Source: a virus
Lineage: Duplodnaviria; Heunggongvirae; Uroviricota; Caudoviricetes
DNA length: 64,000 nucleotides
Strand: one strand, 5' to 3'
Virus record (IMG/VR): IMGVR_UViG_3300035498_001143
In this document: in pieces, positions 1-64,000 of the stretch
How positions within the stretch are numbered: position 1 is the stretch's first letter
Layout of the letters: each line of letters starts with the position of its first letter
Notes under the pieces: model-generated
Told to the model about the DNA's origin: nothing
Seen by the model: the letters and a program-made list of their open reading frames with translations, nothing else
Database searches by the model: none
Program-made: the position numbers and the translations under genes

Positions 1-2063
1 ATGACTTAATAAACAATGAATGTGATTTCTTTGAAATTACATTAGAGTTTGTTATGGATAATAATGATTATAAAATTATTAGGAAGAAAACAAGAGGTGG
101 AAAACACGAATTAGAGTTTTTCATCAATAATATATCCCAGACAGAAAAGATAAACGATACGCAGGATAAAATAAATAAGGTTATTAAAATGAACTACGAT
201 ACATTCTTAGATACAGTTTGTATTGGGCAAGGTAAATCTGATAACTTTATGAAGAAAAAGCCTAATGAGAGAAAAGATGTGTTTGTTGAAATTCTTAATT
301 TAAATCAATTTGAGGTATTAGAAAAACATACTAAGGATTTAAAGAAAGAATTATCCACTCAGCTCATTGAAAAAGAAAACACTTTATATTTATTGCAAGA
401 TAGTGTTAATAAAGAAGATGAATATAATTCTTTAATTACTCAATATTCTTCCTATGCTAAAGATTTTAATAACAAAATATTAGATAAGGAAATAGAGTTA
501 AAGAAAGTAAGGGAAGAAAAAGCTCAGTATGATTTAATTATTAAGCAGAACGAACAGCTTTTAAATCATAAAAAGAATATTTATTCTTCTATCAATAACA
601 CAAAGAATAAAATATCTGCTACTGAAAATAAAGTTAATTCTTTTAATGCTAAGATAAATAATTTAAAAGTTAAGTTTGTTAATAATAAGAAGAATATTGT
701 TAGTTGCCAAGAGAGTATAAAAGAATATGAGGAAGAATTAAATGGTATTGTTATTGAAGAAATAAATGATGATAAGACTTCAATCAATAATCAGATAGAA
801 GAAATATTACAGCAGAAGAATGATTTAGAAACAGAAAAGACACAGAACTTAACTAATATTAAATCATTTAAGAACCAAATTGCTGAATATAAAATTCAGT
901 ATAATAATTTGAATGAATATAATAAGGGTGAATGTGAATTTTGTGGTAATGAAATCACTGCCGAGCATAAAGAAAAACATTTAAATGATTTAACTAAGAA
1001 GATAAATACTCTTACAGAGAATATTGAAGAAAATAATAAGCTTTGTGAAGAAATTGTTGATAAGGTTAATGAATTAAAGACCAAATATGTTTCTTGTAAA
1101 AACGCTTTAAATGATATTGATGAAAAAGTAAAAGAAATAAATAAATTAAAAATACGACAGGAGAAATTAAATTCTGCTATTTCTAATTATACAGATAAGA
1201 TAAGTTCTTTAAAAGAAGAAATGGCTGAGATTAAAGAACAAAAGACTGAGTATGACAATGAAATTATTTCTTTAAATAAAGAAATAGAAGATTTAAAGAA
1301 CGAGTTATCTGACTTCAATAAGCAATATGAAGAATGTAGTGTTGATGAAATTGAAACTAAAACATTTAATGATGGTGAGTTAGAGTTTGATATTTCTACT
1401 TTAAGAGATAAATTAGTAAAAGCTGAATCTAATAAGGCTGTTTATGAAGAAAAGATAGTAGAAATAAATAATAACAAACAGAAGTTAAATGAAGTGGTAA
1501 AAGAGATTGAAGATATAACTACACAAATATCTGACTATGAATCTTTAATAGAAGCTTTTGGTAAGAAAGGTATACAAGCTAATATTATTGCTAATGTATT
1601 ACCTGATGTAGAGAATGAAATAAATGAGGTATTAGATGCTTTATTTAATAATTCCACCACAATAGAATTTATCACTCAGAAAGACGATAAGAAAACAAAG
1701 GCTAAGAAAGAAATATCTTTAGAAACATTGGATATAGTTATCCACGATAAGGATAGAGATAGAAATTATGAAACTTATAGTGGTGGAGAAAAGTTTAGAA
1801 TAGACTTTGCCTGCCATATAGGTATGGCTAAATTCTTAGCTAAGAGAGCTAAAGCTAATATAGAGTTCTTTATGATTGACGAGGGATTGGGTAGTCAAGA
1901 TGATGAAGGTAGAGAAAACTTTATATTAACTGTAAATAAGTTAAGTGATATGTTTAAACAAATATTTATAATTACTCATATAGATGAAGTAAAAGATGCT
2001 TTTGATAAGAAGATAATTATAAATAAGGATAATATTAAAGGTTCAAAAATTGAGGTTCTTTAA
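1..2063 (+). CDS. sbcC: SbcC/Rad50-like recombination ATPase, C-terminal ~670 aa (5' end cut by window edge)
   Basis: The frame is open back to nt 1 with no stop. It shows a Q-loop-like IGQG, a long coiled coil with a CxxC zinc hook (CEFCG), the ABC signature YSGGEKFRIDFA and a D-loop FFMIDEG near the C-terminus. No Walker A is present, so the N-terminus lies upstream. Confidence 0.8.
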   Translation, partial: DLINNECDFFEITLEFVMDNNDYKIIRKKTRGGKHELEFFINNISQTEKINDTQDKINKVIKMNYDTFLDTVCIGQGKSDNFMKKKPNERKDVFVEILNLNQFEVLEKHTKDLKKELSTQLIEKENTLYLLQDSVNKEDEYNSLITQYSSYAKDFNNKILDKEIELKKVREEKAQYDLIIKQNEQLLNHKKNIYSSINNTKNKISATENKVNSFNAKINNLKVKFVNNKKNIVSCQESIKEYEEELNGIVIEEINDDKTSINNQIEEILQQKNDLETEKTQNLTNIKSFKNQIAEYKIQYNNLNEYNKGECEFCGNEITAEHKEKHLNDLTKKINTLTENIEENNKLCEEIVDKVNELKTKYVSCKNALNDIDEKVKEINKLKIRQEKLNSAISNYTDKISSLKEEMAEIKEQKTEYDNEIISLNKEIEDLKNELSDFNKQYEECSVDEIETKTFNDGELEFDISTLRDKLVKAESNKAVYEEKIVEINNNKQKLNEVVKEIEDITTQISDYESLIEAFGKKGIQANIIANVLPDVENEINEVLDALFNNSTTIEFITQKDDKKTKAKKEISLETLDIVIHDKDRDRNYETYSGGEKFRIDFACHIGMAKFLAKRAKANIEFFMIDEGLGSQDDEGRENFILTVNKLSDMFKQIFIITHIDEVKDAFDKKIIINKDNIKGSKIEVL

Positions 2064-2143
2064 TGTATTTTTAAAATAATCTTTAAATAAAAATATTTTT
2101 AAAAGAAAATCACTAATTTTTTTAATATTTTCGTTAAAAACAC

Positions 2144-2172
2144 TTGACAAAAACACTATATTATAGTACAAT
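2144..2172 (+). promoter_or_regulatory. sigma70-type promoter (TTGACA-17-TACAAT) upstream of the HU gene
   Basis: Exact -35 hexamer at 2144-2149 and -10 at 2167-2172. Confidence 0.55.
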
Positions 2173-2262
2173 GAGTGTGTCGAAAGAATTGTTACTAATT
2201 CGGCAGATACACAAAAATAATTCTTATGTTAAAAAAATAAAATTAGAAAGGAAACTAAAAAA

Positions 2263-2550
2263 ATGACAAAGAAAGAATTTGCACAGAAATTAGCAGAAAG
2301 ACTTGATACAACAAATGCAAATGCTTCAAGAAGTATTGATGCAGTATTTGATATTCTTGAAGAAACATTGGAAGCAAATGACACATATAGTCATCAGGGC
2401 TTTGGTACATTTAAGACTAAGAAGCAGGATGCAGCAACAAGAAGAAATCCTGCAACAGGTGAAACTATGGAGTGTCCTGCAAAGTATGTTCCTAAGTTCT
2501 CATACTCACCAAAGGTTAAGACAGCAGTAGCTAATATTACTGTTGAGTAA
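2263..2550 (+). CDS. hup: HU/IHF-family histone-like DNA-binding protein
   Basis: 95 aa with the GFGTF...RRNPATGE...PKF arm motifs typical of HU. A strong RBS (aaaggaaac) precedes it. Confidence 0.85.
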   Translation: MTKKEFAQKLAERLDTTNANASRSIDAVFDILEETLEANDTYSHQGFGTFKTKKQDAATRRNPATGETMECPAKYVPKFSYSPKVKTAVANITVE

Positions 2551-2638
2551 TTAATAAAAGCCATACAAAAACCTTCTTTTAGACCTTGTAGGTGATTAAT
2601 TTCATCTGCAAGGTTTTTGTAAATAATAAGAGGAAAAT

Positions 2639-3391
2639 ATGAAAGTTTTAAAAAGATTATTACCAATTATATTTATTTTAATATTATGGGGTATAGGTAG
2701 TTTATTTACAAAACCTTTATTCTTACCATCGCCAATAAAAGTATTTAATACATTTATCTCTTTATTACAAAATGGTATGTTAGTAAAAGGATTTGTATAT
2801 TCATTTATGAGAATATCTATTGCAACATTATTATCAATGTCTATAAGTGTTATTTTATCTATTTTAATTATGAATAGTAAGGTAATTGATGATTTAATGA
2901 CACCTATAACGAATTTTTTAAGATATTTACCTATTACAGCATTTTATCCGTTGTTGATGATGTGGTGTGGAATAAACGAAAGAATGAAAATAAGTTTTTT
3001 ATTCTTAGCAACTTTTGTTTATTTTTTACCTACATTAGTTTTAACAATGAAAGATATAGACCAAAATCTAATAGATACGGCATTAACAATAGGAGTTAAG
3101 AAATATCAATTAGTATACAGAATAATCCTACCTTATTGCTTACCTGTTATTTGTAAAACCTATTTAATGATGTATGGAATTGGTTGGACTTATATAGTAA
3201 TTGCCGAAACGGTAAATGCTAAATTCGGGTTGGGGCATTTAATAAATGTTGCAACATCAAGAGGTAGAACAGACCAAGTATTTGTTGTATTGATAATAAT
3301 TATTTTATTTAGTTATTTGTTTGATACATTATGTTCTTATATAATTGAAAGAATATTTAAGTGGAAATATACAGGAAAGGAAGTAAAATAA
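2639..3391 (+). CDS. ABC transporter permease, NitT/TauT (SsuC/TauC-like) family
   Basis: Six predicted TM segments and an EAA-like loop (ALTIGVKKYQLVYRIILPYCLP) typical of binding-protein-dependent permeases. Confidence 0.8.
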   Translation: MKVLKRLLPIIFILILWGIGSLFTKPLFLPSPIKVFNTFISLLQNGMLVKGFVYSFMRISIATLLSMSISVILSILIMNSKVIDDLMTPITNFLRYLPITAFYPLLMMWCGINERMKISFLFLATFVYFLPTLVLTMKDIDQNLIDTALTIGVKKYQLVYRIILPYCLPVICKTYLMMYGIGWTYIVIAETVNAKFGLGHLINVATSRGRTDQVFVVLIIIILFSYLFDTLCSYIIERIFKWKYTGKEVK

Positions 3392-4188
3392 TGGATAAAG
3401 ATAAAAAGAATTTTTTAAAGTTTGCAATTATTATAGGAGCTATCTTTTTAATTTTAATTATATTATTGTTTTGTTCAATAAGAGTAGTTCCTGGCGGTTC
3501 AACAGGTGTAGTAGTTAGATTAGGTGCAATTCAAGAAAATACTTTAAATGAGGGTTCAAGTTTTGTTGCACCATTTATTACAAAGGTAGTTAAAATAAAT
3601 AATAAAGTAGTAAGAACGGATGTAACAGGTACTTCTGCTTCTAAGGACTTACAAACAGTAACATTTACTGTATCTGTTAATTATCAAGTAATACCTGAAA
3701 AGTCTGCATACATATATAGAACATTAGGCGAAGATTATGAAAATGTAGCTTTAAGACCTGCCGTACAAGAATGTGTTAAATCTGTTGTATCTAAATATAC
3801 AGCAGAAGAATGTATTACTAATAGACAAGAATTAAGTACTCAAATGAAAGAGGAATTAAATCATAAAGTTTATGAGTATGGTATGGTTATTGCAGATATA
3901 AATGTAATAAATTTCGATTTTTCAGAAGAATTTAATGCTGCTATTGAACAAAAGACTACTGCACAGCAAAATGCTTTAAAGGCTGAACAAGATTTAGCAA
4001 GAATTAAGATAGAGGGCGAACAAAAGATTGCAGAAGCAGAAGCAGAGGCAAAGGCTAATGAAATTAAGAACGCTCAAATTACTGATGATACTTTAAAAAT
4101 GAAATTTATTGAAAAATGGAATGGTGAACTTCCTGCTGTTGTTGGTTCAGAAGATAATTTATTTAATGTAGATGATTTCATAAAATGA
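3391..4188 (+). CDS. SPFH/band-7 (prohibitin/flotillin-like) membrane protein
   Basis: N-terminal TM segment followed by RVVPGGSTGVVVRLG...PFITKVVKINNKV, the SPFH fold signature. The C-terminal half is an A/E-rich coiled coil. The start is moved from the ORF-track position to ATG 3391, which overlaps the upstream TAA and has an RBS. Confidence 0.7.
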   Translation: MDKDKKNFLKFAIIIGAIFLILIILLFCSIRVVPGGSTGVVVRLGAIQENTLNEGSSFVAPFITKVVKINNKVVRTDVTGTSASKDLQTVTFTVSVNYQVIPEKSAYIYRTLGEDYENVALRPAVQECVKSVVSKYTAEECITNRQELSTQMKEELNHKVYEYGMVIADINVINFDFSEEFNAAIEQKTTAQQNALKAEQDLARIKIEGEQKIAEAEAEAKANEIKNAQITDDTLKMKFIEKWNGELPAVVGSEDNLFNVDDFIK

Positions 4189-4209
4189 TTTTTATTCAAG
4201 AGGGCTTTT

Positions 4210-4245
4210 AGTAAGTCCTCTTATTTTTATGCTTTAAAAATTTAT
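4210..4245 (+). terminator. rho-independent terminator
   Basis: Hairpin aagagggc...gtcctctt followed by a T run. Confidence 0.5.
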
Positions 4246-4277
4246 TTTTTTAATAAAAATGTAAGGAGATTTTGTTT

Positions 4278-5387
4278 ATGAAGAATAGAATTTTAAAAAG
4301 AATATCTGCTATCAATTTAACAGATGAGGAAGAAAATTTTTTAATCCTTCTTGAAGATAATTTAGGTTTTGATGAAAAAACCGTTAAGGATATAAAGAAA
4401 GAATTATTGAGAGGTACAAAAACAATTCACGATATTGTAAAGGAATATCGTGAATTAGAAGATTTTGATTTAGATGAAGAAGAAAAGGACGATAAAGATA
4501 GATTTAATGCTTCTACAACAAAGATACTTACTAACTTTATTAAGGAAGATAAGTTTTCCAAGGAAGAAATAAAAGAAATTGGTGATGCAGTAAATAGTAG
4601 TAATGCTGACTTCTTTAAGGCTTTTGCTAAAGCTGACGAGAGAGGTGAATTTACTGCTAATATGTATATCGAAGCATTAAAATTAAATGATGAATATAGT
4701 TCAGATAAGATGGATAAGTTCTTGGTATATATGAGTAATATTAAGAGAAAACCAAATATGAGTACTATTGAATACTTTAAGAATATATTTTTACCTGCTG
4801 ATATTGAAAAGCTTTCTGATGATAGGTTTAAATATACTTTTGTTGCAAGTGGTACATTTAATGCTGTTGCTTCTTTAGCAAAAGTTCCTAAGTCATCAGA
4901 ATTAGTAAATGATATTATTACTGTAATGGTTGATTTTGACGTACATCACGCAATTGCTAATATGGTTTATTGTTATTTGAAGAATAAGAATAATATGGAC
5001 TTAATGGAAGAATTTTGCGAGGAAGTTCCAAGAGCAGACAAGGGTACAGAAGATGATGCTGCTTGGAAAGTAATTAGAAGAATCCTTGCTGAAAATGATA
5101 GAAGTTTCGCAGAGTTTGTTTTGGATGATTTAGGTATTGTAAAGAAATTCTTAAATGATGATGAAGCAATGAAAGATATGGAAGATTTGTATGAGGAATA
5201 CAAGGGCAATGCAACAAAGTTTAAGATTTTTAAAGATTGTCTTGCAGATGGTATAATTGATGAAGAAGAAATTTCAAAAATAATGTTTCAGAATGATACT
5301 GATAGAGAACATTTTGAGGATGAAGAAGAATATATCAATACATATAGTAAGAGAAATAAAATTCGTATGAGAATGGGTAAAAGATAA
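4278..5387 (+). CDS. hypothetical acidic protein
   Basis: ATG with an aaggaga RBS; no recognisable motifs; D/E-rich. Confidence 0.45.
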   Translation: MKNRILKRISAINLTDEEENFLILLEDNLGFDEKTVKDIKKELLRGTKTIHDIVKEYRELEDFDLDEEEKDDKDRFNASTTKILTNFIKEDKFSKEEIKEIGDAVNSSNADFFKAFAKADERGEFTANMYIEALKLNDEYSSDKMDKFLVYMSNIKRKPNMSTIEYFKNIFLPADIEKLSDDRFKYTFVASGTFNAVASLAKVPKSSELVNDIITVMVDFDVHHAIANMVYCYLKNKNNMDLMEEFCEEVPRADKGTEDDAAWKVIRRILAENDRSFAEFVLDDLGIVKKFLNDDEAMKDMEDLYEEYKGNATKFKIFKDCLADGIIDEEEISKIMFQNDTDREHFEDEEEYINTYSKRNKIRMRMGKR

Positions 5388-5403
5388 TTATATAATATGT
5401 ATA

Positions 5404-5437
5404 AGGAGTGGCTTAAAAAAGCTACTCCTTTTTTTTA
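5404..5437 (+). terminator. rho-independent terminator
   Basis: Hairpin aggagtggc...gctactcct plus T8. Confidence 0.55.
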
Positions 5438-5464
5438 TATTTTAGAAAAAGGTAGGTGATATAA

Positions 5465-5731
5465 ATGAACGAAAGTTTAACAGTAGAAATTTCTTCATAT
5501 ACAAAGGAAGATAAGTTAATTACAAGCGAAAAGTTTGAAATACCACTTAAATTATTTAGTGACCAAATGTTTATTCCTATTTTCTATAACGGACTTAAAA
5601 AAACATATTATGATAATTCTGTTATTGAAGATTATGAGGAGAAACATAATGGTTTTTGTGAAGTTACAATTAAAGCATTTAATAAAAAGTTAAATGCTAA
5701 AGTAGTAACAGATATAAAGAGAAATTTTTAA
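5465..5731 (+). CDS. hypothetical protein
   Basis: ORF with an aaaggtaggtga RBS. Confidence 0.35.
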   Translation: MNESLTVEISSYTKEDKLITSEKFEIPLKLFSDQMFIPIFYNGLKKTYYDNSVIEDYEEKHNGFCEVTIKAFNKKLNAKVVTDIKRNF

Positions 5732-5759
5732 AAGAATTTTTTATTTATCCTTAAAAATA

Positions 5760-5788
5760 TTGACAATGTTTAAAATTTGTTGTATAAT
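5760..5788 (+). promoter_or_regulatory. sigma70 promoter TTGACA-17-TGnTATAAT
   Basis: Exact consensus with an extended -10. Confidence 0.6.
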
Positions 5789-5829
5789 AAATTTGTTTAA
5801 AACCCTGTTTTTTAGGAGGTTACAACAAA

Positions 5830-6426
5830 ATGAATATTAAAAATTTACATTTTCAATATGAAAATAATATTGTTTTTGATAAATTAAATTTAAAATTTGA
5901 GGATAATCAAATAAATTGTATTGTTGGTAAATCAGGTATAGGTAAATCTACATTATTGAAATGTATTGCAGGTTTGTTAAAATATAAAGGAGATATTTTA
6001 ATAAATGATGAAAAAGTAAATATTGATGATGTTTTTATGATGCACCAAAGTTATACTAACTTTCCTTGGCTTACTTGTTTAGATAATGTTTTATTCCCTA
6101 TAAAGATAAAAAGAAAAATAAATAGTGAGGATAAACAACAAGCTATTGATTTACTAAATAAAGTGGGACTTAAAAATAATTTAAATGATTATCCTAATCA
6201 ATTATCAGGTGGTATGCAACAAAGACTTGCATTAGCAAGAACATTACTAATACAACCAAAGATATTACTTATGGATGAACCGTTATCTGCATTGGATAAT
6301 AATACAAGAACTCAAATGCAAAACCTAATATTAGACTTACATAATTCTATACATAACACAATTATTCTTGTTACGCATAGTGAACATGAAGCTAAATTAT
6401 TAGGTGATAAAATAATTAAATTATAA
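5830..6426 (+). CDS. ABC transporter ATP-binding protein (SsuB/TauB-like)
   Basis: Walker A GKSGIGKST, signature LSGGMQQR, Walker B LLLMDEP, H-loop VTHS. Confidence 0.85.
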   Translation: MNIKNLHFQYENNIVFDKLNLKFEDNQINCIVGKSGIGKSTLLKCIAGLLKYKGDILINDEKVNIDDVFMMHQSYTNFPWLTCLDNVLFPIKIKRKINSEDKQQAIDLLNKVGLKNNLNDYPNQLSGGMQQRLALARTLLIQPKILLMDEPLSALDNNTRTQMQNLILDLHNSIHNTIILVTHSEHEAKLLGDKIIKL

Positions 6427-6446
6427 AAAGAAAGGAAGTTTTGAGT

Positions 6447-6998
6447 ATGGCAAAAAGCTTATTTGAAAAATTAGGATTGGTAGAAAGTGAACCAATACAA
6501 CCTGTTTCTTATGATATTGAAGATATATCGTTTGACGATACATCAGAAGAAAAAATAGAAACAACAGATTTTAACGAGGAATTAATTTATCCTGATGAAA
6601 TTTATAAAAATGCTAAGTATGAAAACGAAAATAGCATTTATAAAATTCAGGAATTTAAAGAAGCATTACCTAAAACAATGTCAACAGAAATGATGAAACA
6701 ATCAGTTTTGGGTATATTAAAGCCTACTAATTTAGATGTTAATGATTTAATTGAAGATGGTAATGCAAGAATAAATATTTTAAATCAAAACATAGCAGCT
6801 CTTAATGATGAAAAAAATGATTATGTAAGTATTCTTTCAAAAGAAATTGCTGAATTACAGGCTAAGATAGAAAAGAATAAAGTTGATATAAACAATAAAG
6901 AAGTTTTTTCCGCAAAGCAATTAAGTGTAATTGAAGATGAAATTAATAAGATAAACAATATAATTAATTTCATTAGTAGTCCTACGGAAGGAGAATAA
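6447..6998 (+). CDS. hypothetical coiled-coil protein
   Basis: ORF with RBS; heptad-rich C-terminus. Confidence 0.4.
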   Translation: MAKSLFEKLGLVESEPIQPVSYDIEDISFDDTSEEKIETTDFNEELIYPDEIYKNAKYENENSIYKIQEFKEALPKTMSTEMMKQSVLGILKPTNLDVNDLIEDGNARINILNQNIAALNDEKNDYVSILSKEIAELQAKIEKNKVDINNKEVFSAKQLSVIEDEINKINNIINFISSPTEGE

Positions 6999-7000
6999 TT

Positions 7001-7804
7001 ATGATAAACGGTACATTGTTTGGAATAGGTGCAGTATTAGCAATATTGGCAACAACCAAAGTTTTATTTCCTAATGCTAAATTGTTTATTCTTATTGAAG
7101 GTTTCTTTAGTGGTTGGGTGGAAGATAAAACTAAAACTCCTGATGGAGCTAAAGCTGTATATAATAAAAAAATTCAAGAATTACAAGAATCATATAATAA
7201 GGCAAATGATACTTTACAAAAAGTAACAGGTAGAAAAATGACAATTCAAAAAGAATTAGATATTTATACAGAAGAATTAGCTACTATAGAAAAGAATTGT
7301 GAAGCATTAGCAAAGAAACAAATGTTTGATAAGATAGAACCTTTATCAGAACGTAGGGAAGATGTTCTTTTAGAAATAGAACAAAGGAAACATATTCTTG
7401 AAGAATTAATTCCGCAGGTTGAAGAAGCAAAAATGATAAATACTAAACTTCAAGAAAACCTTTCTAATATGAAAAAGGAAAAAGAGAGAATATTAAGAGA
7501 ATTAGAAACTAAGAAGCAAATGAAAGAAATTTATGATGAAATGGATGAACTTAAAAATGTTTCAACAACAAATCAGATGATAAATACAGTTCGTGAAGGA
7601 GTTAAGGAGCTTTCAGAACAGGCTGAGGGTGCTAAAGAGATTTATAATAATAAAAAGTCTACTAAGTATGAAAGAGCCAAAGAAGAAGCTCAAAAAGCCA
7701 TATCTTCTAATTATGTAGAAGAATTAAAAAAGAAATACGGTAATAGTGCTACTAAAGTAAATGGTACTGAGGTGGAGAAACAAAAAGTAACTGTTAAAGC
7801 TTAA
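7001..7804 (+). CDS. membrane-anchored coiled-coil protein (PspA/IM30-like at best)
   Basis: N-terminal TM helix then ~230 aa of charged coiled coil; the family call is weak. Confidence 0.4.
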   Translation: MINGTLFGIGAVLAILATTKVLFPNAKLFILIEGFFSGWVEDKTKTPDGAKAVYNKKIQELQESYNKANDTLQKVTGRKMTIQKELDIYTEELATIEKNCEALAKKQMFDKIEPLSERREDVLLEIEQRKHILEELIPQVEEAKMINTKLQENLSNMKKEKERILRELETKKQMKEIYDEMDELKNVSTTNQMINTVREGVKELSEQAEGAKEIYNNKKSTKYERAKEEAQKAISSNYVEELKKKYGNSATKVNGTEVEKQKVTVKA

Positions 7805-7882
7805 TTTGTTGTTTAGAGAAAAATTCTCTTTACATATATATACTAATTATAATACTTTTTCAAAGAAGGGAGTAACAAAACA

Positions 7883-8149
7883 ATGTTGAGATTAACAACA
7901 AAAGGGAAAATTGCCATTTTAATTTTGCTTTTAATTATTATTGGCGTAGCAGGATTTTTTGGTGTAAAAAAAGGTTGGATAAAGACAGGTAATATTAAAG
8001 AAAAGATTGAAAATATTACTTCTTCTGTTGGTTCAACAAGTAAGGCAAGTAAGAGTAAAACAACGCAAGAAAAGACCAATGTAATCAATTTATCTTATGA
8101 TGAATGGGTTGAATCTACGTCAGTCAGCCCCCTCTTTGTAGTAATACAG
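7883..8149 (+). CDS. exon 1 of a membrane-anchored SsuA/NMT1-like substrate-binding protein fused to an OmpA C-terminal domain
   Basis: N-terminal TM anchor, then a Ser/Thr linker, then ...NLSYDEW...PLFVVIQ. The frame stops 2 codons later inside the inserted element. Confidence 0.6.
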
Positions 8150-9944
8150 AGTTGAACAAGTTTTTTACGTGCTGAAAAATCTTAAAGTCAATCAAACTAC
8201 AACATAATTAGAAATAATAAGTGTGAATGTTACGAAAGTAGAAAAAATTGATTGAATGGAATATGGTGAAATAAAAGCTAATATATAAACATTTATATAT
8301 TAGTCCTAAGTTCTTTTAATAATAGGTAATCAGCAATTAAATATCTAAATAAAATCAATTATTTTATATGATATGGATTCAACGACTATTCTTGAAAAAG
8401 ACAATGGAAATTTGTCAATAGAAGTAGGACCTAAGTAGGTAGGTGAAATCCCTTTAAATCGAAATGGAAAGATAGTATTTTTACTATGATGATATAGTCT
8501 GTTCTTATATGAGAGTATAAGATTTATAATAAAACATTATAAAAACTAAATATATATTTAACTTTTTCACCTTTTTTCTATATAAGAAATATAGGAGGTG
8601 AAAAATAATGATATATATGGGATTTAAAACCAAAATATATCCCACAAAAGAACAAATTGAATATTTTAATAAATGTTTTGGAATAGATAGATTTGTTTTT
8701 AATTGGTATCTTTACAATGATAAAAAGTATTATGCTCAAGGAAATCGACAATCTTATTATGATTTAAGAGAAAAATTAATTCAATTAAAGCATACTCCAA
8801 AATTTAATTGGTTAATGACAGCAAATGATAGAATTTTGAATTGTTCGATGAAAAATGCTAAAATGGGACTTGACAAGTTCTTTAAAAAGCTTAATAGATA
8901 TCCAAATTATAAAACAAAGAAATCGAAAAATAAAAGTTTCTCTTGTGAAAGATGTTTAATAGATTCAAATTCTACTAAATTGAAAAGATTTAAGCATTTG
9001 TTTAATGGATTTCATTTTTATATTGCAGGAGAACAAGAAGAAGGAAAACGTAGTGCTAATGGATATTTTATAAAAACAGCGGAAGATATTACTTTTTTAA
9101 AAAATAAAACTATTAAAAAAATTACAATATCTTACGATGGAATAGATTATTATGTAAGTTTTTCTTATGAAAATAGCATTATTGACTATAATGGTCATAT
9201 TGTTGATGTTGTAGGTATAGATTTAGGGCTGAAAAAATATTCAGTTCAATCTGATAACCGAATAACAGTATTTCCCAAACAAAGGGTTTTTAAGTTAGAG
9301 AAAAGAATTAAAAGATTAAGAAGTATATTAAATAAAAAGGAAAAGGGAAGTAATAACTATAATAAAGTGAAAACCAAACTTAGAAAAAGTTATAGAAAGA
9401 TTACGAATATAGTTTTGGACTTTTTACATAAATATACTACTTATATATGTAAAACCTATAAAACAATTAAAATAGAAGATTTGACGATTAAAAAAATGCT
9501 AAAAAATCACAATCTTGCAAAAGCAATTCATCGTAGTTGTTGGAGAAAATTTAGAAATATGCTTCAATATAAATCGTTGTTATATAATAATAATTTGATT
9601 ATAGTTGATAGCTATTTTCCATCAAGTAAAACGTGTTATTATTGTAGAAATAAAAAGCAAGATTTAAAATTATCGGATAGAATTTACCATTGTAATGTAT
9701 GTGGTTATGAAAACGATAGAGATTTAAACGCAGCATATAATTTAAGAGAGTGGATATAATAAATAACTTATACTAAGAAAAGTTATTATTACCTTGGTTA
9801 AAGGAATTAAGAATTTGTTTTAATTATAAAGAGTAATTATTAAATTAATTATTACTTATATATTAGTTAAATGAATTTAGTTAATTTTTTATTTTGTTTT
9901 TATATGAAAATTATTAAATAACGAATAATAATTAACAAGACAGG
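8150..9944 (+). mobile_element. IStron: group I ribozyme module (5') fused to an IS605/IS1341-family TnpB element (3'); boundaries +/- 3 nt
   Basis: Group I core elements Q (AATCAGCAA, 8328-8336), R (TTCAACGACTAT) and S (GATATAGTCTG) lie in the 450-nt ORF-less 5' part. The tnpB ORF follows, and subterminal RE-like hairpins (agtaattatt...aattattact) sit near the 3' end, which ends in G. The host reading frame resumes in phase at 9945. Confidence 0.65.
8608..9759 (+). CDS. tnpB: TnpB (IS605 OrfB / IS1341-type RuvC-like RNA-guided nuclease)
   Basis: 383 aa. N-terminal MxxGFKxKxYPTKEQ typical of OrfB. C-terminal C4 zinc finger CYYC...CNVCG and a terminal RuvC-III-like DRDLNAAYNL. Confidence 0.85.
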   Translation: MIYMGFKTKIYPTKEQIEYFNKCFGIDRFVFNWYLYNDKKYYAQGNRQSYYDLREKLIQLKHTPKFNWLMTANDRILNCSMKNAKMGLDKFFKKLNRYPNYKTKKSKNKSFSCERCLIDSNSTKLKRFKHLFNGFHFYIAGEQEEGKRSANGYFIKTAEDITFLKNKTIKKITISYDGIDYYVSFSYENSIIDYNGHIVDVVGIDLGLKKYSVQSDNRITVFPKQRVFKLEKRIKRLRSILNKKEKGSNNYNKVKTKLRKSYRKITNIVLDFLHKYTTYICKTYKTIKIEDLTIKKMLKNHNLAKAIHRSCWRKFRNMLQYKSLLYNNNLIIVDSYFPSSKTCYYCRNKKQDLKLSDRIYHCNVCGYENDRDLNAAYNLREWI

Positions 9945-11270
9945 GGCTGGCGTGAAATTGTTGAAGCTCAAACAAGAGGTTATTATGATGAAGAAGGTAT
10001 TACTGTTAATATCAGTGTAATGAATGATGCTACTGATAGTTCTAATGCTTTAATTAGTGGAGATTTAGATGCAGCAGGTTATACTGTTAATAGATATGCT
10101 TTTTTAATGGATAAATTCAAGCAGAACAATGTTGATGTTGCAATGCCTATTATTATTAATAGAAGTAGTGGTGGTGATGGCATTATTGCTGATGCTGATA
10201 TCAATTCTATTAAAGATTTAGTAGGTAAAAAAGTTGGTGTTCCAAGATTTAGTGAAGCACAAACTTTAGTTGAATGGTTTGTTTCTAAGTCTGATTTAAC
10301 AGACGATGAAAAGAGTAAAATAGAATATGTATATTTTGATACACCTGACGAAGCTGCAAGTGCTTATTTCGCAGGTGAAATAAATGCTGCTGCTACTTGG
10401 CAACCATATTTAGCACAAGCACAAGAAAGTACAGATAGTCATATTCTTATTGATACAAGCAATGCTACAAGCCTTGTATTGGACGGTATTGTGTTTAGAC
10501 AGGATTATCTTGATGTAAATGCTGATACAGTTGAGAAGTTCATTAGAGCTACTTTAAAGGCTTATGATGATTACAACGATACTGATTATACAGCATTAAG
10601 AAATAATATGTCTATGTTTTCAAGTATGAGTGATGAAGAAATTGCTGATACATTACCTGATGCAACATTGTTAAATTGGAATGAAAATATGGAAGTATTA
10701 GCCGATGAAGCTGTTATTCTTTATAGAGATATGTCTAATATCTGGAATGATTTAGGAGAAACAGCTTATCCTGATATGGCAGAACAAGCATTTACTACTA
10801 CATATATGAGTGCTTGTGAAGATTTAAAAACTGCTGATATAAAAACTGTTTCAGTTACAGCAGAACAAAAGGAAGAAGTTAAGAATAACTCAGATAATTA
10901 TGATGCTTTAATAAATGCACAAGCAACAATTAACTTTAAGCCTAATTCAGCAGTATTTGCAGACCAAGAAGAAGCTGCTAAAGCATTAGACGAATTTGTT
11001 GATACGGCAAAAATGCTTGATGGTGCAATTATTATGATTGAGGGTAACTCAGCTAATACAAATGGTGCTACTGAAAATAGTGAGTTTGATATTAAGCTTA
11101 CCGAACAAAGAGCTAAGACTGTTGCTAATTATTTCATCAGTAAAGGTATTGATAATTCAAGATTTATTACAGTTGGTAATGGTATTGGTAATCAGATAGC
11201 TGATAACTCTACAGAAGAAGGTAGAGCTAAGAACAGAAGAACTGATATTAAATTTATTATAGCTGAATAA
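9945..11270 (+). CDS. exon 2 of the SBP-OmpA fusion: SsuA/NMT1-like periplasmic binding domain plus OmpA/MotB peptidoglycan-binding domain
   Basis: GWREIVEAQTRGYYDEEGITVNI matches the conserved N-terminal strand of the NMT1/SsuA fold. The C-terminal 110 aa carry the OmpA_C pattern NFKPNSAVF...LTEQRAKTV..Y...GI...R....G.G......EGRAKNRR. The reading frame is open from 9936. Confidence 0.65.
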   Translation, partial: GWREIVEAQTRGYYDEEGITVNISVMNDATDSSNALISGDLDAAGYTVNRYAFLMDKFKQNNVDVAMPIIINRSSGGDGIIADADINSIKDLVGKKVGVPRFSEAQTLVEWFVSKSDLTDDEKSKIEYVYFDTPDEAASAYFAGEINAAATWQPYLAQAQESTDSHILIDTSNATSLVLDGIVFRQDYLDVNADTVEKFIRATLKAYDDYNDTDYTALRNNMSMFSSMSDEEIADTLPDATLLNWNENMEVLADEAVILYRDMSNIWNDLGETAYPDMAEQAFTTTYMSACEDLKTADIKTVSVTAEQKEEVKNNSDNYDALINAQATINFKPNSAVFADQEEAAKALDEFVDTAKMLDGAIIMIEGNSANTNGATENSEFDIKLTEQRAKTVANYFISKGIDNSRFITVGNGIGNQIADNSTEEGRAKNRRTDIKFIIAE

Positions 11271-11278
11271 TTACTTTA

Positions 11279-11308
11279 AAGACCTGATAATATTTCAGGT
11301 CTTTTTTA
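11279..11308 (+). terminator. rho-independent terminator
   Basis: aagacctga...tcaggtctt plus T6. Confidence 0.6.
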
Positions 11309-11348
11309 TTTTCCTTAAAAGGAGCTAATTAAGTAGGTGAACAAATAA

Positions 11349-11933
11349 ATGTTTGATAAAAAAGCTTTACTCTATACAAAAACAACGATAGTTAATTTTT
11401 TAAGAGGTTATATTTATAATTCTGAAAACTATGCACATTTATTACCTGATAAAATTACTGTTGAAGATATACAAGCAATTAAAGTATATGATGGTACACC
11501 TGATGTACTAACAGACTTTCCTATGGTCGTTATTTCAGGTACAACAGGTAATGTACAGCAATTGGGCTTGGCTGATTTTAAACAAGAGCAGTATAATAAA
11601 TTTGGAGATATAATAGGTTATTTATATGGTGGTAATTATACATTTAGTTTAACAATGGAATGTGCATCTTTAAGTTCTTATATGAATGAATTTTTAGCAG
11701 ATTTCTTAGTTTCTGCGTTAAGAATATATTTATATAGGAAGTTAGAACAAAAGGGTATACTCATTACTCAAATCAATTATAACGGTGATTCCACTGTTAT
11801 GGATAAGAATAATGTAATATATATATCAAATATAGGGTTTTCAACATTTAACCAATGGTCAGAATATATTGATTTACTTGATATTAAAAATGTTACTATT
11901 GATATGGATGTTGAAGATAAGACAAAAAAATAA
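11349..11933 (+). CDS. hypothetical protein
   Basis: ORF with RBS. Confidence 0.4.
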   Translation: MFDKKALLYTKTTIVNFLRGYIYNSENYAHLLPDKITVEDIQAIKVYDGTPDVLTDFPMVVISGTTGNVQQLGLADFKQEQYNKFGDIIGYLYGGNYTFSLTMECASLSSYMNEFLADFLVSALRIYLYRKLEQKGILITQINYNGDSTVMDKNNVIYISNIGFSTFNQWSEYIDLLDIKNVTIDMDVEDKTKK

Positions 11934-11942
11934 ATATTATCA

Positions 11943-11973
11943 GAGAGGAAATTGATTTTTCCTCTCATTTTTT
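11943..11973 (+). terminator. rho-independent terminator
   Basis: gagaggaaa...tttcctctc plus T6. Confidence 0.6.
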
Positions 11974-11999
11974 ATATATTAAAATATAATGAAACAATG

Positions 12000-12028
12000 T
12001 TGACAAACAATAAAAAATATGGTATAAT
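12000..12028 (+). promoter_or_regulatory. sigma70 promoter TTGACA-17-TATAAT
   Basis: Exact consensus. Confidence 0.6.
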
Positions 12029-12052
12029 AAAACATAAATAAGGAAATAGAAA

Positions 12053-13141
12053 ATGAAAATATTGATAAATTTTTTAAATCAAAACAGTAAAGATAAAATT
12101 ATCTCACCTTTTGTTAATTATAAAGATTGTACGGCTACTGATGATAATTTAATTATCCCAGGAATTTTAAAGGTAGATTATTCATCAACAGGTATTAAAT
12201 GTTATTGTTATTCTTTATATATTGCTGAAATTATTATTTCTTCTGTATGTACGGTAAGCGTTTCAGAAGATAATAATAATGGAAATGTTGTATTTCCTAA
12301 TAATTTAGATTCAATTATGTTGGAATGTAATATATTTAGTTTTAATAAAATATTAGAGCTTGCTGTTAATGGTACAACTAATTACATAAATACAGAGAAA
12401 GAACAAATAAAAGCTAATATGTCATTGTCTCAATGGCTTTCTGCTGATATAAATGTTAATAATGGTAAAGCCCTTATTAAACTACAATGTAATAATTATA
12501 ATGTTTCTGTTAGTGATAAATCAGCAAAGGTATTTTGTGATAGAATAAAAGAACATCCTTTAATATTTGCGGATAATTTAAAAAAGTATTTTGATTTTGG
12601 TTCTGAAATAAAGATAGAGCCTAAGATTGAATATGTTTATTTTTATAAAATGCTTAAATCAGATACAGGATATAAAAAGTATTCTAATTTTATTAACGAT
12701 AATAAGGATTTAAATTTTAAATACAATGCAGGTAAAGAATACACTTGTAATTTATCTGATACGGGTAAGATTGAATTTAAACTTGTTGATATAGGAGATA
12801 AATACCCTAAAAGAATTATTTTCCAAACGGGTGAATATGATGATTTGAGTATTTTAAATAAATTAAAAAAATATTTTAATATAAATAATATTTCAATCAT
12901 TGCAAAGGTTAGTAATTTAAAATTATCTTTAGATAGTCTTTTAAATAAATTAAATTTTTATAAGGACGAAGATTTCTTTGTTTTTGCTAATGTAAAGGAT
13001 AATTTAAAAGCTACATATAATATTTATAATAATATTATGAATATTAGACAGGATATAAAAATTGATGAAATAGATACAATAGATAATGAAAAAAATAAAG
13101 TTGAGGAATTAATAGAGGAGTTTGTAAGTTATAATGAATAA
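12053..13141 (+). CDS. hypothetical protein
   Basis: 362-aa ORF, Cys/Asn-rich, no motif recognised. Confidence 0.4.
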   Translation: MKILINFLNQNSKDKIISPFVNYKDCTATDDNLIIPGILKVDYSSTGIKCYCYSLYIAEIIISSVCTVSVSEDNNNGNVVFPNNLDSIMLECNIFSFNKILELAVNGTTNYINTEKEQIKANMSLSQWLSADINVNNGKALIKLQCNNYNVSVSDKSAKVFCDRIKEHPLIFADNLKKYFDFGSEIKIEPKIEYVYFYKMLKSDTGYKKYSNFINDNKDLNFKYNAGKEYTCNLSDTGKIEFKLVDIGDKYPKRIIFQTGEYDDLSILNKLKKYFNINNISIIAKVSNLKLSLDSLLNKLNFYKDEDFFVFANVKDNLKATYNIYNNIMNIRQDIKIDEIDTIDNEKNKVEELIEEFVSYNE

Positions 13142-13161
13142 AATATAAGGAGCTGATATTC

Positions 13162-13674
13162 GTGAAACAATATGTTTATTTTGTAAAAGCAGGTTTTTTA
13201 GGTAAACTTAGTGACGAAATACATTGCGAGTATGATAATTTAAGTTTTGTAATAAATAATGGTAATATATATAAGACAGAATTATTACATCTTAAATTAA
13301 ATAAAAACTTTAATGGAATGACTTTTCATTTAAGTAGAAAATTAAAAGAAAAATTGTTTTTCTTAACTCCAAGAGGTATATCGTTATGTATAGAAAAGAT
13401 TTATATTAAAATAGATAAAAAACATATTAAGAACGAATATCACATTATATTAAAGTATCATAACATTGCATATACACCTATGACAGCTTATCTTGATGAA
13501 AAAATAAGTTTTGCAGAAATGAGAAAAATATATTCTGTATTTAATAAATATGCTAAGAAAGAAAAGTATGTAATATTTAAAACAAGGAGAGAAGCTGTTA
13601 AATATTGTAAAAACTTTAAATTAAAGTTTATTCAAAATATATTGTTAAATACAATAAAAAGAATTGAAATATAA
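13162..13674 (+). CDS. hypothetical protein
   Basis: GTG-start ORF with RBS aaggagctg; a terminator hairpin follows (ccctctctaagg...agaggg). Confidence 0.4.
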   Translation: MKQYVYFVKAGFLGKLSDEIHCEYDNLSFVINNGNIYKTELLHLKLNKNFNGMTFHLSRKLKEKLFFLTPRGISLCIEKIYIKIDKKHIKNEYHIILKYHNIAYTPMTAYLDEKISFAEMRKIYSVFNKYAKKEKYVIFKTRREAVKYCKNFKLKFIQNILLNTIKRIEI

Positions 13675-13808
13675 AAAGTACCCTCTCTAAGGCTCTAAAA
13701 CGCTTTAGAGGGTGTATTTATTTAACAACGAAGAATTACACCTATAAATATTTAAAATGCCATACAGGGCATTTTAAAAACAAATAAAGAGTAAAGGAAG
13801 ATAATAGA

Positions 13809-14147
13809 GTGAAGATTTTAAAAGTAGATGCAAAACCAATAAAGAATTATGAAAATCTATTTGTTTGTCATATAAATCAATTGGATAGCAATTTTACAGA
13901 AACAAATAAATGGTTAAATTGTTTTCTTATTATTCCTAATATAACTACATTAGTAAAGACTAAGAAGAAACATTCAGACCAATATTATTATATAATGATA
14001 CACGATATAGTTAAGTTTAATACATTATGGGCAGGGCTTTTGAATTTAGCAAAACAACCTGTTGTAGTAGATAAGATAGTAAGTAATAAATTAGTAGTAT
14101 GGATTTATAAAAAACTTTACTTTACAAAGGAGGTAACTATTGAATGA
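13809..14147 (+). CDS. hypothetical protein
   Basis: GTG-start ORF. Confidence 0.3.
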   Translation: MKILKVDAKPIKNYENLFVCHINQLDSNFTETNKWLNCFLIIPNITTLVKTKKKHSDQYYYIMIHDIVKFNTLWAGLLNLAKQPVVVDKIVSNKLVVWIYKKLYFTKEVTIE

Positions 14148-14869
14148 TTTATTTAACAGGAGATACACACGGTGATTTTAGAAGAATAATAAAGTATGAT
14201 TTAACTGATAAGGACTATATAATTGTATGTGGTGATTTTGGTATTTGGTATAAAGGTCAAAATTCTACATTTGATTATTTATCAAAATTACCATATAAAA
14301 TATTGTTTGTTGACGGTAATCATTCTAATTTCGATTGGTTAAATGAATTTCCTATTGAAGATTGGAATGGTGGTAAGGTTCAGTTTATAAGAAAAAATAT
14401 TATTCATTTAATGCGTGGTTATGTTTTTACTATTGAGGGTAAAACAATATTTACTTTCGGTGGTGCAAGGTCGGTAGATGTACAGGGTGGTATATTAGAT
14501 AAAAATGACCCTAACTTTAAAAATAAAAAGTTATTTGCAGAGAATACAGGTAGACCTTATAGAATAGACCACGAATCTTGGTGGAAAGAAGAAATGCCTA
14601 ACGAAGAAGAAATGAAACGTGGTATTGATAATCTTAATAAAGTAAATAATAAAGTAGATTATGTAATTACTCACGCTACTTCTGATTGTATATTAAAACA
14701 AATATCGGATTTCTTTACTGATGATTTAATTACTAATTACTTTGCTTTAATAAGAAATAAAATAACTTTTGATAAGTGGTATTTCGGACACTATCATATT
14801 GATGAAAATATTACTGATAAAGATATTTGTTTATATTATAGGATAATAGAATTAGGCGAAAAGCTCTAA
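14144..14869 (+). CDS. calcineurin-like metallophosphoesterase (phage Ser/Thr phosphatase-like)
   Basis: GDTHGD, CGDFG and DGNHSN metal-binding motifs in canonical order. Confidence 0.75.
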   Translation: MIYLTGDTHGDFRRIIKYDLTDKDYIIVCGDFGIWYKGQNSTFDYLSKLPYKILFVDGNHSNFDWLNEFPIEDWNGGKVQFIRKNIIHLMRGYVFTIEGKTIFTFGGARSVDVQGGILDKNDPNFKNKKLFAENTGRPYRIDHESWWKEEMPNEEEMKRGIDNLNKVNNKVDYVITHATSDCILKQISDFFTDDLITNYFALIRNKITFDKWYFGHYHIDENITDKDICLYYRIIELGEKL

Positions 14870-14904
14870 GACTATAATTTTAGAAATATAACTTTTAAAA
14901 AACA

Positions 14905-14933
14905 TTGACAAACTTTGAATAGTGTGATATAAT
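14905..14933 (+). promoter_or_regulatory. sigma70 promoter TTGACA-17-TGnTATAAT
   Basis: Exact consensus. Confidence 0.6.
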
Positions 14934-14970
14934 GCAATGGTAAACAAAATTCAAAAGGAGTGGTGGAAAG

Positions 14971-15399
14971 TTGTATTATATTTTCTATTCAAAGAATTAT
15001 TCGAGAAAGGGTGTCAATGAAGATTTAATTAAACAATCAATGAATGAATTTGTTCTAAGTATTAATGGTTCTATACCTATATATCATTTTTATTCGGATA
15101 ATAAAGATGAAAGTTTAGAGTTTTTACTTAAATTAAATGGATATGATATATCGTACCAAAAACAAGAACCTAATGAACCGTATGAAATTTTTATAAGAAA
15201 AGATTCAAAAATTGTAACTAATCTGCAAGTGACTTGTGAAGATTATTTTTATATTGATGAAATATTATCTAAAAACGATACAATTACAAAAAGTAATTTT
15301 CCAAAAGGATTTCTTGTAAAAGGTTTTAGCGATATAGTTAAGATAGAGAATAAATTTAACAAAGATTGTAATATAGGCTATATGTATGTAGAACAATAA
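14971..15399 (+). CDS. hypothetical protein (TTG start)
   Basis: ORF downstream of the promoter. Confidence 0.35.
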   Translation: MYYIFYSKNYSRKGVNEDLIKQSMNEFVLSINGSIPIYHFYSDNKDESLEFLLKLNGYDISYQKQEPNEPYEIFIRKDSKIVTNLQVTCEDYFYIDEILSKNDTITKSNFPKGFLVKGFSDIVKIENKFNKDCNIGYMYVEQ

Positions 15400-15420
15400 T
15401 AAAAGGTAGGAAAAAATATT

Positions 15421-15792
15421 ATGAGAGAATTAATAGCAGGTATATTAAGTGTTTTATTTTGTGTTGCCGTAGAAGATTTTGCATTTACCTTAATATTTGA
15501 AGTTATAAGAAGAAAGATAAATGTTAAGCGTAAACATACAGTAGTTTTTACTTGTTGTGCTTTATGTGCTTTACTTTATGCTATATGTATGCTTTTTATA
15601 ACTAATGTATATGTGAAATTATTTATATCAGGTATTTTGCTTGCGATTGTAAATATTGTGCATTTAGAGTTTCAGGATATATATATTGAATATAATTGTA
15701 AATTGTCAATAAAGATTTTAACTCAATTAGTAACTTGGGCTATTTTATTTTTATTAACATTATTATTTTTTGCAACACCTATAATTGCATAA
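15421..15792 (+). CDS. small integral membrane protein
   Basis: Four hydrophobic segments. Confidence 0.4.
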   Translation: MRELIAGILSVLFCVAVEDFAFTLIFEVIRRKINVKRKHTVVFTCCALCALLYAICMLFITNVYVKLFISGILLAIVNIVHLEFQDIYIEYNCKLSIKILTQLVTWAILFLLTLLFFATPIIA

Positions 15793-15802
15793 AAAATGTT
15801 TT

Positions 15803-15832
15803 ACCCACGGTGTTTTATCGTGGGTATTTTTA
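15803..15832 (+). terminator. rho-independent terminator
   Basis: acccacgg...cgtgggt plus T run; it overlaps the ORF-track start of the next ORF, whose start is therefore moved to 15856. Confidence 0.5.
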
Positions 15833-15855
15833 TATTTAAAAATAAGGTGATTAAA

Positions 15856-16071
15856 ATGGCAAAAATAATAAAAATGAATAAACGGCAAATAAATATACAA
15901 GATATATTTGAAAAACATCAAGAGCTTTTAGAATTGACTAACAAATTATTTACAGAAGAAAACTTAGAAGATATAAGTATCGAGGTAGAAGAATATTACG
16001 AACAATTAAATATTCTATACGATAAATTATTTAATCTTGGAATAAATGTAGAGATTTATAATAAAAAATAA
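15856..16071 (+). CDS. hypothetical protein
   Basis: ATG with RBS aaggtga. Confidence 0.35.
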   Translation: MAKIIKMNKRQINIQDIFEKHQELLELTNKLFTEENLEDISIEVEEYYEQLNILYDKLFNLGINVEIYNKK

Positions 16072-16141
16072 AATTAGTGTTTAATTTTTCAAAAATTCCT
16101 TTTATATTATAAAAAACCATAAATGAAAGGAAGTTTTAAAA

Positions 16142-16657
16142 ATGGATGAAAATTATAAAATAAAAAACGAAGAAGTATGTAAATGCAATTGTGGTGAAAA
16201 ATTTTCTATAGAAGATATGAATAGTTGGTGGAGAGTGGATAAGAACGACTATTTTGGAGAATGTTGCAAGGAAGTATATAACGCTAATGATATTATTAAT
16301 GTGGAAATTCCTTGTGAGAATAAGGTTGTTATCGTTACATTCGCAGATGGTACTAAGATTAAGACAGTATGTGACGAGCAAGATACATTTACATTAGAGA
16401 TGGCTATTTCTATTGCTATTACTAAAAAGTTACTTGGTGGTACAGGTGCTTATAATAAAGCTATCAAGCAGGGTATAAATGCTTATAAAGATAAAATTAA
16501 AGCAGAAGAAAAACAGGCTGAAAACGATAGAGCTTATTATGCAAGAAAGGCTAAGAAAGAAGCTAAGAGAAAGTTAAAGGAAGAAAAGAAGAGAGAACAG
16601 TTTAAGAATGATTTGAAAGAAGCATTTATTGAAGCATTAAAGACTGTGGAAAAATAA
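16142..16657 (+). CDS. hypothetical Cys-rich protein with Lys-rich tail
   Basis: CKCNCG...ECCK cluster, basic C-terminus. Confidence 0.4.
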   Translation: MDENYKIKNEEVCKCNCGEKFSIEDMNSWWRVDKNDYFGECCKEVYNANDIINVEIPCENKVVIVTFADGTKIKTVCDEQDTFTLEMAISIAITKKLLGGTGAYNKAIKQGINAYKDKIKAEEKQAENDRAYYARKAKKEAKRKLKEEKKREQFKNDLKEAFIEALKTVEK

Positions 16658-16663
16658 TTAGGG

Positions 16664-16939
16664 GTGAATGTAGTGGAAAAAAGAGATGAAGTAATCAATT
16701 ACTACTATAAGAAATTAAAGCAATTACATAAAAGAGCTTTTCCTGAATTGACAGTAGGTCAAGTTATTAGTAAGGCTATTGAATATAATAATTCTTTCTA
16801 TAAGGAAGAACTTACAGATATTGCTGATATGACAGAAGAAGAATTACTTAAATTGTTTGAAACTTTTGCTGATGATTATATTGAAAAAAAGAATACACAA
16901 GTAGAAGAAGTCGAAGATGAGGAAAAGGTGGAAGAATAA
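16664..16939 (+). CDS. hypothetical acidic protein
   Basis: ORF. Confidence 0.35.
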   Translation: MNVVEKRDEVINYYYKKLKQLHKRAFPELTVGQVISKAIEYNNSFYKEELTDIADMTEEELLKLFETFADDYIEKKNTQVEEVEDEEKVEE

Positions 16940-17220
16940 TGAAAGATTCAAAAGAGCAGGTATTTTTTTGTAAGTGCGGTTGCCATAATGGTATATGCTT
17001 TAAGTTTGATTATGATGAAGAATATACTCCTACTTTGAATATTTCTTTGGTAAATGATTTGTTTTATATAAATCAATTAGGATTTTTTAAAAGATTTGTT
17101 GAAAAATTAAAAAAAATATATTGTATTATTTTTAATAAAGAATATTATTACTTTGATATAGTTATCGAAGATGAAGAAATCAATCGTCTAAAGGAAGTAA
17201 TTAAAAGTATAGGAGAATAA
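16939..17220 (+). CDS. hypothetical Cys-rich protein
   Basis: CKCGCHNGIC motif. Confidence 0.35.
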   Translation: MKDSKEQVFFCKCGCHNGICFKFDYDEEYTPTLNISLVNDLFYINQLGFFKRFVEKLKKIYCIIFNKEYYYFDIVIEDEEINRLKEVIKSIGE

Positions 17221-17225
17221 AAGAG

Positions 17226-17453
17226 ATGTCTTTTGATGAATTAAGTTATGAGGAATTAACGGAAAAGTCTATTGAAAAGTCAGATAGATTTGGCAGGTGC
17301 TTTATATGCAGAGGCACAACTAAGTATAAGGATTTTTGTTCTGATTTATATGTTTGTTGTGAAGCTTGTTTAAAAGAAGAACTTAAATGGTTAGAACAAA
17401 ATGAAGATGTTGAAGAAGAAAGCTTTGTAGGAAAAATGAGAAGTTATTATTAA
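17226..17453 (+). CDS. hypothetical zinc-ribbon protein
   Basis: CFICRG...CCEAC. Confidence 0.35.
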   Translation: MSFDELSYEELTEKSIEKSDRFGRCFICRGTTKYKDFCSDLYVCCEACLKEELKWLEQNEDVEEESFVGKMRSYY

Positions 17454-17458
17454 TATTA

Positions 17459-17488
17459 AAGAGGAAGATTAAATTCTTCCTCTTTTTC
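17459..17488 (+). terminator. rho-independent terminator
   Basis: gaggaag...cttcctc plus T5. Confidence 0.6.
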
Positions 17489-17490
17489 TA

Positions 17491-17519
17491 TTGACAAACA
17501 ACAGAAAGTGTGGTATAAT
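17491..17519 (+). promoter_or_regulatory. sigma70 promoter TTGACA-17-TGnTATAAT
   Basis: Exact consensus. Confidence 0.6.
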
Positions 17520-17549
17520 ATACACAAATGAAAAAGGGGTGATTTTGTC

Positions 17550-18011
17550 TTGGCTTTAGAATTATACGATATACGTATGACTATATACAATGAAAAAGAA
17601 AAAGAACAAGTATTTAAAATTATTGATAATTACAATGGAGCTAATTTTAGAAATATTTGTATTGATAAAAATAAACCTGATGAAATCATTAATGAAATAA
17701 ATAACGAATCAGATATAGCGTTTTTATTAAAAATGTTAAGGATAAATATTACTTATCTTTATCAGCTATTCTGTGATTATGAAATATATTATGAATTTGA
17801 TAAAACAAAAATGAAAACATTAAGAGGTGCAGTAGACGATGATTTAATTAGCTTCTCAATGGCTAAAATATTATCTTTTAAGTTACAAAAATATAATAAG
17901 AATAATGATTTTTGCTTTTGTTTTGAAAACATAAAAGATAGAGATAATGCTTTAAGAATTATAGATACATTGGAAAAAAGGAGAAAGAACAATGAAAGAA
18001 AATATAAGTAG
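17550..18011 (+). CDS. hypothetical protein
   Basis: ORF. Confidence 0.35.
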   Translation: MALELYDIRMTIYNEKEKEQVFKIIDNYNGANFRNICIDKNKPDEIINEINNESDIAFLLKMLRINITYLYQLFCDYEIYYEFDKTKMKTLRGAVDDDLISFSMAKILSFKLQKYNKNNDFCFCFENIKDRDNALRIIDTLEKRRKNNERKYK

Positions 18012-18288
18012 ATTTTTAATGAGTAAAGAAATTATAAGATATGAAATACAAGAAATATTAGATGATGAAAAAAACAACTTACCAACTCATATCTTTTTTC
18101 TTCTTAAATATCATTTTGATGAGTGCTATCCTACTTTTGCAATGGAAGCAATAATAAATAATAATGAAGAACGTAAAAGTGAATACTATAACAGCTTTAG
18201 TTCATACAGACAGGTAATTGAAATTTTTAAACGACAACTAAAAACAATGGATATTGAAATCAAAAAAGAACAAAAAGAGGAGGAATGA
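17992..18288 (+). CDS. hypothetical protein
   Basis: ORF. Confidence 0.35.
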   Translation: MKENISRFLMSKEIIRYEIQEILDDEKNNLPTHIFFLLKYHFDECYPTFAMEAIINNNEERKSEYYNSFSSYRQVIEIFKRQLKTMDIEIKKEQKEEE

Positions 18289-18291
18289 AAT

Positions 18292-18462
18292 ATGTCAACA
18301 TATGTAATAATCGGTATATTCTTAATAATTATTGTACATTTTGTAGTGGTATTGATAAATGATATTGTTACTCGCAGATTATCACTAATAAGTATAGGGT
18401 GGCTCTTTTTAATTGTTATGGCTATTGTACTTTATAAAGTAAATCCATTGGGATTATAATAT
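18292..18462 (+). CDS. small two-TM membrane protein (56 aa, below ORF-track cutoff)
   Basis: ATG after RBS aggagg; two hydrophobic helices. Confidence 0.3.
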
Positions 18463-18477
18463 GTGAGGTAAAATAGT

Positions 18478-19038
18478 ATGAATGAAAAAGAAGTATTTGA
18501 GTATTATGAAATTCCATATAGATATCCTTATTTAAATAACGGCTATATTTTTGTAAATTTATATAGCGAAAGAGTTGAAAAAGAATTAGTACAAAAATAT
18601 ATAGACCAACCTCATTATTTAAGAGTTTTAAATAGTAATTTATCTTGTGAAAATAAGATTGATATAATAAAACAAATAACTATGTTATGGAAATTACTTA
18701 ATTTAGATATTAATGATGAATTAGTATTTTTCCAATCTATGTTTTTCTTATTAAAAGTAAATAAAGATTTATATTTTCAAGGTTTTGACGAATACTGTGA
18801 TATAGAACTTTTTATAAAACATTTACCAAGTATTTTGGAAAGCACAAGAAAAAGACGAGAAGAATATATAAACGACTATCAATTTTATACGCTTGATTAT
18901 TCTAAAGACTATGAGTTAAATATAAAATATCAGGTTAATTCAATATTTACTGAATTTTCTAAAATAATAGGTAAAGAACATATAATGATGTATTATAATT
19001 TAACAAAAACTAAATATGATGATATAACGCTTGTTTGA
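18478..19038 (+). CDS. hypothetical protein
   Basis: ORF. Confidence 0.4.
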   Translation: MNEKEVFEYYEIPYRYPYLNNGYIFVNLYSERVEKELVQKYIDQPHYLRVLNSNLSCENKIDIIKQITMLWKLLNLDINDELVFFQSMFFLLKVNKDLYFQGFDEYCDIELFIKHLPSILESTRKRREEYINDYQFYTLDYSKDYELNIKYQVNSIFTEFSKIIGKEHIMMYYNLTKTKYDDITLV

Positions 19039-19086
19039 TTTAAGAAAAATAATTTCATTTTAAAAAAATAAATATATTTTTATATA

Positions 19087-19122
19087 AGTAGGTAAATAAA
19101 ATGTTTACCTACTTATTTTTTT
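19087..19122 (+). terminator. rho-independent terminator
   Basis: aagtaggtaaa...tttacctactt plus T7. Confidence 0.6.
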
Positions 19123-19167
19123 GTGCGTAAATATATTATTAAATTGTTTTATAAGGAGGAAATAATA

Positions 19168-19425
19168 ATGGATATGGACTTACATATTAAAACTTTTAAT
19201 AAATCTCAAATGAACGAGATATTAAAATTATTAGCTTGGATGGAGCTGTGCGGTAACATTGGTCATTGTTCAGATTTTACAGTAAGATTTGATGGCGATG
19301 GTCAAGCTAATTTAAAAGTTAGTTTTGATAATGAAGCTATCCAAAATTCTTATGACGAAATGAGAAGAAAGTTACTTAGACAATATGATGAAAATGGTAA
19401 AGAAACAAAGTTTATTATTGAGTAA
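19168..19425 (+). CDS. hypothetical protein
   Basis: ATG with RBS aaggagga; the ORF-track start at 19123 lies inside the terminator. Confidence 0.4.
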   Translation: MDMDLHIKTFNKSQMNEILKLLAWMELCGNIGHCSDFTVRFDGDGQANLKVSFDNEAIQNSYDEMRRKLLRQYDENGKETKFIIE

Positions 19426-19440
19426 AGGAGGAACAAAGTT

Positions 19441-20397
19441 TTGATTTTAGAAAATCAAACAGTTGTTATTCAATGGACGGGTCGTAATAGAAAAAAATAT
19501 GAAGAATTAGGCTATGTTTTTACTAAATTTGGAAACCCGTTAGAAATTAAAGTAGAACATTTACATAAAGGTTCTCACGAAGAAGTTTGGTATGAATGTG
19601 ACAATTGTCATAAAAAAGATAAAAGAGAATATAGAAAACTTTTTAAACAAGATATACATTATTGTAAAAAATGTTGTACTATTAGACGAGAAGAAACTTG
19701 TATGAAATTATACGGAGTAAAAAACACATTTCAGAGTGAAGAAAAAAAAGAAAAAATAAAACAAACTTGTATAAAAAAATATGGAGTAGACAGTCCTTTA
19801 AAAAACAAAGAAATACACGACAAAGTAGAAGCAACTTGTATGAAAAAATATGGCGTAAGAAATACTTTTCAAGTAAAAGAGTTTCAAGAAAAAAGTAGAC
19901 AAACAATACTTGAACGATATGGAGAAGATTATTATAAAGAAAAAGCACTTACAATGATAAGAACTTTAAATAATAAAAATAGCTCAACAAGAACATCTAA
20001 TAATCAAGCAAATATTTGTGAATGGACGAATGGTACATTAAACTATAAAATAAGTAGGTATTCTTTGGATATTAGAATAAATGATAAATTATATATTGAA
20101 TACGATGGTTCAGGACATACATTACCTGTCATTTTAAAACAAGTTTCTAAAAAAGTTTTTAAGAAAAAAGAATTATATAGAAATAAATATATGGAAAATT
20201 TAGGATATAAACTTATAAGGGTTATTAATCGTCAAGATATTGATTTAGATAAGGATGAATTTTTAAAGTTATATAATTTCTGCACCGATTATCTTAAAAA
20301 TACAGATTATAAGTGGATAAAGATATATTATGATAAACGACTTGTTATAAGTAATATTTTTAAAAAAACTTTTGATGAGGTGATAAATAATGAGTAA
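19441..20397 (+). CDS. free-standing homing-endonuclease-like protein: zinc ribbon, three ~30-aa KKYGV-N-FQ repeats, C-terminal Vsr/DUF559-like PD-(D/E)XK nuclease domain
   Basis: N-terminal CDNCH...CKKCC. Three repeats of the pattern TC[IM]KKYGV[DRK][NS][PT][FL][QK]. C-terminal LYIEYDGSGH...YMENLGYKLIRV resembles the DUF559/Vsr endonuclease core. The TTG start overlaps the gyrB start. Confidence 0.45.
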   Translation: MILENQTVVIQWTGRNRKKYEELGYVFTKFGNPLEIKVEHLHKGSHEEVWYECDNCHKKDKREYRKLFKQDIHYCKKCCTIRREETCMKLYGVKNTFQSEEKKEKIKQTCIKKYGVDSPLKNKEIHDKVEATCMKKYGVRNTFQVKEFQEKSRQTILERYGEDYYKEKALTMIRTLNNKNSSTRTSNNQANICEWTNGTLNYKISRYSLDIRINDKLYIEYDGSGHTLPVILKQVSKKVFKKKELYRNKYMENLGYKLIRVINRQDIDLDKDEFLKLYNFCTDYLKNTDYKWIKIYYDKRLVISNIFKKTFDEVINNE

Positions 20398-21706
20398 TAA
20401 TTATGATGTTGGGCAAATATCTTCCCTCGAAGGATTAACTTCAATCCGTCTTAAACCATCTATGTATATAGGTTCTACGTCACAAGAAGGTGTAAATCAA
20501 TTAGTTTATGAAGTATGGGATAATGCTCTTGATGAATATGTTGCAGGTTATGGTAATGAAGTAAACGTAGTTATTGATAAAGAAAATTATATATCTATTG
20601 AAGACCACGGTAGAGGTATTCCTGTTGGACCTCATCCAACTTGGAAAAATCCTGATGGTACTCCACAAGATACATTGACAGGTGTCCTGACTCGCATCCA
20701 TGCAGGAAGCAAATTCACCCACGATGGAAATTCAGGGTATTTTTCAGGAATTTCTGGTACGTTCGGGGTTGGAACAAAGTGTAATGTTGCTTTATCTGAT
20801 GATTTTATAGTTAGAGTGAAAAGAAATGGCAACATATATCAACAAACATTTAGTAAAGGTAAACCTACTTCAGAAGTTGAAATTGTTGGGAATGTTGAAA
20901 AAAATGATACAGGTACAACGATTAAATTTCATCCTGACCCTACGATATTTAAAACAACAATTCAGCCAAATGATAGAAAATTACAAAACAGACTTGATGA
21001 AATAACTTCTTTAAATACAGAGTTGAAAATTAATTATAAAAATGAATTGGCTAACGTAGATACAACATTTTATTATCCTAATGGTATAGCTGATTATATA
21101 AATAAAAAGTTATTAAAAGATAAAAAACTTTTATTCGAAGAACCAATTTATTATGCAGGTGAATATACTGATAATGATGAAATTATTAAAGTTGAATTTT
21201 CTTTTATGTATGTTGATGATGTGGAAAGTAATGAAATTATTAAAACATTTGCTAATAATGTATCAACAAAAGAACACGGTACACATTTAGTAGGTTTTAA
21301 AGAGGGTTATAAAGAAGCTATTAATCAATATGCAATAAGTAAAAAATGGATAACCGAACCAATTGAGATTAAATATTTAATGGATAACATTTGTTTAATT
21401 GTATCTGTTAAGTTAAGAGAATGTGAGCTTGACGGACAAACAAAAAATAAATTAGGTAATTTAATAGCTAAAGATGGTGTTGCTAATGTTGTTAAAGAAT
21501 ACTTTAATAAGTTAAGTAAAGAACAACAAGTAGTAATACAAACAATAGTTGAAAGAGCTAATAAAGTAAAAGAAGCAGAAGAAGCTGCAAGGAGAGCAAG
21601 AATAAATACAAGGACTGCTAATAAAATAAAGAAGATAGCATTACCTGGCAAACTTGCTGATTGTAGTAGTAATAAAGGATATAGTGAATTATTCTTAGTT
21701 GAAGGA
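20390..21706 (+). CDS. gyrB: DNA gyrase/topo II subunit B, exon 1 (GHKL ATPase, transducer, start of toprim up to ELFLVEG)
   Basis: GHKL ATPase motifs (EVWDNALDE, DHGRGIP, GTFGVGTK) then LADCSSNKGYSELFLVEG; the frame stops 2 codons later. Confidence 0.85.
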
Positions 21707-22091
21707 GTAGCCTAAAGGCAGAAACTCCCTATTAAGTAGTAATATTTAATAGAAAATTTCTTTAATTGCTGGAAGTTCCTAAAATTAATTATACTATTAA
21801 AATGTTTAATAGTTGCGAAAGTAGAAAAAAATAATTAAACGATATATGGTGATAGTAAACCTAAGTATTATAAGAAATAATAATTTCTAAAAATGGATAA
21901 TCAGCAACAAAATATATAAATAAAAAATATATATGTTCAACGACTATGCTTTAAAAGCAGTAGGATAAAAGTTTATCCGAAATGGGAAAATACTTAATGT
22001 TTAAGTATATGATATAGTCTATGCACTAATGAAAGTTAGTGAAAAACTAAATGTTTTTATTATAGTTTAACAAACTATGGTTAATGTAATT
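21707..22091 (+). ncRNA. ORF-less group I intron (subgroup IA-like) in gyrB
   Basis: P AATTGCTGGAAG (21763-21774) and Q AATCAGCAAC (21900-21909) form a 7-bp P4. R GTTCAACGACTATGC and S ATGATATAGTCTATGC form P7. A CTCC internal guide 18-21 nt into the intron pairs with exon GGAG. The intron ends in G. Excision restores EG|DSAGG in frame. Confidence 0.7.
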
Positions 22092-22160
22092 AGATTCTGC
22101 TGGTGGTTCTGCAAAGAACGCAAGATATAGAGAATTTCAAGCTATATTGCCATTAAGAGG
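22092..22160 (+). CDS. gyrB: gyrB exon 2 (24-aa micro-exon with toprim DSAGGSAK...LPLRGK)
   Basis: Encodes [23 protein letters not shown](K), the universally conserved toprim DxD/acidic segment of GyrB. Confidence 0.75.
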
Positions 22161-22471
22161 TAAAGGATTTGCCTCTACATTTCTAACTGTTTAATATAAC
22201 AGGGTATGCTTAAAAACGATTTAAATGCGTTTTGAAGCTTGCTAACGAGGAAAGCTTAACATTATACATATAAGTCAAAATATGTTCAGGTGAAGTCAAT
22301 CTCGTGCGAAATATAGCGATTTAATAATTGCTGTTCGTGTATCGACTATCCTAAGTTAGATTAGGAGTACAGGTTTTATAAAACTTGGAAATGGAATGAC
22401 CGTTTTAAAAAGTTTGACAAACTTATAGGTTAAGAAATAGTCAGTGCTATTAGAAATAATAGATTATAATG
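22161..22471 (+). ncRNA. second intervening sequence in gyrB, probably a self-splicing intron of uncertain class
   Basis: 311 nt with stops in all frames. The upstream exon ends in U and the element ends in G, as expected for group I. GACTA (22349-22353) and TAGTC (22436-22440) could form P7, but no clear P/Q. Excision joins RGK|ILNTEKA in frame. Confidence 0.45.
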
Positions 22472-23026
22472 AAAATCCTTAATACTGAAAAAGCCAGTTT
22501 TGAAAAAGCATTAAATTCAGATGTTATTAAATCATTTATTGCTGCAATAGGAACAGGTATAGGTAAGAATTTTAATATAGATAAATGTAGATATGATAAA
22601 ATAATTATGATGACTGATGCGGACGTTGACGGTTATCATATCTCAAACTTAATTTTAACTTTTATATATAATTATATGAGACCTTTAATTGAAAATGGTT
22701 ATATATATTTAACAGTACCACCTCTTTATAAGGTTATTACCAAAAAGGAAAGTCTTTATATAAGAGATGATATTGAATTAAAAGAATATAAAAAGAAACA
22801 CCCAAGAGAAAATTTAGAAGTACAAAGATTTAAGGGATTAGGAGAAATGGATTACGAAGAACTCAAAGTCACTACAATGGACCCAGCAACAAGAGTGTTA
22901 GAAAAGATTGCTATTGATGATGTTGAAGAAATGGTAGAAGCATTTAATGTATGTATGGGAAGTAATGTAGAGATAAGAAGAAAATTCATTGAAGAAAACG
23001 CTCAGTCAGTAAATTTAGATAATTAA
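22472..23026 (+). CDS. gyrB: gyrB exon 3 (rest of toprim and C-terminal tail)
   Basis: ILNTEKA...IGTGIGKNFN...IIMMTDADVDGYHI...PPLYKV are canonical GyrB toprim motifs. Confidence 0.85.
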   Translation, partial: KILNTEKASFEKALNSDVIKSFIAAIGTGIGKNFNIDKCRYDKIIMMTDADVDGYHISNLILTFIYNYMRPLIENGYIYLTVPPLYKVITKKESLYIRDDIELKEYKKKHPRENLEVQRFKGLGEMDYEELKVTTMDPATRVLEKIAIDDVEEMVEAFNVCMGSNVEIRRKFIEENAQSVNLDN

Positions 23027-23295
23027 AAATTCACTTTATCTTATTTTAAACAACAAAATAAGGAGTGTTAATATGAATAAGATAAAGAACAGATAAAATA
23101 AAACAGCTTCTGATGAAAAAATAACTTTTGATGAAGCTTGGAAAAAATTAGTAGAGATGGGTATGAGTGATGAAACATTACTTGTTGTTTCAAAGATATT
23201 AGGTAATACAGTAAAAACACTTGAAAAAGTTCTTTATGTAATGTATGGTTATCGTCACTTTGACCAACTTGATGATGAAGAATAATGTTTTAGAT

Positions 23296-23330
23296 AAAGT
23301 CTTACTTTTTAGTAAGGCTTTATTTTTTTA
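23296..23330 (+). terminator. rho-independent terminator
   Basis: aaagtcttact...agtaaggcttt plus T8. Confidence 0.55.
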
Positions 23331-23379
23331 TTTAAAAATAATATATTAAATTAAATAATTTAAAAAGGAGATAATTTTT

Positions 23380-23751
23380 ATGAGCTTGGCAAATATTTTA
23401 ACAGAAGCAGTAGACATTAATGTTATACCTAATGATAAAAAGCTTTATGTTGTTTATGATACAGAAGAAATTAAGTCTGATAAGAAATTGTTTGATGAAT
23501 TATTAGATTGGTTAAATGAAGATTGTTATAAAAATTATGATTATATTGCATTTTCTATTTATTTCTTTGATATAAAGGGTAATAATTATAACCCTGTTAT
23601 ACTTACAAATGGAAGTTTACAAATGGTAAATTATTCAGCGGTAGGTATGTATTCTTATAATGATTTTTATAATGCTAAGATTTTTAATAATAAAAATATT
23701 TTTGTTAATAACGGTGTTAATATTATTAATAGAGGCATTGACAAAGAATAA
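23380..23751 (+). CDS. hypothetical protein
   Basis: ORF with RBS aaaggag. Confidence 0.4.
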   Translation: MSLANILTEAVDINVIPNDKKLYVVYDTEEIKSDKKLFDELLDWLNEDCYKNYDYIAFSIYFFDIKGNNYNPVILTNGSLQMVNYSAVGMYSYNDFYNAKIFNNKNIFVNNGVNIINRGIDKE

Positions 23752-23788
23752 AAAATATGATATAATAAAAGTAAGGTGATAAAGATTT

Positions 23789-23953
23789 ATGGATAAAATA
23801 ATAGAGATAATTGTTTCAATGGTTTACTTATTTTCATTATTAATAGTGGCTATTTTTTATGGTATATTAGAATTTATAATACTTATCGTCTTACTTTTTT
23901 GTTTTGTAATTTATTTAATATATAATTATATAAAAAAGAAAGGTGGGAAATAA
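23789..23953 (+). CDS. small two-TM membrane protein (54 aa)
   Basis: ATG after RBS aaggtga; hydrophobic; its stop abuts the RNase H start. Confidence 0.3.
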   Translation: MDKIIEIIVSMVYLFSLLIVAIFYGILEFIILIVLLFCFVIYLIYNYIKKKGGK

Positions 23954-24418
23954 TTGAGAAAAGTTGTTGTTTATACAGATGGAGCTTGTTCAGGAAATCC
24001 TGGTAAAGGTGGATATGCTTTTATTCTAAGAACAAAGATTGAGGATAAAATACACGAAAAATCTTTTAGTAAAGGCTATCAAATGACAACTAATAATAGA
24101 ATGGAATTGTTGGGAGTTATAGATGCCTTATCAAGATTAAAATATCCTTGTGAAGTAACTGTTTATTGTGACAGTCAGTATGTAGTAAATGCAATAAATA
24201 AAAATTGGTTGCAAGGTTGGATAAATAATAATTGGAAAAATGGTTCTGTAAAGAATGTTGATTTATGGAAAAAACTTTTACCTCTCTTAGGAGAACATAC
24301 AGTAAAGTTTGTGTGGGTAAAAGGTCATAGTGACAATATTTTTAATAATAGATGTGACGAATTAGCTGTACAGGCTATGAGTGGTGAATTATTTGTTGAC
24401 GAGGGATATAATAAATAG
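23954..24418 (+). CDS. rnhA: ribonuclease HI
   Basis: TDGAC(S)GNPG, ...ELLGVIDAL..., ...GH..N.FNNRCDELA: the four RNase H catalytic carboxylate motifs. TTG start after RBS aaaggtgg. Confidence 0.85.
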   Translation: MRKVVVYTDGACSGNPGKGGYAFILRTKIEDKIHEKSFSKGYQMTTNNRMELLGVIDALSRLKYPCEVTVYCDSQYVVNAINKNWLQGWINNNWKNGSVKNVDLWKKLLPLLGEHTVKFVWVKGHSDNIFNNRCDELAVQAMSGELFVDEGYNK

Positions 24419-24433
24419 AAAGGAGTAATATTT

Positions 24434-24616
24434 ATGCAAGCACCTGAATTAGAAATTCAATATAAGCAAGTTGTTCATAAAGAAACAGGAAAATTATTTA
24501 CTGTATATAACGTAAGAGATAAAAATGGTTTTCCATTTTTCTTAATATTTGATAATAATGAATGGAAATATGTTTCTGCTAAATATTTTACTCCTATGGT
24601 ATGGAGAAATATATAA
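24434..24616 (+). CDS. hypothetical protein
   Basis: ORF. Confidence 0.3.
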   Translation: MQAPELEIQYKQVVHKETGKLFTVYNVRDKNGFPFFLIFDNNEWKYVSAKYFTPMVWRNI

Positions 24617-24631
24617 GGAATTGATAAATGT

Positions 24632-25114
24632 ATGCAGATAAATAAACAAAATAAAATATGTTTCTTTTGTGATAATTGTTTTAATACTTACTTTATTGAT
24701 TTGGACGTAAAAAATCATAATTTAGAATATCCTTATATATTTGTTTCTATGTATTGTACTAATTGTGAATCAGAAGGTAATGTTTTTGAAGTTGACGAAA
24801 ATATTATTGATAGTATCGCCTTACTTAATAAAAAAGGGTATACTACAAGATATTCTTGTAGTGGTCACGAATATGAGGACGATTCGGCAGGATATATTCA
24901 ATTCGAAAGTAGTATGAAGAATAAAGAAATATTTAAAACATTACCTGATAGTTGGGTATTAGAAGATTTAACAAATAAAAAGGATATTTATAAATCTTAT
25001 ATAATACGACAAAAAGATAAATTAGGTAAGCATTTTACTAATGAACAATTATTAAAGGTAAATAATGAATTATATAATTGGGTAGTAAGTTTACCAAATA
25101 TAAGAAAGGAATAA
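24632..25114 (+). CDS. hypothetical Cys-rich protein
   Basis: CFFCDNC...CTNC. Confidence 0.4.
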   Translation: MQINKQNKICFFCDNCFNTYFIDLDVKNHNLEYPYIFVSMYCTNCESEGNVFEVDENIIDSIALLNKKGYTTRYSCSGHEYEDDSAGYIQFESSMKNKEIFKTLPDSWVLEDLTNKKDIYKSYIIRQKDKLGKHFTNEQLLKVNNELYNWVVSLPNIRKE

Positions 25115-25116
25115 AA

Positions 25117-25341
25117 ATGAGAGATAAAAATAGATTGTATGACTTTTATGATGAATTAAGAGATATACATATAAAATATTTTCCTGATTTAAGATTTACT
25201 CAACTTGTTGAAGTTGTTAATAATTATATAACTAAATATCATTATGTAGATTCTTTTTATGTGGAAGAAAAAGCTTTCATTGGATATTTAAAAGAATATA
25301 CTAAACAAATTGTTGGTGATAAATACGAAGAAAGAGGGTAG
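25117..25341 (+). CDS. hypothetical protein
   Basis: ATG after RBS aaggaat. Confidence 0.35.
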   Translation: MRDKNRLYDFYDELRDIHIKYFPDLRFTQLVEVVNNYITKYHYVDSFYVEEKAFIGYLKEYTKQIVGDKYEERG

Positions 25342-25365
25342 AAAAAACTACCCTCTATTTTTTAT
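25332..25365 (+). terminator. rho-independent terminator
   Basis: agagggtag...ctaccctct plus T7. Confidence 0.6.
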
Positions 25366-25439
25366 TCTCCTAAAAGTTTATTTATTTCTTCCAATCTTGC
25401 AAGTAACTTGTTCTTTTCTTCGATAAGTTTATCTCTATC

Positions 25440-25599
25440 ATTTACTTTCCAATATATTAGTATTAATACGAACTATGAGAAATTTTATGTTGAGGGTACA
25501 GCGACATTTACTTTCCAATATATTAGTATTAATACCCTTTAATGATATATTGATTTGATTATCATTTGTATTTACTTTCCAATATATTAGTATTAATAC
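25440..25599 (-). CRISPR. mini CRISPR-like array A: 3 identical 30-nt repeats, spacers of 36 and 34 nt; transcribed leftward from the leader at 25600-26034
   Basis: Repeat ATTTACTTTCCAATATATTAGTATTAATAC at 25440-25469, 25506-25535 and 25570-25599. The minus-strand form GTATTAATACTAATATATTGGAAAGTAAAT ends in ...GTAAAT like clostridial type I-B repeats. The spacers are unique. Confidence 0.55.
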
Positions 25600-26034
25600 A
25601 CGTTCAGTATACAGCAGTATTTTTTATCGATATTTCAAATACCAATATTGTCGAACCTATTGAAAAGTTGATTTCAAACATTATTCTTTATTCATCATTT
25701 ACTTTATTCTCACAAAAACATAAGTAAACAAAGTGTTTTCAAACTTTCTGTCTATCTCTTAGTAATTTTACATTACTATACATCGACAGAATTGAAAAAC
25801 TAAAAAAATAAAAAGTATTCATACCATATATTGAATTTGGTGAGTGGTGGGCTACTACTCGTCATTTTTGGTGTAGTCTTAAAATTCTACAGCGGTGTTG
25901 AACTGTATGTGATATGAGTTACCCTCACCCTACGGACGGCAAATCGCCCGAAGTCACCAATTAAGGTGCTTATAAAAAAATGATTTTAAAAACTTACAAT
26001 ATTATAATATCACAACTACTTTTATTTGTCAAGT
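25600..26034 (-). promoter_or_regulatory. conserved ~430-bp CRISPR leader with distal consensus promoter (TTGACA 26032-26027, TATTAT 26009-26004, minus strand) and a proximal TTGAAA/TATACT-like promoter next to the first repeat
   Basis: About 90 percent identical to 42549-42990, which follows array B. Contains a 9-bp inverted repeat (aattctgtc/gacagaatt) and a GC-rich segment. Confidence 0.5.
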
Positions 26035-26100
26035 GTTTTTTAGTAATTTTATGGTTTAATTTGTTTATTATTTAAATAAAAAATATAAGGAGTAATTGAA

Positions 26101-26880
26101 ATGAAAAGATTGGTTAGAAAGTCTGCTAATGTTAATATACACGAAGCTATTGGTAATGCAATAAAGAAAATTGGTGATATTGATAGTGCAAAAACTATTG
26201 TTAATAATTTTATCGAAGATATCTTAACCGCCTATGATGAAGAATTAATTAACGATGATTATGCTTTATATTTATTAGGTGAATTTGAGAAGAATCCTAA
26301 TGTTGATATTTTTTCTATTATTGATAGTGAGGAAGAAGAATTAGTTGCTGCTTCTGTAAAAACAGCGGATGATGAAAAAGATAAAACTGAATTAGAGAAA
26401 TTTAGAGACCGTTTAGATAAGAAAGACAAAAAGGAAAAAGAAGATTATGACAATTTGCCTTTCAAGGGTAAGGTTAAACATCATTTTGATAAGGCTAAAG
26501 CATTATATAAAGAGTTCTTTGCTGAAAAATTAGATGATATGGTTGTAATAAAAGTTCCCAGCATTACTCATAATCGTGATGAAAATGGTAAGTTAATTCC
26601 TCTTACGGATGCAGAAAGACAGAAGTATATAAATTTAACAATAGAACTGTTAAATGCTGCTTTCTTTGGTAGTTCAAGTAGAGAAGAATCAGGTACTTGG
26701 CTTGATGACAAGACAAAGGAGAATGTAGTAGAAGTATCAGAAACTATTTATTCTTATTGTTCAAAGAAAAACTTAAAAGCTCACGAACACGAAATTGTTG
26801 AGTTATGTAAGGAAATGAAAGAGAATTTAAGTCAGGATAGTATTTGTTTAACAATGCACGGTAGAACACAATTTATTTAA
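26101..26880 (+). CDS. hypothetical protein
   Basis: ORF with RBS aaggag. Confidence 0.4.
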   Translation: MKRLVRKSANVNIHEAIGNAIKKIGDIDSAKTIVNNFIEDILTAYDEELINDDYALYLLGEFEKNPNVDIFSIIDSEEEELVAASVKTADDEKDKTELEKFRDRLDKKDKKEKEDYDNLPFKGKVKHHFDKAKALYKEFFAEKLDDMVVIKVPSITHNRDENGKLIPLTDAERQKYINLTIELLNAAFFGSSSREESGTWLDDKTKENVVEVSETIYSYCSKKNLKAHEHEIVELCKEMKENLSQDSICLTMHGRTQFI

Positions 26881-26903
26881 AAAGAATTTTTTAAATATTA
26901 AAA

Positions 26904-26938
26904 TAAAGGGTGGAAATAATATCCACCCTTTTATTTTT
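26904..26938. terminator. bidirectional rho-independent terminator
   Basis: aagggtgga...tccaccctt flanked by A and T runs; lies between convergent genes. Confidence 0.6.
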
Positions 26939-27533
26939 AAAGCTTTGTTTCAGTATAACTTGCAAAGTATGGTGCTACCATATTTTCATACAACATAATA
27001 TGTTCTTTCTTTTCAAAACTTGCAAGCCAATTTAAAACACAATTTTCAATATAAAAATCTCTTGAAGTTGACTTAGAAGTTCCACCATTTTCTTTTACAT
27101 TAAGTATATCCTTTTTGTTTTCTTCGATAAAGTTCATAAAATCATCAAAATATATATAAGGACTCATTCCTAAGTCTTGAAGCTTTGTATTACATTCAAC
27201 TACTCTTTGAATGAGTGAAACAAATAGAGAGTCTTTACCATAAGTATCTATAATGTTTAAAAATTTATTGATAGTTTCTTCATTTTGGTAAATAAGATTA
27301 TTGATTTTTAAATATCTAAGACTTCGCCAATATTTAAAATCATACTTTTTATATATTTCAAAATGTTCAGGCTGATTTCCGTAGAGGATAAGACAATCTA
27401 CACCTGCGTTTTCAATATCTTTTATTTGCTTTTCATTCAACATAGGCTTAATAAGTTCAAATATTTCATTTTCTTTATTTAGTAGTTCTTTTGTTGATGA
27501 TTGATTTGCTTTCATAATTTTTAAATTTCTCAT
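26937..27533 (-). CDS. hypothetical protein
   Basis: Minus-strand ORF with RBS aaaggagg, preceded by a minus-strand promoter. Confidence 0.45.
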   Translation of the reverse strand: MRNLKIMKANQSSTKELLNKENEIFELIKPMLNEKQIKDIENAGVDCLILYGNQPEHFEIYKKYDFKYWRSLRYLKINNLIYQNEETINKFLNIIDTYGKDSLFVSLIQRVVECNTKLQDLGMSPYIYFDDFMNFIEENKKDILNVKENGGTSKSTSRDFYIENCVLNWLASFEKKEHIMLYENMVAPYFASYTETKL

Positions 27534-27579
27534 ATATAAATTCCTCCTTTATAATTACCTGTTTATTTATTGTAAACAC

Positions 27580-27608
27580 ATTATATCACTTTTATTAAAG
27601 TTTGTCAA
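27580..27608 (-). promoter_or_regulatory. sigma70 promoter TTGACA-17-TATAAT on minus strand
   Basis: Reverse complement of 27580-27608 reads TTGACAaactttaataaaagtgaTATAAT. Confidence 0.55.
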
Positions 27609-27681
27609 GTATTTTTTAAATATTTTTTATTAAAAAAAATAAATATTTCAATTATATAAGAAAAAAGCGAGGTGAAAAAGA

Positions 27682-28155
27682 ATGAGTAAATATAGTGGAA
27701 AATGTGATTTCTATGATATAATTGAAATTCACGGTATAGATAAAATATTAAATAGTAGGGTTTTTGTTGGCGATGAAGAAGTATTTTTAAAATCAGAAAA
27801 AGATTGTATTAAATATTATCCTTATGTTGTTTCTACTTCTCATACAGATAAGGACGGTGGTACATTTCATTTAACAGATAGGTCTTGGGTAGATATTGAA
27901 GAAGAAGGAATGTTGAAAATTTATTTAAATATATTTATTAGATACTTTAATAAATGCAAAAGAAATAATATAGAATATAAGATAGAAGATGCTGTTAAGC
28001 AAACATTAAGTAATGATGAAAAAGCCGTTTTAGAATTAGCTAATAGAGTAAAAGATAATGGTAAAACCGCTACTTATGAAGGCGTACATTTAAAATTGTA
28101 TGATTATTATAGGAATCTTTTAAATGATAAATTAAAGGAGGTTGATAATCTTTGA
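27682..28155 (+). CDS. hypothetical protein
   Basis: ORF with RBS. Confidence 0.4.
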   Translation: MSKYSGKCDFYDIIEIHGIDKILNSRVFVGDEEVFLKSEKDCIKYYPYVVSTSHTDKDGGTFHLTDRSWVDIEEEGMLKIYLNIFIRYFNKCKRNNIEYKIEDAVKQTLSNDEKAVLELANRVKDNGKTATYEGVHLKLYDYYRNLLNDKLKEVDNL

Positions 28156-29003
28156 GTGATTATATTAAATCTCCAATTAATTATATTGGTGGTAAATTTA
28201 AATTATTAAAACATATAATTCCTGAGTTTCCAAATGATATAAATACATTTGTAGATTTATTCGGTGGAGCTTTTAATGTTGGTATTAATGTAAATGCTAA
28301 TAAAGTTATATATAATGATATAATCAATTATTTATCTGAATTATTTATATATTGGAAAAGTACAGAGCTTAAAGAAATAAATAATTATATTGATGAAAAA
28401 ATAAACGAGTATGATTTATCTTCAACTAATTTAGATGGATTTCTTAATTTTAGAAAAAATTATAATACAGTAAAAGATATTAGAGATTTATTTATATTAC
28501 TATGTTATTCTTTTAACTATCAAATAAGATTTAATAATAAACAAGAGTATAATAGTAGCTTTGGTAAAAAGAAAAGTACAATGAATCCTAACATACGAAG
28601 AAATTTAAATGTTTTTGTTGATAGATTACATAGTGGTAATTATGAGTTTGTAAATAAAAACTTTGTAAATTTTGATTTTTCTATATTAAATAAAAATGAT
28701 TTTGTTTATTGTGATTGTCCTTATACAATTAGTACAGGCGTTTATCAAGATGGTAAAAGAGGCTTTAATGGTTGGTCTAAAGAAGATGATACTAAATTGT
28801 TTAATATTCTTGATGAATTAAATAATAGAAATATTAGATTTGCTTTAAGCAATGTTTTTGAGAATAAGGACTTGAAGAATGAAGAGCTGATTGAATGGGC
28901 TAATAAGTATAACGTAATACATATAAACACAACATATAATGGAAGTAATTATCAAAGAAAATCAACAAGTAAAACCGATGAGGTTTTAATAAAAAATTAC
29001 TAA
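28152..29003 (+). CDS. Dam-like (D12-class) N6-adenine DNA methyltransferase
   Basis: N-terminal YIGGKFKLL...FVDLFGGAF (SAM-binding) and DCPY catalytic motif (a DPPY variant). Confidence 0.7.
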   Translation: MSDYIKSPINYIGGKFKLLKHIIPEFPNDINTFVDLFGGAFNVGINVNANKVIYNDIINYLSELFIYWKSTELKEINNYIDEKINEYDLSSTNLDGFLNFRKNYNTVKDIRDLFILLCYSFNYQIRFNNKQEYNSSFGKKKSTMNPNIRRNLNVFVDRLHSGNYEFVNKNFVNFDFSILNKNDFVYCDCPYTISTGVYQDGKRGFNGWSKEDDTKLFNILDELNNRNIRFALSNVFENKDLKNEELIEWANKYNVIHINTTYNGSNYQRKSTSKTDEVLIKNY

Positions 29004-29046
29004 GTAAAAGATTATTAAGTAAAGAAATATTAAGGAGGAAATAAAA

Positions 29047-29244
29047 ATGTACATTAATGTAACTAATTTTTTAAAGAAGAACCATATCAAGGACGTAGAA
29101 TTGGCTAATATCTTAGATATTTCATTTTATTCAGTAAAGAACAAATTAACAGGTAAACAACCATTCAAGACTTGTGAATTGAAAGTATTTAAGCAGCATT
29201 TCAATTTATCTGATGAGGAGTTCTGTAATATATTCTTTAACTAA
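29047..29244 (+). CDS. hypothetical protein
   Basis: ORF. Confidence 0.3.
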   Translation: MYINVTNFLKKNHIKDVELANILDISFYSVKNKLTGKQPFKTCELKVFKQHFNLSDEEFCNIFFN

Positions 29245-29261
29245 TTTATGGGGGAATAATA

Positions 29262-29543
29262 ATGGAAAATAAAAAGAGTAGTATTTTCACAAAGATAGTT
29301 CCTTATGTTATTGTCTTTCTAATTGGTGGTGCGATTGCTTGTGCTGCTACTGTTTATGTATATAGTTCAAAAACTTTTGCTATTGAAGTATTTGACGAAG
29401 ATAATAATTATTTATCCACAATAACAGAAAGATGGAGAAGTTGTCAGATAAAGAATAATTCTATTGTTGCTATTAAGTCAGATAATAGTACAGAAGAAAT
29501 TGGTTTTGGAGAAGGTAGTGTAATAATACGACCTATTAAATAA
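29262..29543 (+). CDS. hypothetical membrane-anchored protein
   Basis: N-terminal TM. Confidence 0.35.
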   Translation: MENKKSSIFTKIVPYVIVFLIGGAIACAATVYVYSSKTFAIEVFDEDNNYLSTITERWRSCQIKNNSIVAIKSDNSTEEIGFGEGSVIIRPIK

Positions 29544-29545
29544 TT

Positions 29546-29578
29546 AAAAGAGAGGATAATCTCCTCTCTTTTTTTATT
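29546..29578. terminator. bidirectional terminator
   Basis: aagagaggataatctcctctctt between convergent genes. Confidence 0.55.
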
Positions 29579-30020
29579 TTCTTAAATATTCATTGGCTAA
29601 TAATAAAAACTCCATAGGGTCAGAAATGATTTTCCTCTTATTATCATTAATTACTTTTACAGATTTATTTTCAGGTAAACTTAAAAAATGATGTAAACAA
29701 ACAGTTATATCTTTATTATTTGTTATTTCAAAAAGTAAAGGAATACAATTATCTCCACAATTAGAAATATTAAAAATCATTTTAGGGTTAGAGTAAATAA
29801 GTATTAATGTTTTTACTCCCGTAGAAAGATTTATAGGAGAAAATGTACCTAAAATATCGTTTTTTATAATATTATTATCTATAACTTCTGAATTATCTAT
29901 TTCTTTAATCATTCTTTTTACAAAATTATCAGAAAACCATTTATCTTTATAAGAATTATTAAAATATAAATCCGTATTATATATTTCGTCTTTATGACTT
30001 CCAAAATATATTTTAAGCAT
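29574..30020 (-). CDS. hypothetical protein
   Basis: Minus-strand ORF. Confidence 0.4.
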   Translation of the reverse strand: MLKIYFGSHKDEIYNTDLYFNNSYKDKWFSDNFVKRMIKEIDNSEVIDNNIIKNDILGTFSPINLSTGVKTLILIYSNPKMIFNISNCGDNCIPLLFEITNNKDITVCLHHFLSLPENKSVKVINDNKRKIISDPMEFLLLANEYLRK

Positions 30021-30114
30021 TTAAAAACACTTCCTTTCTTTTAATAATATTTATTTTAATAAATTTTCTTAATATATATTTATATATAGATTTTAATAAT
30101 TGAGGTGTAAGATA

Positions 30115-31071
30115 ATGAGCGATAAACAAAATTTAGATATATTTAGCTCTCCTAAAAGATTGTATGAGAAGTTAAATGAAAATGGATATATATGTACAAA
30201 AGAATTAGCTTTAATTGTTTATTTGGCATATAAGTTAGATAGACCTATAAATCTTGCAGGTTTACCTGGTTGTGGTAAAACAGAGATAGCCAAACAGGTA
30301 GCATTTTTAATGAATGGTACAGACCCCATTAGATTACAATGTTATGATGGACTTAGTGCAGAAGAAGCATTATATTCTTGGAATTATCAAAAGCAATTAT
30401 TGTATATTGAAGCTAATAAGAATAATCAAGATTGGGAAGCTATGGAGAATGATTTATATTCAGAAAAATTTATTTCTCCACGTCCATTATATAAAGCAAT
30501 TACATCTGATAAGAAAGAAGTATTATTAATTGATGAAATAGATAAAGCGGATGAGGATTTTGAATCTTTCTTGTTAGAGTTCCTTGCAGAACAACAAATA
30601 TCAATAGCTGAGAATAAAACAATAAAAGCTAAAAATAAACCATTAGTTTTTATTACTTGTAATGATAAAAGAGAACTTTCAGAAGCATTTAAAAGAAGAT
30701 GTTTGTTTTTATATATTGATTATCCATCTGTTGAAGAAGAAATAAAAATAGTATTATCTCACGTACCTAATATAAACAATTTATTAGTGTCACAGGTAGT
30801 TACATTCGTAGATAAAATAAGAAATGATAAATTGAAAAAAGCTCCATCTATTTCAGAAACTATTGACTGGGCAAAAACATTAGTTACTTTAAATGTAAAA
30901 GAATTATCTCCATCTGTTATTAAACAGACAATGAATGTATTATTAAAAACTCAATCTGATATTGAAATAGGCAATAGAAAGACTAATCAATATTACAAAG
31001 AATTACCTAAGGAATCTATTGTTAAGATAGATACAGTAGAAGATATTAGTGATGATGAATGGAATTTTTAA
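30115..31071 (+). CDS. MoxR-like AAA+ ATPase
   Basis: Walker A GLPGCGKT, Walker B LLIDEIDKAD, sensor motifs; the size and order of the motifs are typical of MoxR/RavA. Confidence 0.7.
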   Translation: MSDKQNLDIFSSPKRLYEKLNENGYICTKELALIVYLAYKLDRPINLAGLPGCGKTEIAKQVAFLMNGTDPIRLQCYDGLSAEEALYSWNYQKQLLYIEANKNNQDWEAMENDLYSEKFISPRPLYKAITSDKKEVLLIDEIDKADEDFESFLLEFLAEQQISIAENKTIKAKNKPLVFITCNDKRELSEAFKRRCLFLYIDYPSVEEEIKIVLSHVPNINNLLVSQVVTFVDKIRNDKLKKAPSISETIDWAKTLVTLNVKELSPSVIKQTMNVLLKTQSDIEIGNRKTNQYYKELPKESIVKIDTVEDISDDEWNF

Positions 31072-31087
31072 TTTTTTAAAAAAGCAC

Positions 31088-31116
31088 TTGACAAATCACA
31101 GAATTTGTAGTATAAT
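31088..31116 (+). promoter_or_regulatory. sigma70 promoter TTGACA-17-TATAAT
   Basis: Exact consensus. Confidence 0.6.
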
Positions 31117-31203
31117 ATACTTGTAAACAGAAAACAAGATATGAATAATAAATGAAAATGTATTATTCAATCTAATCTATCAAAGAAAAAGGAGATAATT
31201 AAA

Positions 31204-31701
31204 ATGAAAAGATTAGCAGGCAATGAAGAAAGTTCTTGGTTAAATATAATTGAGAACAACGAGGAAGAAATTATTAATGGTATAAAAGAAGCTTATGGTA
31301 TTACAATAAGACGTTCAGACCTTAAAGCGACTGTTAGTATTGATGATGAAGGTAATGTAGATGTATGGACACAACCACAGGGCAGTACTTCTTTTAATAA
31401 CAGCGAAGATGTAATAGACTTGTGTAGCGTTGAAAATGTCAACTATGAACCTGAAATCAGCGATGAAGAATTAAAAGATGATTTAAAGAATAACTTATCA
31501 GCAGAAGATTTTGCAGAAATTGAGGAATACATAAAAGAAAATGGTGGCTCTTATATAAGTGCGGTTGAATGTGATTTTGACCAATATATCGGTTTTCTTC
31601 ATGCATTGGAAGAAAAAGAAATTGAGTGGGAAGCAACAGAGGGTGCAGAAGATTACGCAAGAGTAAAATATGACGATATTGTTGCTGAATGGACAGACTA
31701 A
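31204..31701 (+). CDS. hypothetical acidic protein
   Basis: ORF; D/E-rich. Confidence 0.4.
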   Translation: MKRLAGNEESSWLNIIENNEEEIINGIKEAYGITIRRSDLKATVSIDDEGNVDVWTQPQGSTSFNNSEDVIDLCSVENVNYEPEISDEELKDDLKNNLSAEDFAEIEEYIKENGGSYISAVECDFDQYIGFLHALEEKEIEWEATEGAEDYARVKYDDIVAEWTD

Positions 31702-31712
31702 AAAAATTTTTA

Positions 31713-31743
31713 AAAGGTATGTTTTATACATACCTTTTTTTAT
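31713..31743 (+). terminator. rho-independent terminator
   Basis: aaaggtatg...catacctttt plus T8. Confidence 0.6.
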
Positions 31744-31815
31744 TGCAAAAAATTAACAAAAAGTAAGATTCTTAATATTAAATAATAAGATATTTTTATA
31801 AAAGGAAGTGAAAAA

Positions 31816-32115
31816 ATGACAGCTGAAACAAAACAAGGTATTATTTTCGATAGAATGACAAAGGAATTTGATACTTTTAAAAATACGGTATTTTGTAAAA
31901 GCAAGAAAACTATTGAAAATAATAGTTATGAATATTTTGTAAAAAGGTGTATGGTTGATTGTTTTGATTTATTTTCCTTTGATGTTGAAATATTAAACAA
32001 TTTAATAGATAAAGAAGCACCATTACAATATTTGTATGATAAATACCTTGCTGATTGTAAAGTCAATGTTCTTTTTTTCTTTAGAGATTATTTAAGTAAA
32101 AACGGGAGCAAATAA
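31816..32115 (+). CDS. hypothetical protein
   Basis: ORF. Confidence 0.35.
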   Translation: MTAETKQGIIFDRMTKEFDTFKNTVFCKSKKTIENNSYEYFVKRCMVDCFDLFSFDVEILNNLIDKEAPLQYLYDKYLADCKVNVLFFFRDYLSKNGSK

Positions 32116-32117
32116 AA

Positions 32118-33215
32118 ATGATTAATTTAATAAATGGTGATTGTCTTGAAAAAATGAAAGATATACAAGATAAGTCAATAGATTTAATTCTGTGCGATTT
32201 GCCTTATGGTACTCAAAAAAGTAATGGTTGTAAATGGGATATAATTATTCCTTTTGACAAACTATGGGAGCAATATAATAGAATCATAAAAGATGATGGT
32301 GCTATTGTTTTATTCGGAAAAGAACCTTTTAGTTCTTTATTAAGAGCGAGTAATTTAAATATGTATAAATATGATTGGATATGGAGTAAAGATACCAAGA
32401 GTAATTTTATGCAGTGTAATTATCAACCATTAAATAATTTGGAATGTATATCTGTGTTTTCAAAGGCTTACGCAAGAGAAATAAAAGATAAAGTAAAAAT
32501 GAAATACAATCCTCAATTTTCAGAGGGAGATAGTTATAAACTCCCAAAAGAAAGTAGTACGACAGAAATATTTAGTTCTAATCATAAAAACGGTAAATAC
32601 ATACATAAAGATAGAGATACATCAAAAAGATACCCATATAATACATTATTCTTTAATTCTGTAAAAGGAAAAGAAAAAATACATCCTACACAAAAACCAA
32701 TTGATTTATTAGAGTATTTAATAAAAACATATACAGATGAAAATGATTTAGTATTAGATAACTGTATGGGAAGTGGAAGTACAGGTATTGCTTGTATTAA
32801 TACTAATAGAAATTTTATAGGAATAGAAAAAGATATTGATTTTTATATAAAGGCGAGTAATAGAATAGAAGACCATAAAAATAGCATTTTATTAACTCAA
32901 GCAGTAAATGTAACTATTGATTGTATTAACGAAGATTATGAAGAATATGATGAAAATTACAATGAAGAAAATATTCAAGATTTTGAAATAAATTGTTTTG
33001 AATTGCCTAAACGTGATATTGATGATATTGCAGGAAATGAAATACAATTAGGAAATAATTATTTTTTTCGAGAACCTGAACAATTAGATAAAGTAGAATT
33101 TATTTCGTTTAAAAAACCTGATGATGAATATTTAGAACCACTTAATTCTGAAAGATTTGAAAATATTTTTGTAAAAGAAAGGTTTTATGAAGAAAAACCT
33201 TTAGAAAGGAAATAA
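32118..33215 (+). CDS. N4/N6 DNA methyltransferase, beta class, with acidic C-terminal extension
   Basis: N-terminal DLILCDLPYGT (catalytic) and C-terminal HPTQKP...DNCMGSGSTGIAC (SAM binding), the circularly permuted beta order. Confidence 0.75.
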   Translation: MINLINGDCLEKMKDIQDKSIDLILCDLPYGTQKSNGCKWDIIIPFDKLWEQYNRIIKDDGAIVLFGKEPFSSLLRASNLNMYKYDWIWSKDTKSNFMQCNYQPLNNLECISVFSKAYAREIKDKVKMKYNPQFSEGDSYKLPKESSTTEIFSSNHKNGKYIHKDRDTSKRYPYNTLFFNSVKGKEKIHPTQKPIDLLEYLIKTYTDENDLVLDNCMGSGSTGIACINTNRNFIGIEKDIDFYIKASNRIEDHKNSILLTQAVNVTIDCINEDYEEYDENYNEENIQDFEINCFELPKRDIDDIAGNEIQLGNNYFFREPEQLDKVEFISFKKPDDEYLEPLNSERFENIFVKERFYEEKPLERK

Positions 33216-33233
33216 TTAGAAAGGAAACAAAGA

Positions 33234-33917
33234 ATGAAATTATATAATAAAGATTGTTTAGAAGTTTTAAATAGATTAGAAGATAATTCAATTGACTTAT
33301 TGATTACTGACCCACCATATCCTGTAACATCAAGAGGCTCTGCAGGTAATAGCGGTGGTATGATGCAGAAAGATGTAAATAAAAAAGGTAAGGTTTTTCA
33401 ATTTAATGATATTAAATGTGAAGATTATGCACCTGAATTTTTTAGAATATTAAAAGACGGTAGCCATTGTTATGTAATGACTAATCACGTTAATTTAATT
33501 AATATGCTTAATACTTTTACTAATTGTGGTTTTCATTTTATTAAATGCTTAATTTGGAATAAAGGCAATAAGATTATGGGTCAGTATTATATGTCACAAT
33601 TTGAATACATACTCTTTTTTAGAAAAGGCAAAGGCGTAAAAATAAATAATTGTGGTACATCTGATATTTTATCTATTCCTAATAAAAAGAAAAAAGATGA
33701 GAATGGAAAGAACTTGCACGATACAGAAAAACCAGTTGAGCTTATGGAAATATTAGTTGGTAATTCAAGTAAAGAAAATGATACAGTTATTGACCCATTT
33801 ATGGGGATTGGTGCAACAGGAGTTGCTTGCAAAAATTTAAATAGAGATTTTATAGGCGTTGAATTAGATGAACATTATTTTAATATTGCCAAAGATAGGA
33901 TAAATAAAGGGGAGTAA
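33234..33917 (+). CDS. N4/N6 DNA methyltransferase, beta class
   Basis: DLLITDPPY then HDTEKP...DPFMGIGATGVAC. Confidence 0.75.
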   Translation: MKLYNKDCLEVLNRLEDNSIDLLITDPPYPVTSRGSAGNSGGMMQKDVNKKGKVFQFNDIKCEDYAPEFFRILKDGSHCYVMTNHVNLINMLNTFTNCGFHFIKCLIWNKGNKIMGQYYMSQFEYILFFRKGKGVKINNCGTSDILSIPNKKKKDENGKNLHDTEKPVELMEILVGNSSKENDTVIDPFMGIGATGVACKNLNRDFIGVELDEHYFNIAKDRINKGE

Positions 33918-33918
33918 T

Positions 33919-35129
33919 ATGAAAAAAATTAAATTAACTGCAAATATTCTTTTTAGTGGTATTGGCTGTCAAGAATATGGATGGAGAAAGAGTAATTTAT
34001 TTGATATAGAAGTATTAAATACTTCTGATATATACAAAGAAGCTGTATTATCTTATGCTGCTATACATTGTGATATGACTAATGAAATGGTAGATAGTTA
34101 TGATTATCCAACAAAAGAAGAAATGATTGAACATTTAACTAAAATAAATTTAGGATATGATGCAGATAAAAATAAACCATTTAATTGGAATAAGGTAAAA
34201 GATAATGATTTAAAGAAATATTACCTTGCTTGTAAATTAACAAATAATTTAGGTGATATTTCAAAAATTGAAGATTTACCTTATGCTGATTTTTGGACTA
34301 TTTCTTTTCCTTGTCAATCAATTTCAATATGTGGAAAATTAAAAGGTTTTACAGAGGGTTCTAATACAAGAAGTAGTTTATTATGGGAAAATATAAGATT
34401 ATTAAAAATTGCTAAAGAAAAGAATAAAACACCTAAGTATCTTATGTTCGAAAACGTAAAAAATTTACTTAGTAAAAGGTTTGAAAATGATTTTAAAGAT
34501 TTAGTTGATATATTAGACGATTTAGGTTTTAATATTTATTATAACGTATTAAATTCTAAATGTTGTGGAGTACCACAAAATAGAGAAAGAGTTTTTGTTA
34601 TTTGTATTAGAAAAGATACTGATACTAATTTATTTACTTTTCCAAAACCATTTGATAATGGAATGAGATTAAAAGATATTTTGGAAGATGAAGTTGATGA
34701 AAAATATTACATAAGTGAAGCAGCACAGAAAAAATTAAAATTTATAACTACTAATAGTAAAAACGATACTTTCCAATTAAAACAAATTGCTCAAATGTAT
34801 GGTACAGATAAAGAACCTAATCCTCAGGCAGGTAGAGTTTATAGTGAAGATTATATTTGCCCTACTTTAGATACTTGTAGCGGGGGAATAGAATGCCAAA
34901 AGTGTATAGAGAACCAAGAGTAAGAAAACTTACACCAAGAGAATGCTTTGCATTACAAGGTTTTACTTTTGAAGATTGTAATAAAGCAATAGATATAGGT
35001 GTTGCTGATTCTCATTTATACAAACAAGCAGGTAATGGTATTACGACTAATTGTTGTGCATTGTTAGCAGAACATTTATATAAAGCTCAATATAATAACT
35101 TTTACATTTGTAGTGATGAAAAATATTAA
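33919..35129 (+). CDS. C5-cytosine DNA methyltransferase interrupted by a frameshift at a G5 run (34882-34886)
   Basis: Motif I FSGIGC, IV FPCQ, VI ENV in the frame ending at 34923. Motif IX RKLTPRECFALQGF and X GNG are in the frame opening at 34881. One extra G would fuse them. Confidence 0.6.
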
Positions 35130-35141
35130 GAAGGTGAAAAT

Positions 35142-35858
35142 TTGGAATATAATGAATGTAAAATATTATGTACATTAGAAAAAGAAAAAACTCCTTTAAA
35201 AACAGTTGTACCTGTTGATGAATTTACTAAAAAATTAGAGTTAAATTTTGATTATGATTTTAATGGAGAAAATATTGTTTATCCTTATAAATATCCTGAG
35301 ATATTAGATAATATAGATTATAAAATATTATGTATTGTTGGTGCAAGTGGTAGTGGCAAGTCAACATTAATTAAAAAGTTCCCTTTCTATAAAGAGAATA
35401 ATAAACAATTTAATAATGAAAAAGCCATTGTTTCTAATTTTAATAATTTTGAAGAGGCAAGTGAGAAATTAATTGCAGTAGGTTTATCTTCTTTGCCTAT
35501 TTGGAGTAGACCAAGAAATGTTTTATCTATTGGTGAAGCTTTTAGAGCTGATTTAGCTTTAAATTTAGATAGTTATTCTGTATTTGATGAATTTACAAGT
35601 ACAGTAGATAGAAATGTAGCTAAATCTACTTGTTGTTCTATTTCTAAGTATATAAATAATAAAGAACTTACTCATATTGTTTTTTCAAGTTGTCATAAAG
35701 ATTTTATTTCTTATTTAAATCCTGATATTGTTATTGATTTAGATGATGAAAAAATATATGACTGTCGAGGTATTGACTTAAAAAAAGAATTACTCTCCAA
35801 GTATACGAATCAACAGACAAAGATATTTGGAGAGTATTTAGGAAACATCACTATTTAA
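35142..35858 (+). CDS. compact ABC-type ATPase domain protein
   Basis: Walker A GASGSGKST, signature-like LSIGEAFRADLA, Walker B VFDEFTSTVD, H-loop HIVFSSCH. Confidence 0.55.
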   Translation: MEYNECKILCTLEKEKTPLKTVVPVDEFTKKLELNFDYDFNGENIVYPYKYPEILDNIDYKILCIVGASGSGKSTLIKKFPFYKENNKQFNNEKAIVSNFNNFEEASEKLIAVGLSSLPIWSRPRNVLSIGEAFRADLALNLDSYSVFDEFTSTVDRNVAKSTCCSISKYINNKELTHIVFSSCHKDFISYLNPDIVIDLDDEKIYDCRGIDLKKELLSKYTNQQTKIFGEYLGNITI

Positions 35859-36487
35859 GTGCTGATTTTAATAAAGCAGCAAGATTATTCTTGGTATATT
35901 GGGATAATGTTTTAGTTGCATTATGTTCTATGTTACCTAATCCAAGTGGTACAGTAAAACACGGTTTTAGATGCCATAGATTGGTTGTCTTACCTGATTA
36001 TCAAGGTTTAGGTTTTGGTACTAAAATAACAGAATATATTGCTGATATTTATTTAAAAGAGGGTAAAAGGTTTTATTTTAGAACAACTCATAAGAAATTA
36101 CTTAATCATATGGATAGTAGCGATTTATGGGTTGGTACAAGTCATAATAATAAACCACAAACTACTGATATTCAAGGTAGAGAATTAAAAACTAAGAAAA
36201 GAATTTGTGGTAGTTATGAATATGTAGGTAATGATTATATTTCTAAACCACACAAAGAAATTGTTATTGACGAAATAAATGATTTAAATAAATTAAAAAA
36301 TTATTTAATAAGTTTACAAAAACAATATTATGTAATTATTATTCACGGTAAGTCTGAATGTGATGATGAAATCGATATACTTTGTCAAAAATTAGCTATA
36401 AGAACAAAAACTTTATATATAAAGAAAAAAGATACATACACTAAGAAAAAAATTCCTAAGAATGTAGAAATTTATAAGGAGAATTGA
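35789..36487 (+). CDS. GNAT-like acetyltransferase domain in the -1 frame relative to the ABC ATPase; probably its C-terminal extension via frameshift
   Basis: GNAT motif A RLVVLPDYQGLGFGTKI. The -1 frame is open from just after the A7 run at 35780-35786, with no independent RBS. Confidence 0.4.
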   Translation: MTLQVYESTDKDIWRVFRKHHYLSADFNKAARLFLVYWDNVLVALCSMLPNPSGTVKHGFRCHRLVVLPDYQGLGFGTKITEYIADIYLKEGKRFYFRTTHKKLLNHMDSSDLWVGTSHNNKPQTTDIQGRELKTKKRICGSYEYVGNDYISKPHKEIVIDEINDLNKLKNYLISLQKQYYVIIIHGKSECDDEIDILCQKLAIRTKTLYIKKKDTYTKKKIPKNVEIYKEN

Positions 36488-37317
36488 TTATGTATGAACC
36501 TGTTATAAAATGGTCGGGTAGTAAAAGAAGTCAAGCAGAAGAAATACTAAAGTATTTTCCTAAAGAAATAGATACATATTATGAACCATTCTGCGGTGGA
36601 GCTTCTATGTTGAGAAGATTATTAGATGCAGATATAAAGGTAAATAAATATGTTTGTAGTGATTTAAATAAAGATTTAATAGATTTATTTAATTTAATAA
36701 AAACTCAACCATATCAAGTATCTGAACATTATAGAGAGTTATGGAATAAATTAAATATTGACGATGATAAGAAAAGAAAAAAGAATTTCTTTAATGAAAT
36801 AAGAGATAAATTAAATAAAGAACACAATCCATTAGATTTTATGTTTATTATGAGAACTACAACAAATGGTATGCCAAGATATAATGCAAAGGGTGAATTT
36901 AATAATTCTTTTCATATAACAAGAGATGGTATAAATCCTGATACATTAAAAAATATTATTTATGAGTGGAGTAATTTATTAAATGATAATAATGTTGAAT
37001 TTATAAATTGTTCTTATGAAAAAGTAAAACCTAATAAAAATGATTTTCTTTATTTAGACCCACCATATTATAATACTAAAGGTATGTATTATGGAAGAAT
37101 TGATTATGATGAATTTTTTGATTATTTAAGAAATATACCTTGTAATTATATATTAAGTTTTGATGGTATAAGCGGAGATAAAAACAATACAGCAAATATA
37201 CCTAACGATATATATACTAAACACGAATATATAAAAAGCGGTAATTCTTCATTTAAAAGAATTATTGGTAATTCAAAAGATAGTATTGTTTATGAGAGTA
37301 TTTACATAAAGGAATGA
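36484..37317 (+). CDS. Dam-like (D12-class) N6-adenine DNA methyltransferase
   Basis: WSGSKRS...YYEPFCGGAS and DPPY. Confidence 0.75.
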   Translation: MIMYEPVIKWSGSKRSQAEEILKYFPKEIDTYYEPFCGGASMLRRLLDADIKVNKYVCSDLNKDLIDLFNLIKTQPYQVSEHYRELWNKLNIDDDKKRKKNFFNEIRDKLNKEHNPLDFMFIMRTTTNGMPRYNAKGEFNNSFHITRDGINPDTLKNIIYEWSNLLNDNNVEFINCSYEKVKPNKNDFLYLDPPYYNTKGMYYGRIDYDEFFDYLRNIPCNYILSFDGISGDKNNTANIPNDIYTKHEYIKSGNSSFKRIIGNSKDSIVYESIYIKE

Positions 37318-37511
37318 TGATTATTTTGAATAGAAATTTTGAAACTATAGATTATAGTATCTTTTCGTTAGAACACAATTCTATGTTTGAAAATGATAAA
37401 ACATTTAATTTTTATGGAATTGGTATTTCTGATGAAAATAATAATTATGGAAATATAAAAATAAATGATATTATTTTAAATAATGCGGAAGAAGATAATT
37501 ACTTATTTTAA
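37314..37511 (+). CDS. hypothetical protein
   Basis: ORF. Confidence 0.3.
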   Translation: MMIILNRNFETIDYSIFSLEHNSMFENDKTFNFYGIGISDENNNYGNIKINDIILNNAEEDNYLF

Positions 37512-37536
37512 GCACCTTTTAATAGGTGCTTTTTTA
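37511..37536 (+). terminator. rho-independent terminator
   Basis: aagcaccttttaataggtgctt plus T6. Confidence 0.6.
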
Positions 37537-37565
37537 TTGACGAATAATAAAAATTGTGGTATAAT
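37537..37565 (+). promoter_or_regulatory. sigma70 promoter TTGACG-17-TGnTATAAT
   Basis: Near consensus. Confidence 0.55.
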
Positions 37566-37598
37566 ATAAACAAAAAATATTTAAAAGGAGGAGAAAAG

Positions 37599-38156
37599 TT
37601 GAAAGATTTTACATTTGATTATTGGAGAGATAGTCTTGATAGTAATAAATTGTTTCTTGATGAGGGATATTGCATTTCAAATAATTGGGAAGATTATACT
37701 TATATTCCTTATTCTTTGAGAGAATTATCAGGTGAAGTTTTTAATGAAAAATTATATAATGCAAAAAAGAATAATTCTAAGAAAACTTCTAAGAATAAAA
37801 TAATAGATAACGACTTAAAGAAAAATCTTATTACAAAATTAGTATGTACTAATGAAAAAAGAGTAAGAAATATTATCGGTGGATTAACAATCGGACAAGA
37901 TGTTAATTTTGAATATACTAAAAAAGGAGTAAGTTGTTTTGTTGATAAATTAGAGTACCATAAATCAAAAAGAAATATTATTGTAGATAAAAAACATTTC
38001 ATAGGTCATATTCCTTTTTCAAAAACTTCTTTAATAAAAAATAACAAAAGTAATATTAGAAGTATAGAGATTTTTGATATAAAAGAAAAGTATAAAAATC
38101 AAAAAGCAATAATAATTAAAATAGAATTTTTAGAAGGAGTAAAAATAGATGGCTAA
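37599..38156 (+). CDS. hypothetical basic protein
   Basis: TTG after RBS aaaggagg. Confidence 0.4.
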   Translation: MKDFTFDYWRDSLDSNKLFLDEGYCISNNWEDYTYIPYSLRELSGEVFNEKLYNAKKNNSKKTSKNKIIDNDLKKNLITKLVCTNEKRVRNIIGGLTIGQDVNFEYTKKGVSCFVDKLEYHKSKRNIIVDKKHFIGHIPFSKTSLIKNNKSNIRSIEIFDIKEKYKNQKAIIIKIEFLEGVKIDG

Positions 38157-38504
38157 GAAGAAAGAAAAAAAAGTCGATATTGATAAGATGTTAGCCAATG
38201 AGGTAGTTTATGACGTACCTATAGCAAAAACAATAAGAAACTCAACATTGAATTATGCTATGTCAGTTATTACAGATAGAGCCTTACCTGATGTAAGAGA
38301 TGGTTGTAAACCAATACAAAGAAAAGTCTTGTATGCAACTTATGTAAAAAAAATATTTCCTAATTCAAAGTTTACAAAAAATGCTGAAATCGTAGGTGAA
38401 GTAATAGGTAAATACAGTCCTCACGGTGATACGAGTACTTATGGAGCTTTAGTAAATTTGGCTCAACCTTGGAACACAAAATATCCATTAATTGATTTTC
38501 ACGG
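38149..38504 (+). CDS. gyrA: DNA gyrase/topo II subunit A, exon 1 (through the HPHGD-region up to LIDFHG)
   Basis: ...GCKPIQRKVLYA...KYSPHGDTSTYGALVNLAQPW..., the GyrA N-terminal motifs. The frame stops 3 codons after the junction. Confidence 0.8.
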
Positions 38505-38890
38505 TAGACAATGATTTTTAATAAAAGATATAATTATATCTTGAAAAATTTGACTTAGTTAAAAATTATGCCGTTCTAAGTGAAACTGTCAGGTAGCTTA
38601 GAACTATGAGTGCGAAATGAAGCTGGGAGGGTTTAGTCATCCTAATCAGAAATTTTGAAGGCTATATTTAAAAGTATAGTCAAAGGCAACGCATAGAGAA
38701 TGAACCTTAAATGCGAGTTTAAGAATATAATTTCTCCAAGAGGTCGCACTAACGGACAGTACAATAACAGAGCTTATTCGTGTTAAAAAGTTATGCTATA
38801 CTGAATATGAATTGACATATTGATGAAAATGAGAGAAATCTCCAGAGATATAGATAAAAAACTATATGATAAAAACAATTAGAACTCAGG
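38505..38890 (+). ncRNA. intervening sequence in gyrA, probably a self-splicing intron (boundary +/- 1 nt)
   Basis: 386 nt with stops in all frames. Contains group-I-like pieces (AATCAGAAA, TATAGTC, GGCTATA) but in a non-canonical order. It ends in G, and excision restores ...LIDFHG|NFDGDQYAAYRYTEGRL in frame. Confidence 0.45.
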
Positions 38891-40925
38891 AAATTTTGAT
38901 GGAGACCAATATGCTGCTTATAGATATACAGAAGGCAGATTACATAAAAATGCAATGGAATTATTAAGTGGTCTTGAAGAAAAATGTGTTCCATTTCACC
39001 CCAATTTTAGTGAAACAACAGAAGAACCAGAAGTATTACCTGGTTTATTGCCTAATTTGCTTGTAAACGGCTCATACGGCATTGCAGTTGGCTATACAAC
39101 CAATTTCCCCTCACACAACCTTTCAGAGGTTATAGACGGTATTATAAAGGTTATACAGAACCCTGATGCTACATTAAAAGATATAATGAAATATATAAAA
39201 GCACCTGATTTTCCTTTAGGTAGTCTTTTGGTAGATGATGGTAATATTGAAAAATTATATACAGAAGGTAAAGCAAGTTTAACATTCTTATCTAAGTATA
39301 CTATTGAGGAAAATTCTGAAAATAAGAATCCTCAAATAATTTTTCACGAAATACCACCTACTGTTAATAAACCTAAACTTGTTGAAAAAATATACGAAGT
39401 CTGTATAGATAAAAAACAAGTACCAAGGGTTGTTGATATAAGGGATGAATCAAATGGTGAAGCAGGTATTAGAATTGTAGTTGAATTACATAAAACAGCA
39501 ATAGTAGATATTGTTTTATCTGAATTGTTTAAAAGAACAGATTTAAAGAAATCTAATTCATATATTTTAAGATGTATTGATGATAAAATTCCAAAGGTTT
39601 TATCTTTAAAAGAAATAATTGAAAAGTACATTGAATTTCATAAGGAAGTATATATTAGTAAATATACTAATATGTTAGCCAAAGTAAATAAAAAACTTCA
39701 TATTCAAGAGGGCTATAAAAAGATTTTAACTAATATTGATAAAGCAATTGATATTATTAGAAAATCTGATGATGATAAGGTTGCTAAAGCTAAATTAAAA
39801 GACGAATTTGATTTAACAGATGAGCAGGCAGAAGTAATTCTTGATATGAAATTAAGAAATATTACTAAGTTAGCTTCTAAAGATATTGATACGACTATTC
39901 AAGAGTATAAAGATAAAATTGCTACTTATACAGATATTATTTCAAATGATGATTCTTTAAATAATGTTTTAATAAACGATTTGAAAGATTTGAAAAAACG
40001 TCTTGGCGATAGTAGAAAAACTGAAATAGTCCATGATGTTGCTACTCAAATAGTTCAGAGTGTTGAAAAAGATGTAATGTTAGTCTTAACTAATAAGAAT
40101 AATATCAAACATTATGAAGTAGATACTTATGAAGAAATGATAGCGAAAGGCTATAAGGAGAAATCTGAAATATTCTTACAGTCTGTTAAAATAAATACTA
40201 ATGATAAAGTATTATTGATTTTAAATAATTGTAAATATATTTGTTTAGAATTTAATGATTTATTAGGTAATATAAGTTCATTAATAGATAAGCAGGCAAT
40301 TAAAACTATTATTCCTTTAACAGAAAACAATATGAAGAAAGTTATCTTTGTTATGACGAAAAAAGGGTTAATTAAAAAATGCTTTGTTGAAAAGATTAAA
40401 TATAAGAAGAAATTAGCTCCTCTTATGGAAATTGATGAAGAAGATAATGTAATAAAGGTTGATTTAATAGATAATAATGAAAATAATGTTATTACTGTTG
40501 CTTCACAAGATGGTTTAATACATAGATTCTTTGTTAATTCATTTAAAGAAACATCAGCAGGCGGTAAAGGATTAAGTAGTATGTCATTACAAGATAGTAA
40601 TATAGTTGATTTTATTATTTCTGATAAAAGTAATGATGAGAATAATCAATTAATTATTTATGCTATAAATGAAAATAATTATATGATTAAGAAAATACCT
40701 TTAAAGGAATTTTTAGTCAAGGGTAGAATAGCAAAAGGTGTTAAATCTATAAACTTTACTACAAAAAGTCCTGGCGAGATATATAAAATATTTATTACTG
40801 ATAAAGATTTTTCAATTATAAACAACAAGGGCATATTACAAGAAATAAAATTAGATAGTATAAAAGAAAGCACTAAAGCAACCAAGGGTGAAAATATAGA
40901 TTACGATGTTTTATATATAAAATAA
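38891..40925 (+). CDS. gyrA: gyrA exon 2 (active-site Tyr region, tower, C-terminal domain)
   Basis: NFDGD...RYTE..L...PNLLVNGSYGIAVGYTTNFPSHNL matches the GyrA/ParC breakage-reunion domain. The frame is open from 38892. Confidence 0.8.
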
Positions 40926-40931
40926 TTATTA

Positions 40932-40967
40932 AAGGCTCACAAATTAAGATTTTGTGAGTCTTTTTTT
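40932..40967 (+). terminator. rho-independent terminator
   Basis: aaaggctcacaaa...tttgtgagtcttt plus T7. Confidence 0.6.
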
Positions 40968-41004
40968 ATATATAAAATATAAAAAGAAAGGACTGTATAT
41001 AAAA

Positions 41005-41505
41005 ATGATTATAAATAGAGTATGGTCAATGCCTAACAGTAACACTTTTTCAATAAAGCCTATCAAAGAAATTATAAATAAATACGCTTTTGGTAAAATT
41101 ATAGACCCTTTTGCTAATGATAGTAAAATTGCAACTATTACTAATGATTTAGATATATCTCACGATACTGATTATCATTTAGATGCTACTGATTTTTTAA
41201 AGATGTTTGAAGACAATTCTATTGATACTGTTTTATATGACCCACCTTATTCTCCACGTCAAGTTTCTGAATGTTATAAGAAGTTAGGACAAACAGTAAA
41301 TATGCAAACAACACAAGCTTCTTACTGGTCACTTCAAAAAGAGCAAATAGGAAGAATTGTAAAACAAAATGGTATAGTGATAACTTGTTGTTGGAACTCA
41401 GGCGGTATTGGTAAAAAATATGGTTTTGAAATAGAAGAAATATTGTTAGTACCACATGGCGGTTGGCATAATGATACTATTGTAACAGTAGAAAGAAAAA
41501 AGTAG
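41005..41505 (+). CDS. small DPPY-motif DNA (adenine) methyltransferase
   Basis: LYDPPYSPRQ catalytic motif in a 166-aa protein; the ORF-track start is moved to the ATG with RBS after the terminator. Confidence 0.55.
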   Translation: MIINRVWSMPNSNTFSIKPIKEIINKYAFGKIIDPFANDSKIATITNDLDISHDTDYHLDATDFLKMFEDNSIDTVLYDPPYSPRQVSECYKKLGQTVNMQTTQASYWSLQKEQIGRIVKQNGIVITCCWNSGGIGKKYGFEIEEILLVPHGGWHNDTIVTVERKK

Positions 41506-41514
41506 GTGTAATAT

Positions 41515-42099
41515 GTGGCTAAGATAGAAAATGATAAGTATTATACACCTGATGATTTAGCAAAATACTGTGTAGAAAAAGCAAATGAAATAATAGGTGT
41601 TGATAATATAATTAGTTATATAGAACCATCAGCAGGAGCAGGGGCGTTTATTAAATATTTTAATAAAGATTATTTAGCAATAGATATTCTTCCTGAACAC
41701 GAAAGAGTCATTGAACAAGATTTTTTGACTTTAAATCTTTCTTACAAGAAAGGTAGAATGATAATAGGCAATCCACCGTATGGTAGAAATATGTCTTTAG
41801 CTCAAAAATTCTATAAGAAATCAATAGAGCTTGCAGATTATATAGCTTTTATATTGCCTATTTCACAATTAAATAATACTAATTCTTTATATGAATTTGA
41901 TTTAATATATAGTGAGGACTTGGGAATAAGAACATATTCAAATATTGATTTACATTGTTGCTTTAATATTTACAAAAGACCTGAAAACGGGTTAAATAAA
42001 AAGGAAAGTATTAAATTAAAAGATATAACTATTTATAGACAAGATAAAAAAGGTTATGATAATTTAGATTTTGATATAAGAATGTGCTACTGGGGGTAA
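41515..42099 (+). CDS. N6-adenine DNA methyltransferase, gamma-like (NPPY)
   Basis: YYTP...EPSAGAGAF (SAM) then IIGNPPYGR (catalytic). Confidence 0.7.
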   Translation: MAKIENDKYYTPDDLAKYCVEKANEIIGVDNIISYIEPSAGAGAFIKYFNKDYLAIDILPEHERVIEQDFLTLNLSYKKGRMIIGNPPYGRNMSLAQKFYKKSIELADYIAFILPISQLNNTNSLYEFDLIYSEDLGIRTYSNIDLHCCFNIYKRPENGLNKKESIKLKDITIYRQDKKGYDNLDFDIRMCYWG

Positions 42100-42118
42100 T
42101 GGTTGTGCAGGTAAAATA

Positions 42119-42307
42119 TTGAAAGATAACGAACACTATTCTGCTGAATATAAAATAAAAATAAACAATGATGAACTAAAAGAAGAAATAATAAATGTTT
42201 TAAGTAGTTTCGATTGGAAAAGTTATTTAAATTGTATTGCAGCAAGAAAGATACAGCAGTTTCATATTATTGATGTTTTAAAAAATAATATACCCAAAAT
42301 AAAGTAA
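42119..42307 (+). CDS. hypothetical protein
   Basis: ORF. Confidence 0.3.
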   Translation: MKDNEHYSAEYKIKINNDELKEEIINVLSSFDWKSYLNCIAARKIQQFHIIDVLKNNIPKIK

Positions 42308-42330
42308 GAGGCTTAAATGCCTCTTTTTAT
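42306..42330 (+). terminator. rho-independent terminator
   Basis: aagaggcttaaatgcctctt plus T run. Confidence 0.55.
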
Positions 42331-42400
42331 ATGTAAGTTTTTATCTATAAATATTAATATTTTTTGTATACTAATATTTAAAAAACAATCTGTCAAATTG

Positions 42401-42548
42401 ATTTACTTTCCAATATTTCAATATTAATACCTTAAAAACAACTTAAAAAAACAGATTACCTCGAATTTACTTTTCAATATAGTAGCATTAATACTTTGGT
42501 GATTACACAAACAGTACATTTACTTTCCAACATATTAGTATCAATACC
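42401..42548 (-). CRISPR. mini CRISPR-like array B: 3 diverged copies of the same 30-31-nt repeat, spacers of 34 and 23 nt
   Basis: Repeats at 42401-42431, 42466-42495 and 42519-42548 match array A at 24-27 of 30 positions. It is followed by the same conserved leader (42549-42990). Confidence 0.4.
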
Positions 42549-42978
42549 CGTTTAGTATGCAGTAGTACATTTTATTAGTATTTCAAATACTAAATCTGTC
42601 GAACTCATTGAAAAAGTTAATTTCGAATATTATTTTTTATCCATTATTTACTTTATTCTCACAAGAACATAAGTAAATAAAGTGTTTTCAAAATTCTGTC
42701 TATCTCTTAGCAATTTTACACTACTATACATCGACAGAATTTAAAAACTAAAAAAATAAAAAGTATTTATACTATATATTGAATTTGGTGAGTGGTTGGC
42801 TTCTTCCGTCAAAGCGGTGCAAGTCTTAAAATTCTACAGCAGTGTTGAACTGTATGTGATATGAATTACCCTCACCCTACGGACGGCAAATCGCCCGAAG
42901 TCACCAATTAAAGTGCTTATAAAAATAGTTCTTAAAAACTTACAATATTATAATAACATATTATTTTCTGTTTGTCAA
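42549..42978 (-). promoter_or_regulatory. second copy of the conserved CRISPR leader with distal minus-strand promoter (TTGACA 42978-42973, TATTAT 42955-42950)
   Basis: About 90 percent identity to 25600-26034, including the inverted repeat and the GC-rich segment. Confidence 0.5.
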
Positions 42979-43024
42979 GTATTTTTTATTAGAAAAATAA
43001 ATTTTAAGAGATGAGTGTGATTTA

Positions 43025-43879
43025 ATGAATAATTTAATTCCACCTTGTTCTTATCAAGGCGGCAAACAAAGACTTGCAAAACAAATTGTAGATATTATAT
43101 ATAAAGAAAATAATATTGATGAAAATACAAAATTTTTTGATATTTGTTGTGGTAGCGGAGCTGTTAGTTTAGAGTTAATAAATAATAACTTTAATTCTAA
43201 TAACATTACAATGATTGATATAAATATTTTTGGACTTTTCTATGAATATGTTTCTAAAAATAAATTTGATTTAAATATTTTTAAAGAAGAAATAGATAAA
43301 TTACCTGATAAAGAATACATACAACTTTATTTAAAACAATTAAGTGATTTACCTATTGATGAAGAAAAATTAGTATATCAATATTTATTGTTGCAGGCAG
43401 GTAGTTTTGGAAGTAAACAAATTTATATAAAAGATAATAAATGGAAGAATAACACGTTTAGAAATTATTGGCAACCTACTAAGAGTAGTAATAGAAAAAG
43501 TCCTGTCAATCCCATGATGCCGATGCCTGATACGTTATTTGAAAGAGTAGAAAATATTGTAAATAAATTAAGTGGTAAGATTGTTGCATACAATGATGAT
43601 ATTTTTAATATATTAAATATTTTTTCCAATTTAGATAATAATGTTATTATTTACATTGACCCACCGTACTCAAACACGACAAAATATAAAGATAGTTTTG
43701 ATGTTTATGAATTGATTGATAAGTTAAAAAACATAAATGATTTTACTATTTATATATCAGAAGGCGTTGAATTGAACAATGCTAAAAACACATATTTACT
43801 TTCAAGAGGTAGAACTAAAGGTAATATTAGTGGTAATGTAACTAAAAAGCCTGTTGAAGAATGGTTAAATAAATTCTGA
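43025..43879 (+). CDS. Dam-like (D12-class) N6-adenine DNA methyltransferase
   Basis: YQGGKQRLAK...CCGSGAV and IYIDPPY. Confidence 0.7.
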   Translation: MNNLIPPCSYQGGKQRLAKQIVDIIYKENNIDENTKFFDICCGSGAVSLELINNNFNSNNITMIDINIFGLFYEYVSKNKFDLNIFKEEIDKLPDKEYIQLYLKQLSDLPIDEEKLVYQYLLLQAGSFGSKQIYIKDNKWKNNTFRNYWQPTKSSNRKSPVNPMMPMPDTLFERVENIVNKLSGKIVAYNDDIFNILNIFSNLDNNVIIYIDPPYSNTTKYKDSFDVYELIDKLKNINDFTIYISEGVELNNAKNTYLLSRGRTKGNISGNVTKKPVEEWLNKF

Positions 43880-43906
43880 AAGTAAATTCTGAAAGGAATA
43901 TAAATA

Positions 43907-44239
43907 ATGAAATACAAACCAACAATTAAAGAATACTTAACTTGGATAAAAGAAGATATAAAAAGATTATATTATTTAATACGTTATTTTACAAAGGCAT
44001 TATTTAATGTAGATAAAAATATTTTATTAAGTAAAGATTTTAAAGTGGATAGTTATATTATTACTTTTCATTCTGACGATTATAGCGGAGCTTGTTATGA
44101 TGAAAGAAGATTTGATAATTTTAAAGACGCTTATGAACTTTACGAATTAAGTAAAAATCAAAAATGTAGAGAAGATTTTGTAAGATTGCATATTTCGATT
44201 GAATATATTGGAAATATAGAAATAGCAAGATATAAATAA
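43907..44239 (+). CDS. hypothetical protein
   Basis: ORF. Confidence 0.35.
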   Translation: MKYKPTIKEYLTWIKEDIKRLYYLIRYFTKALFNVDKNILLSKDFKVDSYIITFHSDDYSGACYDERRFDNFKDAYELYELSKNQKCREDFVRLHISIEYIGNIEIARYK

Positions 44240-44251
44240 GAGGTTTAATAT

Positions 44252-44641
44252 ATGAGAGAAATTATTTTTTTAATAAGTATTTTATTTTTTCACGTAATAG
44301 AAGATTTTTATTTTCAAGGGTGGTTAGCTTCTGCCAAACAAAAAACTTGGTGGATAAAAAACAATCCTAATGAAATGTATAAATATGATTATGTTGTAAT
44401 ATTACTTGTACATTCGTTTTCATGGACTGTTATGATACATATACCAATTTTAATTTATATGTATTTATTTAATATTTCAGTAGATGTTTCTGATTTTTCG
44501 TTTATGTTTATATTAACGATAATTATACATTGTCTTACTGATAATGCAAAAGCTAATTTATATAAAATAAATCTTATTCAAGACCAATTAATTCATTTAT
44601 TGCAAATTATTGTATTATGGGTTACTTACATAAATTTATAA
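44252..44641 (+). CDS. small membrane protein
   Basis: Three hydrophobic helices. Confidence 0.35.
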   Translation: MREIIFLISILFFHVIEDFYFQGWLASAKQKTWWIKNNPNEMYKYDYVVILLVHSFSWTVMIHIPILIYMYLFNISVDVSDFSFMFILTIIIHCLTDNAKANLYKINLIQDQLIHLLQIIVLWVTYINL

Positions 44642-44659
44642 ATTAAAGAAAGGAAATGA

Positions 44660-45097
44660 ATGATGAAAAAAATAAAATTGTGGATTTATAATTTTATTGT
44701 TAATGCTATCGCTGCTGATGACGATTTAAATTTAACAGGTAAGCAAAGAAGTCAATTATTTAGTCTAACTAATAAATTTAAAGTTAGAAATTGTAAAAAG
44801 AATTTAATTTATATAAGTCATCCTTATCAAGATAAAAAAGAAAATATTGAGGATATAGAAAAAATCATCAATAACTTGGTGAAGAAATATGATGAATATA
44901 CATTTGTTTCTCCTGTTCATTGTTTTGGATTTATGTATACAACTGTTTCTTATGATAGAGGGTTAGATTTTTGTCTTGATTTATTAGATTGCTGTGAACA
45001 AATGTGGGTGTTTGGTACTTATACAAATAGTATAGGTTGTACTAAAGAGATTGAATATTGTATTACAAATAATATTAAATATAAAATTTTTAGTTGA
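44660..45097 (+). CDS. hypothetical protein (nucleoside 2-deoxyribosyltransferase-like fold is a weak guess)
   Basis: YISHPY...VFGTY...G pattern only. Confidence 0.3.
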   Translation: MMKKIKLWIYNFIVNAIAADDDLNLTGKQRSQLFSLTNKFKVRNCKKNLIYISHPYQDKKENIEDIEKIINNLVKKYDEYTFVSPVHCFGFMYTTVSYDRGLDFCLDLLDCCEQMWVFGTYTNSIGCTKEIEYCITNNIKYKIFS

Positions 45098-45099
45098 TG

Positions 45100-45140
45100 A
45101 AAAAAAAGAGGGTAGAAAAACTACTCTCTTTTTTTAATTA
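45100..45140 (+). terminator. rho-independent terminator
   Basis: aagagggtagaaaaactactctctt plus T7. Confidence 0.55.
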
Positions 45141-45439
45141 TTATAACATTAAAGTTATTTGCTTAATAATATGTATACTATCTATCTTATTTTGCGTTTA
45201 TTTGCCTTTTTAATGGTTTGTAACTTTTTAGGTGAACGAATTATCGTCAGTCATCTTAAAATTCAAAATAAGGGCATTTCTGAGCGTTTTAGAGCCATAT
45301 ATTAAATCATTCAATAGTCCGTCATTCATTTTTTGTTATATAAGTCTTAATTTTTATAATTTTGAACTAATGAAATTGAGAGTGAATCTTAGAGTTAATT
45401 TTTATCCCTATATAAAAATTCATCAAATAGAGATTTACT

Positions 45440-45907
45440 TAGGTGTTTAATTATTATTAATTATTTTAATATATTATTTAAAAGCTTAATATATTTCTTA
45501 GTATATCTTAAAGCTTTAGTATATAATTAATTATTAATATATATAATATAAAAAGAATAATCATGCATGGATGTATATTAATTATTTTATATATTAATTT
45601 AAATATTAATTTAAATATATATAGATATACTAAGATGAATCTATATAGTATAATTAATATATATATACATGATTATTAATAATTAATATATAGTAGTAGT
45701 AGGGGACACCCAAAAATGTTGATAAGTGCCTCAAATGAGTACTATGTACTCGAATAAGTATGTTAATAACGTGTTGATAAGTATGTTAGTTATAAACATT
45801 GTCAACATCAATTAACATAGTTTGAAAAATAAAACGATTTCTTGTGTTGATAAAAAAGGACTTATTAACACCTATCAACATACAATGTTGATAACTATGT
45901 TGATAAT
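45440..45907. repeat. origin-like region: ~260-bp extreme AT tract followed by seven DnaA-box-like 9-mers (TGTTGATAA / TTATCAACA)
   Basis: Direct copies at 45717, 45772, 45845, 45886 and 45898; inverted copies at 45799 and 45872. Each differs from TGTGGATAA by one base. 45440-45700 is almost pure A+T with many short palindromes. Confidence 0.5.
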
Positions 45908-45932
45908 GTGAATAACTTTCTAAGGGAAAAAA

Positions 45933-46693
45933 TGATGAATGAGTATGAATTGTATAATGATGATTGTTTAGAACAAATGAAAAATATTGATGATAAATCT
46001 ATTGATTTGATATTAACTGATTTGCCATACGGTACTACTAATTGTAAGTGGGATTCAATTATACCATTAGATTTATTATGGGAACAATATAATAGAATTA
46101 TTAAAGATAATGGAGCGATTCTTTTGTTTGCACAAACACCATTTGATAAGATATTGGGTTGTTCTAATTTAAAAATGCTGAGATATGAATGGATATGGGA
46201 AAAGACACAAGCAACAGGACATTTCAATGCTAAGAAAATGCCTATGAAAGCCCACGAAAACATATTAGTATTTTATAAAAAATTGCCTACATACAATCCT
46301 CAAAAAATCCAAGGGTGTAAGCCTGCACACGGAGCTGTAAGAAAAGCAGAAGTTGGTAACAAAACACAAATATATGGAAAAGTAAAAGAAGATTCTGTTT
46401 ATGAAGGTGGTAATACAGATAGATACCCTCGTTCTGTAATAATATTTGCTTCCGATAAACAAACTTGTTGTTTACACCCTACACAAAAGCCTGTTGCTTT
46501 ATGTGAATATTTAATTAAAACATATTCTAATGAAAATGATATAGTCTTGGATAGCTGTATGGGGAGTGGAACTACAGGAATAGCTTGTTTAAATACTAAT
46601 AGAAAATTCATAGGAATTGAAAAAGAAAAACAATATTTTGATATAGCTAAAAAAAGAATTGATGATTTTTTAAAGGAGAAAAACATTGAGTAA
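45933..46693 (+). CDS. N4/N6 DNA methyltransferase, beta class (paralog 1)
   Basis: DLILTDLPYGTT then HPTQKPVALCEYLI...DSCMGSGTTGIAC. Confidence 0.75.
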
Positions 46694-47438
46694 TTATGAA
46701 ATTTACAATGATGATTGTTTAGAAAAAATGAAAGATATTTCTGATGAAAGTATAGATATGATTCTTTGTGATTTGCCTTATGGAACAACAGCTTGTAAAT
46801 GGGATATAATTATCCCTTTCAATAAGTTATGGGAACAGTATGAAAGAATAATAACGAATACAGGTGTAATTTGTTTATTCGGACAAGAACCATTTTCAAG
46901 TATGTGTAGAATGAGTAATTTAAATTTATATAGATATGATTATGTATGGCAAAAACAAAAACCAAGTAATTTTCAATTGATGAATTATCAATGTGGTAGA
47001 GTTCACGAAAATATAATGATTTTTAGTAAAGCAAAGGCTTGTTATACTAAAAATGGTGCTAAAATAAATTATTTTCCAATAATGGAAAAAAGAGAAAAAG
47101 TAAGAAAAGCTAATGCTAAAATTTATAATAATGGTAAAGCAGACTTATTACATAATTACAAAACAGAAGATAATTTCAAAACCTATGAAGAAAAACACCC
47201 TATTTCTATTTTAAAATTTAACGCAGTAGAGCATAGAGTTCATCCAACTCAAAAGCCTATTGATTTATTAGAATATCTAATTAAAACATTTACTAAAGAG
47301 AATATGACTGTATTAGATAATTGTATGGGTAGTGGTAGTACGGGTGTTGCTTGTTTAAATATAAATAGGAATTTCATAGGGATAGAGAAAGAGAAGAAAT
47401 ATTTTGATATCGCAAAGGACAGATTAAAAGATGTTTGA
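46686..47438 (+). CDS. N4/N6 DNA methyltransferase, beta class (paralog 2)
   Basis: DMILCDLPYGTT then HPTQKPIDLLEYLI...DNCMGSGSTGVAC. Confidence 0.75.
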   Translation: MSNYEIYNDDCLEKMKDISDESIDMILCDLPYGTTACKWDIIIPFNKLWEQYERIITNTGVICLFGQEPFSSMCRMSNLNLYRYDYVWQKQKPSNFQLMNYQCGRVHENIMIFSKAKACYTKNGAKINYFPIMEKREKVRKANAKIYNNGKADLLHNYKTEDNFKTYEEKHPISILKFNAVEHRVHPTQKPIDLLEYLIKTFTKENMTVLDNCMGSGSTGVACLNINRNFIGIEKEKKYFDIAKDRLKDV

Positions 47439-48183
47439 AAATTGTAATTATGAATTATTTCACGGTGATTGTTTAGAGGTAATGAATAATTTAATAAATA
47501 ATAATATAAAAGTTGATTTAATTTTAACAGATTTACCTTATGAAACAACAAAATGTAAATGGGACATTTTAATTCCTTTTGAAGATTTATGGGATAGATA
47601 TAATAAATTAACAGAAGATAATACACCTATTGTTTTATTTGGGCAAGAACCTTTTAGCTCTTTATTAAGAACAAGTAATTTAGAAAATTACAAGTATGAT
47701 ATTTATTGGGAAAAAGAAAGATTAACTAATATAAATCAAGTTAAAAAAAGAGTAGGAAAAACTGTTGAAACTATTTCTATCTTTTATAAAAAACAATGTA
47801 TTTACAATCCTCAAATGATTAAATATGATGGTAAACCGAGAAGTAATAAAGTAAAGAATGGTAAATTAGGAAAATTAACTGATGATAATGAAAAGAAAGT
47901 ATTTGAATATAAAGATACAGGGTGGAGATATCCTACACAAGTTTGGAAATATCAAAGAGATTGTCTAACTTCTAATTTACATCCTACTCAGAAACCAATT
48001 AAGTTATTAGAAGATTTAATAAAAACTTTCTCTAACGAAAATGCAATCGTATTAGATTCTTGTATGGGTTCAGGTAGCACAGGAGTTGCCTGTTTAAATA
48101 CTAATAGAAAATTTATAGGCATAGAGAAAAATGATGAATATTTTGATATAGCAAAGAAAAGAATTGAGGAGCTTGTTTTATGA
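47431..48183 (+). CDS. N4/N6 DNA methyltransferase, beta class (paralog 3)
   Basis: DLILTDLPYETT then HPTQKPIKLLEDLI...DSCMGSGSTGVAC. Confidence 0.75.
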   Translation: MFENCNYELFHGDCLEVMNNLINNNIKVDLILTDLPYETTKCKWDILIPFEDLWDRYNKLTEDNTPIVLFGQEPFSSLLRTSNLENYKYDIYWEKERLTNINQVKKRVGKTVETISIFYKKQCIYNPQMIKYDGKPRSNKVKNGKLGKLTDDNEKKVFEYKDTGWRYPTQVWKYQRDCLTSNLHPTQKPIKLLEDLIKTFSNENAIVLDSCMGSGSTGVACLNTNRKFIGIEKNDEYFDIAKKRIEELVL

Positions 48184-48929
48184 AATATTTTGGTAGTAAA
48201 AGTAGAATAGCAAAACAAATAATACCCATAATTCAGGAGTACATTGATAAGGGTAATTTTGATACATATATTGAGCCTTTTTGTGGCGGTGCAAATGTAA
48301 TAGATAAAATAGATTGTAAAAATAAAATTGGTTATGATTTAAACAAATATTTAATTGCATTATTAAATTATGTAAAAGACGGTGGAGAATTATATTCATC
48401 AGTAGATAAAGATTTATATGATAAAGCAAGAACAGCTTTTTATAATGATGACAATTCCACATTTACTGATTGGCAAATTGGTAATATTGGTTTTCTTGCT
48501 TCTTATAATGGTCGTTTTTATGATGGTGGTTATGCAAAGCCCGTATATGAAAAAACTAAAAAGGGCACAAGATATCGTGATTATTACAAAGAGGGTAAAG
48601 ATAATTTACTTAATCAAGCCCCTGATTTGAAAGATGTTAAATTTATAAATAAAGATTATAAAGATATAATTCTTCCTGATGATTGTTTAGTATATTGTGA
48701 CCCACCGTATAAGAATACTAAAAAGTTTTACATAGATAAGAATTTTGATTATGATGCTTTTTGGAATAAAATAAGAGAATGGAGTAAAGACCATATTGTT
48801 TTAGTTAGTGAACAAGAAGCACCTAATGATTTTGTTTCTATATGGGAAAAAGATGTAAATAGAAGTATTAATGTTAATAACAAATTTAGTGCAACTGAAA
48901 ATATGTTCATACATAAAAGTTTAACGTGA
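48180..48929 (+). CDS. Dam-like (D12-class) N6-adenine DNA methyltransferase
   Basis: YFGSKSRIAK...YIEPFCGGANV and VYCDPPY. Confidence 0.75.
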   Translation: MKYFGSKSRIAKQIIPIIQEYIDKGNFDTYIEPFCGGANVIDKIDCKNKIGYDLNKYLIALLNYVKDGGELYSSVDKDLYDKARTAFYNDDNSTFTDWQIGNIGFLASYNGRFYDGGYAKPVYEKTKKGTRYRDYYKEGKDNLLNQAPDLKDVKFINKDYKDIILPDDCLVYCDPPYKNTKKFYIDKNFDYDAFWNKIREWSKDHIVLVSEQEAPNDFVSIWEKDVNRSINVNNKFSATENMFIHKSLT

Positions 48930-48938
48930 GGAAAAATA

Positions 48939-49715
48939 ATGGAAATAAATAAAGTTTATAATATGGATTGTTTAGAGTTATTAAAAACAATAGATAAAAA
49001 TTCAATAGATTTAATTCTTATAGACCCACCATATTTAATTAGTCGTGATAGTCATTTTACCCAAGGTGCTAAAAATGATGAAATGAAAAGTAAATATGGA
49101 AAACATAAAATAGATTTTGGTGATTGGGATAAAGGAGAATTAAATCTTCAAAACATATTATCTGAAAGTTATAGAATATTAAAAGACAATGGTACTTTAA
49201 TAATGTTTTATGATTTTTGGAAAATGCAAGAAGTAAAAGAAACTGCTGAACAAATAAAATTTAAGCAACCAAGGTTAGGTATATTTAATAAAACTAATCC
49301 TGTACCTGTAAATGCTAAAATTAATTATTTATCTAATGCGAAAGAATTTTTTGTTACTTTTGTAAAGAAGTCAAAACCAACTTTTAATTCTTATTACGAT
49401 AATGCAGAATATTATTTATCTGAAAATTCAGAAGAAGCAGATACATATTATTTTCCAATAGTACACGGTAAAGAAAGAACTAAACACCCTACTCAAAAAC
49501 CATTATCTTTAATAAAAGATTTAATAAAGAAACATAGTAATGAAGATGATATAGTATTAGATTTCTTTGCAGGTAGTGGTACAACAGGAGTAGCTGCTTC
49601 TGAATTAAATAGAAATTATATATTATGTGAAATAAATAAAGAATATTATGAAATAATCAAAGAAAGATTATCTAAAGAAGAATTATCCAAAAAACCTTCT
49701 AAAGATATAAATTAA
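48939..49715 (+). CDS. N4/N6 DNA methyltransferase, beta class
   Basis: DLILIDPPY then HPTQKPLSLIKDLI...DFFAGSGTTGVAA. Confidence 0.75.
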   Translation: MEINKVYNMDCLELLKTIDKNSIDLILIDPPYLISRDSHFTQGAKNDEMKSKYGKHKIDFGDWDKGELNLQNILSESYRILKDNGTLIMFYDFWKMQEVKETAEQIKFKQPRLGIFNKTNPVPVNAKINYLSNAKEFFVTFVKKSKPTFNSYYDNAEYYLSENSEEADTYYFPIVHGKERTKHPTQKPLSLIKDLIKKHSNEDDIVLDFFAGSGTTGVAASELNRNYILCEINKEYYEIIKERLSKEELSKKPSKDIN

Positions 49716-49774
49716 GGAGAGCTTAACAAACTCTCTTTTTTTGTATATAAAGAAATAAGAAAGGAGAGTTGTAA

Positions 49775-50887
49775 ATGGAATATAAAAAATTTAACCCATT
49801 GCAAGTAAGTAGCAAATTTGCTATTTGTGGTTTACCAATTCGAGTAGACACTTATAGAACTTGTTCTTTCGGTTGTGAATATTGTTTTTCTAATTGTCGT
49901 AGTATTATGAAAACTTCTGATGTATTACAAATTGGTAATATTGATTCGGTTGAAAGAAAATTAGATAAGATATTTAATAAAAAGAAAATTATTAAAGATA
50001 ATTTTTTAGAAGTTTTAATTAGTAATAATTATACTTGGCATTGCGGTGGTATGAGTGACCCTTTTCAGCCTATTGAACAAGAATTAAATATTACTAAAGA
50101 TTTAATTGATGTTACTGCTAAATATAATATACATATTTTATTCAGTACAAAGTCTGATAATCTATATAATTGTAATTTAAATCCCGAATTACATACTTTT
50201 CAATTATCTGTAACTAATATAGAAAATAGAAAAGATTTTGAACCCAATGTTGCCGATATTGATAGTAGATATAAATTATATAGATATTTGAAAGATAATG
50301 GTTTTAAAGTTGGAATAAGAATACAACCTTTTATACCTAATGTAACTAATTTAAATATTATAGATAAGTTTATTGATGCAGATAACTTTACAATAGAGGG
50401 ATTAAAATTATTACCATCAAATAAAGAATATCTTTTAGAAAAAACAAACTTAAAATCATCAGATTTCACGCAAATGGGATTGTTAAATTTAAAACCTGAA
50501 ATAAGGCTTGAATTATATAAACCATTTATTAAAAAATTAGAAGAAAATAATATCCAATATAGTATAGCAGATAACGATTTACACCAATATGGAACAAATA
50601 AATGTTGTTGTGGGGATAGTCTGATAAATAAAAGTACAGAATTTAATAATACATATATGTTACATAAATTCGGTATGGATTATACAAAAGAACAAGTTTT
50701 TGATGAATTATCTAATTGTAATATTGCTAATTGTAAGTGTTATAATTTATTTAATTCAAATAGACGAGAGGGTTGCAAAACAGTAAAAGAGTTTTTTGAT
50801 AAAAGATTTGATAGAAAAAGTAGTCCTTTTAGTCCTGAATTTCTTTTCAAAGATATTTCTAATAATTCATCAGAAGATAATATTTAA
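49775..50887 (+). CDS. radical SAM enzyme (spore-photoproduct-lyase/DNA-photolyase-like family is a guess)
   Basis: CSFGCEYCF = CxxxCxxC cluster near the N-terminus; 370 aa. Confidence 0.55.
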   Translation: MEYKKFNPLQVSSKFAICGLPIRVDTYRTCSFGCEYCFSNCRSIMKTSDVLQIGNIDSVERKLDKIFNKKKIIKDNFLEVLISNNYTWHCGGMSDPFQPIEQELNITKDLIDVTAKYNIHILFSTKSDNLYNCNLNPELHTFQLSVTNIENRKDFEPNVADIDSRYKLYRYLKDNGFKVGIRIQPFIPNVTNLNIIDKFIDADNFTIEGLKLLPSNKEYLLEKTNLKSSDFTQMGLLNLKPEIRLELYKPFIKKLEENNIQYSIADNDLHQYGTNKCCCGDSLINKSTEFNNTYMLHKFGMDYTKEQVFDELSNCNIANCKCYNLFNSNRREGCKTVKEFFDKRFDRKSSPFSPEFLFKDISNNSSEDNI

Positions 50888-50895
50888 AAAATATA

Positions 50896-50924
50896 TTGAC
50901 AAACCATAAAACTTATGGTATAAT
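50896..50924 (+). promoter_or_regulatory. sigma70 promoter TTGACA-17-TGnTATAAT
   Basis: Exact consensus upstream of clpP. Confidence 0.6.
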
Positions 50925-50965
50925 AAGTCGTTGGTAAAAATAAAAACAAAGGAGGACTAAATTTT

Positions 50966-51544
50966 ATGTTAGTACCTATTGTAGTTGAAAAAGAGGGTGC
51001 AGGAGAAAGGTCTTACGATATTTATAGTAGACTTTTAAAAGATAGAATTATACTGATAACAGAAGAAATTACTGATAGTTTAGCTTCTGTTGTAGTTGCA
51101 CAGTTGTTATTCTTACAATCCGAAGACCCAAATAAAGACATAAATGTATATATTATGTCACCAGGTGGTTCAGTAACAGCAGGGTTAGCTATATTTGATA
51201 CAATGAAAACATTATCTTGTGATGTTTCCACTATTTGTATGGGTATGGCAGCAAGTATGGGTGCATTTTTGCTTGCAGGTGGCACAAAGGGTAAGAGATA
51301 TGCTTTATCCAATGCTGAAATTATGATACATCAACCTTTGGGTGGTGCTCAAGGTCAAGCAACAGATATCTTAATTAGAGCTGATAATATAAAGAAATGT
51401 AGAGATAGATTAGAAAGACACTTAGCTAACTTTACAGGACAGACACTTAATAAAGTACATAAAGATTGCGAAAGAGATAACTTTATGACAGCAGAAGAAG
51501 CTAAAGCATATGGTTTGATTGATGAAATCATTGAACCTAAATAA
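50966..51544 (+). CDS. clpP: ATP-dependent Clp protease proteolytic subunit
   Basis: [14 protein letters not shown]...[14 protein letters not shown] with catalytic Ser in GxSxG-like context, His in IMIHQP. Confidence 0.9.
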
Positions 51545-51561
51545 TAAGGGGGTAGATAATA

Positions 51562-52824
51562 ATGGCGAAGAAAACTGAAAGTACAGAAAAGTCACCAAAG
51601 TGTGTATTTTGTGGAAGAACAAGTGAACAAATTGGTGACAGTATTTTTATCCAAAGTCCTTTAAATGAACACGATTGTATTTGTTCTGATTGTTTGAACG
51701 AAGCACATCAACTTTTGATGAATGAAAATCAAATTGATTTGGGTACAGATGAGGTTAAGGCTAAAGAAGCTATTAAGATTGCAATGCAATTACCAAAGCC
51801 TATTGAAATTAAAGATTTTCTTGACGATTATATTGTAGGTCAGGATAAGGCTAAGAAAACGATATCTGTTGCTACATATAATCATTATAAGAGAATTACA
51901 AGTAAAATCTTGGGTGATGAAATCCAAAAGAGTAATGTATTATTGCTTGGTCCAACTGGTAGCGGAAAAACATTAATAGCTAAAACAATAGCTAAGATGT
52001 TAGATTTACCTTTTGCAATTGCTGATGCAACTTCATTAACAGAAGCAGGTTATGTTGGTGAGGACGTAGAAAATATATTATTAAAACTTATTCAGGCAGC
52101 TGATGGTAATATTGAGCTTGCTGAAAGAGGTATAATATTTATTGATGAAATTGATAAGCTTGCAAGAAAAACTCAAAATGTATCTATTACAAGAGATGTA
52201 AGTGGTGAGGGTGTTCAGAACGCTTTACTTAAAATTATTGAGGGTACAGTAGCAAATGTTCCACCTCAGGGCGGTAGAAAACATCCCAATCAGGAGTTTA
52301 TAAAAATTGATACAAGTAATATCTTATTTATCTGCGGTGGTGCTTTCCAAGGTATTGAAAAGATTATCAAGCAGAGATTAGGTAAAAAGACTATTGGCTT
52401 TAATAAAGAAAGTATTATTACTACTGATGAAGAATACTTAAAGTTCTTACAGCCTGAGGATTTAATTCAGTATGGTTTAATTCCTGAATTTATCGGTAGA
52501 CTTCCTGTTATTAGTACACTTGATAAGTTGACAGAAGATGCACTTGTTAAGATTTTAACAGAACCTAAAGATTCACTTGTATCTCAGTATCAAAAGTTGT
52601 TTGCTATTGATGATATTGAACTTACTTTTACAGACGAAGCACTTAAACTTATTGCTAACATTGCAATTAAGCGTGATTTAGGTGCAAGAGGTCTTAGAAG
52701 TATTATGGAAGAAATTATGGAAGATGTAATGTTTACTTCTCCATCAGATGACCTTGAATTTATTGAAATTACAGAAGATTTTGTTAGAGAAAATTTAGTA
52801 AATGATATTAAAGAAGAAGCTTAA
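51562..52824 (+). CDS. clpX: ATP-dependent Clp protease ATP-binding subunit ClpX
   Basis: N-terminal C4 zinc domain (CVFCGR...CSDC), Walker A GPTGSGKT, Walker [14 protein letters not shown] pore loop, sensor motifs. Confidence 0.9.
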
Positions 52825-52848
52825 TTGTAGAAAAAGGAGTGTTTGTTT

Positions 52849-53163
52849 ATGAAACCACCTGTTAAAGTACCATTGCCACCAGAAGAAATCAATAAAAACA
52901 AGAGAGATAAAAGAGTTAAGAAAAATAGAGCAGCTCAAAGAAGATTTGCTAAGAAGCTTGACTTTTTTGAAATCCTTGGTGGTATTTTCTGTATTATTGC
53001 TTTTTGGGGAACAAGATTTTTAGAGTTAGATATAAACGGTCAGGTTTTTTGTTTTGCAATAGCAGCTTTAGTGATTTTACTTATTGTTGTAATCTTAGAA
53101 TGGATGAAACACATTTTGAATTTACTTATTGATATAAGACAAAAGCTTTATGAAAATAAGTAA
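52849..53163 (+). CDS. small membrane protein with basic N-terminus
   Basis: ATG after RBS aaaaggag; two TM helices. Confidence 0.4.
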   Translation: MKPPVKVPLPPEEINKNKRDKRVKKNRAAQRRFAKKLDFFEILGGIFCIIAFWGTRFLELDINGQVFCFAIAALVILLIVVILEWMKHILNLLIDIRQKLYENK

Positions 53164-53286
53164 TATTTAACAATTATTAAGGGAGATATTTATGATAATA
53201 TCTTCCTTATTTTTTAGCAAAATAACTATATAAATTATATCAATATATGTATTGTTAAAATAAATAAAGCAAGATGGGAGGTATTT

Positions 53287-53757
53287 ATGTATATATATGT
53301 GTTGTTTTTTATTGGATTTATTATAGTATTAAATGTTTTTCTTTACCGAATGGTACAATATAATAAGAAGAGAGCTAAAGAATATGAGAAAGTTAAAAAT
53401 AGTATAAAAAATACCTTGAAGAAATATGATGAAATAAAAGATAAAATGCCTGATTATACATATTTGAGAAAAAACTTAATAAGTAATATTTCTATTTTGC
53501 AAGATGTAATAGAATATAATGTACCAATTACTCTTATTGAGGTTGAACAATTCAGTGTTCATCAAATGAAACAAATACAATATGAATTAGCATATAACGA
53601 ATTTCCCAAAGAACTGATAAACTTTTTGGATAAATTGGAATACTTATTTATATTGTTAGATATAACAAATCATCCATATAGGACATTATTAAAATCTATT
53701 TTTAAAACTGATAAAAAATCAAATATAGTTTTTCATTATATCTACATTAAAAATTAA
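53287..53757 (+). CDS. hypothetical membrane-anchored protein
   Basis: ORF with N-terminal TM. Confidence 0.4.
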   Translation: MYIYVLFFIGFIIVLNVFLYRMVQYNKKRAKEYEKVKNSIKNTLKKYDEIKDKMPDYTYLRKNLISNISILQDVIEYNVPITLIEVEQFSVHQMKQIQYELAYNEFPKELINFLDKLEYLFILLDITNHPYRTLLKSIFKTDKKSNIVFHYIYIKN

Positions 53758-53894
53758 GATTATAAATATCTAATTATTAAATAATATTATTTATTAAGCA
53801 TAGGTAATTAACCCTATGCTTTTTTCATTATTTTAATGTTTTAAAAACATATTTATTATATAAATAATTTAATAAAGGAGATAATCAAGAATGT

Positions 53895-54890
53895 ATGTAT
53901 AGCGGAAGTATGTGTAAAAACACTAAGGATATGGAAGAAATTATAAATATCATTTTAGACAATAATAGTTTCTTATTGATGGCTCACAACAGCCCTGATG
54001 GTGATGCTTTAGGTTCTTTAGTTGCGTTAGAAGAAGTTTTAAAAAAGCTTGATAAAGAAGTATTAGTAGTTTTTCAAAATAAAGTTCCAAATCATTATGC
54101 GAGTATTATAGGCAAGAAAAGAGTAAATAAAATTATAACTCCCAAAAAGTATTATGATGTTTTAATTGTTTTAGATTGTTCGGATATAGATAGAATTTAT
54201 GAAGAAGCATTAGATTATGCTGATAGAAAAATAGTAATAGACCATCATATTTCAAATTATGTTATGCAAAATATTTTTGATATAATATATATAGATGATG
54301 TAAGTTCCACTGGTATGATTTTATATGAAGTAATAAAAACGATAGAAAACAAAACGGATAAAGGATTAATTGATTCATTCATCGCTACTTGTTTATACTT
54401 AACAATAAGAAGCGATACAGGTAATTTTCAAAATAATAGCACAAATGTTATGGCACATTATATTTCAAGCAAGTTATTAGAGTATAATGCTGATATTACG
54501 ATAGTAAATCAAATCTATAAGAATAGGGACTTCTCATTGTTAAAACTTATGGGAATCTGTTTTCAATCAATTTATGTTGACTATAATAATAAATTGTTAT
54601 ATTTAATAGTAAAAAGAGAAGATATAAAGAAAGCAGGTTCTACTTATGAAGAAGCAAGCAGTTTAATAGATTACATAAGAAATATTAATGGTATTGATAC
54701 ATATTTGTTGTTTCTTGAAGATACTAATAACGTAAAAATAAAGGCAAGGTCAGAAACTAAAGACGTAGCCAAATTGATGAATACTTTCAATGGGGGTGGT
54801 CATATAGGTGCAGCTGGTGCTGTTATCTATGGTAACAACGTGTACAATATCTCTAACAAGGTAATTAATGAATTTAAAAAGAATAATTAA
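53895..54890 (+). CDS. DHH-family phosphoesterase (NrnA-like oligoribonuclease/pAp phosphatase)
   Basis: HNSPDGDALGS (motif I-II), VLDCSD, DHH (IDHH), and a C-terminal DHHA1 GGGH motif. Confidence 0.75.
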   Translation: MYSGSMCKNTKDMEEIINIILDNNSFLLMAHNSPDGDALGSLVALEEVLKKLDKEVLVVFQNKVPNHYASIIGKKRVNKIITPKKYYDVLIVLDCSDIDRIYEEALDYADRKIVIDHHISNYVMQNIFDIIYIDDVSSTGMILYEVIKTIENKTDKGLIDSFIATCLYLTIRSDTGNFQNNSTNVMAHYISSKLLEYNADITIVNQIYKNRDFSLLKLMGICFQSIYVDYNNKLLYLIVKREDIKKAGSTYEEASSLIDYIRNINGIDTYLLFLEDTNNVKIKARSETKDVAKLMNTFNGGGHIGAAGAVIYGNNVYNISNKVINEFKKNN

Positions 54891-54918
54891 GAAAATTTTA
54901 AAAAATTATAAATTTGTA

Positions 54919-54947
54919 GTTGACAGAAATTTTTTCCTGTGTTATAA
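54919..54947 (+). promoter_or_regulatory. sigma70 promoter TTGACA-17-TGnTATAAT
   Basis: Exact consensus, followed by an ~290-nt untranslated leader. Confidence 0.6.
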
Positions 54948-55239
54948 TACCCTTGTAGTCCGATAAATTTTTAAAAGTTTACCTGAACTATAAAAAACAC
55001 TTTATTAAATGATTTATTTAATGTTTTTAGAGTAATTATATTGAACGGAAACTATATACTACAATTAAGAAAAAATACTTTTAAAAACATTTTTATAAAG
55101 AATTACATTGATGTATTAACTTATTTCGTTCCTCAACCATGGTACGGGAAGTATTTAAGTAAATTACTATATATGCTTTAATTTTTAATAAAAATGAATT
55201 AGAAGTATTTTTTTGTCTCAAGAAAGGAAAATAAGAACT

Positions 55240-55479
55240 ATGAAGATGGAAACTATTGAAAAATTAGATATAAAAAACTTTGAACCTGAAACAGAAAAAG
55301 CTGAAAATGCTTTAAATATTATTAAATCAAATGATTTAGTAGATAAGTTTAATATGTATGCAAAAAAGATTTTAGGATATCCTGATAATTTCGATATCTT
55401 AATAACAAATAATATAGTAAACAAGATTATGGAAAGTAATGCTGATGATTTCTTAAAAATTCATCAAATTATTGCTTAA
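55240..55479 (+). CDS. hypothetical protein
   Basis: ATG after RBS aaaggaaa. Confidence 0.35.
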   Translation: MKMETIEKLDIKNFEPETEKAENALNIIKSNDLVDKFNMYAKKILGYPDNFDILITNNIVNKIMESNADDFLKIHQIIA

Positions 55480-55609
55480 TTTTTTTTGCTTAAAAAATAA
55501 GAAATATTGTTAAAAATGATTTAATTTTTAGCAATAAACATATAAAATAATCTTTTATTTATTTTTATAAAAATGGTATATTAATGTTTTTATATATAGG
55601 AGAAAAAGT

Positions 55610-56284
55610 ATGAAAAGATTGATAAAGAAAATTAAAAATAATAAAAGATTGCAATATAATAAAAAAAAGATATTCAAACAATCAAGTCTTACAAAAACCG
55701 CTGATTGGAAAGATGTTGATGTAAGAACTAATGATATAACAATTATATTAACAGATGCAATGATACAAAACTCTGTTGTTAAAATAAATTATGAGAATAG
55801 TGGATGGAGAAATATATTGCCTTATGGTTGGTATGTTTCTAAGGAAGATAATATATTAGTATATTGTTATAAAGAAAACTCTGCAATCCGCTCATATCGA
55901 TTAGATAGAATAATTGATTTATATATTGATGATGCTTTAGATACGGCAATAAATGAGAAAGTAGAAGAAACAAATCCTATGGATTTTGAGATAATGGAAT
56001 TGCCTGAAAATAATGAAGAAATATTAGAATTATCTGAAAGTGAAGAGGGTGACGAAACACCATTTGAATCTCCTGTTGATGAATCATTACAAATGCTCAG
56101 TGATGCTATGAATGATGAGCAGACAATTGATAATCAAGAAGATTTACAGAATAATGACTTAGCAGATAATTCAGAAGAAATAGATAACAACGATTTACAG
56201 CAGAGCATTGAAGAATTAGAGAACAATCAAGAAGAACAGCAAGAAATAAATGAAGATATTGCAGAAGAAATATCAAATATGTAA
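55610..56284 (+). CDS. hypothetical protein with acidic C-terminal tail (WYL-like N-terminal segment is a weak guess)
   Basis: ...SYRLDRII... then a 100-aa D/E/Q-rich tail. Confidence 0.35.
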   Translation: MKRLIKKIKNNKRLQYNKKKIFKQSSLTKTADWKDVDVRTNDITIILTDAMIQNSVVKINYENSGWRNILPYGWYVSKEDNILVYCYKENSAIRSYRLDRIIDLYIDDALDTAINEKVEETNPMDFEIMELPENNEEILELSESEEGDETPFESPVDESLQMLSDAMNDEQTIDNQEDLQNNDLADNSEEIDNNDLQQSIEELENNQEEQQEINEDIAEEISNM

Positions 56285-56301
56285 GTAGGTGAAACATAAT
56301 A

Positions 56302-56460
56302 ATGGATAAGAATTATGGTTTGACTAAGGACTATAACGAGGGAGTAAAAGATAAATCTCCTGATTGGATGGATGACTTCTTTAAAAATGCAAATAAAGAA
56401 GAAAAGAAAGAAAATCCATTCAAAGATGTAGATAATTTTTTGAACATAGGGTTAAAGTAA
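56302..56460 (+). CDS. small hypothetical protein (52 aa)
   Basis: ATG after RBS; below ORF-track cutoff. Confidence 0.25.
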   Translation: MDKNYGLTKDYNEGVKDKSPDWMDDFFKNANKEEKKENPFKDVDNFLNIGLK

Positions 56461-56482
56461 AAGGAAGAAGGAAACGAGCAAA

Positions 56483-57202
56483 ATGATTAGTATTGGTTTT
56501 AGTGGATTAAGAATTGTAAATAATAAGAAGAAGAAAGTAAAATTGATTGATATTTTTAAGAAGATATTTAATAGTAAAGAGAATAAATCAAAAGATGATA
56601 AATTAAATGGTTTAATTAAGGAATATCAGAAAACAAGAAATGAAGATGTATTTGCTCAGATTTATAAGATTTATGAACCAATTATTTTAAATATGTCAAA
56701 AGGTAAGGACGAAGTAAATATAAATTATGAATCGGAACTAAACCTTGCACTATTTAATGCGGTTTTGAATTATGACACAGAAAATAGAACCAATGCCACA
56801 TTTAAGACTTATTTTATTAAATGTGCTAAGAATCAAGTTAATGTAATTAATTTAGGATTAAATGCTCAAAAAAGAAAAAGTATGAAAGGTTGCTTATCTA
56901 TGCAATCTAATAATAAGATAAACGAAAAAGGTGAAGAATTAACATTGGAGAATGTTATTGAAGATGTTTCAGCGGCTAATAGTTTTCAAGAAATTGAACG
57001 TAATGCTGTTTTAGATACTGTTATGAGTTTATTAAGGGAAGATGAGAAAAAGGCTGTAACTTTGATTATGCAAGGCTATACTCTTAAAGAAATTGGAGAG
57101 AAATTAGGTAATATTTCTGCCCCTGCTATTCATTCTAAACTTAAAAGATTAGCTAATAATAGCGTTATAGCTGCTAATATTGCTTCACTAAGATATTGTT
57201 AG
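56483..57202 (+). CDS. sigma-70-family-like factor (phage sigma)
   Basis: Region-2-like ...YKIYEPIILNM... and region-4 HTH LKEIGEKLGNISAPAIHSKLKRL. Confidence 0.5.
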   Translation: MISIGFSGLRIVNNKKKKVKLIDIFKKIFNSKENKSKDDKLNGLIKEYQKTRNEDVFAQIYKIYEPIILNMSKGKDEVNINYESELNLALFNAVLNYDTENRTNATFKTYFIKCAKNQVNVINLGLNAQKRKSMKGCLSMQSNNKINEKGEELTLENVIEDVSAANSFQEIERNAVLDTVMSLLREDEKKAVTLIMQGYTLKEIGEKLGNISAPAIHSKLKRLANNSVIAANIASLRYC

Positions 57203-57236
57203 GAAAGTATTTTAAAATATTTGATAAGGACTGATA

Positions 57237-57440
57237 TTGATGATTCCAAAGTTTAACCGTATGGAATATAATAAAATTATAAATAACTCTATGTATGAAG
57301 AAGATGTATTATCTGAATTAAAATATAAAGATTTATGTATGTCAGATAAAGGCAGAAATGTAAGTTATGATGATTTAAAAATAGTTGATTTTGAAGTATC
57401 AGAAGCCGAAGAAGATAAATATTTATTTGAGGAAAAATGA
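57237..57440 (+). CDS. hypothetical protein
   Basis: ORF. Confidence 0.3.
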   Translation: MMIPKFNRMEYNKIINNSMYEEDVLSELKYKDLCMSDKGRNVSYDDLKIVDFEVSEAEEDKYLFEEK

Positions 57441-57459
57441 ATATAAATATAAGCCTATG

Positions 57460-57490
57460 TATTAATTTACATAGGCTTTTTTTATTGAAA
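57460..57490. terminator. bidirectional terminator between convergent blocks
   Basis: aagcctatgta...tacataggctt plus T7. Confidence 0.6.
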
Positions 57491-57496
57491 AATATA

Positions 57497-57751
57497 TCAT
57501 ATAGCAACTCTTTCCTTGCTTAATATATCATTAATATATTTATGTTCTGCTTTTAAAGCCTCAGAACGCTTTGTAAATGGTCCTAATACTGGTCCGCCTA
57601 TTGGTGATAAATCAGCACTCCAACCGCCATCACAAGGCTCTACGTGGCTTGCACGTTTGATTGTGCTATCTCCTAATTCTTCAAGTTCAAGTTCTTCATT
57701 GTAAATGCTCTGTACTTCACCATTATCGTTAAATGATAATACTAATTCCAT
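57497..57751 (-). CDS. hypothetical protein
   Basis: Minus ORF; locally higher GC. Confidence 0.4.
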   Translation of the reverse strand: MELVLSFNDNGEVQSIYNEELELEELGDSTIKRASHVEPCDGGWSADLSPIGGPVLGPFTKRSEALKAEHKYINDILSKERVAI

Positions 57752-57765
57752 AGTTATTCTCCTTT

Positions 57766-58200
57766 CTATATTTCTTTTAATGTTTGTAAAGAGATAATAG
57801 TTCTTCTTCTCTTTTTCTTTTTGATGAATATATTACTTTCAGTTTCTTTATTGTTTATTTTCTTAACTACTTTTTCTTTCTTTACTTTTTCTTGAACCTG
57901 CATTTCTTGAATATTATTCATACGTTTTACTTGTATATTTGTAATATTTATTGCATTAAATTTATATTCCAAATAACATATATTTTGAAATATATCATCG
58001 AGTTTATAATTAGGATATCTATTTAAAATAAACTCAATAGCTATTAAACCATCCTGCGTAGGTATTGTATTAACATCTACAATTTCATATATCTGTAAAC
58101 GAGAAATGATACATTCAATTATATCATTTATACTAAAATTACCACCATTATGTTTTGTATTAGAACAATAAAAAAATTCAATAATTGCTTTTTTCATCAA
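57766..58200 (-). CDS. paralog family member 4 (ferredoxin-like N-domain plus KKKKRRRTIISLQT tail)
   Basis: Shares its N-terminal pattern and C-terminal basic motif with the next three genes. Confidence 0.45.
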   Translation of the reverse strand: MMKKAIIEFFYCSNTKHNGGNFSINDIIECIISRLQIYEIVDVNTIPTQDGLIAIEFILNRYPNYKLDDIFQNICYLEYKFNAINITNIQVKRMNNIQEMQVQEKVKKEKVVKKINNKETESNIFIKKKKRRRTIISLQTLKEI

Positions 58201-58221
58201 ATTTCTTCCTTTCTACAATTT

Positions 58222-58653
58222 TCATAAATCCTGTATTGTACTTAAAGAAACTATTGTTCTTCTTTTGTTTTTCTTTGTTGCTTCTTTTGAAATAGTGCTT
58301 TTTGAAGAAATATCTTCTGAATAATTATCCTCTATAATATCTTTTTCGTTACTATTTTCATTTTCATCAGGAGTTAATGCAATATCTATTATACTTATTA
58401 ACATATATTTGTTTGGCTTGAAATCTTGAAAACTATCTATTATATCGTTAAGAGTACAATTAGAATGTACGTCTAACATAAATTCCAATGTAATTATATT
58501 ATTTCTAAAGTCTTGCTCTCCTATGTTATGCCTTACTATTTTAAAGTTTTGTAATATACGGATAAATTCATCTATAGTTTCCAATACACAAAAAGAATAT
58601 CTGCTTTCTATTTTTAAACTATAAAAGAACTTAATAGTTAGTGTCTTAAACAT
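58222..58653 (-). CDS. paralog family member 3 (KKNKRRTIVSLST tail)
   Basis: As above. Confidence 0.45.
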   Translation of the reverse strand: MFKTLTIKFFYSLKIESRYSFCVLETIDEFIRILQNFKIVRHNIGEQDFRNNIITLEFMLDVHSNCTLNDIIDSFQDFKPNKYMLISIIDIALTPDENENSNEKDIIEDNYSEDISSKSTISKEATKKNKRRTIVSLSTIQDL

Positions 58654-58657
58654 TTAA

Positions 58658-58948
58658 TCATTCCCTTCTATATGGTACTATTTTTCTTCTTTTATTTAAT
58701 TTAGGTTCTTTTGATTCAATTTCATTATATGCTACAACTTCAATATTGGGTATTTCGTTTAATTCTTTAGCAACGCTCTCCATATTACATTCATATTTTA
58801 AAACAATATTTAATGTAAATATTTTATCTTTCATATTATGATTTGTTTGTACAATGTTCTGAACAGAGAATCTTTTTAATTTATCTTCAATTATGAATAA
58901 AACTCTCCTATCAATTCTCTTATATTTAAACTCCACTTCCACTATCAT
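58658..58948 (-). CDS. paralog family member 2 (LNKRRKIVPY tail)
   Basis: As above; the start is trimmed to an internal Met to limit overlap. Confidence 0.4.
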   Translation of the reverse strand: MIVEVEFKYKRIDRRVLFIIEDKLKRFSVQNIVQTNHNMKDKIFTLNIVLKYECNMESVAKELNEIPNIEVVAYNEIESKEPKLNKRRKIVPYRRE

Positions 58949-59432
58949 TTTCATCACCATCTTTTTTTAATATTACTATTTTTCTTTTTCTTTTATTTAA
59001 AACCCTAAGAACTTCATCGTTTTCATTTTCTACATTAAAAATATCTTTTTCAATGGAATTATTTATAGGAGCTTGTTCTGTATTACGTTTAACTACTTCA
59101 TATTTTAAAACAGTAATTAAATCAATATCATTATTATCTTCAATGAATTTTGTTGTTTGATTTATAAATTCATCAATAAAGTTATCATTTACTTCATATA
59201 TATCTATTACAACATCTACCCAAAAACCATAAATTATATCCCCGTAAATTGTTTTTCCATCGGCTGTAAGATTTAATACATTAGGTATAGTTTCAGCTAA
59301 GATAAATGTTGCCTCTATATTTATATTTTGAAACTTTTTTTCAAGTTTTTTAATCGAATCTTCCACAAGGCTGCGAGTACAATAAAAACTACTTACTTGC
59401 ATTTTTATTTTCAATATTATCAGTCCTTTCAT
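58926..59432 (-). CDS. paralog family member 1 (KRKRKIVILKK tail)
   Basis: As above. Confidence 0.4.
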   Translation of the reverse strand: MKGLIILKIKMQVSSFYCTRSLVEDSIKKLEKKFQNINIEATFILAETIPNVLNLTADGKTIYGDIIYGFWVDVVIDIYEVNDNFIDEFINQTTKFIEDNNDIDLITVLKYEVVKRNTEQAPINNSIEKDIFNVENENDEVLRVLNKRKRKIVILKKDGDENDSGSGV

Positions 59433-59529
59433 ATTTTATTTTTATGTATATATTATACCATATTTTTTATTGTTTGTCAATATTTTTATTAAAAAAGAGA
59501 GTAGTATAAAAACCACTCTCTTAGTATAT

Positions 59530-59715
59530 TTAGTATTTCGTTACAGTAGCAACATTGTCATTCTTATAAAATTCAGGTGTAACTTTTGAGCTTGTAATAA
59601 CACCTAAGTTTTTTTCAAATGGCTTAGTCAGGTCTTTACAAGACATACCTGCTACTTCTTTTACTTCCATATTAGTGTTGCCTTCTTCATCAAAAGTAAA
59701 AACGATTTGGCTCAT
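59530..59715 (-). CDS. DUF2997-like small protein
   Basis: 61 aa, ...EVKEVAGMSCKDLTKPFEKNLGVI... resembles the DUF2997 pattern (kG..C...T.....LG). Confidence 0.45.
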   Translation of the reverse strand: MSQIVFTFDEEGNTNMEVKEVAGMSCKDLTKPFEKNLGVITSSKVTPEFYKNDNVATVTKY

Positions 59716-59879
59716 GCTATATCAATCCTTTCAAACCAATTTCCTTGGCTATCTAACATTATTTCTCTCTTACAATATTTACAAATAGAATGAACATTTA
59801 CTTCGTCCATATAAGTTTTAGTATTGTCGGGTTTATGCCAACCAAAGAAGCCACATAAGATTTTTGTACTAAGTTTCAT
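59712..59879 (-). CDS. small zinc-ribbon protein (55 aa, below ORF-track cutoff)
   Basis: C...C...CKYC; ATGA start/stop overlap with the downstream gene. Confidence 0.3.
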   Translation of the reverse strand: MKLSTKILCGFFGWHKPDNTKTYMDEVNVHSICKYCKREIMLDSQGNWFERIDIA

Positions 59880-59897
59880 ATTGTAATATTCACCTCT

Positions 59898-60251
59898 TTA
59901 GACGTTTACAAACAGCTTAATATCATTACCTACTTTCTTTTCAGTAAAAGTATATCCATTCTTCTTAGCAACAAGTTTTGTTTTTTCAACAGCATATCTT
60001 TGTTTAAGAGTGTTCAACTCTTTTATATCTCCCCAGTTACCTTCGTAATTATCAAAAATAATTTCACCATTACTTTTTACGCATACAGGATATCTCCAAT
60101 TAGGGAGTTTAATTTTTGTACCGTGTTCTCTTTTACCGTCAAAGAAATCAACATTAGTATTTTCAACACAATCAATACCAAGTTCTTTACAAGCATTTTT
60201 AAGTACCGTTATATCTTTCATTTTTACATCAATAGTAGTACAATGTGACAT
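59898..60251 (-). CDS. DUF1257 (Ycf35-like) protein
   Basis: 117 aa, N-terminal MSHCTTIDVKMKD..VLKNACKELG... and length typical of DUF1257, which co-occurs with DUF2997. Confidence 0.45.
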   Translation of the reverse strand: MSHCTTIDVKMKDITVLKNACKELGIDCVENTNVDFFDGKREHGTKIKLPNWRYPVCVKSNGEIIFDNYEGNWGDIKELNTLKQRYAVEKTKLVAKKNGYTFTEKKVGNDIKLFVNV

Positions 60252-60263
60252 AATTTAACCACC

Positions 60264-60485
60264 TCACTTTTCTTTCTTTAAATAAGTATAAGTAACAGTA
60301 TCTCCATTATCCATATGAACTGATATCTCAGTAGGATAACCCGTTGGTTCGCTCTTTTGTGATAAATAATTTTTAGCAAAAACTGTTTTAGGTGTTTTAT
60401 GGTTCTTTTCACAAGCAATAGCCTTATCTCTTTCTTTATATACAGTTTTGCAAAACTCACACTGATATTGTTTCATTTCTAACAT
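60264..60485 (-). CDS. zinc-ribbon protein
   Basis: CEFC...CEKNH. Confidence 0.35.
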   Translation of the reverse strand: MLEMKQYQCEFCKTVYKERDKAIACEKNHKTPKTVFAKNYLSQKSEPTGYPTEISVHMDNGDTVTYTYLKKEK

Positions 60486-61910
60486 TTAACTCACCTCTTG
60501 TGTTTTTACAATAGTTCTTTTAACGCTTTTTGGTGTGGTAGAAACCTTATTAGAAGCATAGATTGTTCTATCTTTAGCCCATTCTCTAAGCATTTCTATC
60601 TTTTCTTTCATAGTTTTATAGATAGGTGTTACATATTCACTTGCTTCTAATAAAGAAGTATTAAGACAAGAAGCAAGGCGATACATCGTTTTTATTTCTG
60701 CACCTGTCCAATTTTCAATGTTAGGTAACTGTGTATCTTCAACTTTGTATTCTTTTTTGTAAATTTCACAAATACCTTTTCTTTCTTCCTCATTAGGTAA
60801 GTCAACGAAAAAGATAGCATCCCATCTTTCCGCTCTCAAATATTCAGGTGGAAGTTTAGATATATCATTACTTGTAGCAATAACATATACATCACTATCG
60901 TGGTCAGATAACCATTTAAGAAATTGTCCACCTTGTCTTTGTGAAGTACCACTATCACCATTATATCCACTTACTCCTGCTAATCCTTTTTCGATTTCGT
61001 CAATAAACAAAATGCAAGGGTTCATAGCATCAACAGTTTTTAAAGCATCTCTTGTTTTCTGCTCTGTTTCGCCAACAAGCTTACCCATCATAGCACCAAA
61101 ATCCATATTGATTGTTACTCTATTGGTTTCAGTACCTAATGTGTTTGCAAAGTGAGATTTACCACCGCCTGGAACGCCAACAAGAAGAATACCTTTACCT
61201 TTACCAACCATTCTTTTTGCAAAATATTTAAGCTTATCTAACCCGTACAATGTATTAAAATCAAGTTTCTTAGTGTTGATTGTTAAAGAACCCTGTGTTT
61301 TAATCAACTGTTTTTTCTGTTCGTTTATAAACTCAGGCAAAAGCTTATCTTCAAGACTAAGACTCAAACTTAAAGCGTTATCAAGTTCAAATGTTGTCAA
61401 TCCCAATCCTGCTTGAATAATTGCTTCTTTTTCTTTTTTAGAAATTTTGTATTCAAAATCATCACAAAATTCAGTTATAAAATCATCAATTTCTTCTTTA
61501 GTAGGCAAGTTGAAATCAAGTATAGTCATATACCTTGAAACTTCACTTGGCAGTTCTACTGTTGGAGATATGATTGTAAATGTACAACAGTTCCTTTTGT
61601 AATTTTCCATATTGTTAATCAAAGCTCTCCAAGCAACATTGTTTTTAATGTAATTATCATAATCTAATACAAAGATAATCATATTGTTTTCTTTTTCTAA
61701 AGTTTCAATTGGTTGAAGTGCATCCATTGTGCTTTCTTCGTGAACTTCATCAAGAGTATAAACCCCTTTATTTATATCCCAAATACGATACTGTCTTTTT
61801 AATTTTTTACAATCATTTATACATTGATTGATACACCTTTCGTATTCAAAAGTATTCAACCAAAGCAAAGGATAGCCTGCTGAAATGTGTTTTAAAAACG
61901 GACTTTTCAT
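60486..61910 (-). CDS. AAA+ ATPase (classic AAA/CbbX-like) with large N-terminal domain
   Basis: Walker A GVPGGGKS, Walker B ILFIDEIEK, SRH-like region. Confidence 0.7.
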   Translation of the reverse strand: MKSPFLKHISAGYPLLWLNTFEYERCINQCINDCKKLKRQYRIWDINKGVYTLDEVHEESTMDALQPIETLEKENNMIIFVLDYDNYIKNNVAWRALINNMENYKRNCCTFTIISPTVELPSEVSRYMTILDFNLPTKEEIDDFITEFCDDFEYKISKKEKEAIIQAGLGLTTFELDNALSLSLSLEDKLLPEFINEQKKQLIKTQGSLTINTKKLDFNTLYGLDKLKYFAKRMVGKGKGILLVGVPGGGKSHFANTLGTETNRVTINMDFGAMMGKLVGETEQKTRDALKTVDAMNPCILFIDEIEKGLAGVSGYNGDSGTSQRQGGQFLKWLSDHDSDVYVIATSNDISKLPPEYLRAERWDAIFFVDLPNEEERKGICEIYKKEYKVEDTQLPNIENWTGAEIKTMYRLASCLNTSLLEASEYVTPIYKTMKEKIEMLREWAKDRTIYASNKVSTTPKSVKRTIVKTQEVS

Positions 61911-61956
61911 TTTTTATAATCTCCTTTCAACTTAATTTTTGATTTTTACAATTATG

Positions 61957-61985
61957 ATTATACCACACTTTTTAAAGTTTGTCAA
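61957..61985 (-). promoter_or_regulatory. sigma70 promoter TTGACA-17-TGnTATAAT on minus strand
   Basis: Reverse complement reads cTTGACAaactttaaaaagtgtggTATAAT. Confidence 0.6.
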
Positions 61986-62045
61986 GGTTTTTTATAAAAA
62001 ATATAAACAAACTTATTTATTAAAAAAAGAGAAAGAGGTAATATA

Positions 62046-62951
62046 ATGTCAACATTTTTAATAATAGATGGTAATAGTATGGCTTGCAGAGCTTGTTATG
62101 CTGTAAGTGATTATCAAAAAGAATTAAAAAATTCATCAGGTAAAATAACAGGTAGTACATATAGATTTTTAAATATATTTACAAAATTATTAAAAGAATT
62201 TAAACCAACACATATCGTAGTTGTTTGGGATAGTCATACAAAAACTTTTAGAAAAGAAATATATTCAGACTATAAAGGTAATAGAAATAATGTGGATGAT
62301 ATAAATGATGAAAATACTGCAATAATGTTTCAGGATATAAAAGAAATATTGAATTTAATTGGTGTTTTAAACGTAGAATACTTAGGCTATGAGGGCGATG
62401 ATTTATGTGGTACTTTTGCTAATATATCTACTGCTGATAAAAACTTGATTGTTTCAGGAGATAGAGATATATTTCAATTAATAGATAGTTATACAAATGT
62501 TGTTTACTTGAAAACAGGCGATAAGAAATTTAATGTTATTGATGAAGAAATATTAAAAGAAAAATACGATTTAGATAATGTAAGACAATTTATATATTTA
62601 AAAGCAATGACAGGTGATGTATCAGATAACATACAAGGAATAGAAAGTTGTGGTGAAAAAACAGCTTCTAAATTGTTAAGAAAATACGGTAATTTACAAA
62701 ATATATTAAATGCTGAAAATATTGAATGTAAAGGCGTAAGTAAAACTGTAATAGAAAATATTAAAAAATGGAAAGATAAGGCAAGTACAATATTAAAGTT
62801 GGTAACAATATATAAAAAAGTTCCAATAGAATTAGAATTTGAAGATTGCGAATTAAATATAAATTGGTATAATGCGATATCTAAATTTAATGAATTAGAA
62901 TTTAACTCATATATAAATAATATAGATAAACTTTACAGTGGTGGTGAGTAA
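62046..62951 (+). CDS. 5'-3' exonuclease / flap endonuclease (T4 RNase H, T5 D15 type)
   Basis: N-terminal LIIDGNSMACRA..., acidic metal-binding clusters (WDSH, GYEGDDL, SGDRD), H3TH region GIESCGEKTA. Confidence 0.8.
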   Translation: MSTFLIIDGNSMACRACYAVSDYQKELKNSSGKITGSTYRFLNIFTKLLKEFKPTHIVVVWDSHTKTFRKEIYSDYKGNRNNVDDINDENTAIMFQDIKEILNLIGVLNVEYLGYEGDDLCGTFANISTADKNLIVSGDRDIFQLIDSYTNVVYLKTGDKKFNVIDEEILKEKYDLDNVRQFIYLKAMTGDVSDNIQGIESCGEKTASKLLRKYGNLQNILNAENIECKGVSKTVIENIKKWKDKASTILKLVTIYKKVPIELEFEDCELNINWYNAISKFNELEFNSYINNIDKLYSGGE

Positions 62952-62953
62952 GT

Positions 62954-63382
62954 ATGACAGAGGAAGAATATTTTAAATTGTTAGGTGGTATAGAAACAGT
63001 TGAAGAAAAAAAAGAAGAAGAAAAATCTAAACCACTTAAAAAACCCGTATATGTTTTTGATAGAAATACTGCAACAGGTAAAATAGAAATAAATACACCT
63101 ACTATGTTGGGAGTAAAACAAGAGAAAAAAGAAAAATCAATAACAGAGCAAAATAATGAAATAATAAATAATTCAATGAGAAATAAAAAAAATATAGTAA
63201 GTGGTATGCTAAGAAATTATAATAATGAATTAGCAAAAATACAAATAGAAATAGAGTTAGAAGAAAGATTATATTCAAAAACTAATGATGAAAAATATAA
63301 AACTAATTTAAATGATTTAAATAATCAAAAAATTGAGTTAATCGAAAAAATAAAAGGTTTAAATTTAATTAATGAGGAGTAA
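62954..63382 (+). CDS. hypothetical coiled-coil protein
   Basis: ORF with RBS. Confidence 0.4.
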   Translation: MTEEEYFKLLGGIETVEEKKEEEKSKPLKKPVYVFDRNTATGKIEINTPTMLGVKQEKKEKSITEQNNEIINNSMRNKKNIVSGMLRNYNNELAKIQIEIELEERLYSKTNDEKYKTNLNDLNNQKIELIEKIKGLNLINEE

Positions 63383-63384
63383 AT

Positions 63385-64000
63385 AATGGCAGAAGGAATA
63401 GTACATAAACATTTAAAACAACAGGGTATGAAATGGATAAAAACCAAAGTTACTGATATTGTAGCAACAGAAATAAAATATCGTAATATGTATTCTATTG
63501 CTGATGTTGGTGGTATAAATTTAAAAAGAAAAGAAGTTAGAATTATTGAATGTAAAGCAAGTAGACAGGATTTTTTAAGAGATAAAAAATTGATGGATAT
63601 AGATAAATCTTACTATAAGCATTGTCATTATTTTTACATATTAAGTCCTGCCAACATAATAACAGTTAATGACATACCTAAAGAATATGGCTTATTGTGG
63701 CTTAATAATAAAGATGAAATAGAACTAATACAAAAGCCTGTAAAGTATACAGGGAGATTAAAAACAATGTTTAATACTTCTTTAAAAAATATGGTTCGAG
63801 CTGAAACAAATACTTTAATATATTATTTTGACAACCAAGAAAATAAAGACGAAACGAATGGTAAATTTAGTAGACAAGCGGATATAATATATGCTGCCAT
63901 TAGATGCCCCAAATGTAAACACGTAACAAAAGATTTAATACATAAAAATAATACTTCTTTAATTAAATGTAGTAATTGTAAAGAACAAATAATTATAAAA
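63385..64000 (+). CDS. MmcB-like PD-(D/E)XK nuclease with C-terminal zinc ribbon (3' end beyond window)
   Basis: ...IADVGGINLKRKEVRIIECKASRQDF... (the D...E.K core), later CPKC...CSNC. No stop before the window end. Confidence 0.5.

What the first reader, a model, noticed from the sequence alone, without database searches (positions are those of the whole stretch)
28152..49715. Thirteen orphan DNA methyltransferases in ~21 kb
The methyltransferases fall into four classes, and no restriction endonuclease partner is evident. Dam-like D12 genes lie at 28152, 36484, 43025 and 48180. Beta-class N4/N6 genes lie at 32118, 33234, 45933, 46686, 47431 and 48939. A C5 gene lies at 33919. A small DPPY gene lies at 41005, and a gamma-like NPPY gene at 41515. 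A radical-SAM enzyme adjoins the right end. This density points to broad-spectrum self-methylation as an anti-restriction strategy. Each enzyme presumably covers a different host restriction-modification specificity.
Basis: partly seen in the sequence, partly recalled or inferred. Interest (0 to 1): 0.7.

Follow-up and report, generated by a model that had tools for sequence, protein, structure and literature searches.

The report
Thirteen-gene DNA methyltransferase island, huge phage
A roughly 500-kb uncultivated phage-like genome carries 13 DNA-methyltransferase genes in 21.5 kb (two broken in this strain) and has also deleted many restriction sites from its own DNA, a very large example of the known ways phages evade bacterial restriction enzymes.

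Summary
All 13 methyltransferase (MTase) loci exist at the stated coordinates. Eleven pass curated Pfam cut-offs: 4 D12, 6 beta N4/N6 and 1 C5. The small DPPY and NPPY genes belong to phage families annotated as DNA MTases, but DNA versus RNA substrate stays unresolved.

Three caveats:
- The C5 and NPPY genes are frameshifted here but intact in close relatives.
- One Dam-like gene has DCPY instead of DPPY.
- No nuclease partner was detectable.

The island sits in the replication module of a 25% GC, roughly 500-kb phage-like genome. Relatives share 12 of the MTases, all under purifying selection (dN/dS 0.00-0.27).

The window also shows extreme restriction-site avoidance:
- GATC 0 (81 expected).
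- CTAG 0 (60 expected).
- CATG 7 (80 expected).
- GGCC, CCGG, GCGC and GAATTC all 0.
- GTAC, AGCT and TGCA are at expectation.

My best reading is a two-pronged anti-restriction strategy: delete the sites that can be deleted and methylate the rest, with MTase genes gained, lost and decaying. This is a very large new member of a known kind, orphan phage MTases. Chlorovirus NY-2A, with 18 MTases, is the closest precedent. Interest is moderate.

The parts
28152..29003 (+). D12-class (T4 Dam-like) N6-adenine DNA MTase with motif IV DCPY. The window lineage carries it as an insertion.
   Evidence: Pfam PF02086 98.5 bits. TIGR00571 116.6 bits, above its cut-off. T4 Dam structure match 1.9e-35, with DCPY aligned to DPPY. 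It is 49% identical to the Streptococcus phage Javan105 Dam, which has DPPY. Window 28116-29228 corresponds to only 49 nt in the relatives.
32118..33215 (+). Beta-class N4/N6 DNA MTase of the DLPY subfamily, with a 110-aa acidic C-terminal extension.
   Evidence: PF01555 104.7 bits. phrog_67 6.5e-75. It is 46-53% identical to the genes at 45908, 46686 and 47431. dN/dS 0.20.
33234..33917 (+). Beta-class N4/N6 DNA MTase with DPPY.
   Evidence: PF01555 125.2 bits. phrog_67 1.9e-67. dN about 0 against relatives.
33919..35129 (+). C5-cytosine DNA MTase broken by a frameshift. ORF 33919-34923 holds motifs I-VIII and the target-recognition domain. ORF 34893-35129 holds motifs IX-X in the -1 frame. 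The junction is at the G5 run 34882-34886.
   Evidence: PF00145 160.8 bits. The dcm profile matches positions 33-231 in the first ORF and 277-327 in the second. The sequence is shown. Relatives read through the junction as CSGGNRMPKVY in an intact 403-aa gene. The same 334-aa and 78-aa pair occurs in an independent assembly of SRR11792607. dN/dS is 0.13 and 0.10 for the two halves.
36484..37317 (+). D12-class N6-adenine DNA MTase with DPPY.
   Evidence: PF02086 103.5 bits. phrog_56 1.1e-51. dN/dS 0.13. A terminator-like site follows at 37510-37531.
41005..41505 (+). Small (166 aa) DPPY amino-MTase of a highly conserved phage family. The ORF opens at 40954.
   Evidence: phrog_11619 'DNA methyltransferase' 4.6e-54. 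60-76% identity to Staphylococcus, Streptococcus, Croceibacter and Erwinia phage proteins. More than 7,000 homologues at about 80% identity, none with a Pfam domain. DPFAN and DPPYSPRQ are invariant. The structure model is poor (pLDDT 65) and its fold matches are mixed RNA and DNA MTases. dN/dS 0.05.
41515..42307 (+). NPPY amino-MTase, gamma-like, from a family about 263 aa long, frameshifted here. ORF 41515-42099 (194 aa) stops after the G5 run 42092-42096. The rest of the gene is in ORF 42119-42307.
43025..43879 (+). Divergent D12-like N6-adenine MTase with CGSG motif I and DPPY.
   Evidence: PF02086 30.8 bits against a cut-off of 22. phrog_56 9.4e-15. No PDB sequence relative. dN/dS 0.08.
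45908..46693 (+). Beta-class MTase (DLPY), first gene of a five-MTase operon. The likely start is the ATG at 45932.
   Evidence: PF01555 114 bits. Paralogy shown. Its stop overlaps the next gene's start.
46686..47438 (+). Beta-class MTase (DLPY).
   Evidence: PF01555 107.9 bits. Closest solved structure is the H. pylori M1.HpyAVI/DpnA type. DLPY is invariant in the alignment and present in 115 of 120 homologues. dN/dS 0.08.
47431..48183 (+). Beta-class MTase (DLPY).
   Evidence: PF01555 111.7 bits. dN/dS 0.07.
48180..48929 (+). D12-class N6-adenine MTase with DPPY.
   Evidence: PF02086 64.6 bits. phrog_56 4.4e-38. dN/dS 0.12.
48939..49715 (+). Beta-class MTase (DPPY, CcrM-like), last gene of the operon. 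A terminator-like hairpin lies at 49707-49742.
   Evidence: PF01555 153.9 bits. CcrM model match 4.5e-34, below its cut-off. The terminator-like repeat is family D10.
49775..50887 (+). Probable radical-SAM protein of the PA0069/Rv2578c/SplB-like group. It is an adjacent, lineage-specific insertion with no shown link to the MTases.
   Evidence: CSFGCEYC motif in the translation. NF033668 match 1e-15, only 57.7 bits against a cut-off of 360. No Pfam hit. Absent from relative L004. The only viral homologue sits in an unrelated phage that uses genetic code 25.
1..64000 (.). Restriction-site avoidance across the whole window. GATC, CTAG, GGCC, CCGG, GCGC, CGCG, GAATTC and AACGTT are absent. CATG, ATGCAT, GAGTC, GTCTC, CTGAAG, CTCTTC and CCAG are strongly depleted.
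   Evidence: Markov expectations are. In 200 synonymous-codon shuffles of 81 genes, GATC was 0 against 80.8 +/- 6.1, CTAG 0 against 60.4 +/- 6.3 and CATG 7 against 79.7 +/- 5.8. GTAC, AGCT, TGCA, GATATC and AAGCTT were at expectation. Relatives also have no GATC but keep 4-10 CTAG per 20 kb.

Best explanation
The region is a DNA-modification island in the replication and nucleic-acid module of a huge (about 0.5 Mb), 25% GC, uncultivated phage. The host is probably a gut or rumen member of the Bacillota.

The island holds 13 stand-alone MTase genes in at least five transcription units. One unit is a translationally coupled five-MTase operon at 45908-49715.

Inferred mechanism: after infection the enzymes methylate newly made phage DNA (mostly N6-adenine, possibly some N4-cytosine, plus C5-cytosine) at a set of different short motifs. 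Progeny genomes are then not cut by the many Type II and IIS restriction systems of the host population.

This works alongside a second defence that is shown directly in the sequence. The phage has removed restriction sites that can be removed by synonymous change: GATC, CTAG, CATG, all GC-only tetramers, GAATTC and several Type IIS sites. Methylation is left to cover sites that a 75% AT coding genome cannot avoid.

The island is evolutionarily dynamic. Single MTase genes are inserted, replaced, frameshifted or altered in the catalytic motif between strains that are 82-98% identical. This fits enzymes becoming dispensable once their target sites are gone or the host repertoire shifts.

Shown: gene identities, the frameshifts, conservation, purifying selection and site avoidance. 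Inferred: activity on phage DNA, distinct specificities, the protective role and the host.
For: - Family membership of 11 genes above curated cut-offs. The two small genes match phage MTase families.
- Catalytic and AdoMet motifs are present. DLPY is the family norm for its subfamily.
- The four DLPY paralogues share 58-65% identity in the catalytic regions and about 20% in the central target-recognition region. The D12 genes are only 25-27% identical to each other.
- No nuclease or defence profile was found in any neighbouring ORF.
- Twelve of the 13 MTases are conserved and intact in relatives from several metagenomes. Their dN/dS of 0.00-0.27 is comparable to topo II (0.04) and ClpP (0.06).
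- Site avoidance is extreme and selective.
- Operon structure is supported by 11 terminator-like sites against 2.8 expected.
- Phage context: PHROG replication families, IMG/VR membership, topo II closest to Bacillus phage G, and no tRNA or rRNA.
- ClpP is closest to Lachnospiraceae and other Clostridia at about 70% identity.
- Gene flux and decay are documented.
- In gut phages, more MTase genes go with denser methylation and more motifs (PMC10477858).
Against: - There is no methylation data, and no specificity could be assigned because REBASE was not available.
- Two MTases are frameshifted and one carries DCPY in this strain.
- With no GATC in 64 kb, a GATC-type Dam would have no target here.
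- For the NPPY and small DPPY proteins, structural neighbours include rRNA and tRNA MTases as well as DNA MTases.
- Restriction endonucleases are hard to detect by profile, and about 440 kb of the genome was not seen, so 'orphan' is not proven.
- IMG/VR trims the first roughly 124 kb of the 502.7-kb contig, so whether this is a free phage, a provirus or another element is not fully settled.
- No virion genes lie in the window.
Confidence: 0.62

Rival explanations
1. Virus-encoded restriction-modification for host takeover, as in chloroviruses. Some or all MTases would protect phage DNA from the phage's own site-specific nucleases. Those nucleases would degrade unmethylated host DNA or exclude competing phages.
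For: Chlorovirus NY-2A encodes 18 MTases, and about 25% of chlorovirus MTases have companion endonucleases used to degrade host DNA (PMC7019647). Several neighbouring ORFs have no detectable family: 26101, 26937(-), 27682, 31204, 37554 and 43907. Most of the 0.5-Mb genome was not seen.
Against: No nuclease fold or PADLOC restriction-enzyme model hits any neighbour. The ORF overlapping D12_28152 (27682-28155) is conserved in relatives that lack that MTase, so it is not its partner. The five-MTase operon has no room for partner genes. Site avoidance points to restriction pressure from outside.
Confidence: 0.1
2. Largely neutral accumulation. MTase genes would be mobile 'moron' cargo piling up in a permissive region of a very large genome, with little current function and many on the way to decay.
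For: Presence or absence of single MTase genes differs between strains (D12_28152 in the window; a different, frameshifted T4 Dam-like gene in the relatives). Two MTases are frameshifted and one has DCPY here. A third frameshifted gene lies in the same island.
Against: dN/dS of 0.00-0.27 for all 12 shared MTases, even for both halves of the broken genes. Synteny is conserved across at least five contigs. Translationally coupled operon architecture. Catalytic motifs are conserved.
Confidence: 0.1
3. Epigenetic housekeeping. The methylation would mainly serve the phage's own replication, mismatch-repair evasion, transcription timing or packaging, as with P1 Dam at the pac site, rather than anti-restriction.
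For: The MTases are interleaved with topoisomerase II, AAA ATPases and nucleotide-metabolism genes in the replication module.
Against: One or two enzymes would be enough for such roles. Thirteen enzymes with divergent recognition domains, together with strong restriction-site avoidance, fit defence evasion better.
Confidence: 0.08
4. Not a phage. The window would belong to a small low-GC cellular genome or a giant plasmid-like element, whose own MTases are remnants of restriction-modification systems. The site avoidance would then reflect the cell's own systems.
For: There are no virion genes in the window. ABC transporter, OmpA, SPFH, ClpP/ClpX and HU genes are present. IMG/VR keeps only the last 379 kb of the 502.7-kb contig.
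Against: No tRNA, rRNA or ribosomal protein genes in 64 kb. Roughly half of the ORFs scanned matched no Pfam family, and coding is almost entirely on one strand. The split topo II is T4-like and closest to phage G. There are many PHROG matches. Four IMG/VR contigs carry the same region.
Confidence: 0.07
5. Most of these are RNA or protein MTases rather than DNA MTases.
Against: Eleven genes exceed curated cut-offs of DNA-MTase families. Their secondary RNA or protein MTase hits are all below cut-off. T4 Dam, M1.HpyAVI, CcrM, M.RsrI and M.MboIIA are the closest solved relatives. For the NPPY protein, M.BseCI, M.TaqI, MmeI and CamA align over more residues (172-201) and at higher identity than the RNA enzymes.
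Confidence: 0.03

Closest known systems
Orphan phage DNA methyltransferases used as anti-restriction (T4 Dam, P1 Dam, prophage MTase clusters such as Streptococcus phage Javan105)
   Same: Stand-alone MTases of the same Pfam families with no nuclease partner, carried on a phage. D12_28152 matches the T4 Dam structure at 1.9e-35 and is 49% identical to the Javan105 Dam, which itself sits in a row of three MTases.
   Different: The scale is different: 13 loci of four or five types in 21.5 kb. By comparison, 72% of MTase-carrying gut phages have only one (PMC10477858). The island is combined with near-total removal of many restriction sites. Four genes belong to a DLPY subfamily, a motif variant that a search for DLPY together with 'methyltransferase' did not find in the held papers.
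Chlorovirus NY-2A and relatives (up to 18 virus-encoded DNA MTases)
   Same: A large dsDNA virus with a double-digit number of m6A and m5C MTases. Many are orphans of unknown purpose, and some are pseudogenes (PMC7019647).
   Different: That is a eukaryotic algal virus. About a quarter of its MTases have adjacent nucleases used to degrade host DNA, and no partner was found here. Its genes are dispersed rather than packed into one island.
Multispecific C5 MTases of Bacillus phages SPbeta, phi3T and rho11 (from my own knowledge, not tested here)
   Same: The same presumed goal of protecting phage DNA against several host restriction specificities at once.
   Different: Those phages do it with one protein carrying several target-recognition domains. 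Here the solution is many separate mono-specific genes, mostly adenine MTases.
Restriction-site avoidance in virulent phages (for example Staphylococcus phage K lacking GATC, from my own knowledge; survey in PMC6286503, listed but not read)
   Same: Complete loss of GATC and other palindromes by synonymous change.
   Different: Here avoidance covers about 20 motifs and coexists with a large MTase arsenal. Close strains also differ: CTAG is 0 in 64 kb here against 4-10 per 20 kb in relatives.
M.AquI-type split C5 methyltransferase (from my own knowledge)
   Same: The C5 enzyme is encoded as two polypeptides, cut between the variable region and motifs IX-X. The second ORF has its own ATG (34893) preceded by GGGGG.
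   Different: Here the split is a strain-specific 1-nt frameshift of a gene that is contiguous in relatives. It is not a conserved two-subunit design, and activity was not tested.

Membership tests
D12-class (alpha) N6-adenine DNA MTase, PF02086 | Profile score above the curated gathering cut-off | tested here: met
   28152: 98.5 bits. 36484: 103.5. 43025: 30.8. 48180: 64.6. Cut-off 22.
D12-class (alpha) N6-adenine DNA MTase, PF02086 | Motif I (FxGxG) placed before catalytic motif IV (DPPY) | tested here: inconclusive
   Met in 36484, 43025 and 48180. 28152 has DCPY aligned to the DPPY of T4 Dam and Javan105. The effect on catalysis is unknown.
Beta-class N4/N6 DNA MTase, PF01555 | Profile score above cut-off, with the circularly permuted order (motif IV near the N-terminus, AdoMet motif near the C-terminus) | tested here: met
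   Six genes score 104.7-153.9 bits against a cut-off of 26.7. (D)(P/L)PY lies at residues about 27-43, and the AdoMet motif (xMGSGST or FxGxG) lies near the C-terminus.
Beta-class N4/N6 DNA MTase, PF01555 | Canonical (D/S)PP(Y/F) catalytic tetrapeptide | tested here: not met
   Four of the six genes (32118, 45908, 46686, 47431) have DLPY. The variant is invariant in the alignment and present in 115 of 120 nearest homologues, so it is a subfamily trait and not decay. 33234 and 48939 have DPPY.
C5-cytosine DNA MTase, PF00145 | Motifs I, IV (PCQ), VI (ENV), VIII (QxRxR), IX and X in one polypeptide | tested here: not met
   All motifs are present but spread over two overlapping ORFs in different frames. 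The gene is contiguous in relatives.
Gamma-class N6-adenine DNA MTase (M.TaqI / Eco57I type) | Profile match above cut-off, NPPY after motif I, and a DNA-recognition domain | tested here: inconclusive
Orphan (solitary) MTase / phage anti-restriction by self-methylation | No cognate restriction endonuclease adjacent | tested here: inconclusive
   No nuclease or restriction-enzyme profile in any neighbouring ORF with Pfam, PHROGs or PADLOC. However, restriction enzymes often escape profile searches, and six neighbours have no family at all.
Orphan (solitary) MTase / phage anti-restriction by self-methylation | Phage DNA is methylated at the enzymes' motifs and thereby resists host restriction | not testable with these tools
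   This needs methylome data or restriction-protection assays.
Type II restriction-modification system | MTase paired with a nuclease of the same specificity | tested here: not met
   No partner was detected. The five-MTase operon has overlapping start and stop codons with no intervening ORFs.
Radical SAM superfamily (gene 49775) | CxxxCxxC cluster motif plus a profile match above cut-off | tested here: inconclusive
   CSFGCEYC is present. NF033668 scores 57.7 bits against a cut-off of 360 and TIGR04470 scores 32.6 against 410. No Pfam hit at E<=0.01. The only PDB sequence hit is Elp3 at E 0.86.

The most novel reading that the evidence does not exclude
The dozen enzymes, most of them adenine MTases acting on a 75% AT genome, could together methylate a large fraction of all adenines, as in chlorovirus NY-2A where 37% of A is methylated. 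The result would be a 'methyl-hypermodified' DNA. It would work as a generic shield against many nuclease-based defences, not only classical restriction-modification systems. It would also work as a self-marker that lets phage nucleases destroy unmethylated host DNA. MTases would be recruited as stop-gaps and discarded once their target sites have been purged from the genome.
Probability: 0.15. Interest if true: 0.75.

Novelty: new member of a known kind. Interest (0 to 1): 0.45.

Why it matters
- Size of the arsenal: if the enzymes are active, this would be one of the largest MTase sets seen on a bacterial virus, with a dozen untested specificities. That includes a widespread DLPY beta subfamily and two small phage-only families with no Pfam model. 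It is a useful source of new methylation tools.
- Evolutionary model: one genome shows both anti-restriction routes at full strength, site deletion and methylation. Close strains differ in which sites are purged and which MTases are intact. This makes it a natural system for testing how phages trade one route against the other.
- Host ecology: it implies a host population with an unusually rich restriction repertoire.

Tried and rejected
- A near-identity DNA search of the island against GenBank phages found nothing.
- tRNA and Rfam scans of the window were empty. An Rfam E-value scan of the 440-nt insert in the topoisomerase gene was also empty.
- I tested whether the window uses a recoded stop codon, prompted by a code-25 homologue of the radical-SAM gene. 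I rejected this. TGA ends 13 of 59 long plus-strand ORFs, and making TGA or TAG a sense codon merges almost nothing. The code-25 contig shares only that one gene with the window.
- Host search with the TnpB protein against genomes found nothing. ClpP gave only a phylum or class-level hint.
- I first suspected that the short NPPY ORF was a naturally small enzyme, because rV5-type phage proteins are about 190 aa. I rejected this after finding that close homologues are about 263 aa and the missing part lies in the +1 frame.
- I considered assembly error for the two frameshifts. The same truncated products occur in independent Logan assemblies of two runs, so the changes are in the reads. I cannot exclude that those runs are the window's own source data.
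- Programmed frameshifting was considered and not supported. There is no X_XXY_YYZ heptamer, only a G5 run.
- The structure model of the small DPPY protein was too poor (pLDDT 65) for a meaningful fold assignment.
- Literature searches for phages with ten or more MTases, for the DLPY motif and for the sample accessions found nothing relevant.
- Sigma-70 promoter-like matches were not above the shuffle expectation (153 against 163), so I make no promoter claims.

Full report
**Observation**

- Four D12-class genes (28152, 36484, 43025, 48180), six N6_N4_Mtase genes (32118, 33234, 45908, 46686, 47431, 48939) and one C5 gene (33919) exceed Pfam's curated cut-offs.
- The small DPPY gene (real start 41005) and the NPPY gene (41515) do not reach the Pfam cut-offs.
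- The small DPPY gene matches phrog_11619 'DNA methyltransferase' at 4.6e-54. It is 60-76% identical to proteins of Staphylococcus, Streptococcus, Croceibacter and Erwinia phages.
- The NPPY gene matches phrog_5172 and phrog_799 and the rV5-type 'putative DNA N6-adenine methyltransferase'.
- MTase genes occupy about 49% of the 21.5 kb.
- No further MTase lies elsewhere in the window.
- No neighbouring ORF matches a nuclease or a defence model.
- Gene 49775 has a CxxxCxxC motif and weak, sub-threshold matches to PA0069/Rv2578c-type radical-SAM families, so that call is plausible but soft.

**Corrections to the finding**

1. The C5 gene is in two pieces. ORF 33919-34923 carries motifs I-VIII and the recognition domain. 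ORF 34893-35129, in the -1 frame, carries motifs IX-X.
   - Close relatives read straight through as ...CSGGNRMPKVYREPRVRKLT... in a 403-aa gene.
   - The window has lost one nucleotide at GGGGGAAT.
2. The NPPY gene stops at 42099 after TGGGGGTAA, where relatives have TGGGGAAAT.
   - Its last 62 codons are in 42119-42307, which ends at a terminator-like hairpin.
   - All 120 listed homologues are about 260-265 aa.
3. D12_28152 has DCPY where T4 Dam and its nearest homologue (Streptococcus phage Javan105, 49% identity) have DPPY.
4. Four beta enzymes have DLPY, but that is the rule in their family: invariant in a 14-sequence alignment and present in 115 of 120 homologues.

Only five G5 runs exist in the 64 kb, and two of them are the two frameshift sites. 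The same truncated products appear in independent assemblies of runs SRR11792607 and SRR11792608. The changes are therefore in the reads and not one assembler's artefact.

**Context**

- The window is 25% GC, is coded almost entirely on one strand, and has no tRNA or Rfam match.
- It encodes HU, SbcCD, RNase H, a 5'-3' exonuclease, a T4-like split topoisomerase II, ClpP, ClpX, AAA ATPases and a TnpB.
- It has no close DNA match among GenBank phages. Its topoisomerase is closest to that of the 497-kb Bacillus phage G, at 36% identity.
- A 99% identical MTase lies on a 502,690-bp JGI contig.
- Four IMG/VR contigs of 54-379 kb carry the same region at 82-98% nucleotide identity.
- ClpP is about 70% identical to ClpP of Lachnospiraceae and other Clostridia from gut and rumen. 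This hints at a Bacillota host.
- No virion gene lies in the window, and IMG/VR keeps only the last 379 kb of the big contig. 'Huge phage' is the best reading but is not proven.

**Comparison with relatives**

- Twelve of the 13 MTases are present and intact in the relatives, in the same order.
- D12_28152 is a 1.1-kb insertion specific to the window lineage. The radical-SAM gene is another such insertion.
- Between the C5 gene and D12_36484, the relatives carry a different T4 Dam-like gene (42% identical to D12_28152, with DPPY). That gene is itself frameshifted in motif I.
- At the same place the window has a P-loop/GNAT gene of phrog_11143 that is also split across two frames.
- The relatives also have a PAPS-reductase gene and a 319-aa gene upstream of the small DPPY gene. 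Both are missing here.
- dN/dS between the window and its relatives is 0.00-0.27 for every shared MTase, including both halves of the two broken genes. The comparison values are 0.04 for topo II and 0.06 for ClpP.
- The set is therefore maintained by selection, while individual members turn over.

**Divergence of specificity**

The four DLPY paralogues are 58% identical in the N-terminal catalytic part and 65% in the C-terminal AdoMet part. They are only 20% identical in the central region where beta-class enzymes read DNA. The D12 genes share 25-27% identity. This fits different target sequences, but no target could be assigned.

Sites absent from the 64 kb:
- GATC (131 expected)
- CTAG (95 expected)
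- GAATTC (24 expected)
- GGCC, CCGG, GCGC and CGCG
- AACGTT

Sites strongly depleted:
- CATG occurs 12 times against 135 expected.
- ATGCAT, GAGTC, GTCTC, CTGAAG, CTCTTC, GAAGAC, GAATGC and CCAG are depleted four- to twenty-fold.

I then shuffled synonymous codons among 81 genes, which keeps proteins and codon usage fixed:

| Site | Observed | Shuffle mean +/- sd |
|---|---|---|
| GATC | 0 | 80.8 +/- 6.1 (minimum 63) |
| CTAG | 0 | 60.4 +/- 6.3 |
| CATG | 7 | 79.7 +/- 5.8 |
| CTGAAG | 0 | 22.5 |
| GTAC | 105 | 109 |
| AGCT | 150 | 167 |
| TGCA | 159 | 161 |

GATATC and AAGCTT were also at expectation. The avoidance is therefore selective and acts at the DNA level. The relatives also lack GATC but keep 4-10 CTAG sites per 20 kb, so purging differs between close strains.

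**Mechanism**

The best-supported reading is a two-pronged anti-restriction strategy. Sites that synonymous change can remove have been removed. A large set of stand-alone MTases, made from at least five transcription units, methylates the rest on replicating phage DNA. One of those units is a translationally coupled five-gene operon (45908-49715) closed by a terminator-like hairpin.

The T4 Dam-like genes are the ones in decay: DCPY in the window and a frameshift in the relatives. The genome has no GATC at all. That would be expected if they are GATC enzymes, but their specificity is not known.

- Shown: gene identities, gene integrity, conservation, selection and site avoidance.
- Inferred: activity, targets and the protective role.

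**The two small enzymes**

- An AlphaFold model of the intact NPPY protein (pLDDT 89) is an N6-adenine-type Rossmann MTase.
- The DNA enzymes align over more residues, but an RNA substrate is not excluded.
- The model of the small DPPY protein was too weak to use.
- In unrelated phage-like contigs the small DPPY gene sits next to a C5 MTase and a PAPS-reductase gene. That fits a DNA-modification role.

**Rivals**

- A chlorovirus-like virus-encoded restriction system (PMC7019647) is not supported by any nuclease hit. It cannot be excluded while six neighbours are unassigned and 440 kb is unseen.
- Neutral accumulation is contradicted by the low dN/dS.
- A purely regulatory role does not need 13 enzymes.
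- A cellular origin is unlikely given the gene content.

**Novelty and score**

- Orphan phage MTases and site avoidance are both textbook anti-restriction devices.
- Chlorovirus NY-2A, with 18 MTases, is a precedent for the scale.
- Among 8,848 gut phage genomes only 34% have any MTase, and 72% of those have one (PMC10477858). Thirteen loci in one island is therefore far in the tail.
- I found no report of a bacteriophage with ten or more.
- I file it as a new, very large member of a known kind, with moderate interest (0.45).
- Its value lies in the untested specificities, the DLPY subfamily, and the visible interplay between site purging and MTase turnover.

Noticed in passing
window 38149-40925: The topoisomerase II A-subunit gene is interrupted by a 440-nt, GC-richer, structured insert. 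Exon 1 ends ...PLIDFHG and exon 2 resumes GNFDGDQYAAYRYTE, just before the catalytic tyrosine. The insert is conserved in relatives. It is a candidate self-splicing (group I-like) intron, but no Rfam family matches at E<=1.
   Followed up: partly
L004 14222-14657 (relative); window 52049-52052: The ClpX gene of the relatives carries a 435-nt insertion that splits it into 168-aa and 148-aa ORFs. The window's ClpX is uninterrupted (420 aa). This may be another mobile intron-like element.
   Followed up: no
window 35142-36487: ORFs 35142-35858 (P-loop) and 35891-36487 (GNAT acetyltransferase-like) match the two halves of one PHROG family (phrog_11143, profile positions 9-191 and 237-352) in different frames. 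This is a third frameshifted gene in the island. A GNAT enzyme coupled to a Dam-like gene recalls phage Mu Mom, but that link was not tested.
   Followed up: partly
L009 6900-7768 (relative): Where the window has the P-loop/GNAT gene, the relatives have a T4 Dam-like D12 MTase (42% identical to D12_28152, with DPPY). It is itself frameshifted inside motif I (FVDLFGG | GYNVGINVN).
   Followed up: partly
L003 4073-5152 (IMGVR_UViG_3300001517_000008): The only viral homologue of the radical-SAM gene (64% identity) has 16 in-frame TGA codons, most aligned with glycine in the window protein. That contig therefore appears to use genetic code 25 (Gracilibacteria/Absconditabacteria type). It shares no other gene with the window.
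   Followed up: partly
window 48180-49715: D12_48180 and the beta MTase 48939 are in the same reading frame, separated by a single TGA (48927-48929). In a host that reads TGA as sense they would be made as one fused 536-aa double MTase.
   Followed up: no
window 42401-42548: Three copies of a roughly 31-nt direct repeat (ATTTACTTTCCAATAT...TAATACC, spaced 64 and 53 nt apart) lie in the 700-nt non-coding stretch upstream of D12_43025. They may be a regulatory element.
   Followed up: no
window 29540-29575, 45100-45135, 49707-49742: Three terminator-like hairpins share a common sequence (AAAGAGAGG...CCTCTCTTTTTTT). Terminator-like sites in 27.5-47 kb number 11 against 2.8 expected from shuffles.
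   Followed up: partly
window 8608-9759: An IS605-family TnpB (OrfB_IS605 plus the Cas12f-like TNB domain) sits inside the phage replication module. No relative was found in 185,579 reference genomes with the pattern search.
   Followed up: partly
L004 3270-4268; L096-L098 about 9756-10746: A PAPS-reductase-family gene lies immediately upstream of the small DPPY MTase in the relatives. It lies about 1.2 kb downstream of that MTase's homologues in unrelated phage-like contigs, where a C5 MTase also overlaps the small MTase gene. The gene is missing from the window. This may be a conserved DNA-modification module.
   Followed up: no
JGI contig 3300043080 Ga0484759_000001 against IMGVR_UViG_3300043080_000590: The coordinates show that the 379-kb IMG/VR entry is the last 379 kb of the 502.7-kb contig. 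The first roughly 124 kb was trimmed, so whether this is a free megaphage, a provirus or another element is not fully settled.
   Followed up: no

Follow-up and report, generated by a model that had tools for sequence, protein, structure and literature searches.

A phage ABC ATPase-GNAT gene probably expressed as two products by programmed -1 ribosomal frameshifting

A single gene in the genome of a Caudoviricetes virus very probably encodes two proteins, a 27-kDa ABC-type ATPase and a 52-kDa fusion of that ATPase to a GNAT domain, the second being made by programmed -1 ribosomal frameshifting. The gene lies at positions 35142 to 36487 of a 64,000-nucleotide stretch of virus record IMGVR_UViG_3300035498_001143, and it is this whole stretch that we call the window. 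The frame architecture, a -1 offset conserved among relatives, the slippery motifs and a covarying RNA stem were all obtained by computation. An earlier note on this DNA had proposed that a -1 shift on a run of seven A residues, by the ribosome or by transcriptional slippage, would yield the fusion alongside the short ATPase. Comparison with relatives strongly supports the shift and favors the ribosomal route, with transcriptional slippage the less favored of the two.

RESULTS

Reading frames of the gene

The features of the locus are collected in Table 1. The zero-frame ATPase carries a Walker A motif (GASGSGKST), a signature-like LSIGE, a Walker B motif (VFDEF) and an H-loop CH, and residues G67-S74, L128/S129/G131/E132, D149/E150 and H185 are invariant in the family alignment. 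Its start position is backed by homologues beginning M-x-Y-x-x-C-K. The reading frame closes with a TAA at 35856-35858, 71 nt 3' of G35787, and the 23-aa tail that ends the protein is without independent conservation. The -1 frame runs without a stop from 35777 to the TGA that closes it (36485-36487), and an open frame of 233 codons at 25.8% GC is far beyond chance (roughly 1e-9 by our own estimate from base composition). What the earlier note had read from the letters, namely the ATPase frame, its Walker A and B motifs, the A7 heptamer and the open -1 frame, was confirmed throughout, with the small correction that the opening of the -1 frame lies 3 nt 5' of the heptamer and not exactly after it.

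Since a TGA in the -1 frame abuts the slippery run, the GNAT frame is closed to entry from upstream, and a -1-frame stop lies 0 to 15 nt 5' of the run in 20 of 20 representatives. The claim that the -1 frame lacks a start of its own also held. The first ATG, GTG or TTG in that frame is a TTG at 35891, which sits within the conserved GNAT N terminus, and residues that are invariant in homologues (W230, F233 and HHYL) are encoded 5' of it. Residues 1 to 215 of the ATPase joined to the -1 segment give a fusion of 448 aa, about 52 kDa, with the predicted trans-frame Glu-C peptide ...DCRGIDLKKRITLQVYE.

Table 1. Coordinates of features at the ATPase-GNAT locus, as positions in the window
Feature	Position	Strand	Remark
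SD-like GAAGGTGA	35130..35137	+	4 nt 5' of the ATPase TTG start; read from sequence
Zero-frame ORF, ABC-type ATPase, 238 aa, ~27 kDa	35142..35858	+	TTG start; ABC motifs invariant in alignment
G-rich SD-like GAGGT in R-G codons	35767..35771	+	8 nt 5' of the heptamer
TGA stop in -1 frame, abutting the slippery run	35774..35776	+	read from sequence
Slippery heptamer A_AAA_AAA	35780..35786	+	zero-frame codons TTA AAA AAA
-1-frame segment, 233 codons, A35786 read twice	35786..36487	+	GNAT domain and C-terminal alpha/beta domain
Spacer GAAU, 4 nt	35787..35790	+	spacer of 3-7 nt in 17/19 relatives
Stem-loop, 14 bp, 27-nt loop	35791..35845	+	35791-35804 pairs with 35832-35845
GNAT motif A RLVVLPDYQGLGFGTKI	35978..36028	+	R280, L284, P285, Q288, G289 invariant in alignment

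The joined product and its protein family

The two frames together read as one member of a known protein family. The joined product is colinear with phrog_11143 over residues 23 to 365 (E 2e-84), and the 448-aa protein aligns with single-ORF homologues of about 400 aa without an indel at the junction; matches at E < 1e-10 number 1794 database proteins. The GNAT domain was identified by Pfam (PF00583, E 2.5e-7, fusion residues 240 to 313), and the Pfam ABC_tran match by itself fell under the cut-off. A sequence search of the PDB gave only marginal ABC matches (E 0.02 to 0.1), so that a comparison of folds was needed. The AlphaFold model of the fusion has a mean pLDDT of 84.7, and the 10-residue blocks over residues 201 to 230, which include the junction, score 96, 89 and 87. 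With Foldseek, the ATPase part of the model matched the ABC nucleotide-binding domains of MacB, HrtA and FtsE, and the GNAT part matched RimI-like GNATs with a probability of 1.0.

The earlier note had taken the pairing of an ABC ATPase with a GNAT domain to be undescribed, which proved wrong. Iyer et al. 2021 (PMC7824862, section 3.4.7) describe an ABC ATPase-coupled GNAT, for which they predict acylation of a DNA base, and Tenacibaculum phage pT24, an example given there, is among the homologues that we found. That section in turn cites Iyer et al. 2013 NAR for the GNAT-ABC ATPase coupling. The window gene is a member of this phage ABC-ATPase/GNAT family and as such is predicted to acylate a DNA base. 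Its neighbors in the window, four DNA methyltransferases, are consistent with that prediction, and in streptococcal phages the family gene adjoins ParB or methylase genes. Members of the family are commonly single polypeptides, so novelty attaches to how the fusion would be produced here and not to the fusion protein.

Slippery sequence and upstream element

The zero-frame codons around the run are GAC TTA AAA AAA GAA, which places the A7 at 35780-35786 and the following G at 35787. A_AAA_AAA therefore stands in the zero-frame register that a two-tRNA -1 slip requires. Relatives L044, L109, L114 and L121 share both the heptamer and its register, making five lineages with the window. At the same linker codon, and again in the zero-frame register, three lineages have G_GGA_AAA and 10 or more have G_GGG_GAR, and Enterococcus phage 9184 has A_AAA_AAG at its linker. 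A_AAA_AAA and A_AAA_AAG together make up 72% of the heptamers of IS elements (PMC4066793). The G_GGG_GAR of relatives is a non-canonical heptamer, which counts against ribosomal frameshifting as the best explanation.

The G-rich GAGGT 5' of the heptamer is a possible upstream stimulator, and the equivalent codons are G rich in 18 of 19 members of the window's clade. Among relatives with an in-frame fusion, the linker R-G is written AGG GGG in 40 of 58 cases, compared with 3 of 59 R-G pairs elsewhere in the same genes.

A stem 3' of the slippery site

The predicted stem begins 4 nt past the heptamer and is unusually stable. Its minimum free energy (MFE) is -19 kcal/mol (z -5.6), none of 200 shuffled sequences was equally stable, and only 1 of 2000 synonymous recodings equalled it. 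Among the clade representatives, 17 of 19 have a stem of 11 to 14 bp that begins 3 to 7 nt 3' of the motif. Most clade members of the A7, G5 or G3A5 type fold with an MFE of -16 to -23 kcal/mol, in contrast to -1.7 to -6 kcal/mol in most of the nearest in-frame relatives, from which the stem is absent. Across 31 loci with the -1 offset and 92 in-frame loci, the z scores differed with a Mann-Whitney p of 6e-6.

RNAalifold found no single consensus structure for all 19 clade sequences, and for that reason sequences were folded individually and two subgroup alignments were used. A structure in a single register reaches only 73% pairing over the 19 sequences, with a competing register at -2. The stems of the clade use at least three pairing registers, and L044 and L121 have a different hairpin. 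Within a subgroup of eight sequences, 95.5% of cells pair, with compensatory changes. The compensatory pairs recorded are UA/GC/CG and GC/AU/CG, and the covariation score exceeded that of 498 to 500 of 500 shuffles. The strong stem is absent in the Thomasclavelia-type members and in L153, although the G5 run is present; in addition, the -1 frame of the Thomasclavelia-type members contains a TTG. No Rfam family matched the 64-kb window at gathering score, nor did any match the topoisomerase gap at E <= 1.

Conservation of the -1 offset across relatives

A census of reading frames covered 251 related loci and gave 189 in-frame fusions, 52 loci with a -1 change of frame at the linker, none with a +1 change and 10 that are partial. 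A neighbor-joining tree of the ATPase domain recovers the window's clade as monophyletic, with 30 distinct sequences, of which 28 have the -1 offset, 2 have a nested two-gene form and none is in-frame. Direction, site and stimulator are kept among these diverged relatives, without a single consensus register for the stem, and finished genomes of prophages and phages, the work of independent projects, show the same split. +1 frameshifting was considered and rejected, the sole locus with a +1 offset (L154) being a two-gene form with an inserted ORF. The two-gene relatives (L086/L116, L117, L154 and L161) have stop-start overlaps of TAATG or TGATG, and L086 and L117 have neither slippery run nor stem. 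In a P335-type clade, T_TTT and C_CCC are both conserved at the linker, giving two candidate slip sites, and the region tested yielded no strong stem.

DISCUSSION

Expression by a -1 shift and the alternatives to it

In the mechanism that we propose, most ribosomes would read 35142-35858 and release the 27-kDa ATPase. A fraction would pause over the 14-bp stem with A_AAA_AAA in place, both Lys-tRNAs would re-pair one base back, and reading would go on in the -1 frame to 36487, giving the 52-kDa fusion. Because shifting at the site would be partial, it would set a ratio of ATPase-only to ATPase-GNAT protein. The same offset at the same linker codon across a deep clade, recognized motifs, the covarying stem and the lack of any +1 case all argue for the -1 shift. 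From these we infer that ribosomes do shift here, with an efficiency that would govern the two yields, and the two products may be used together as a heteromer.

The same protein would result if RNA polymerase added an A on the A7, so that some mRNAs carried A8 and read the fusion in frame. Efficient transcriptional slippage takes 9 or more bases; an A7 is a slip-capable homopolymer that is short for productive slippage, and a T9 is found at the linker in relatives L163 and L164. It is also in favor of slippage that AAAAAAA is under-represented in all frames of E. coli genes, possibly on account of it (PMC4066793). However, members with G5A2-3 or G3A5 could realign only with mismatches, yet they have the same architecture. 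The hairpin is conserved 3' of the run with a spacer of 3 to 7 nt, which is the ribosomal arrangement, whereas hairpins that promote slippage by RNA polymerase lie 5' of the run. Ribosomal frameshifting is thus favored both by the conservation of the 3' stem and by the G_GGA_AAA and G_GGG variants, and we consider slippage improbable. A frame change might instead separate two proteins, with the GNAT domain started internally (for example at ATT 35789-35791) or by coupling and no fusion made. The real two-gene relatives indicate that separate polypeptides are workable, 9 of 20 clade members carry, as a by-product, a -1-frame ATG, GTG or TTG a little 5' of the run, and runs of G are able to mimic an SD, G_GG.G constructs in E. 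coli having been suspected of such action for -1-frame initiation (PMC4066793). In the window, though, no ATG, GTG or TTG occurs between the stop at 35774-76 and the conserved GNAT residues, no SD lies at a workable distance from the ATT (GAGGT is 17 nt 5' of it), and the 14-bp stem begins on the ATT and would occlude it. True two-gene relatives lost both run and stem, which shows what that solution looks like, and separate proteins appear very unlikely for the window gene.

It is slightly less probable still that the offset is an artefact or a sign of decay, the true genome having A8 with the homopolymer undercalled, or the gene being a recent frameshift pseudogene. A single extra A would restore the frame exactly, and in the neighboring C5-methyltransferase a G5 run (34882-34886) likewise marks a -1 break of the frame, as undercalling would give. 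A search for near-identical relatives in which to compare A7 with A8 (megablast against phages, single-protein scan of IMG/VR) found none. Against this, A7 occurs in the same register in five independent lineages and none of the 30 distinct clade sequences is in-frame, whereas changes due to error or decay would vary in both position and sign; moreover, a covarying stem stands 3' of the site and the GNAT frame is open and conserved over 233 codons. The window also contains 12 A7 and 4 A8 runs inside intact long ORFs, so there is no general homopolymer error in it, and sequencing error is an unlikely source of the frame change. Classic contingency loci include homopolymer tracts of DNA-modification genes, and the run might on that precedent be a DNA-level switch that turns the GNAT fusion on or off in the phage population. 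PMC3711429 refers to phasevarions. The tracts here, however, are short (5 to 7 nt) and of constant length (A7, G5), no in-frame (ON) allele is present among the 30 distinct clade sequences or among 8 near-identical Thomasclavelia-type gut contigs, and the conserved 3' stem would be left without a reason. Phase variation is the least probable of these alternatives and extremely unlikely. Programmed -1 ribosomal frameshifting explains the locus best.

Comparison with known systems

The -1 frameshift in E. coli dnaX gives two products from one ATPase gene and is flanked by an SD-like element 5' and a stem-loop 3'. The window gene resembles this tau/gamma system in its A-rich Lys-Lys heptamer, upstream SD-like element, 3' stem-loop and two products from an ATPase gene (PMC5009743). 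The dnaX shift truncates its protein, whereas the window shift would extend it, and the part played by the window's SD-like element is only putative. In that extension the gene is like the OrfA-OrfAB arrangement of IS3, IS911 and IS1, where A_AAA_AAA or A_AAA_AAG is followed by a 3' stem-loop or pseudoknot, ribosomes that do not shift make a short N-terminal protein, the shift adds a catalytic domain from the -1 frame, and the product ratio is set by shift efficiency (PMC4066793). Unlike the IS transposases, the window gene encodes a phage ABC-ATPase/GNAT enzyme, and in many of its relatives an ordinary in-frame ORF encodes the fusion.

The tail assembly chaperone G/GT is a structural case that is near-universal in long-tailed phages. 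As at the window locus, its -1 shift, with a short and a long product, has persisted among divergent phages even though the slippery sequence has turned over. The G/GT frameshift forms a GeneTack cluster (PMC3711429). In contrast to G/GT, the window case concerns an enzyme gene in which the shift is limited to certain clades, with in-frame and two-gene forms elsewhere. As to protein architecture, TmcA, the tRNA(Met) cytidine acetyltransferase (PDB 2zpa), also joins a P-loop ATPase to a nucleobase-acetylating GNAT. Its ATPase is helicase-like and its substrate is tRNA, whereas the window ATPase is of the ABC type, and the Foldseek alignment of the fusion model with 2zpa spans 445 columns and is weak overall (rmsd 14.9, TM 0.24). 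We regard the likeness to TmcA as analogy and not as family membership.

No paper reporting a frameshift in the ABC ATPase-GNAT family was found. The Atkins 2016 review, in the portion consulted, and Antonov 2013 are silent on it, and PMC7824862, in the part consulted, treats the fused domain architecture with no mention of a frameshift.

Recoding may, as a more speculative idea, extend to the whole family. In-frame genes would then yield a minor truncated ATPase by dnaX logic and the window's clade a minor fusion by IS logic, both serving a defined mix of ATPase-only and ATPase-GNAT protein. The idea draws on the G5 run that in-frame members keep in the linker through the AGG GGG spelling of R-G described above, where a -1 slip would terminate after a median of 7 codons. 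There is no structure 3' of that run (mean z +0.1). Frameshifting in the in-frame genes is not claimed, and we consider the family-wide idea doubtful. If it were true, it might provide, for example, an asymmetric ABC dimer with one acetyltransferase on DNA.

Implications for the family

To our knowledge, conserved programmed frameshifts in phage genes are rare outside the tail chaperone and mobile elements. What is new here is how the fusion would be made, the ATPase-GNAT fusion itself having already been described. The enzyme occurs naturally in three arrangements, namely in-frame fusion, -1 frameshifted pair and two coupled genes, which makes the selective value of a fixed ratio of short to long product directly testable. 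Annotation pipelines label such loci "ABC transporter" plus "hypothetical protein", "GNAT family N-acetyltransferase" or even "DNA polymerase". This mislabelling hides a widespread predicted DNA-modification enzyme, found in phages and prophages of Streptococcus, Lactococcus, Oenococcus, Enterococcus and Thomasclavelia, and characterizing the predicted DNA modification would require the frameshifted product, not the annotated ORFs.

The joined protein and its family

Residues 1 to 215 of the ATPase and the -1 frame together make a 448-aa product, in which Pfam recognized a GNAT domain (PF00583; E = 2.5e-7) along with P-loop matches. A single PHROGs family, phrog_11143, is colinear with residues 23 to 365 of the joined protein (E = 2e-84). 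A search of 5.8 billion proteins gave 1794 matches at E < 1e-10, the top ones being single proteins of ~400 aa with ~50% identity, and no indel occurs at the junction in the alignment with homologues. Invariant in that alignment are Walker A, LSxGE, DE, and the H-loop of the ABC part, and W230, F233, HHYL, and RxVVLPxxQG of the GNAT part. The AlphaFold model of the joined protein had a mean pLDDT of 84.7 and a pTM of 0.76, with 10-residue block means of 96, 89, and 87 across the junction (residues 201 to 230). Foldseek matched this model to RimI-like GNATs and to the ABC nucleotide-binding domains of MacB, HrtA, and FtsE, and weakly to TmcA. The profile match, the colinearity, and the invariant motifs bear out the earlier note, which had read an ABC-type ATPase followed by a GNAT domain in the -1 frame. 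Judged from the sequence matches, the single-chain fusion is the normal form of this family.

That note had also called the ABC ATPase and GNAT pair an undescribed module, but the family and the fusion of its two domains have both been described before. Published work reports an ABC ATPase linked to a GNAT, names Tenacibaculum phage pT24 as an example, and predicts that this enzyme transfers an acyl group of uncharacterised nature to a DNA base (PMC7824862, section 3.4.7); pT24 was among the relatives recovered for the window gene. The neighbours of the gene in the window include four DNA methyltransferases (two of the N6_N4 type, one C5, and one D12), which fits the predicted role in DNA-base acylation. 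In public records (L001 to L004 and L247 to L251 among the L-numbered relative loci), the halves are named inconsistently across databases, as ABC transporter, iron siderophore transporter, hypothetical protein, or GNAT family N-acetyltransferase. ORF024 of Enterococcus phage 9184, part of the split gene, is annotated as a DNA polymerase, and in P335 Orf25 and Oenococcus Vinitor-27 the annotated start of the second ORF falls within the conserved GNAT N-terminus.

Coordinates of features in the window and in relative loci
Locus	Feature	Position	Details
Window	ATPase zero-frame ORF	35142-35858	TTG start, GAAGGTGA before start; 238-aa P-loop protein
Window	-1-frame stop	35774-35776	TGA; closes -1 frame 5' of run
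Window	A7 run	35780-35786	A_AAA_AAA
Window	Stem	35791-35804 with 35832-35845	14 bp; 4-nt spacer after motif
Window	Zero-frame stop of short product	35848-35858	TAT TTA AGT gives TAA
Window	First TTG in -1 frame	35891	Within conserved GNAT N-terminus
Window	End of -1 frame	36485-36487	TGA
Window	C5 methyltransferase	33919-35129	G5 at 34882-34886
Window	GyrA/ParC-like subunit	38149-40925	Gap ~38507-38905
L086	Coupled two-gene form	3089-3330
L117	Coupled two-gene form	738-960
L161	Coupled two-gene form	800-960
L154	Coupled two-gene form	190-640	Extra small ORF between genes
L148	G5-type	1378-1500	In-frame TAG codons
L089	AGG GGG linker	3083-3209
L014	AGG GGG linker	1032-1158

Signals at the linker

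The zero-frame codons read from the window sequence at the site are GAC TTA AAA AAA GAA, which places the A7 run in the register A_AAA_AAA. After the TGA that closes it upstream, the -1 frame is open for 233 codons, with no ATG, GTG, or TTG before the TTG in the GNAT N-terminus. A -1-frame stop lies 0 to 15 nt 5' of the run in 20 of 20 representatives, and in 11 of these, the window included, no canonical start intervenes. The clade has three motif types at one and the same linker codon, all in zero-frame register: A_AAA_AAA ([CT]TA AAA AAA G; window, L044, L109, L114, and L121), G_GGA_AAA (TTG GGA AAA A; L119, L152, and L156), and G_GGG_GAR ([CT]TG GGG GA[AG]; at least 10 lineages). In other clades, Enterococcus phage 9184 has GCA AAA AAG (A_AAA_AAG), Streptococcus and Lactococcus phages have GTT TTT CAA TTC CCC CAC, which holds T_TTT and C_CCC, and L163 and L164 have T9. 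Among IS elements that frameshift, A_AAA_AAA and A_AAA_AAG are the heptamers found most often; tetramers of the form Z_ZZN also form a recognised class of slippery motif (PMC4066793). The R-G codons 8 nt upstream of the window run read CGAGGT, which is SD-like; we infer only that it could act as a stimulator, as in dnaX, since the R-G amino acids alone partly force CGAGGT.

The short product has its zero-frame stop within the conserved HHYL(S/N) codons, as in most frameshift-type relatives. Inspected in-frame relatives have this stop too, in their +1 frame, and it is thus a side effect of encoding the conserved peptide rather than a designed terminator.

The window stem has a minimum free energy of -19 kcal/mol (z = -5.6), and 0 of 200 shuffles were as stable. 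When codons were resampled by the window's own usage with the GNAT protein sequence fixed, 1 of 2000 synonymous recodings matched its stability (mean, -8.5; SD, 2.6). Stems of 11 to 14 bp, 3 to 7 nt after the motif, are found in 17 of 19 clade representatives. For comparison between loci, the 72 nt ending at the HHY codons were folded. Most clade members of the A7, G5, and G3A5 types gave -16 to -23 kcal/mol (z, -2.6 to -6.7). Although the peptide they encode is similar and their DNA is just as AT-rich, most of the nearest in-frame relatives reached only -1.7 to -6 kcal/mol (z of ~+1). Over 31 -1 loci versus 92 in-frame loci, a Mann-Whitney test on z gave p = 6e-6. Relatives with two separate genes have neither run nor stem. 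L044 and L121 form another hairpin, GAGTTGTCC / GGACAACTC, with a 3-nt spacer in the fold, and a strong stem is absent from the Thomasclavelia type, L153, and L151.

RNAalifold predicted no consensus over the clade sequences because the stems differ in register, and a single imposed register pairs just 73% of cells. Within an 8-sequence subgroup, 95.5% of cells pair, versus 30 to 62% in slid registers, with two compensatory positions (UA/GC/CG and GC/AU/CG) and a covariation score reached by 2 of 500 shuffles. A 7-sequence subgroup pairs in 81% of cells, with five compensatory positions and a score above 500 of 500 shuffles.

In the in-frame relatives, the linker R-G is AGG GGG in 40 of 58 distinct linkers, but only 3 of the 59 R-G dipeptides outside the linker in these genes use this pair of codons, a preference that is conservation at the nucleotide level. 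AGG GGG is a G5 run with an SD-like AAGGGGGU; a stop follows it in the -1 frame after a median of 7 codons, and no structure was found 3' of it in these relatives. It may serve as an SD-like pause element, may be what the upstream stimulator descended from, or may mark a second recoding site.

Distribution of the frame change

Relatives were drawn from GenBank phages, IMG/VR, GTDB genomes, and JGI/ENA metagenomes, and the frame of the ATPase match was scored against that of the GNAT match at each locus. One set of 166 loci held 111 in-frame, 45 -1, and 10 partial loci; another of 80 held 78 in-frame and 2 -1 loci, with none partial; and all 5 loci from phage records were -1. No set contained a +1 change. 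The sole +1 offset, in L154 among the partial loci, was rejected, since the two domains there are separate genes with a small ORF inserted between them. When ATPase domains were placed in a neighbour-joining tree, the window's clade came out monophyletic; of its 30 distinct sequences, 28 are -1, 2 (L086 and L117) have a derived two-gene form, and none is in-frame. Its sister clade is in-frame, the basal L151 excepted. Finished genomes from unrelated projects also show the split, among them Streptococcus pyogenes prophages phiNIH1.1 and 315.4, the Javan prophages, Lactococcus P335, Oenococcus phages, Enterococcus phage 9184, and Thomasclavelia phages TR-TP1 and TR-TP2. Among the relatives compared, all phages of actinobacteria or of Gram-negative hosts carry a single ORF. 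Intact long ORFs of the window contain 12 A7 and 4 A8 runs deep in their interior, which give no sign of general homopolymer error. On this sequence record, the split of ATPase and GNAT is very probably no accident.

In the two-gene relatives, the ATPase ends in a tail of its own, with a stop codon that overlaps the start codon of the GNAT gene (TAATG or TGATG). The TAG codons of L148 lie inside its ATPase (DLDD*NIY, with E/K at the stop position in relatives), which could point either to a phage with TAG recoding or to a copy in decay.

Explanations for the split

The combined elements point to -1 ribosomal frameshifting at the linker, because the heptamer is in register, the spacer is short, the 3' stem covaries, and the upstream -1 frame is closed, and because the polarity is exclusively -1 and all signals are lost in the two-gene relatives. 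The earlier note had offered either frameshifting or transcriptional slippage on A7. The conserved 3' stem and the G-containing motifs at the same codon favor the ribosomal alternative; slippage could contribute on A7, but it explains neither of these features. An assembly error, a pseudogene, or phase variation would conflict with a site, sign, and tract length that are constant clade-wide.

Separate translation of the GNAT frame by internal initiation is implausible in the window, where, as had been claimed, the frame has no plausible start: it lacks a start codon and an SD at usable distance, and the stem covers ATT, the sole candidate. In some G5-type relatives internal initiation is possible, since start codons occur there as by-products and a G-run can act like an SD (PMC4066793).

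Other split genes in the window

A -1 offset also breaks the neighbouring C5 cytosine methyltransferase gene, at AGC GGG GGA ATA (G_GGA tetramer); the window, at 25.8% GC, has just five G5 runs, of which this is one. Reading ...CSGG followed by NRMPKVYREPRVRKLTPRE rejoins it, with PF00145 colinear over profile positions 26 to 322 of 324. Its phage homologues are single ORFs, and no close relatives were found for comparison; the split may reflect a second frameshift, or else a mutation or a sequence error. The GyrA/ParC-like topoisomerase subunit is interrupted, with its two parts matching Pfam positions 1 to 75 and 102 to 432. The residues absent from both parts, ...GNFDGDQYAAYRYTEGRL..., are encoded immediately upstream of 38955, in frame with the second part, which indicates an insert of ~395 nt, probably an intron. 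Rfam returned no match to the insert at a threshold as loose as E <= 1, and the splice boundaries of the insert do not match the textbook group I U/G pattern.

Probable recoding in the ABC ATPase-GNAT family

In those parts of the literature covered by our search, no description of recoding in this family was found. The site in the window is best classed as a probable -1 frameshift cassette of the IS-like kind, located in a phage gene for predicted DNA modification. What makes it attractive is that in-frame, frameshifted, and two-gene solutions coexist in one enzyme family.

Follow-up and report, generated by a model that had tools for sequence, protein, structure and literature searches.

A predicted ORF-less group I intron of subgroup-IA-like architecture in a phage gyrA gene

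The gyrA gene (DNA gyrase/topoisomerase subunit A) in the window (the whole 64,000-nucleotide stretch of DNA analyzed here, from a giant phage) is split by a 377-nt insert at positions 38506 to 38882, which is very probably a self-splicing group I intron with subgroup-IA-like features and without an ORF. The interruption of the gene is genuine, and the insert is homologous to other phage introns, has a covarying fold and defined boundaries, and has lost its ORF; from these features we infer that the RNA is spliced in this phage. Sequence comparison points to an intron of a known type, homologous to the published gyrA introns of phage AR9, and in this sense it is real but ordinary.

Interruption of gyrA and boundaries of the insert

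The first-pass annotation, made from the sequence alone, had described a GyrA frame running through KYSPHGD...LIDFHG into a stop, and the ORF list bears this out, with the exon 1 frame (ORF 38149..38514, plus strand), which encodes the start of a GyrA/ParC-type protein, reading ...GKYSPHGD...LIDFHG and terminating thereafter. The downstream gyrA ORF is called from an ATG at 38955, but its frame is actually open from 38883, with NSGNFDGDQYAAYRYTEGRLHKNA preceding that ATG. No in-frame ATG, GTG or TTG occurs between 38883 and 38954, making Met144 (ATG 38955) the earliest possible start, which comes after the catalytic-tyrosine segment AAYRYTE (Tyr134). Because no start codon precedes ATG 38955, translation of the Tyr134/RYTE segment requires that the two pieces be brought together in the RNA. 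Stop-codon recoding or read-through of the insert is ruled out by its 14 in-frame stops, among which all three stop types are represented.

The annotation should merge both gyrA ORFs at 38505/38883 (here and below, slashes in junctions mark the point of ligation) to give a single 799-aa GyrA, in which the intron sits in phase 0 between Gly119 and Asn120, 15 codons ahead of the catalytic Tyr134. The Pfam domain DNA_topoisoIV (PF00521) covers residues 44 to 487 of this spliced protein without a break (profile positions 1 to 432 of 432, E 2.4e-124). The spliced GyrA also aligns without a gap, and with identical spacing, to the proteins of AR9, BpSp and the uninterrupted locus L134, and to E. coli GyrA from GKYxPHGD to PxHNLxEV.

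Jumbo phages often have split genes, and the two pieces of gyrA could be separately translated polypeptides with an intergenic spacer between them, in the manner of T4 gp39/gp52/gp60 or of the RNA polymerase subunits of jumbo phages; the annotators of PBS1, Goe21, BpSp and phiR1-37 did list their gyrA pieces as separate CDSs. We consider separate cistrons highly unlikely here, because the second piece lacks a suitable start codon and the spacer between the pieces resembles a ribozyme. A separate second piece would start at Met144 and so lose Tyr134 together with the conserved NSGNFDGDQYAAYRYTE segment, and yet this segment remains in frame right up to the last base of the intron, while the spacer itself is a conserved, covarying RNA with group I topology. 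The AR9 homolog, moreover, is annotated as spliced, its gyrA (g044) record being a three-exon join, and its protein is reproduced exactly by the junction rules that we apply below. Korn et al. described AR9 gyrA as disrupted by two introns and reported that mature AR9 mRNAs had been determined experimentally. The earlier preference for an intron over two polypeptides thus stands, on the strength of the missing start codon, the covarying RNA and the AR9 homologs annotated as spliced.

We place the intron at 38506 to 38882 because the window aligns base for base with the junctions of AR9 gyrA intron 2, giving ...CACGGU / AGACAAUG ... ACAAUUAG / AAC UCA GGA AAU UUU... in the window. Exon 2 of AR9 gyrA ends in ...LIDAHG (...CAUGGU) and its second intron in ...AUUAG, after which AAC UUU GGA... 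(NFGSVYGDPAAAERYSE) follows. In addition to AR9 homology and the gap-free GyrA alignment, the 38505/38883 junction is fixed by the distance from P9.2 to the terminal G, which lies 14 to 15 nt past P9.2 in nearly all family members, and by the P9.0 pairing. In P9.0, bases 3 and 4 of J7/9 pair with the two bases before the terminal G in 21/21 members, through nine dinucleotide combinations; the pairing holds in 13/13 members whose junction is defined by the host protein, compared to 0 to 8 of 13 for alternative registers. Within the window it picks G38882 and rejects G38889 and G38890. Positions 38880 to 38882 read as an in-frame TAG, so the downstream frame opens at 38883. When the same junction rules (exon end GGU; intron end at the G 15 nt after P9.2) were applied to both AR9 introns, they returned an 809-aa protein identical to the deposited AMS01129.1 / YP_009282949.1.

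These boundaries revise those drawn in the first-pass annotation, where an insert of ~386 nt was placed at 38505 to 38890 and the exons were joined at 38504/38891. The interruption is real and that join is indeed in phase, but the coordinates and the length were off, and the join would drop three residues (NSG) beside the active site, the frame opening at 38883 as NSG NFDGDQ..., three codons ahead of the NFDGDQ at which it had been taken to resume. The spliced RNA is predicted to carry the junction CACGGU/AACUCAGG, that is, ...GAUUUUCACGGU/AACUCAGGAAAUUUUGAU..., and a peptide of the joined GyrA that crosses the junction would span ...LIDFHGNSGNFDGDQYAAYR, or YPLIDFHGNSGNFDGDQYAAYR in the case of a tryptic peptide. 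No convincing P10 emerged when the 3' exon was compared by eye with the nucleotides that precede the guide sequence.

Table 1. Coordinates of the gyrA exons, the predicted intron and its structural elements in the window
Feature	Position	Strand	Description
gyrA exon 1	38149..38505	+	Met1-Gly119, end ...LIDFHG; U38505 is the 5' splice-site U; from the ORF list and spliced translation
Group I intron (predicted)	38506..38882	+	377 nt, no ORF; begins AGACAAUG..., ends ...ACAAUUAG; terminal G at 38882
gyrA exon 2	38883..40925	+	Asn120 to stop; starts NSGNFDGDQYAAYRYTE...; catalytic Tyr134 at 38925-38927
P1 5' strand (exon ACGGU)	38501..38505	+	Pairs with GCCGU 38570-38574; wobble U38505-G38570 at the cleavage site
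Internal guide sequence GCCGU (P1 3' strand)	38570..38574	+	
P1 extension	38511..38569	+	P1a 38511-22/38558-69, 12 bp; P1b hairpin 38525-32/38535-42
LAGLIDADG ORF 3' remnant	38534..38574	+	Frame 1 reads LYLEKFDLVKNYAVL...; the L076 ORF ends QLYLERKFDLVKNYAVLNETTN and a stop
P2 hairpin	38575..38602	+	UCUAAG/CUUAGA; 94% paired, 6/6 pairs covary
P3 5' strand	38610..38615	+	GUGCGA; partner UCGCAC 38744-38749
P4	38623..38649	+	CUGG 38623-26/UCAG 38646-49; 100% paired, 3/4 pairs covary; P-like and Q-like elements
P5	38629-32/38639-42, inside P4	+	GGGU/AUCC; 71% paired
P6	38654..38685	+	38654-56/38683-85; 98% paired
P6a hairpin	38660-66/38675-81	+	GGCUAUA/UAUAGUC; 90% paired, 7/7 pairs covary
P7 5' strand	38691..38695	+	GCAUA; partner UAUGC 38792-38796; pseudoknot with P3; presumed guanosine-binding helix
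Extra arm P7-P3'	38696..38736	+	P7.1 GAGAA/UUCUC 38696-700/38732-36; P7.1a CUUAAA/UUUAAG 38706-11/38718-23
P3 3' strand	38744..38749	+	UCGCAC
P8	38750..38785	+	UAAC + GGA 38750-56/UUC 38777-79 + GUUA 38782-85
P7 3' strand	38792..38796	+	UAUGC; preceded by A-rich J8/7 AAAAAGU, 38785-91
P9.0 5' strand	38799..38800	+	UA in J7/9; partner U38880-A38881, directly before the terminal G
P9	38804-09/38816-21 (P9 to P9.2, 38804..38867)	+	Covariation at 5/6 pairs
P9.1	38831-42	+	GAGA-GAAA-UCUC
P9.2	38848-53/38862-67	+	Covariation at 5/6 pairs
P9.0 3' strand and terminal guanosine G38882	38880..38882	+	UA + G; in-frame TAG

Fold and class of the insert

The fold summarized in Table 1 was derived by eye and tested on a MAFFT alignment of 21 nonredundant family members, with P7 written as a pseudoknot with P3. 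Standard pairs fill 91.0% of the 1483 cells, as opposed to 70.7 ± 0.8% in shuffles (0/500 of which reach the observed value) and 31 to 47% when partners are slid by 1 to 3 columns, a control that is tilted in favor of the fold since the fold was taken from the very sequences tested. Double-sided changes occur at 64 of the 94 pairs (covariation score, 0.415 versus 0.133). The best-supported helices are the long-range ones: P3 is 96.8% paired with covariation at 6/6 pairs, and P7 is 100% paired, with compensatory changes at 2 pairs and the remainder near-invariant. Pairing reaches 90 to 100% for P2, P4, P6, P6a, P7.1, P9, P9.1 and P9.2, and 99 to 100% for the last three of these, with the conservation of P9.1 inflated by ascertainment because it served as the search motif. 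The extra arm between P7 and P3' is 90 to 95% paired and also covaries. Weaker values for P5, P8 and P1b (63 to 72.5%) reflect, at least in part, misalignment of variable regions by MAFFT; P8, which lies in such a badly aligned region, is 72.5% paired and covaries at 7/7 pairs.

In the window copy, none of the core helices is disrupted. A single-sequence thermodynamic fold recovers P1a, P1b, P2, P4/P5, P6a, P9, P9.1 and P9.2, with P3 appearing in the centroid, and is moderately better than that of shuffles (z = -2.16). The pairing of the exon with the internal guide sequence in P1 is preserved in AR9 introns 1 and 2 and in the locus L045, and covariation links the opening position of the guide to the final position of the exon, as in ACGGG/CCCGU in L016 (G-C) and ACGGU/ACCGU in L043 (U-A).

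[quoted passage not shown] P1 would form in the folded pre-mRNA between ACGGU at the end of the exon and the internal guide GCCGU, with the U38505-G38570 wobble at the splice site, and an exogenous guanosine bound in P7 would attack after U38505. The terminal G38882, helped by P9.0 (38799-800 with 38880-81), would then dock into the same site, allowing the freed 3'-OH of exon 1 to attack after G38882. Ligation would yield ...CACGGU/AACUCAGGA... and with it the full-length GyrA.

Elements resembling P, Q, R and S stand in canonical order (AAGCUGGGAGGG, CCUAAUCAGA, GCAACGCAUAGA at 38687-98 and AAAAAGUUAUGCUA at 38786-99), with R and S variant in their P7 part; the P/Q/R/S consensus was supplemented by the canonical gyrB intron at 21938-22020 of the window. 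In introns of subgroup IA, the extra helices lie between P7 and P3', and the insert carries additional helices, P7.1 and P7.1a, at this position. Such extra helices define subgroup IA in a review of the class, and by the checklist that we took from a review, the helix order from P1 to P9.2 together with the P3/P7 pseudoknot constitutes a group I core. Further group I marks are the exon-guide P1 with U opposite G, the terminal G with P9.0, and the P3/P7 plus P4-P6 core. The first-pass annotation had left the intron class open because R and S were misassigned in it. Its AAUCAG "Q" is indeed the J5/4-P4' element, but the GGCUAUA and UAUAGUC that it offered as R and S pair with each other to form the P6a hairpin, and the noncanonical order that it saw disappears once the real R-like and S-like elements are recognized. 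The canonical topology with its covariation, together with the subgroup-IA-like arm, settles the class as group I.

That the insert is a group II intron, or is bypassed in translation like the 50-nt gap of T4 gene 60, is extremely improbable. AR9-like phages also bear group II introns, and the junction first proposed for the window runs from one Gly codon to another, superficially like gene 60, whose take-off and landing sites are GGA. Against this, the Rfam group II domains have no match in the window or the insert, the boundaries are AGACA...UUAG and not GUGYG...AY, and the covarying fold displays the group I P3/P7 pseudoknot, U-G splice-site pair, terminal G and P9.0. A bypassing ribosome would have to cross a gap of 377 nt containing the stops described above, from a take-off codon that is not followed by a stop, and the hop would remove three residues from a stretch of conserved length. 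We reject group II and bypass because their signatures are absent and group I features are present.

Covariance-model scans, which the first-pass annotation had proposed as a check on its reading, left the gyrA insert unmatched by both the group I model RF00028 and the group II models, and they picked up the gyrB insertions as sub-threshold group I. RF00028 had no match at its gathering score in the window, none at E ≤ 10 on 38350-39050, and none on the AR9 and Goe21 loci or 16 further family loci at E ≤ 5; a scan of the whole window against Rfam at E ≤ 0.05 likewise did not find the gyrA intron. Because these relatives go unmatched while the gyrB insertions of the same window, which serve as a positive control, are detected below threshold, the family lies outside the reach of RF00028. 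We take the miss as a limit of the model and not as evidence against the fold, and as outweighed by the structure and the AR9 precedent.

The gyrB gene (20390..23026) is split as well, as had been claimed for it, apparently by two insertions, whose sub-threshold matches to RF00028 score 30.3 bits (E 1e-5) and 18.9 bits. An nhmmer search with the family profile found no second family copy in the window, which assigns the gyrB introns to different lineages of group I.

Relatives, selection and loss of the endonuclease

Four IMG/VR contigs, one of them 379 kb in length, carry the same intron-containing gyrA. The window differs from them at 28 positions in 1152 nt (97.6% identity), yet GyrA does not differ over its first 380 residues. 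Eight of the substitutions lie within the intron, all four of those in helices keep pairing, and position 38580/38597 of P2 shows a double change from G-C to C-G. Because the GyrA residues are identical and the helix changes preserve pairing, this comparison argues that both the gene and the intron fold are under continuing selection and that the intron is not dead. The intron is present in 4/4 of the near-identical contigs, with no intron-less allele among these close relatives. In a comparison with relatives lacking the insert, another check named in the first-pass annotation, L134 aligns without a gap; relatives uninterrupted at this site, L134 included, are all distant (~36% identity).

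These data also bear on whether the insert might be a decayed intron that splices inefficiently, leaving gyrA a pseudogene or dependent on help in trans, for instance from a maturase. The intron has lost its endonuclease/maturase ORF, its RNA is very AT-rich (30% GC), and the single-sequence fold improves on shuffles by the modest z score given above. We nevertheless judge decay to be unlikely, given the intact core helices of the window copy, the identity of GyrA and the compensatory helix changes among the close relatives, and the fact that the ORF-less copies in AR9 are annotated as spliced.

The self-splicing intron that we favor contains no homing-endonuclease ORF: its three forward frames are full of stops, and no plus-strand ORF of ≥40 aa lies inside it. 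A remnant of such a gene persists, however, as a stretch corresponding to the ~20 last codons of the ORF, and the same sequence supplies P1b and P1a with their 3' strands. An endonuclease-bearing version is present in the metagenomic contig L076 (IMGVR_UViG_3300037400_003528), which is interrupted at the same gyrA codon boundary (LIDWHG / NNGNITGDGPAAARYTE) and matches the window at 300 of 374 aligned positions of the ribozyme core (80% identity). The L076 intron measures 1190 nt and holds a LAGLIDADG_3 ORF (Pfam) in its P1b loop, so that the window copy is short of ~810 nt. An ORF occupies the same P1b loop in phiR1-37 (g328), and the ORFs at that place in L043, L016, L093 and L116 have LAGLIDADG-like motifs. 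The window intron is thus an endonuclease-deleted derivative, and its ancestor was in all likelihood a mobile intron whose P1b loop encoded a LAGLIDADG homing endonuclease, as at the same site in L076. With the endonuclease gene deleted, the window copy is probably immobile on its own, unless an endonuclease acts in trans. Its position beside the catalytic residues of an essential DNA-metabolism gene is behavior expected of selfish introns, and the copy here has been caught after endonuclease loss.

The family to which the insert belongs is large. By blastn, identity of the insert is ~69% with the gyrA introns in the Bacillus jumbo phages AR9, PBS1, Goe21 and BpSp and ~71% with that in Yersinia phage phiR1-37. 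A motif taken from the intron's 3' portion occurs in at least 120 IMG/VR viral contigs (single motif search), and the nhmmer family profile gave 156 matches among the collected loci. Three Gly-codon sites are used within gyrA, namely IG/xYHPHGD (AR9 intron 1, BpSp and phiR1-37), HPHG/D (L043 and L016) and HG/N (the window, L076 and AR9 intron 2), and these span ~80 codons in different phages. Other interrupted genes include a helicase at its Walker A motif (L042), tape-measure genes, a major tail gene, a terminase and the helicase of a crAss-like phage. Among members with a readable 5' exon, insertion is nearly always after GGU. The short conserved guide (GCC plus G) may let the family colonize many ...GGU sites, and the pattern of insertion sites could reflect ectopic spread via reverse splicing as well as endonuclease homing. 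Genes split by this family, which escapes the Rfam group I model, are routinely annotated as fragments, and a family-specific covariance model would mend many such annotations.

Comparison with known systems

The gyrA insert shares with the gene 60 bypass and the split topoisomerase of T4 the interruption of a type II topoisomerase subunit gene in a large phage. The likeness ends there, since T4 uses a 50-nt hop or separate cistrons while the window has a 377-nt structured, ribozyme-like RNA with splice-site signatures, and the mechanisms would be unrelated.

Classical IA2 introns (T4 td/nrdB/sunY, Twort orf142 and the SPO1 DNA polymerase intron), for which the comparison draws in part on a review, share with the window intron the P1-P9.2 architecture with an arm between P7 and P3', the A-rich J8/7, the ...AACG start of R, the AAGAUAU-like S and the ...AACAnnAUnG 3' tail, and they also sit in DNA-metabolism genes beside the active site and carry ORFs in peripheral loops. 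They differ in that their P7 is usually GACUA/UAGUC as opposed to GCAUA/UAUGC here, that they have two hairpins (P7.1 and P7.2) in place of the single P7.1/P7.1a stack, and that the P1 of the window intron has a long P1a/P1b extension, with ~65 nt before the guide sequence. We tentatively suggest, as a possibility that we hold with considerable doubt, that the intron represents a large and structurally distinct phage group I lineage, marked by the variant P7, the single arm and the long extension that houses LAGLIDADG genes, and invisible to current covariance models. If so, group I introns of phages and metagenomes would be systematically undercounted.

The closest known counterparts are the gyrA (g044) introns of AR9 and PBS1, where intron 2 and its tandem paralog, intron 1, belong to the same RNA family with ~70% core identity. 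[quoted passage not shown] 2016). AR9 intron 2 lies at an identical codon boundary (...HG / N...), lacks an ORF, and shows the same exon GGU, guide GCCGU, P9.0 rule and terminal-G distance. AR9 gyrA has two introns and the window gyrA one, and relative to AR9 the helices P2, P3, P6a, P8, P9 and P9.2 of the window differ through compensatory changes, with the P2 loop and P8 being longer. The host phage differs as well, the window contig having ~26% GC and being related to the 379-kb IMG/VR contig.

Insertion sites and abundance of the intron family

Across the gyrA genes of different phages (AR9, BpSp, phiR1-37, the IMG/VR loci L016, L043 and L076, and the window, at 38506), members of the window's gyrA intron family occupy three different glycine codons that lie within ~80 codons of one another, and AR9 gyrA carries two copies in tandem. 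Where the 5' exon of a member is readable, insertion is nearly always 3' of GGU, a site that fits the conserved guide GCC(G) of the family. The three glycine codons, the AR9 tandem and the match between GGU and guide raise the possibility that, besides endonuclease homing, the family may have spread ectopically by reverse splicing through guide-sequence pairing.

The family is abundant, as a search of IMG/VR with one 26-nt motif returned at least 120 viral contigs; the loci considered were these IMG/VR loci (L010-L129) and L004-L009. The Rfam group I model RF00028 detected none of the members tested. Deposited genome records of several phages (PBS1, Goe21, BpSp, phiR1-37, Staphylococcus phage F1 and Clostridium phage vB_CpeS-1181) list the pieces of the interrupted genes individually, as fragments.

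Further intron-like insertions

The gyrB gene of the window is split by two insertions that flank a micro-exon of 23-24 codons (22094 to 22162/22165, the last K being optional), in which the Toprim motif sits. The first insertion has textbook R and S elements (GUUCAACGACUAU ... GAUAUAGUC); its 5' boundary is only approximate because no join yields an exon-terminal U together with an intron-terminal G. RF00028 scores the two insertions at 30.3 and 18.9 bits, both below its gathering score of 50.

The IMG/VR locus L011 carries a second intron-like sequence ~100 nt upstream of its family member (2383-2674), within a probable tape-measure gene. The pair would represent distinct group I introns lying near each other in a single gene.

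Coordinates of the features discussed (window positions unless stated)
Feature	Position	Strand	Remarks
ORF directly 5' of gyrB	19441-20397	+	Pfam DUF7487, E 4e-20
gyrB, split by two insertions	20390-23026
gyrB first insertion	approx. 21707-22093
gyrB second insertion	approx. 22163-22471
Cytosine-5 DNA methyltransferase, apparently split	33919-35129	+
First ORF	33919..34923	+
Second ORF	34893..35129	+	C-terminal RKLTPRECFALQGF / QAGNG motifs
ORFs with DPPY or NPPY motifs	36484-37317, 40954-41505, 41515-42099, 43025-43879	+
200-aa ORF	37554-38156	+	8-nt overlap with gyrA start; no Pfam match
L011 second intron-like sequence	about 2110-2290 (L011)		canonical group I elements GGUUCAACGACUAGG ... 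GAAGAUAUAGUCUCG ... GGAAAC hairpin

Genes neighboring gyrA and gyrB

The methyltransferase gene cluster around gyrA is unusually dense. At least four flanking ORFs encode a DPPY or NPPY motif, as is characteristic of N6-adenine/N4-cytosine DNA methyltransferases, and a weak Pfam N6-adenineMlase match was obtained for one of these ORFs. The cytosine-5 DNA methyltransferase seemingly consists of two overlapping ORFs in differing frames; a frameshift or a programmed event could explain the split, as could a sequencing error.

The ORF preceding gyrB also weakly matches a treble-clef zinc finger and DUF559 (Vsr-like nuclease), and probably encodes a free-standing homing endonuclease, of the kind that a recent study reports from phage introns (NAR 2025, PMC12350094).

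Follow-up and report, generated by a model that had tools for sequence, protein, structure and literature searches.

Compact CRISPR arrays, some of them without cas genes, were reportedly found by Al-Shayeb et al. 2020 in huge phages (>200 kb), and are thought to target competing phages; to our knowledge, neither a multi-copy structured leader nor kin-targeting of linked genes was described there. In the Sulfolobales viruses SPV1 and SPV2, arrays occupy the same position, contain different spacers, and target each other's carrier (Medvedeva et al. 2019, PMC6858448). The self-alleles of these targets are mutated and the targets lie near the array; the arrays were read as an instrument of CRISPR-mediated heterotypic superinfection exclusion by host Cas proteins, with the proximity of the targets left unexplained (PMC6858448). 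Type I-B arrays have also been described in prophages and phages of C. difficile, e.g., CDKM15, where the repeats of 29-30 nt end in GGAA[T/A]GTAAAT, the PAM is 5'-CCW, a sigma-A promoter precedes a transcribed leader, the leader-distal repeat is a variant, and the phage has no cas genes (Boudry et al. 2015, PMC4556805). Finally, bacteriophage mini-arrays or solitary repeat units have some spacers that target adjacent genes in close phages and not in the carrier, and are described as leaderless (ref 58 of PMC6858448).

Here, we analyzed array B, a mini-CRISPR of three 30-nt repeats at 42401-42547 (minus strand) of a 64,000-nt stretch of viral DNA, hereafter the window. We read it as a virus-borne, cas-less mini-array of the clostridial type I-B repeat family, aimed at kin megaphages via host Cas proteins, and give this reading a probability of about 0.7. 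By analogy, it appears to be a bacterial megaphage version of the known interviral mini-array phenomenon. As in SPV1/SPV2, the arrays lack cas genes, have leaders that bear promoters, sit at viral intergenic sites, and carry different spacers at the same locus; the targets are in kin and close to the array, and the self-allele is mutated. However, SPV1/SPV2 represent a 20-kb archaeal virus, whereas the carrier here is a megaphage of bacteria, probably of clostridia, with at least 503 kb, four modules per genome, up to 8 spacers per array, and a leader of ~430 nt that includes a structured RNA domain. The C. difficile phage arrays share all the traits listed above with the present ones, but their leaders are only 170-200 nt long and resemble this leader neither in sequence nor under the covariance model, and the repeat here starts with GTATT, as in C. 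tetani. A homology between this leader and that of C. difficile was considered and rejected, as the local alignment score was 24 against 22.8 ± 3 in shuffles and the covariance model was negative; only a loosely similar multi-branch fold was common to both leaders. The phage mini-arrays of ref 58 of PMC6858448 resemble these arrays in the spacers for adjacent genes of close phages, and differ from them in that every array here has a long conserved leader.

The window has a GC content of 25.8% and codes for gyrase/topoisomerase subunits, an SbcC-like protein, a ClpX-like ATPase, RNase H, a TnpB-like protein, and at least seven DNA methyltransferases. Its genes include PHROG replication and methylase genes, and no virion genes were detected in the window, so the designation as a phage rests on the IMG/VR classification. 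The identical sequence was found in two JGI samples and one SRA run. Relatives with ~94% nucleotide identity were present in IMG/VR, as viral contigs 180-379 kb long, and at JGI, as one contig of 502,690 nt; since close relatives reach this length, the element is a megaphage-like genome of at least 503 kb. Exact-pattern scans of IMG/VR for the RNA core and the repeat retrieved nothing, because the relatives differ at single bases, and BLAST searches found no match to the modules in phage or plasmid collections. Homologues of the methyltransferases (64-68% identity) pointed to unrelated phages that do not have the module. A 259-aa ORF flanking the module was an ORFan.

The repeat ATTTACTTTCCAATATATTAGTATTAATAC (plus strand) was found in three exact copies at 25440, 25506, and 25570 (array A), and, with 2-3 mismatches, in three copies at 42401, 42465, and 42518 (array B); shuffled sequences predicted none. 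On the minus strand, the repeat reads GTATTAATACTAATATATTGGAAAGTAAAT. A first-pass annotation had described array B as three diverged copies of this repeat with 34- and 23-nt spacers. The copies and spacers are present at 42401-42547, and the divergence is real, but the identity of 24-27 of 30 given then was slightly too low, the observed figure being 27-28 of 30. The leader-proximal repeat, R1 (GTATTGATACTAATATGTTGGAAAGTAAAT; 42518-42547, minus strand), is 1 nt off its leader-proximal counterpart in array D of the relatives, and the leader-distal repeat, R3 (GTATTAATATTGAAATATTGGAAAGTAAAT; 42401-42430, minus strand), is 1 nt off the main repeat variant of the same array. The middle copy, R2 (GTATTAATGCTACTATATTGAAAAGTAAAT; 42465-42494, minus strand), is the most degenerate, with three private changes, one of them a substitution adjoining the expected Cas6 cut site. 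The 3' AAAGTAAAT is intact in all three repeats. Spacer B1 (GTACTGTTTGTGTAATCACCAAA; 42495-42517, minus strand) has 23 nt, versus the usual 34-37 nt, and matches a sister-strain gene (L018:18255-18277) at 21 of 23 positions; for spacer B2 (34 nt; 42431-42464, minus strand), a target was not found. Module A, the paralogue of B, spans 25440-26032 on the minus strand, with its promoter at 26004-26032, its RNA domain at 25833-25969, and, at 25440-25599, three exact repeats separated by spacers of 36 and 34 nt.

The likeness of both modules extends well into the leader. Array plus flank showed 82% identity between A and B over 611 nt (BLAST, E=4e-166), with the flank at 42548-42991 aligned to 25600-26045, and the leader alone was 86.5% identical over ~432 nt. 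The flank does resemble the leader of array A, as annotated, and the '~90 percent' proposed was slightly high. The two arrays are 16,961 nt apart, in agreement with array-plus-leader at two loci separated by 17 kb, and BLAST and the covariance model found these two copies only within the 64-kb window. The possibility that the similarity is confined to low-complexity AT sequence was checked and fails, as the similarity takes in a 130-nt block of 45% GC. The TTGACA/TATTAT promoter, the inverted repeat, and the GC-rich block of the first description were found in modules A and B alike. The predicted B promoter (42950-42978, minus strand) consists of TTGACA, a 17-nt gap, and a TG-extended TATTAT that overlaps TATAAT, with a score of 11/12 as a match to the consensus, and it is kept in module A and all related modules. 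From this promoter on, the order along the minus strand is the GC-rich block, a U-run, a long hairpin, AT-rich hairpins, the repeats, and a bidirectional terminator, the latter a hairpin predicted on both strands at 42306-42325, downstream of array B. The long imperfect hairpin (42686-42747, minus strand), which is the inverted repeat already noticed, has 18-nt arms with 83% complementarity, and two B-specific changes within it yield G-U pairs in the minus-strand RNA only. A 19-nt palindrome or hairpin (42575-42593, minus strand) lies 25-45 nt upstream of the first repeat and overlaps a possible proximal promoter; two of its pairs covary between module copies, and it may be an RNA hairpin or a protein operator, as the sequence fits both equally. 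Between promoter and array, the minus strand had no predicted terminator-like site, suggesting that the array is probably co-transcribed with the ~400-nt leader. Type I toxin-antitoxin systems of the C. difficile type stand beside CRISPR arrays as a conserved small hydrophobic ORF opposite an antisense RNA. A 28-codon hydrophobic ORF, with no ribosome-binding site, was observed on the plus strand of copy A only; in B and the relatives, a 1-nt indel trims it to 16 codons with an unrelated ending, and this candidate was rejected.

The genome contains at least four cas-less array modules, with A and B inside the window and C and D outside it. Array C, placed in the relatives ~7 kb beyond the left end of the window, has in these genomes 8 exact repeats plus a truncated ninth, with spacers of 34-36 nt. 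Array D is on the plus strand and starts ~130-170 nt past the right end of the window (its RNA domain, ~170 nt past it); in the relatives, two repeat variants make up its 9 repeats, which enclose 8 spacers. The D array of the window phage itself came from a different sample (L059); two of its repeats are identical to those of A, the third is degenerate, and its spacers are different ones. Thus, the orthologous B and D loci hold wholly different spacers in genomes that are ~94% identical. The leader-distal repeats are degenerate or truncated in arrays B, C, and D of the relatives and in D of the window phage. Since R1 and R3 each differ by 1 nt from one of the two D variants, most of the 'mutations' of B are established variants, and the D-like repeats of B were probably moved between arrays by recombination. 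Moreover, the leader copies of one genome are alike at sites that differ between genomes, a likeness that indicates gene conversion. One 19-kb contig links array C to the B flank, which points to an assembly chimera or to genuine recombination through the leader common to both.

The comparison with the relatives also bears on the history of the two loci. At the A site, the relatives have a minus-strand 193-aa gene with a similar promoter (L055:11409-11990), and the window retains only its last 78 nt (26 codons including the stop; 25362-25439, minus strand), directly after the last repeat of array A. As the relatives have the gene and the window only its 3' end, module A is a recent copy; at the junction, the gene (ATTGAAGATAAAACT) and the end of the repeat (ATTGGAAAGTAAAT) share a microhomology, as read from the sequence. 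At the B site, the flanks of the sister genomes are 93.5-94% identical to those of the window and enclose the same promoter, RNA block, and leader, with an array of two identical repeats, a degenerate third, and two spacers entirely unlike those of the window. Collectively, B is the ancestral locus, and A a young copy that overwrote a gene. The first-pass annotation had proposed a recent duplication in which B decays. The duplication holds, since A and B are paralogous array-plus-leader modules, one of them recent; the assignment of B as the duplicate does not, because B is orthologous to the array at the same site of the sister genomes and A is the derived copy. That annotation was, on the whole, partly supported, with the direction of 'decay' reversed.

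B could nevertheless be a non-functional, decaying relic of a duplicated array, which we regard as possible and rather doubtful. Its repeats differ among themselves, the three private changes of R2 and the 23-nt B1 are real damage, in keeping with an accumulation of mutations in B, and B2 has no detectable target. Against this, B is the conserved orthologous locus and A the new copy; the two outer repeats are 1 nt from variants that the relatives use in their 8-spacer array D; the promoter, the RNA domain, and the leader have stayed intact, with a better covariance-model score than that of A (160 versus 146 bits); all repeats keep their 3' AAAGTAAAT; and B1 mismatches the sister strain only at positions 6 and 12, beside a CCT PAM. 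Overall, array B is most plausibly a somewhat battered member of a virus-borne type I-B mini-array family directed at sister megaphages, and it is possibly still active.

The assignment to type I-B was based on the repeat, which is identical to the C. tetani type I-B repeat GTATTAGTAGCACCATATTGGAATGTAAAT at 24 of 30 positions, with equal length and ends; the locus of that repeat reads cas6-cas8-cas7-cas5-cas3-cas4-cas1-cas2. The 3' end, ...GGAA[T/A]GTAAAT, is common to C. difficile I-B repeats. None of the Rfam CRISPR-DR families was matched by the repeat. The promoter stands at the leader end of the array, and the position of the PAM independently agrees with this orientation. No cas genes were detected by Pfam, which covered 22 ORFs of the window, with the largest ones and the neighbours of A and B among them; among the 25 most-matched families listed from PADLOC and PHROGs on all 91 ORFs, where methyltransferases dominate; or among the 10 largest ORFs of the 15-kb array C locus. 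The arrays are, in the parts screened, orphan arrays without adjacent cas genes. The same 15-kb locus encodes an endolysin with a Cu_amine_oxidN1 domain, which, together with the 26% GC, we take to suggest a clostridial host, and the host of the megaphage is probably clostridial. A genome scan for the repeat 3' end gave three non-CRISPR chance matches only, and the pattern scan of metagenomes chance matches only, with 66-72% GC.

Targets were sought by comparing 22 spacers with the window and eleven loci of the relatives; the L055 locus was scanned and two spacers of the window D array were compared later. Protospacers were found within the clade for 3 of the 22 spacers and for neither of the two added later, and the remaining 21 spacers had no target in the sequence compared. 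When 14 spacers were searched by BLAST against a public phage collection, only chance matches were obtained (E>=2). Spacer B1 matched the DUF7768 gene of the relatives at 21 of 23 positions, with mismatches at 6 and 12 and a CCT PAM; type I complexes leave each sixth position unpaired. Its own allele in the window, inside an ORF at 44660-45097 with a DUF7768 domain (Pfam), lies with its CCT PAM at 45011-45036 (protospacer 45011-45033, minus strand) and matched at 18 of 23, with mismatches at 1, 6, 12, 16, and 17. Conversely, the second spacer of the sister strain's B array (relB2) matched the window on the plus strand at 30 of 34 positions (protospacer 43922-43955, 43919-43955 with its CCA PAM; E=4e-8; mismatches at 3, 4, 6, and 16), inside an ORF at 43907-44239, and its own allele matched at 28 of 34 and had the PAM mutated to CTA. 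Both spacers, therefore, fit the other lineage better than their own genome. The third, the last spacer of array C of the relatives before the truncated repeat (relC8), is an exception to the sparing of the carrier, with a near-perfect match to its own genome of 34 of 35 positions (mismatch at 3) and an intact CCA PAM. All three protospacers had, in at least one genome, a 5'-CCW in the spacer-sense orientation. The frequency of CCW expected by chance, estimated for a genome of 26% GC, is ~1.25% per site, so three of three are unlikely to arise by chance. CCW is the type I-B PAM of C. difficile, and a mismatch at position 6, inside the seed, was tolerated in the study of that organism (PMC4556805). 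All three targets were at most 2.5 kb from the array carrying the spacer.

These matches could also have arisen if arrays or spacers had been captured from host arrays by recombination, so that they are a host memory of the phage, with spacers tolerated only where the phage allele had escaped and kin-targeting as a by-product. This is compatible with our main explanation, and the spacers do hit the clade of the phage and have a correct PAM there, 34 of 35 positions of relC8 agree with its own genome, and the arrays recombine mutually, as seen in the D-like repeats of B and the contig joining C to B. Recombination with host arrays has indeed been proposed for phage mini-arrays (PMC6858448). We consider it quite unlikely, since the spacer of each lineage is a better fit to the other lineage, targets within 2.5 kb of the carrying array are not expected from host acquisition, and a long conserved leader is what leader-directed acquisition needs. 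The degenerate repeats, the short spacer, the strong promoter, and the absence of cas genes would also suit a B array acting as an RNA decoy (an RNA anti-CRISPR) or as a regulatory mini-array of the CreA/CreR kind. Such a function is very unlikely, as the spacers showed no partial complementarity beyond chance to the module's own promoter or any site of the window, the full-length matches flanked by a PAM are typical of immune spacers, the sister arrays have 8 normal spacers, and CreTA/CreR loci lie inside cas operons, none of which was found here.

Every module leader of the clade contains a structured RNA domain of ~135 nt. In B, it occupies 42781-42916 (minus strand; 45% GC) and was matched by covariance model R1 with 160 bits and E=7e-35. 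The alignment of the domain comprised six variants from two genomes, namely A, B, and D of the window phage and B, C, and D of the relatives. The fold is composed of P0, a 5' hairpin in which one pair varies between C-G, U-G, and U-A; P2, an invariant hairpin; P1', an invariant 9-bp long-range helix of GGUGAGGGU with ACC-CACUCACC; P4, a two-part hairpin with four covarying pairs; and P5, a variable arm that is replaced outright in copy A. Across the six variants, 98.1% of the cells pair, versus 36-50% when the 3' partners were slid. Six pairs are altered on both sides, a number reached in 6 of 500 shuffles, and the covariation score was 0.171, against 0.067 in shuffles (0 of 500 reached 0.171) and at most 0.091 in the slid controls, figures that come from six closely related sequences, with copies that homogenise within a genome and a fold derived from the same sequences. 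Moreover, the G-U-compatible substitutions of the domain fit the minus strand only. When single sequences were folded, the energies reached significance for a copy of the relatives (z = -3.0) and fell short of it for those of the window (z = -1.4 and -1.6).

Rfam gave no hit at the gathering threshold in the 64 kb, and over the RNA domain only sub-threshold chance hits (E>=0.9). Among the loci scanned, the covariance model matched the domain only in this clade; it was absent from the C. difficile phage leaders and from five other IMG/VR loci with the GTATT...GGAA[T/A]GTAAAT pattern, three of which had arrays with such repeats. No tRNA or tmRNA was found. Two candidates were discarded during this analysis: the closing helix UUGGUGA/UCACCAA, as the D copy of the window phage puts the 5' strand in a local covarying hairpin, and the GC block as a coding region, as the reading frame is not conserved. 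The domain is supported by covariation, has no described counterpart, and is new relative to known mini-arrays.

The domain is followed by a 22-nt tail (AUUCAAUAUAUAGUAUAAAUAC; 42763-42784, minus strand), complementary to nt 1-23 of the repeat with about -17 kcal/mol (-16.6), and by a U-run (42749-42762, minus strand). The pairing tail with its U-run, along with a TnpB/Cas12f-like ORF in the window (8608-9759), raises the option that domain and tail form a tracrRNA-like RNA for a type V or II effector such as the TnpB-like protein. The same pairing strength is reached, in this AT-rich genome, by ~3% of 400-nt genome tiles, and the first 10 nt of the repeat are palindromic. The tail does not covary with the repeat; the change in the array C repeat weakens the duplex and is uncompensated. 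In addition, the lengths of repeats and spacers, the sequence family, and the 5'-CCW PAM all indicate type I-B, the TnpB-like ORF is 16 kb away, and no type II or type V effector gene was found beside modules A, B, and C. A tracrRNA-like role is thus unlikely on sequence grounds, and its coupling to such an effector is extremely improbable. Our best guess, weakly held, is that the domain has a cis-acting role, stabilising the pre-crRNA or controlling its read-through.

Under our main reading, as a type I-B mini-array relying on host Cas proteins, a sigma-70-type promoter would drive the transcription of each module on its own strand, giving a transcript with the ~400-nt leader, including the ~135-nt domain, followed by the array. 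The pre-crRNA would then be processed and loaded by Cas6, Cascade, and Cas3 of a host type I-B system, and the crRNAs would attack closely related megaphages that co-infect the cell, i.e., heterotypic superinfection exclusion. The carrier phage would be spared because its own alleles differ in the seed or the PAM. New spacers would enter at the leader end by means of host Cas1-Cas2-Cas4, or by recombination between arrays. The domain could be a switch acting in cis, an antiterminator, or a stabiliser that boosts the crRNA output of the phage, or alternatively could regulate repeat processing through its repeat-complementary tail. As the known targets are at most 2.5 kb from the carrying array, the arrays may, furthermore, behave like homing elements; that they do so and that the leader domain is at once a new class of CRISPR-leader RNA element is a speculative proposal that we consider unlikely. 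If homing is true, cutting of the rival allele next to the homologous site would bias repair towards the array-bearing genome as the template, and the array together with the linked immune alleles would spread through the megaphage population.

If our main reading is true, CRISPR-based interviral conflict, documented in small archaeal viruses, would extend to a megaphage of >500 kb with four leader-bearing arrays. The locus offers a natural case in which sister strains carry spacers that match each other and the carrier's own alleles escape by changes in the PAM or the seed, and module A, which overwrote a gene, captures the birth of a new array. The structured leader RNA would be a candidate for a role in the stability, read-through, or processing of pre-crRNA.

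The oldest spacer of array C, the further CRISPR module that relatives of this phage carry about 7 kb beyond the left end of the window, was found to match the phage's own helicase gene. In the relative L024, the match covered 34 of 35 positions (L024 6716-6750), and the CCA form of the 5'-CCW type I-B PAM was intact. The targeted gene contains a LAGLIDADG domain (intein or homing endonuclease), and only two protections against this self-match were visible: the mismatch at position 3, which falls in the seed, and the truncation of the terminal repeat.

Array C was also found on a 19-kb contig (L043, JGI 3300043081), where the C flank, with amidase and MerR, and the C spacers were joined to the promoter and methyltransferase gene of the B side (1381-2501). 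Two origins are considered for this junction: a chimera created in assembly, where the leader is identical, or a genuine deletion or recombination of ~55 kb between the modules. In copy A of the leader, the variable arm, which only this copy has, can be read on the opposite (plus) strand as a hairpin resembling a terminator, with a T-run behind it (25838-25864); this plus-strand hairpin was not present in the B copy or in the relatives. An unrelated viral contig with 40% GC (L046, IMG/VR 3300045988_003072) contained seven repeats, GTATTAATAGAAACATTGTGGAATGTAAAT, at 10240-10718, and the sequence immediately upstream of repeat 1 was similar to the fifth spacer of the same array. Between arrays C and A, a TnpB/Cas12f-like ORF of 383 aa was observed (8608-9759, plus strand), with OrfB_IS605, Cas12f1-like TNB, and HTH domains.

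GyrB was apparently split into two plus-strand ORFs (20390-23026), an N-terminal ATPase/GyrB ORF at 20390-21715 and a Toprim/GyrB_C ORF at 22469-23026. The ~750 nt separating them lacked any ORF of at least 60 aa, and Rfam gave no match at the gathering threshold; an intron or a mobile insertion could be the cause. For the GyrA-like ORF (38955-40925, plus strand), the Pfam alignment covered the 432-position profile only from position 102 onwards, which suggests that the N-terminal part is absent or encoded separately upstream. Directly downstream of gyrA, relatives carry an insertion of ~2.2 kb (L015 11979-14164), which is absent from the window phage (40932-40968).

Finally, six to seven ORFs of the window matched DNA methyltransferase families, among the families listed by PADLOC and PHROGs. 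Five ORFs, each about 250 aa long, lie in tandem at 45908-49715 on the plus strand, and further ORFs given with the methylase set are located at 32118-33215, 40954-42099, and 43025-43879. The methylase set near the arrays is unusually dense.
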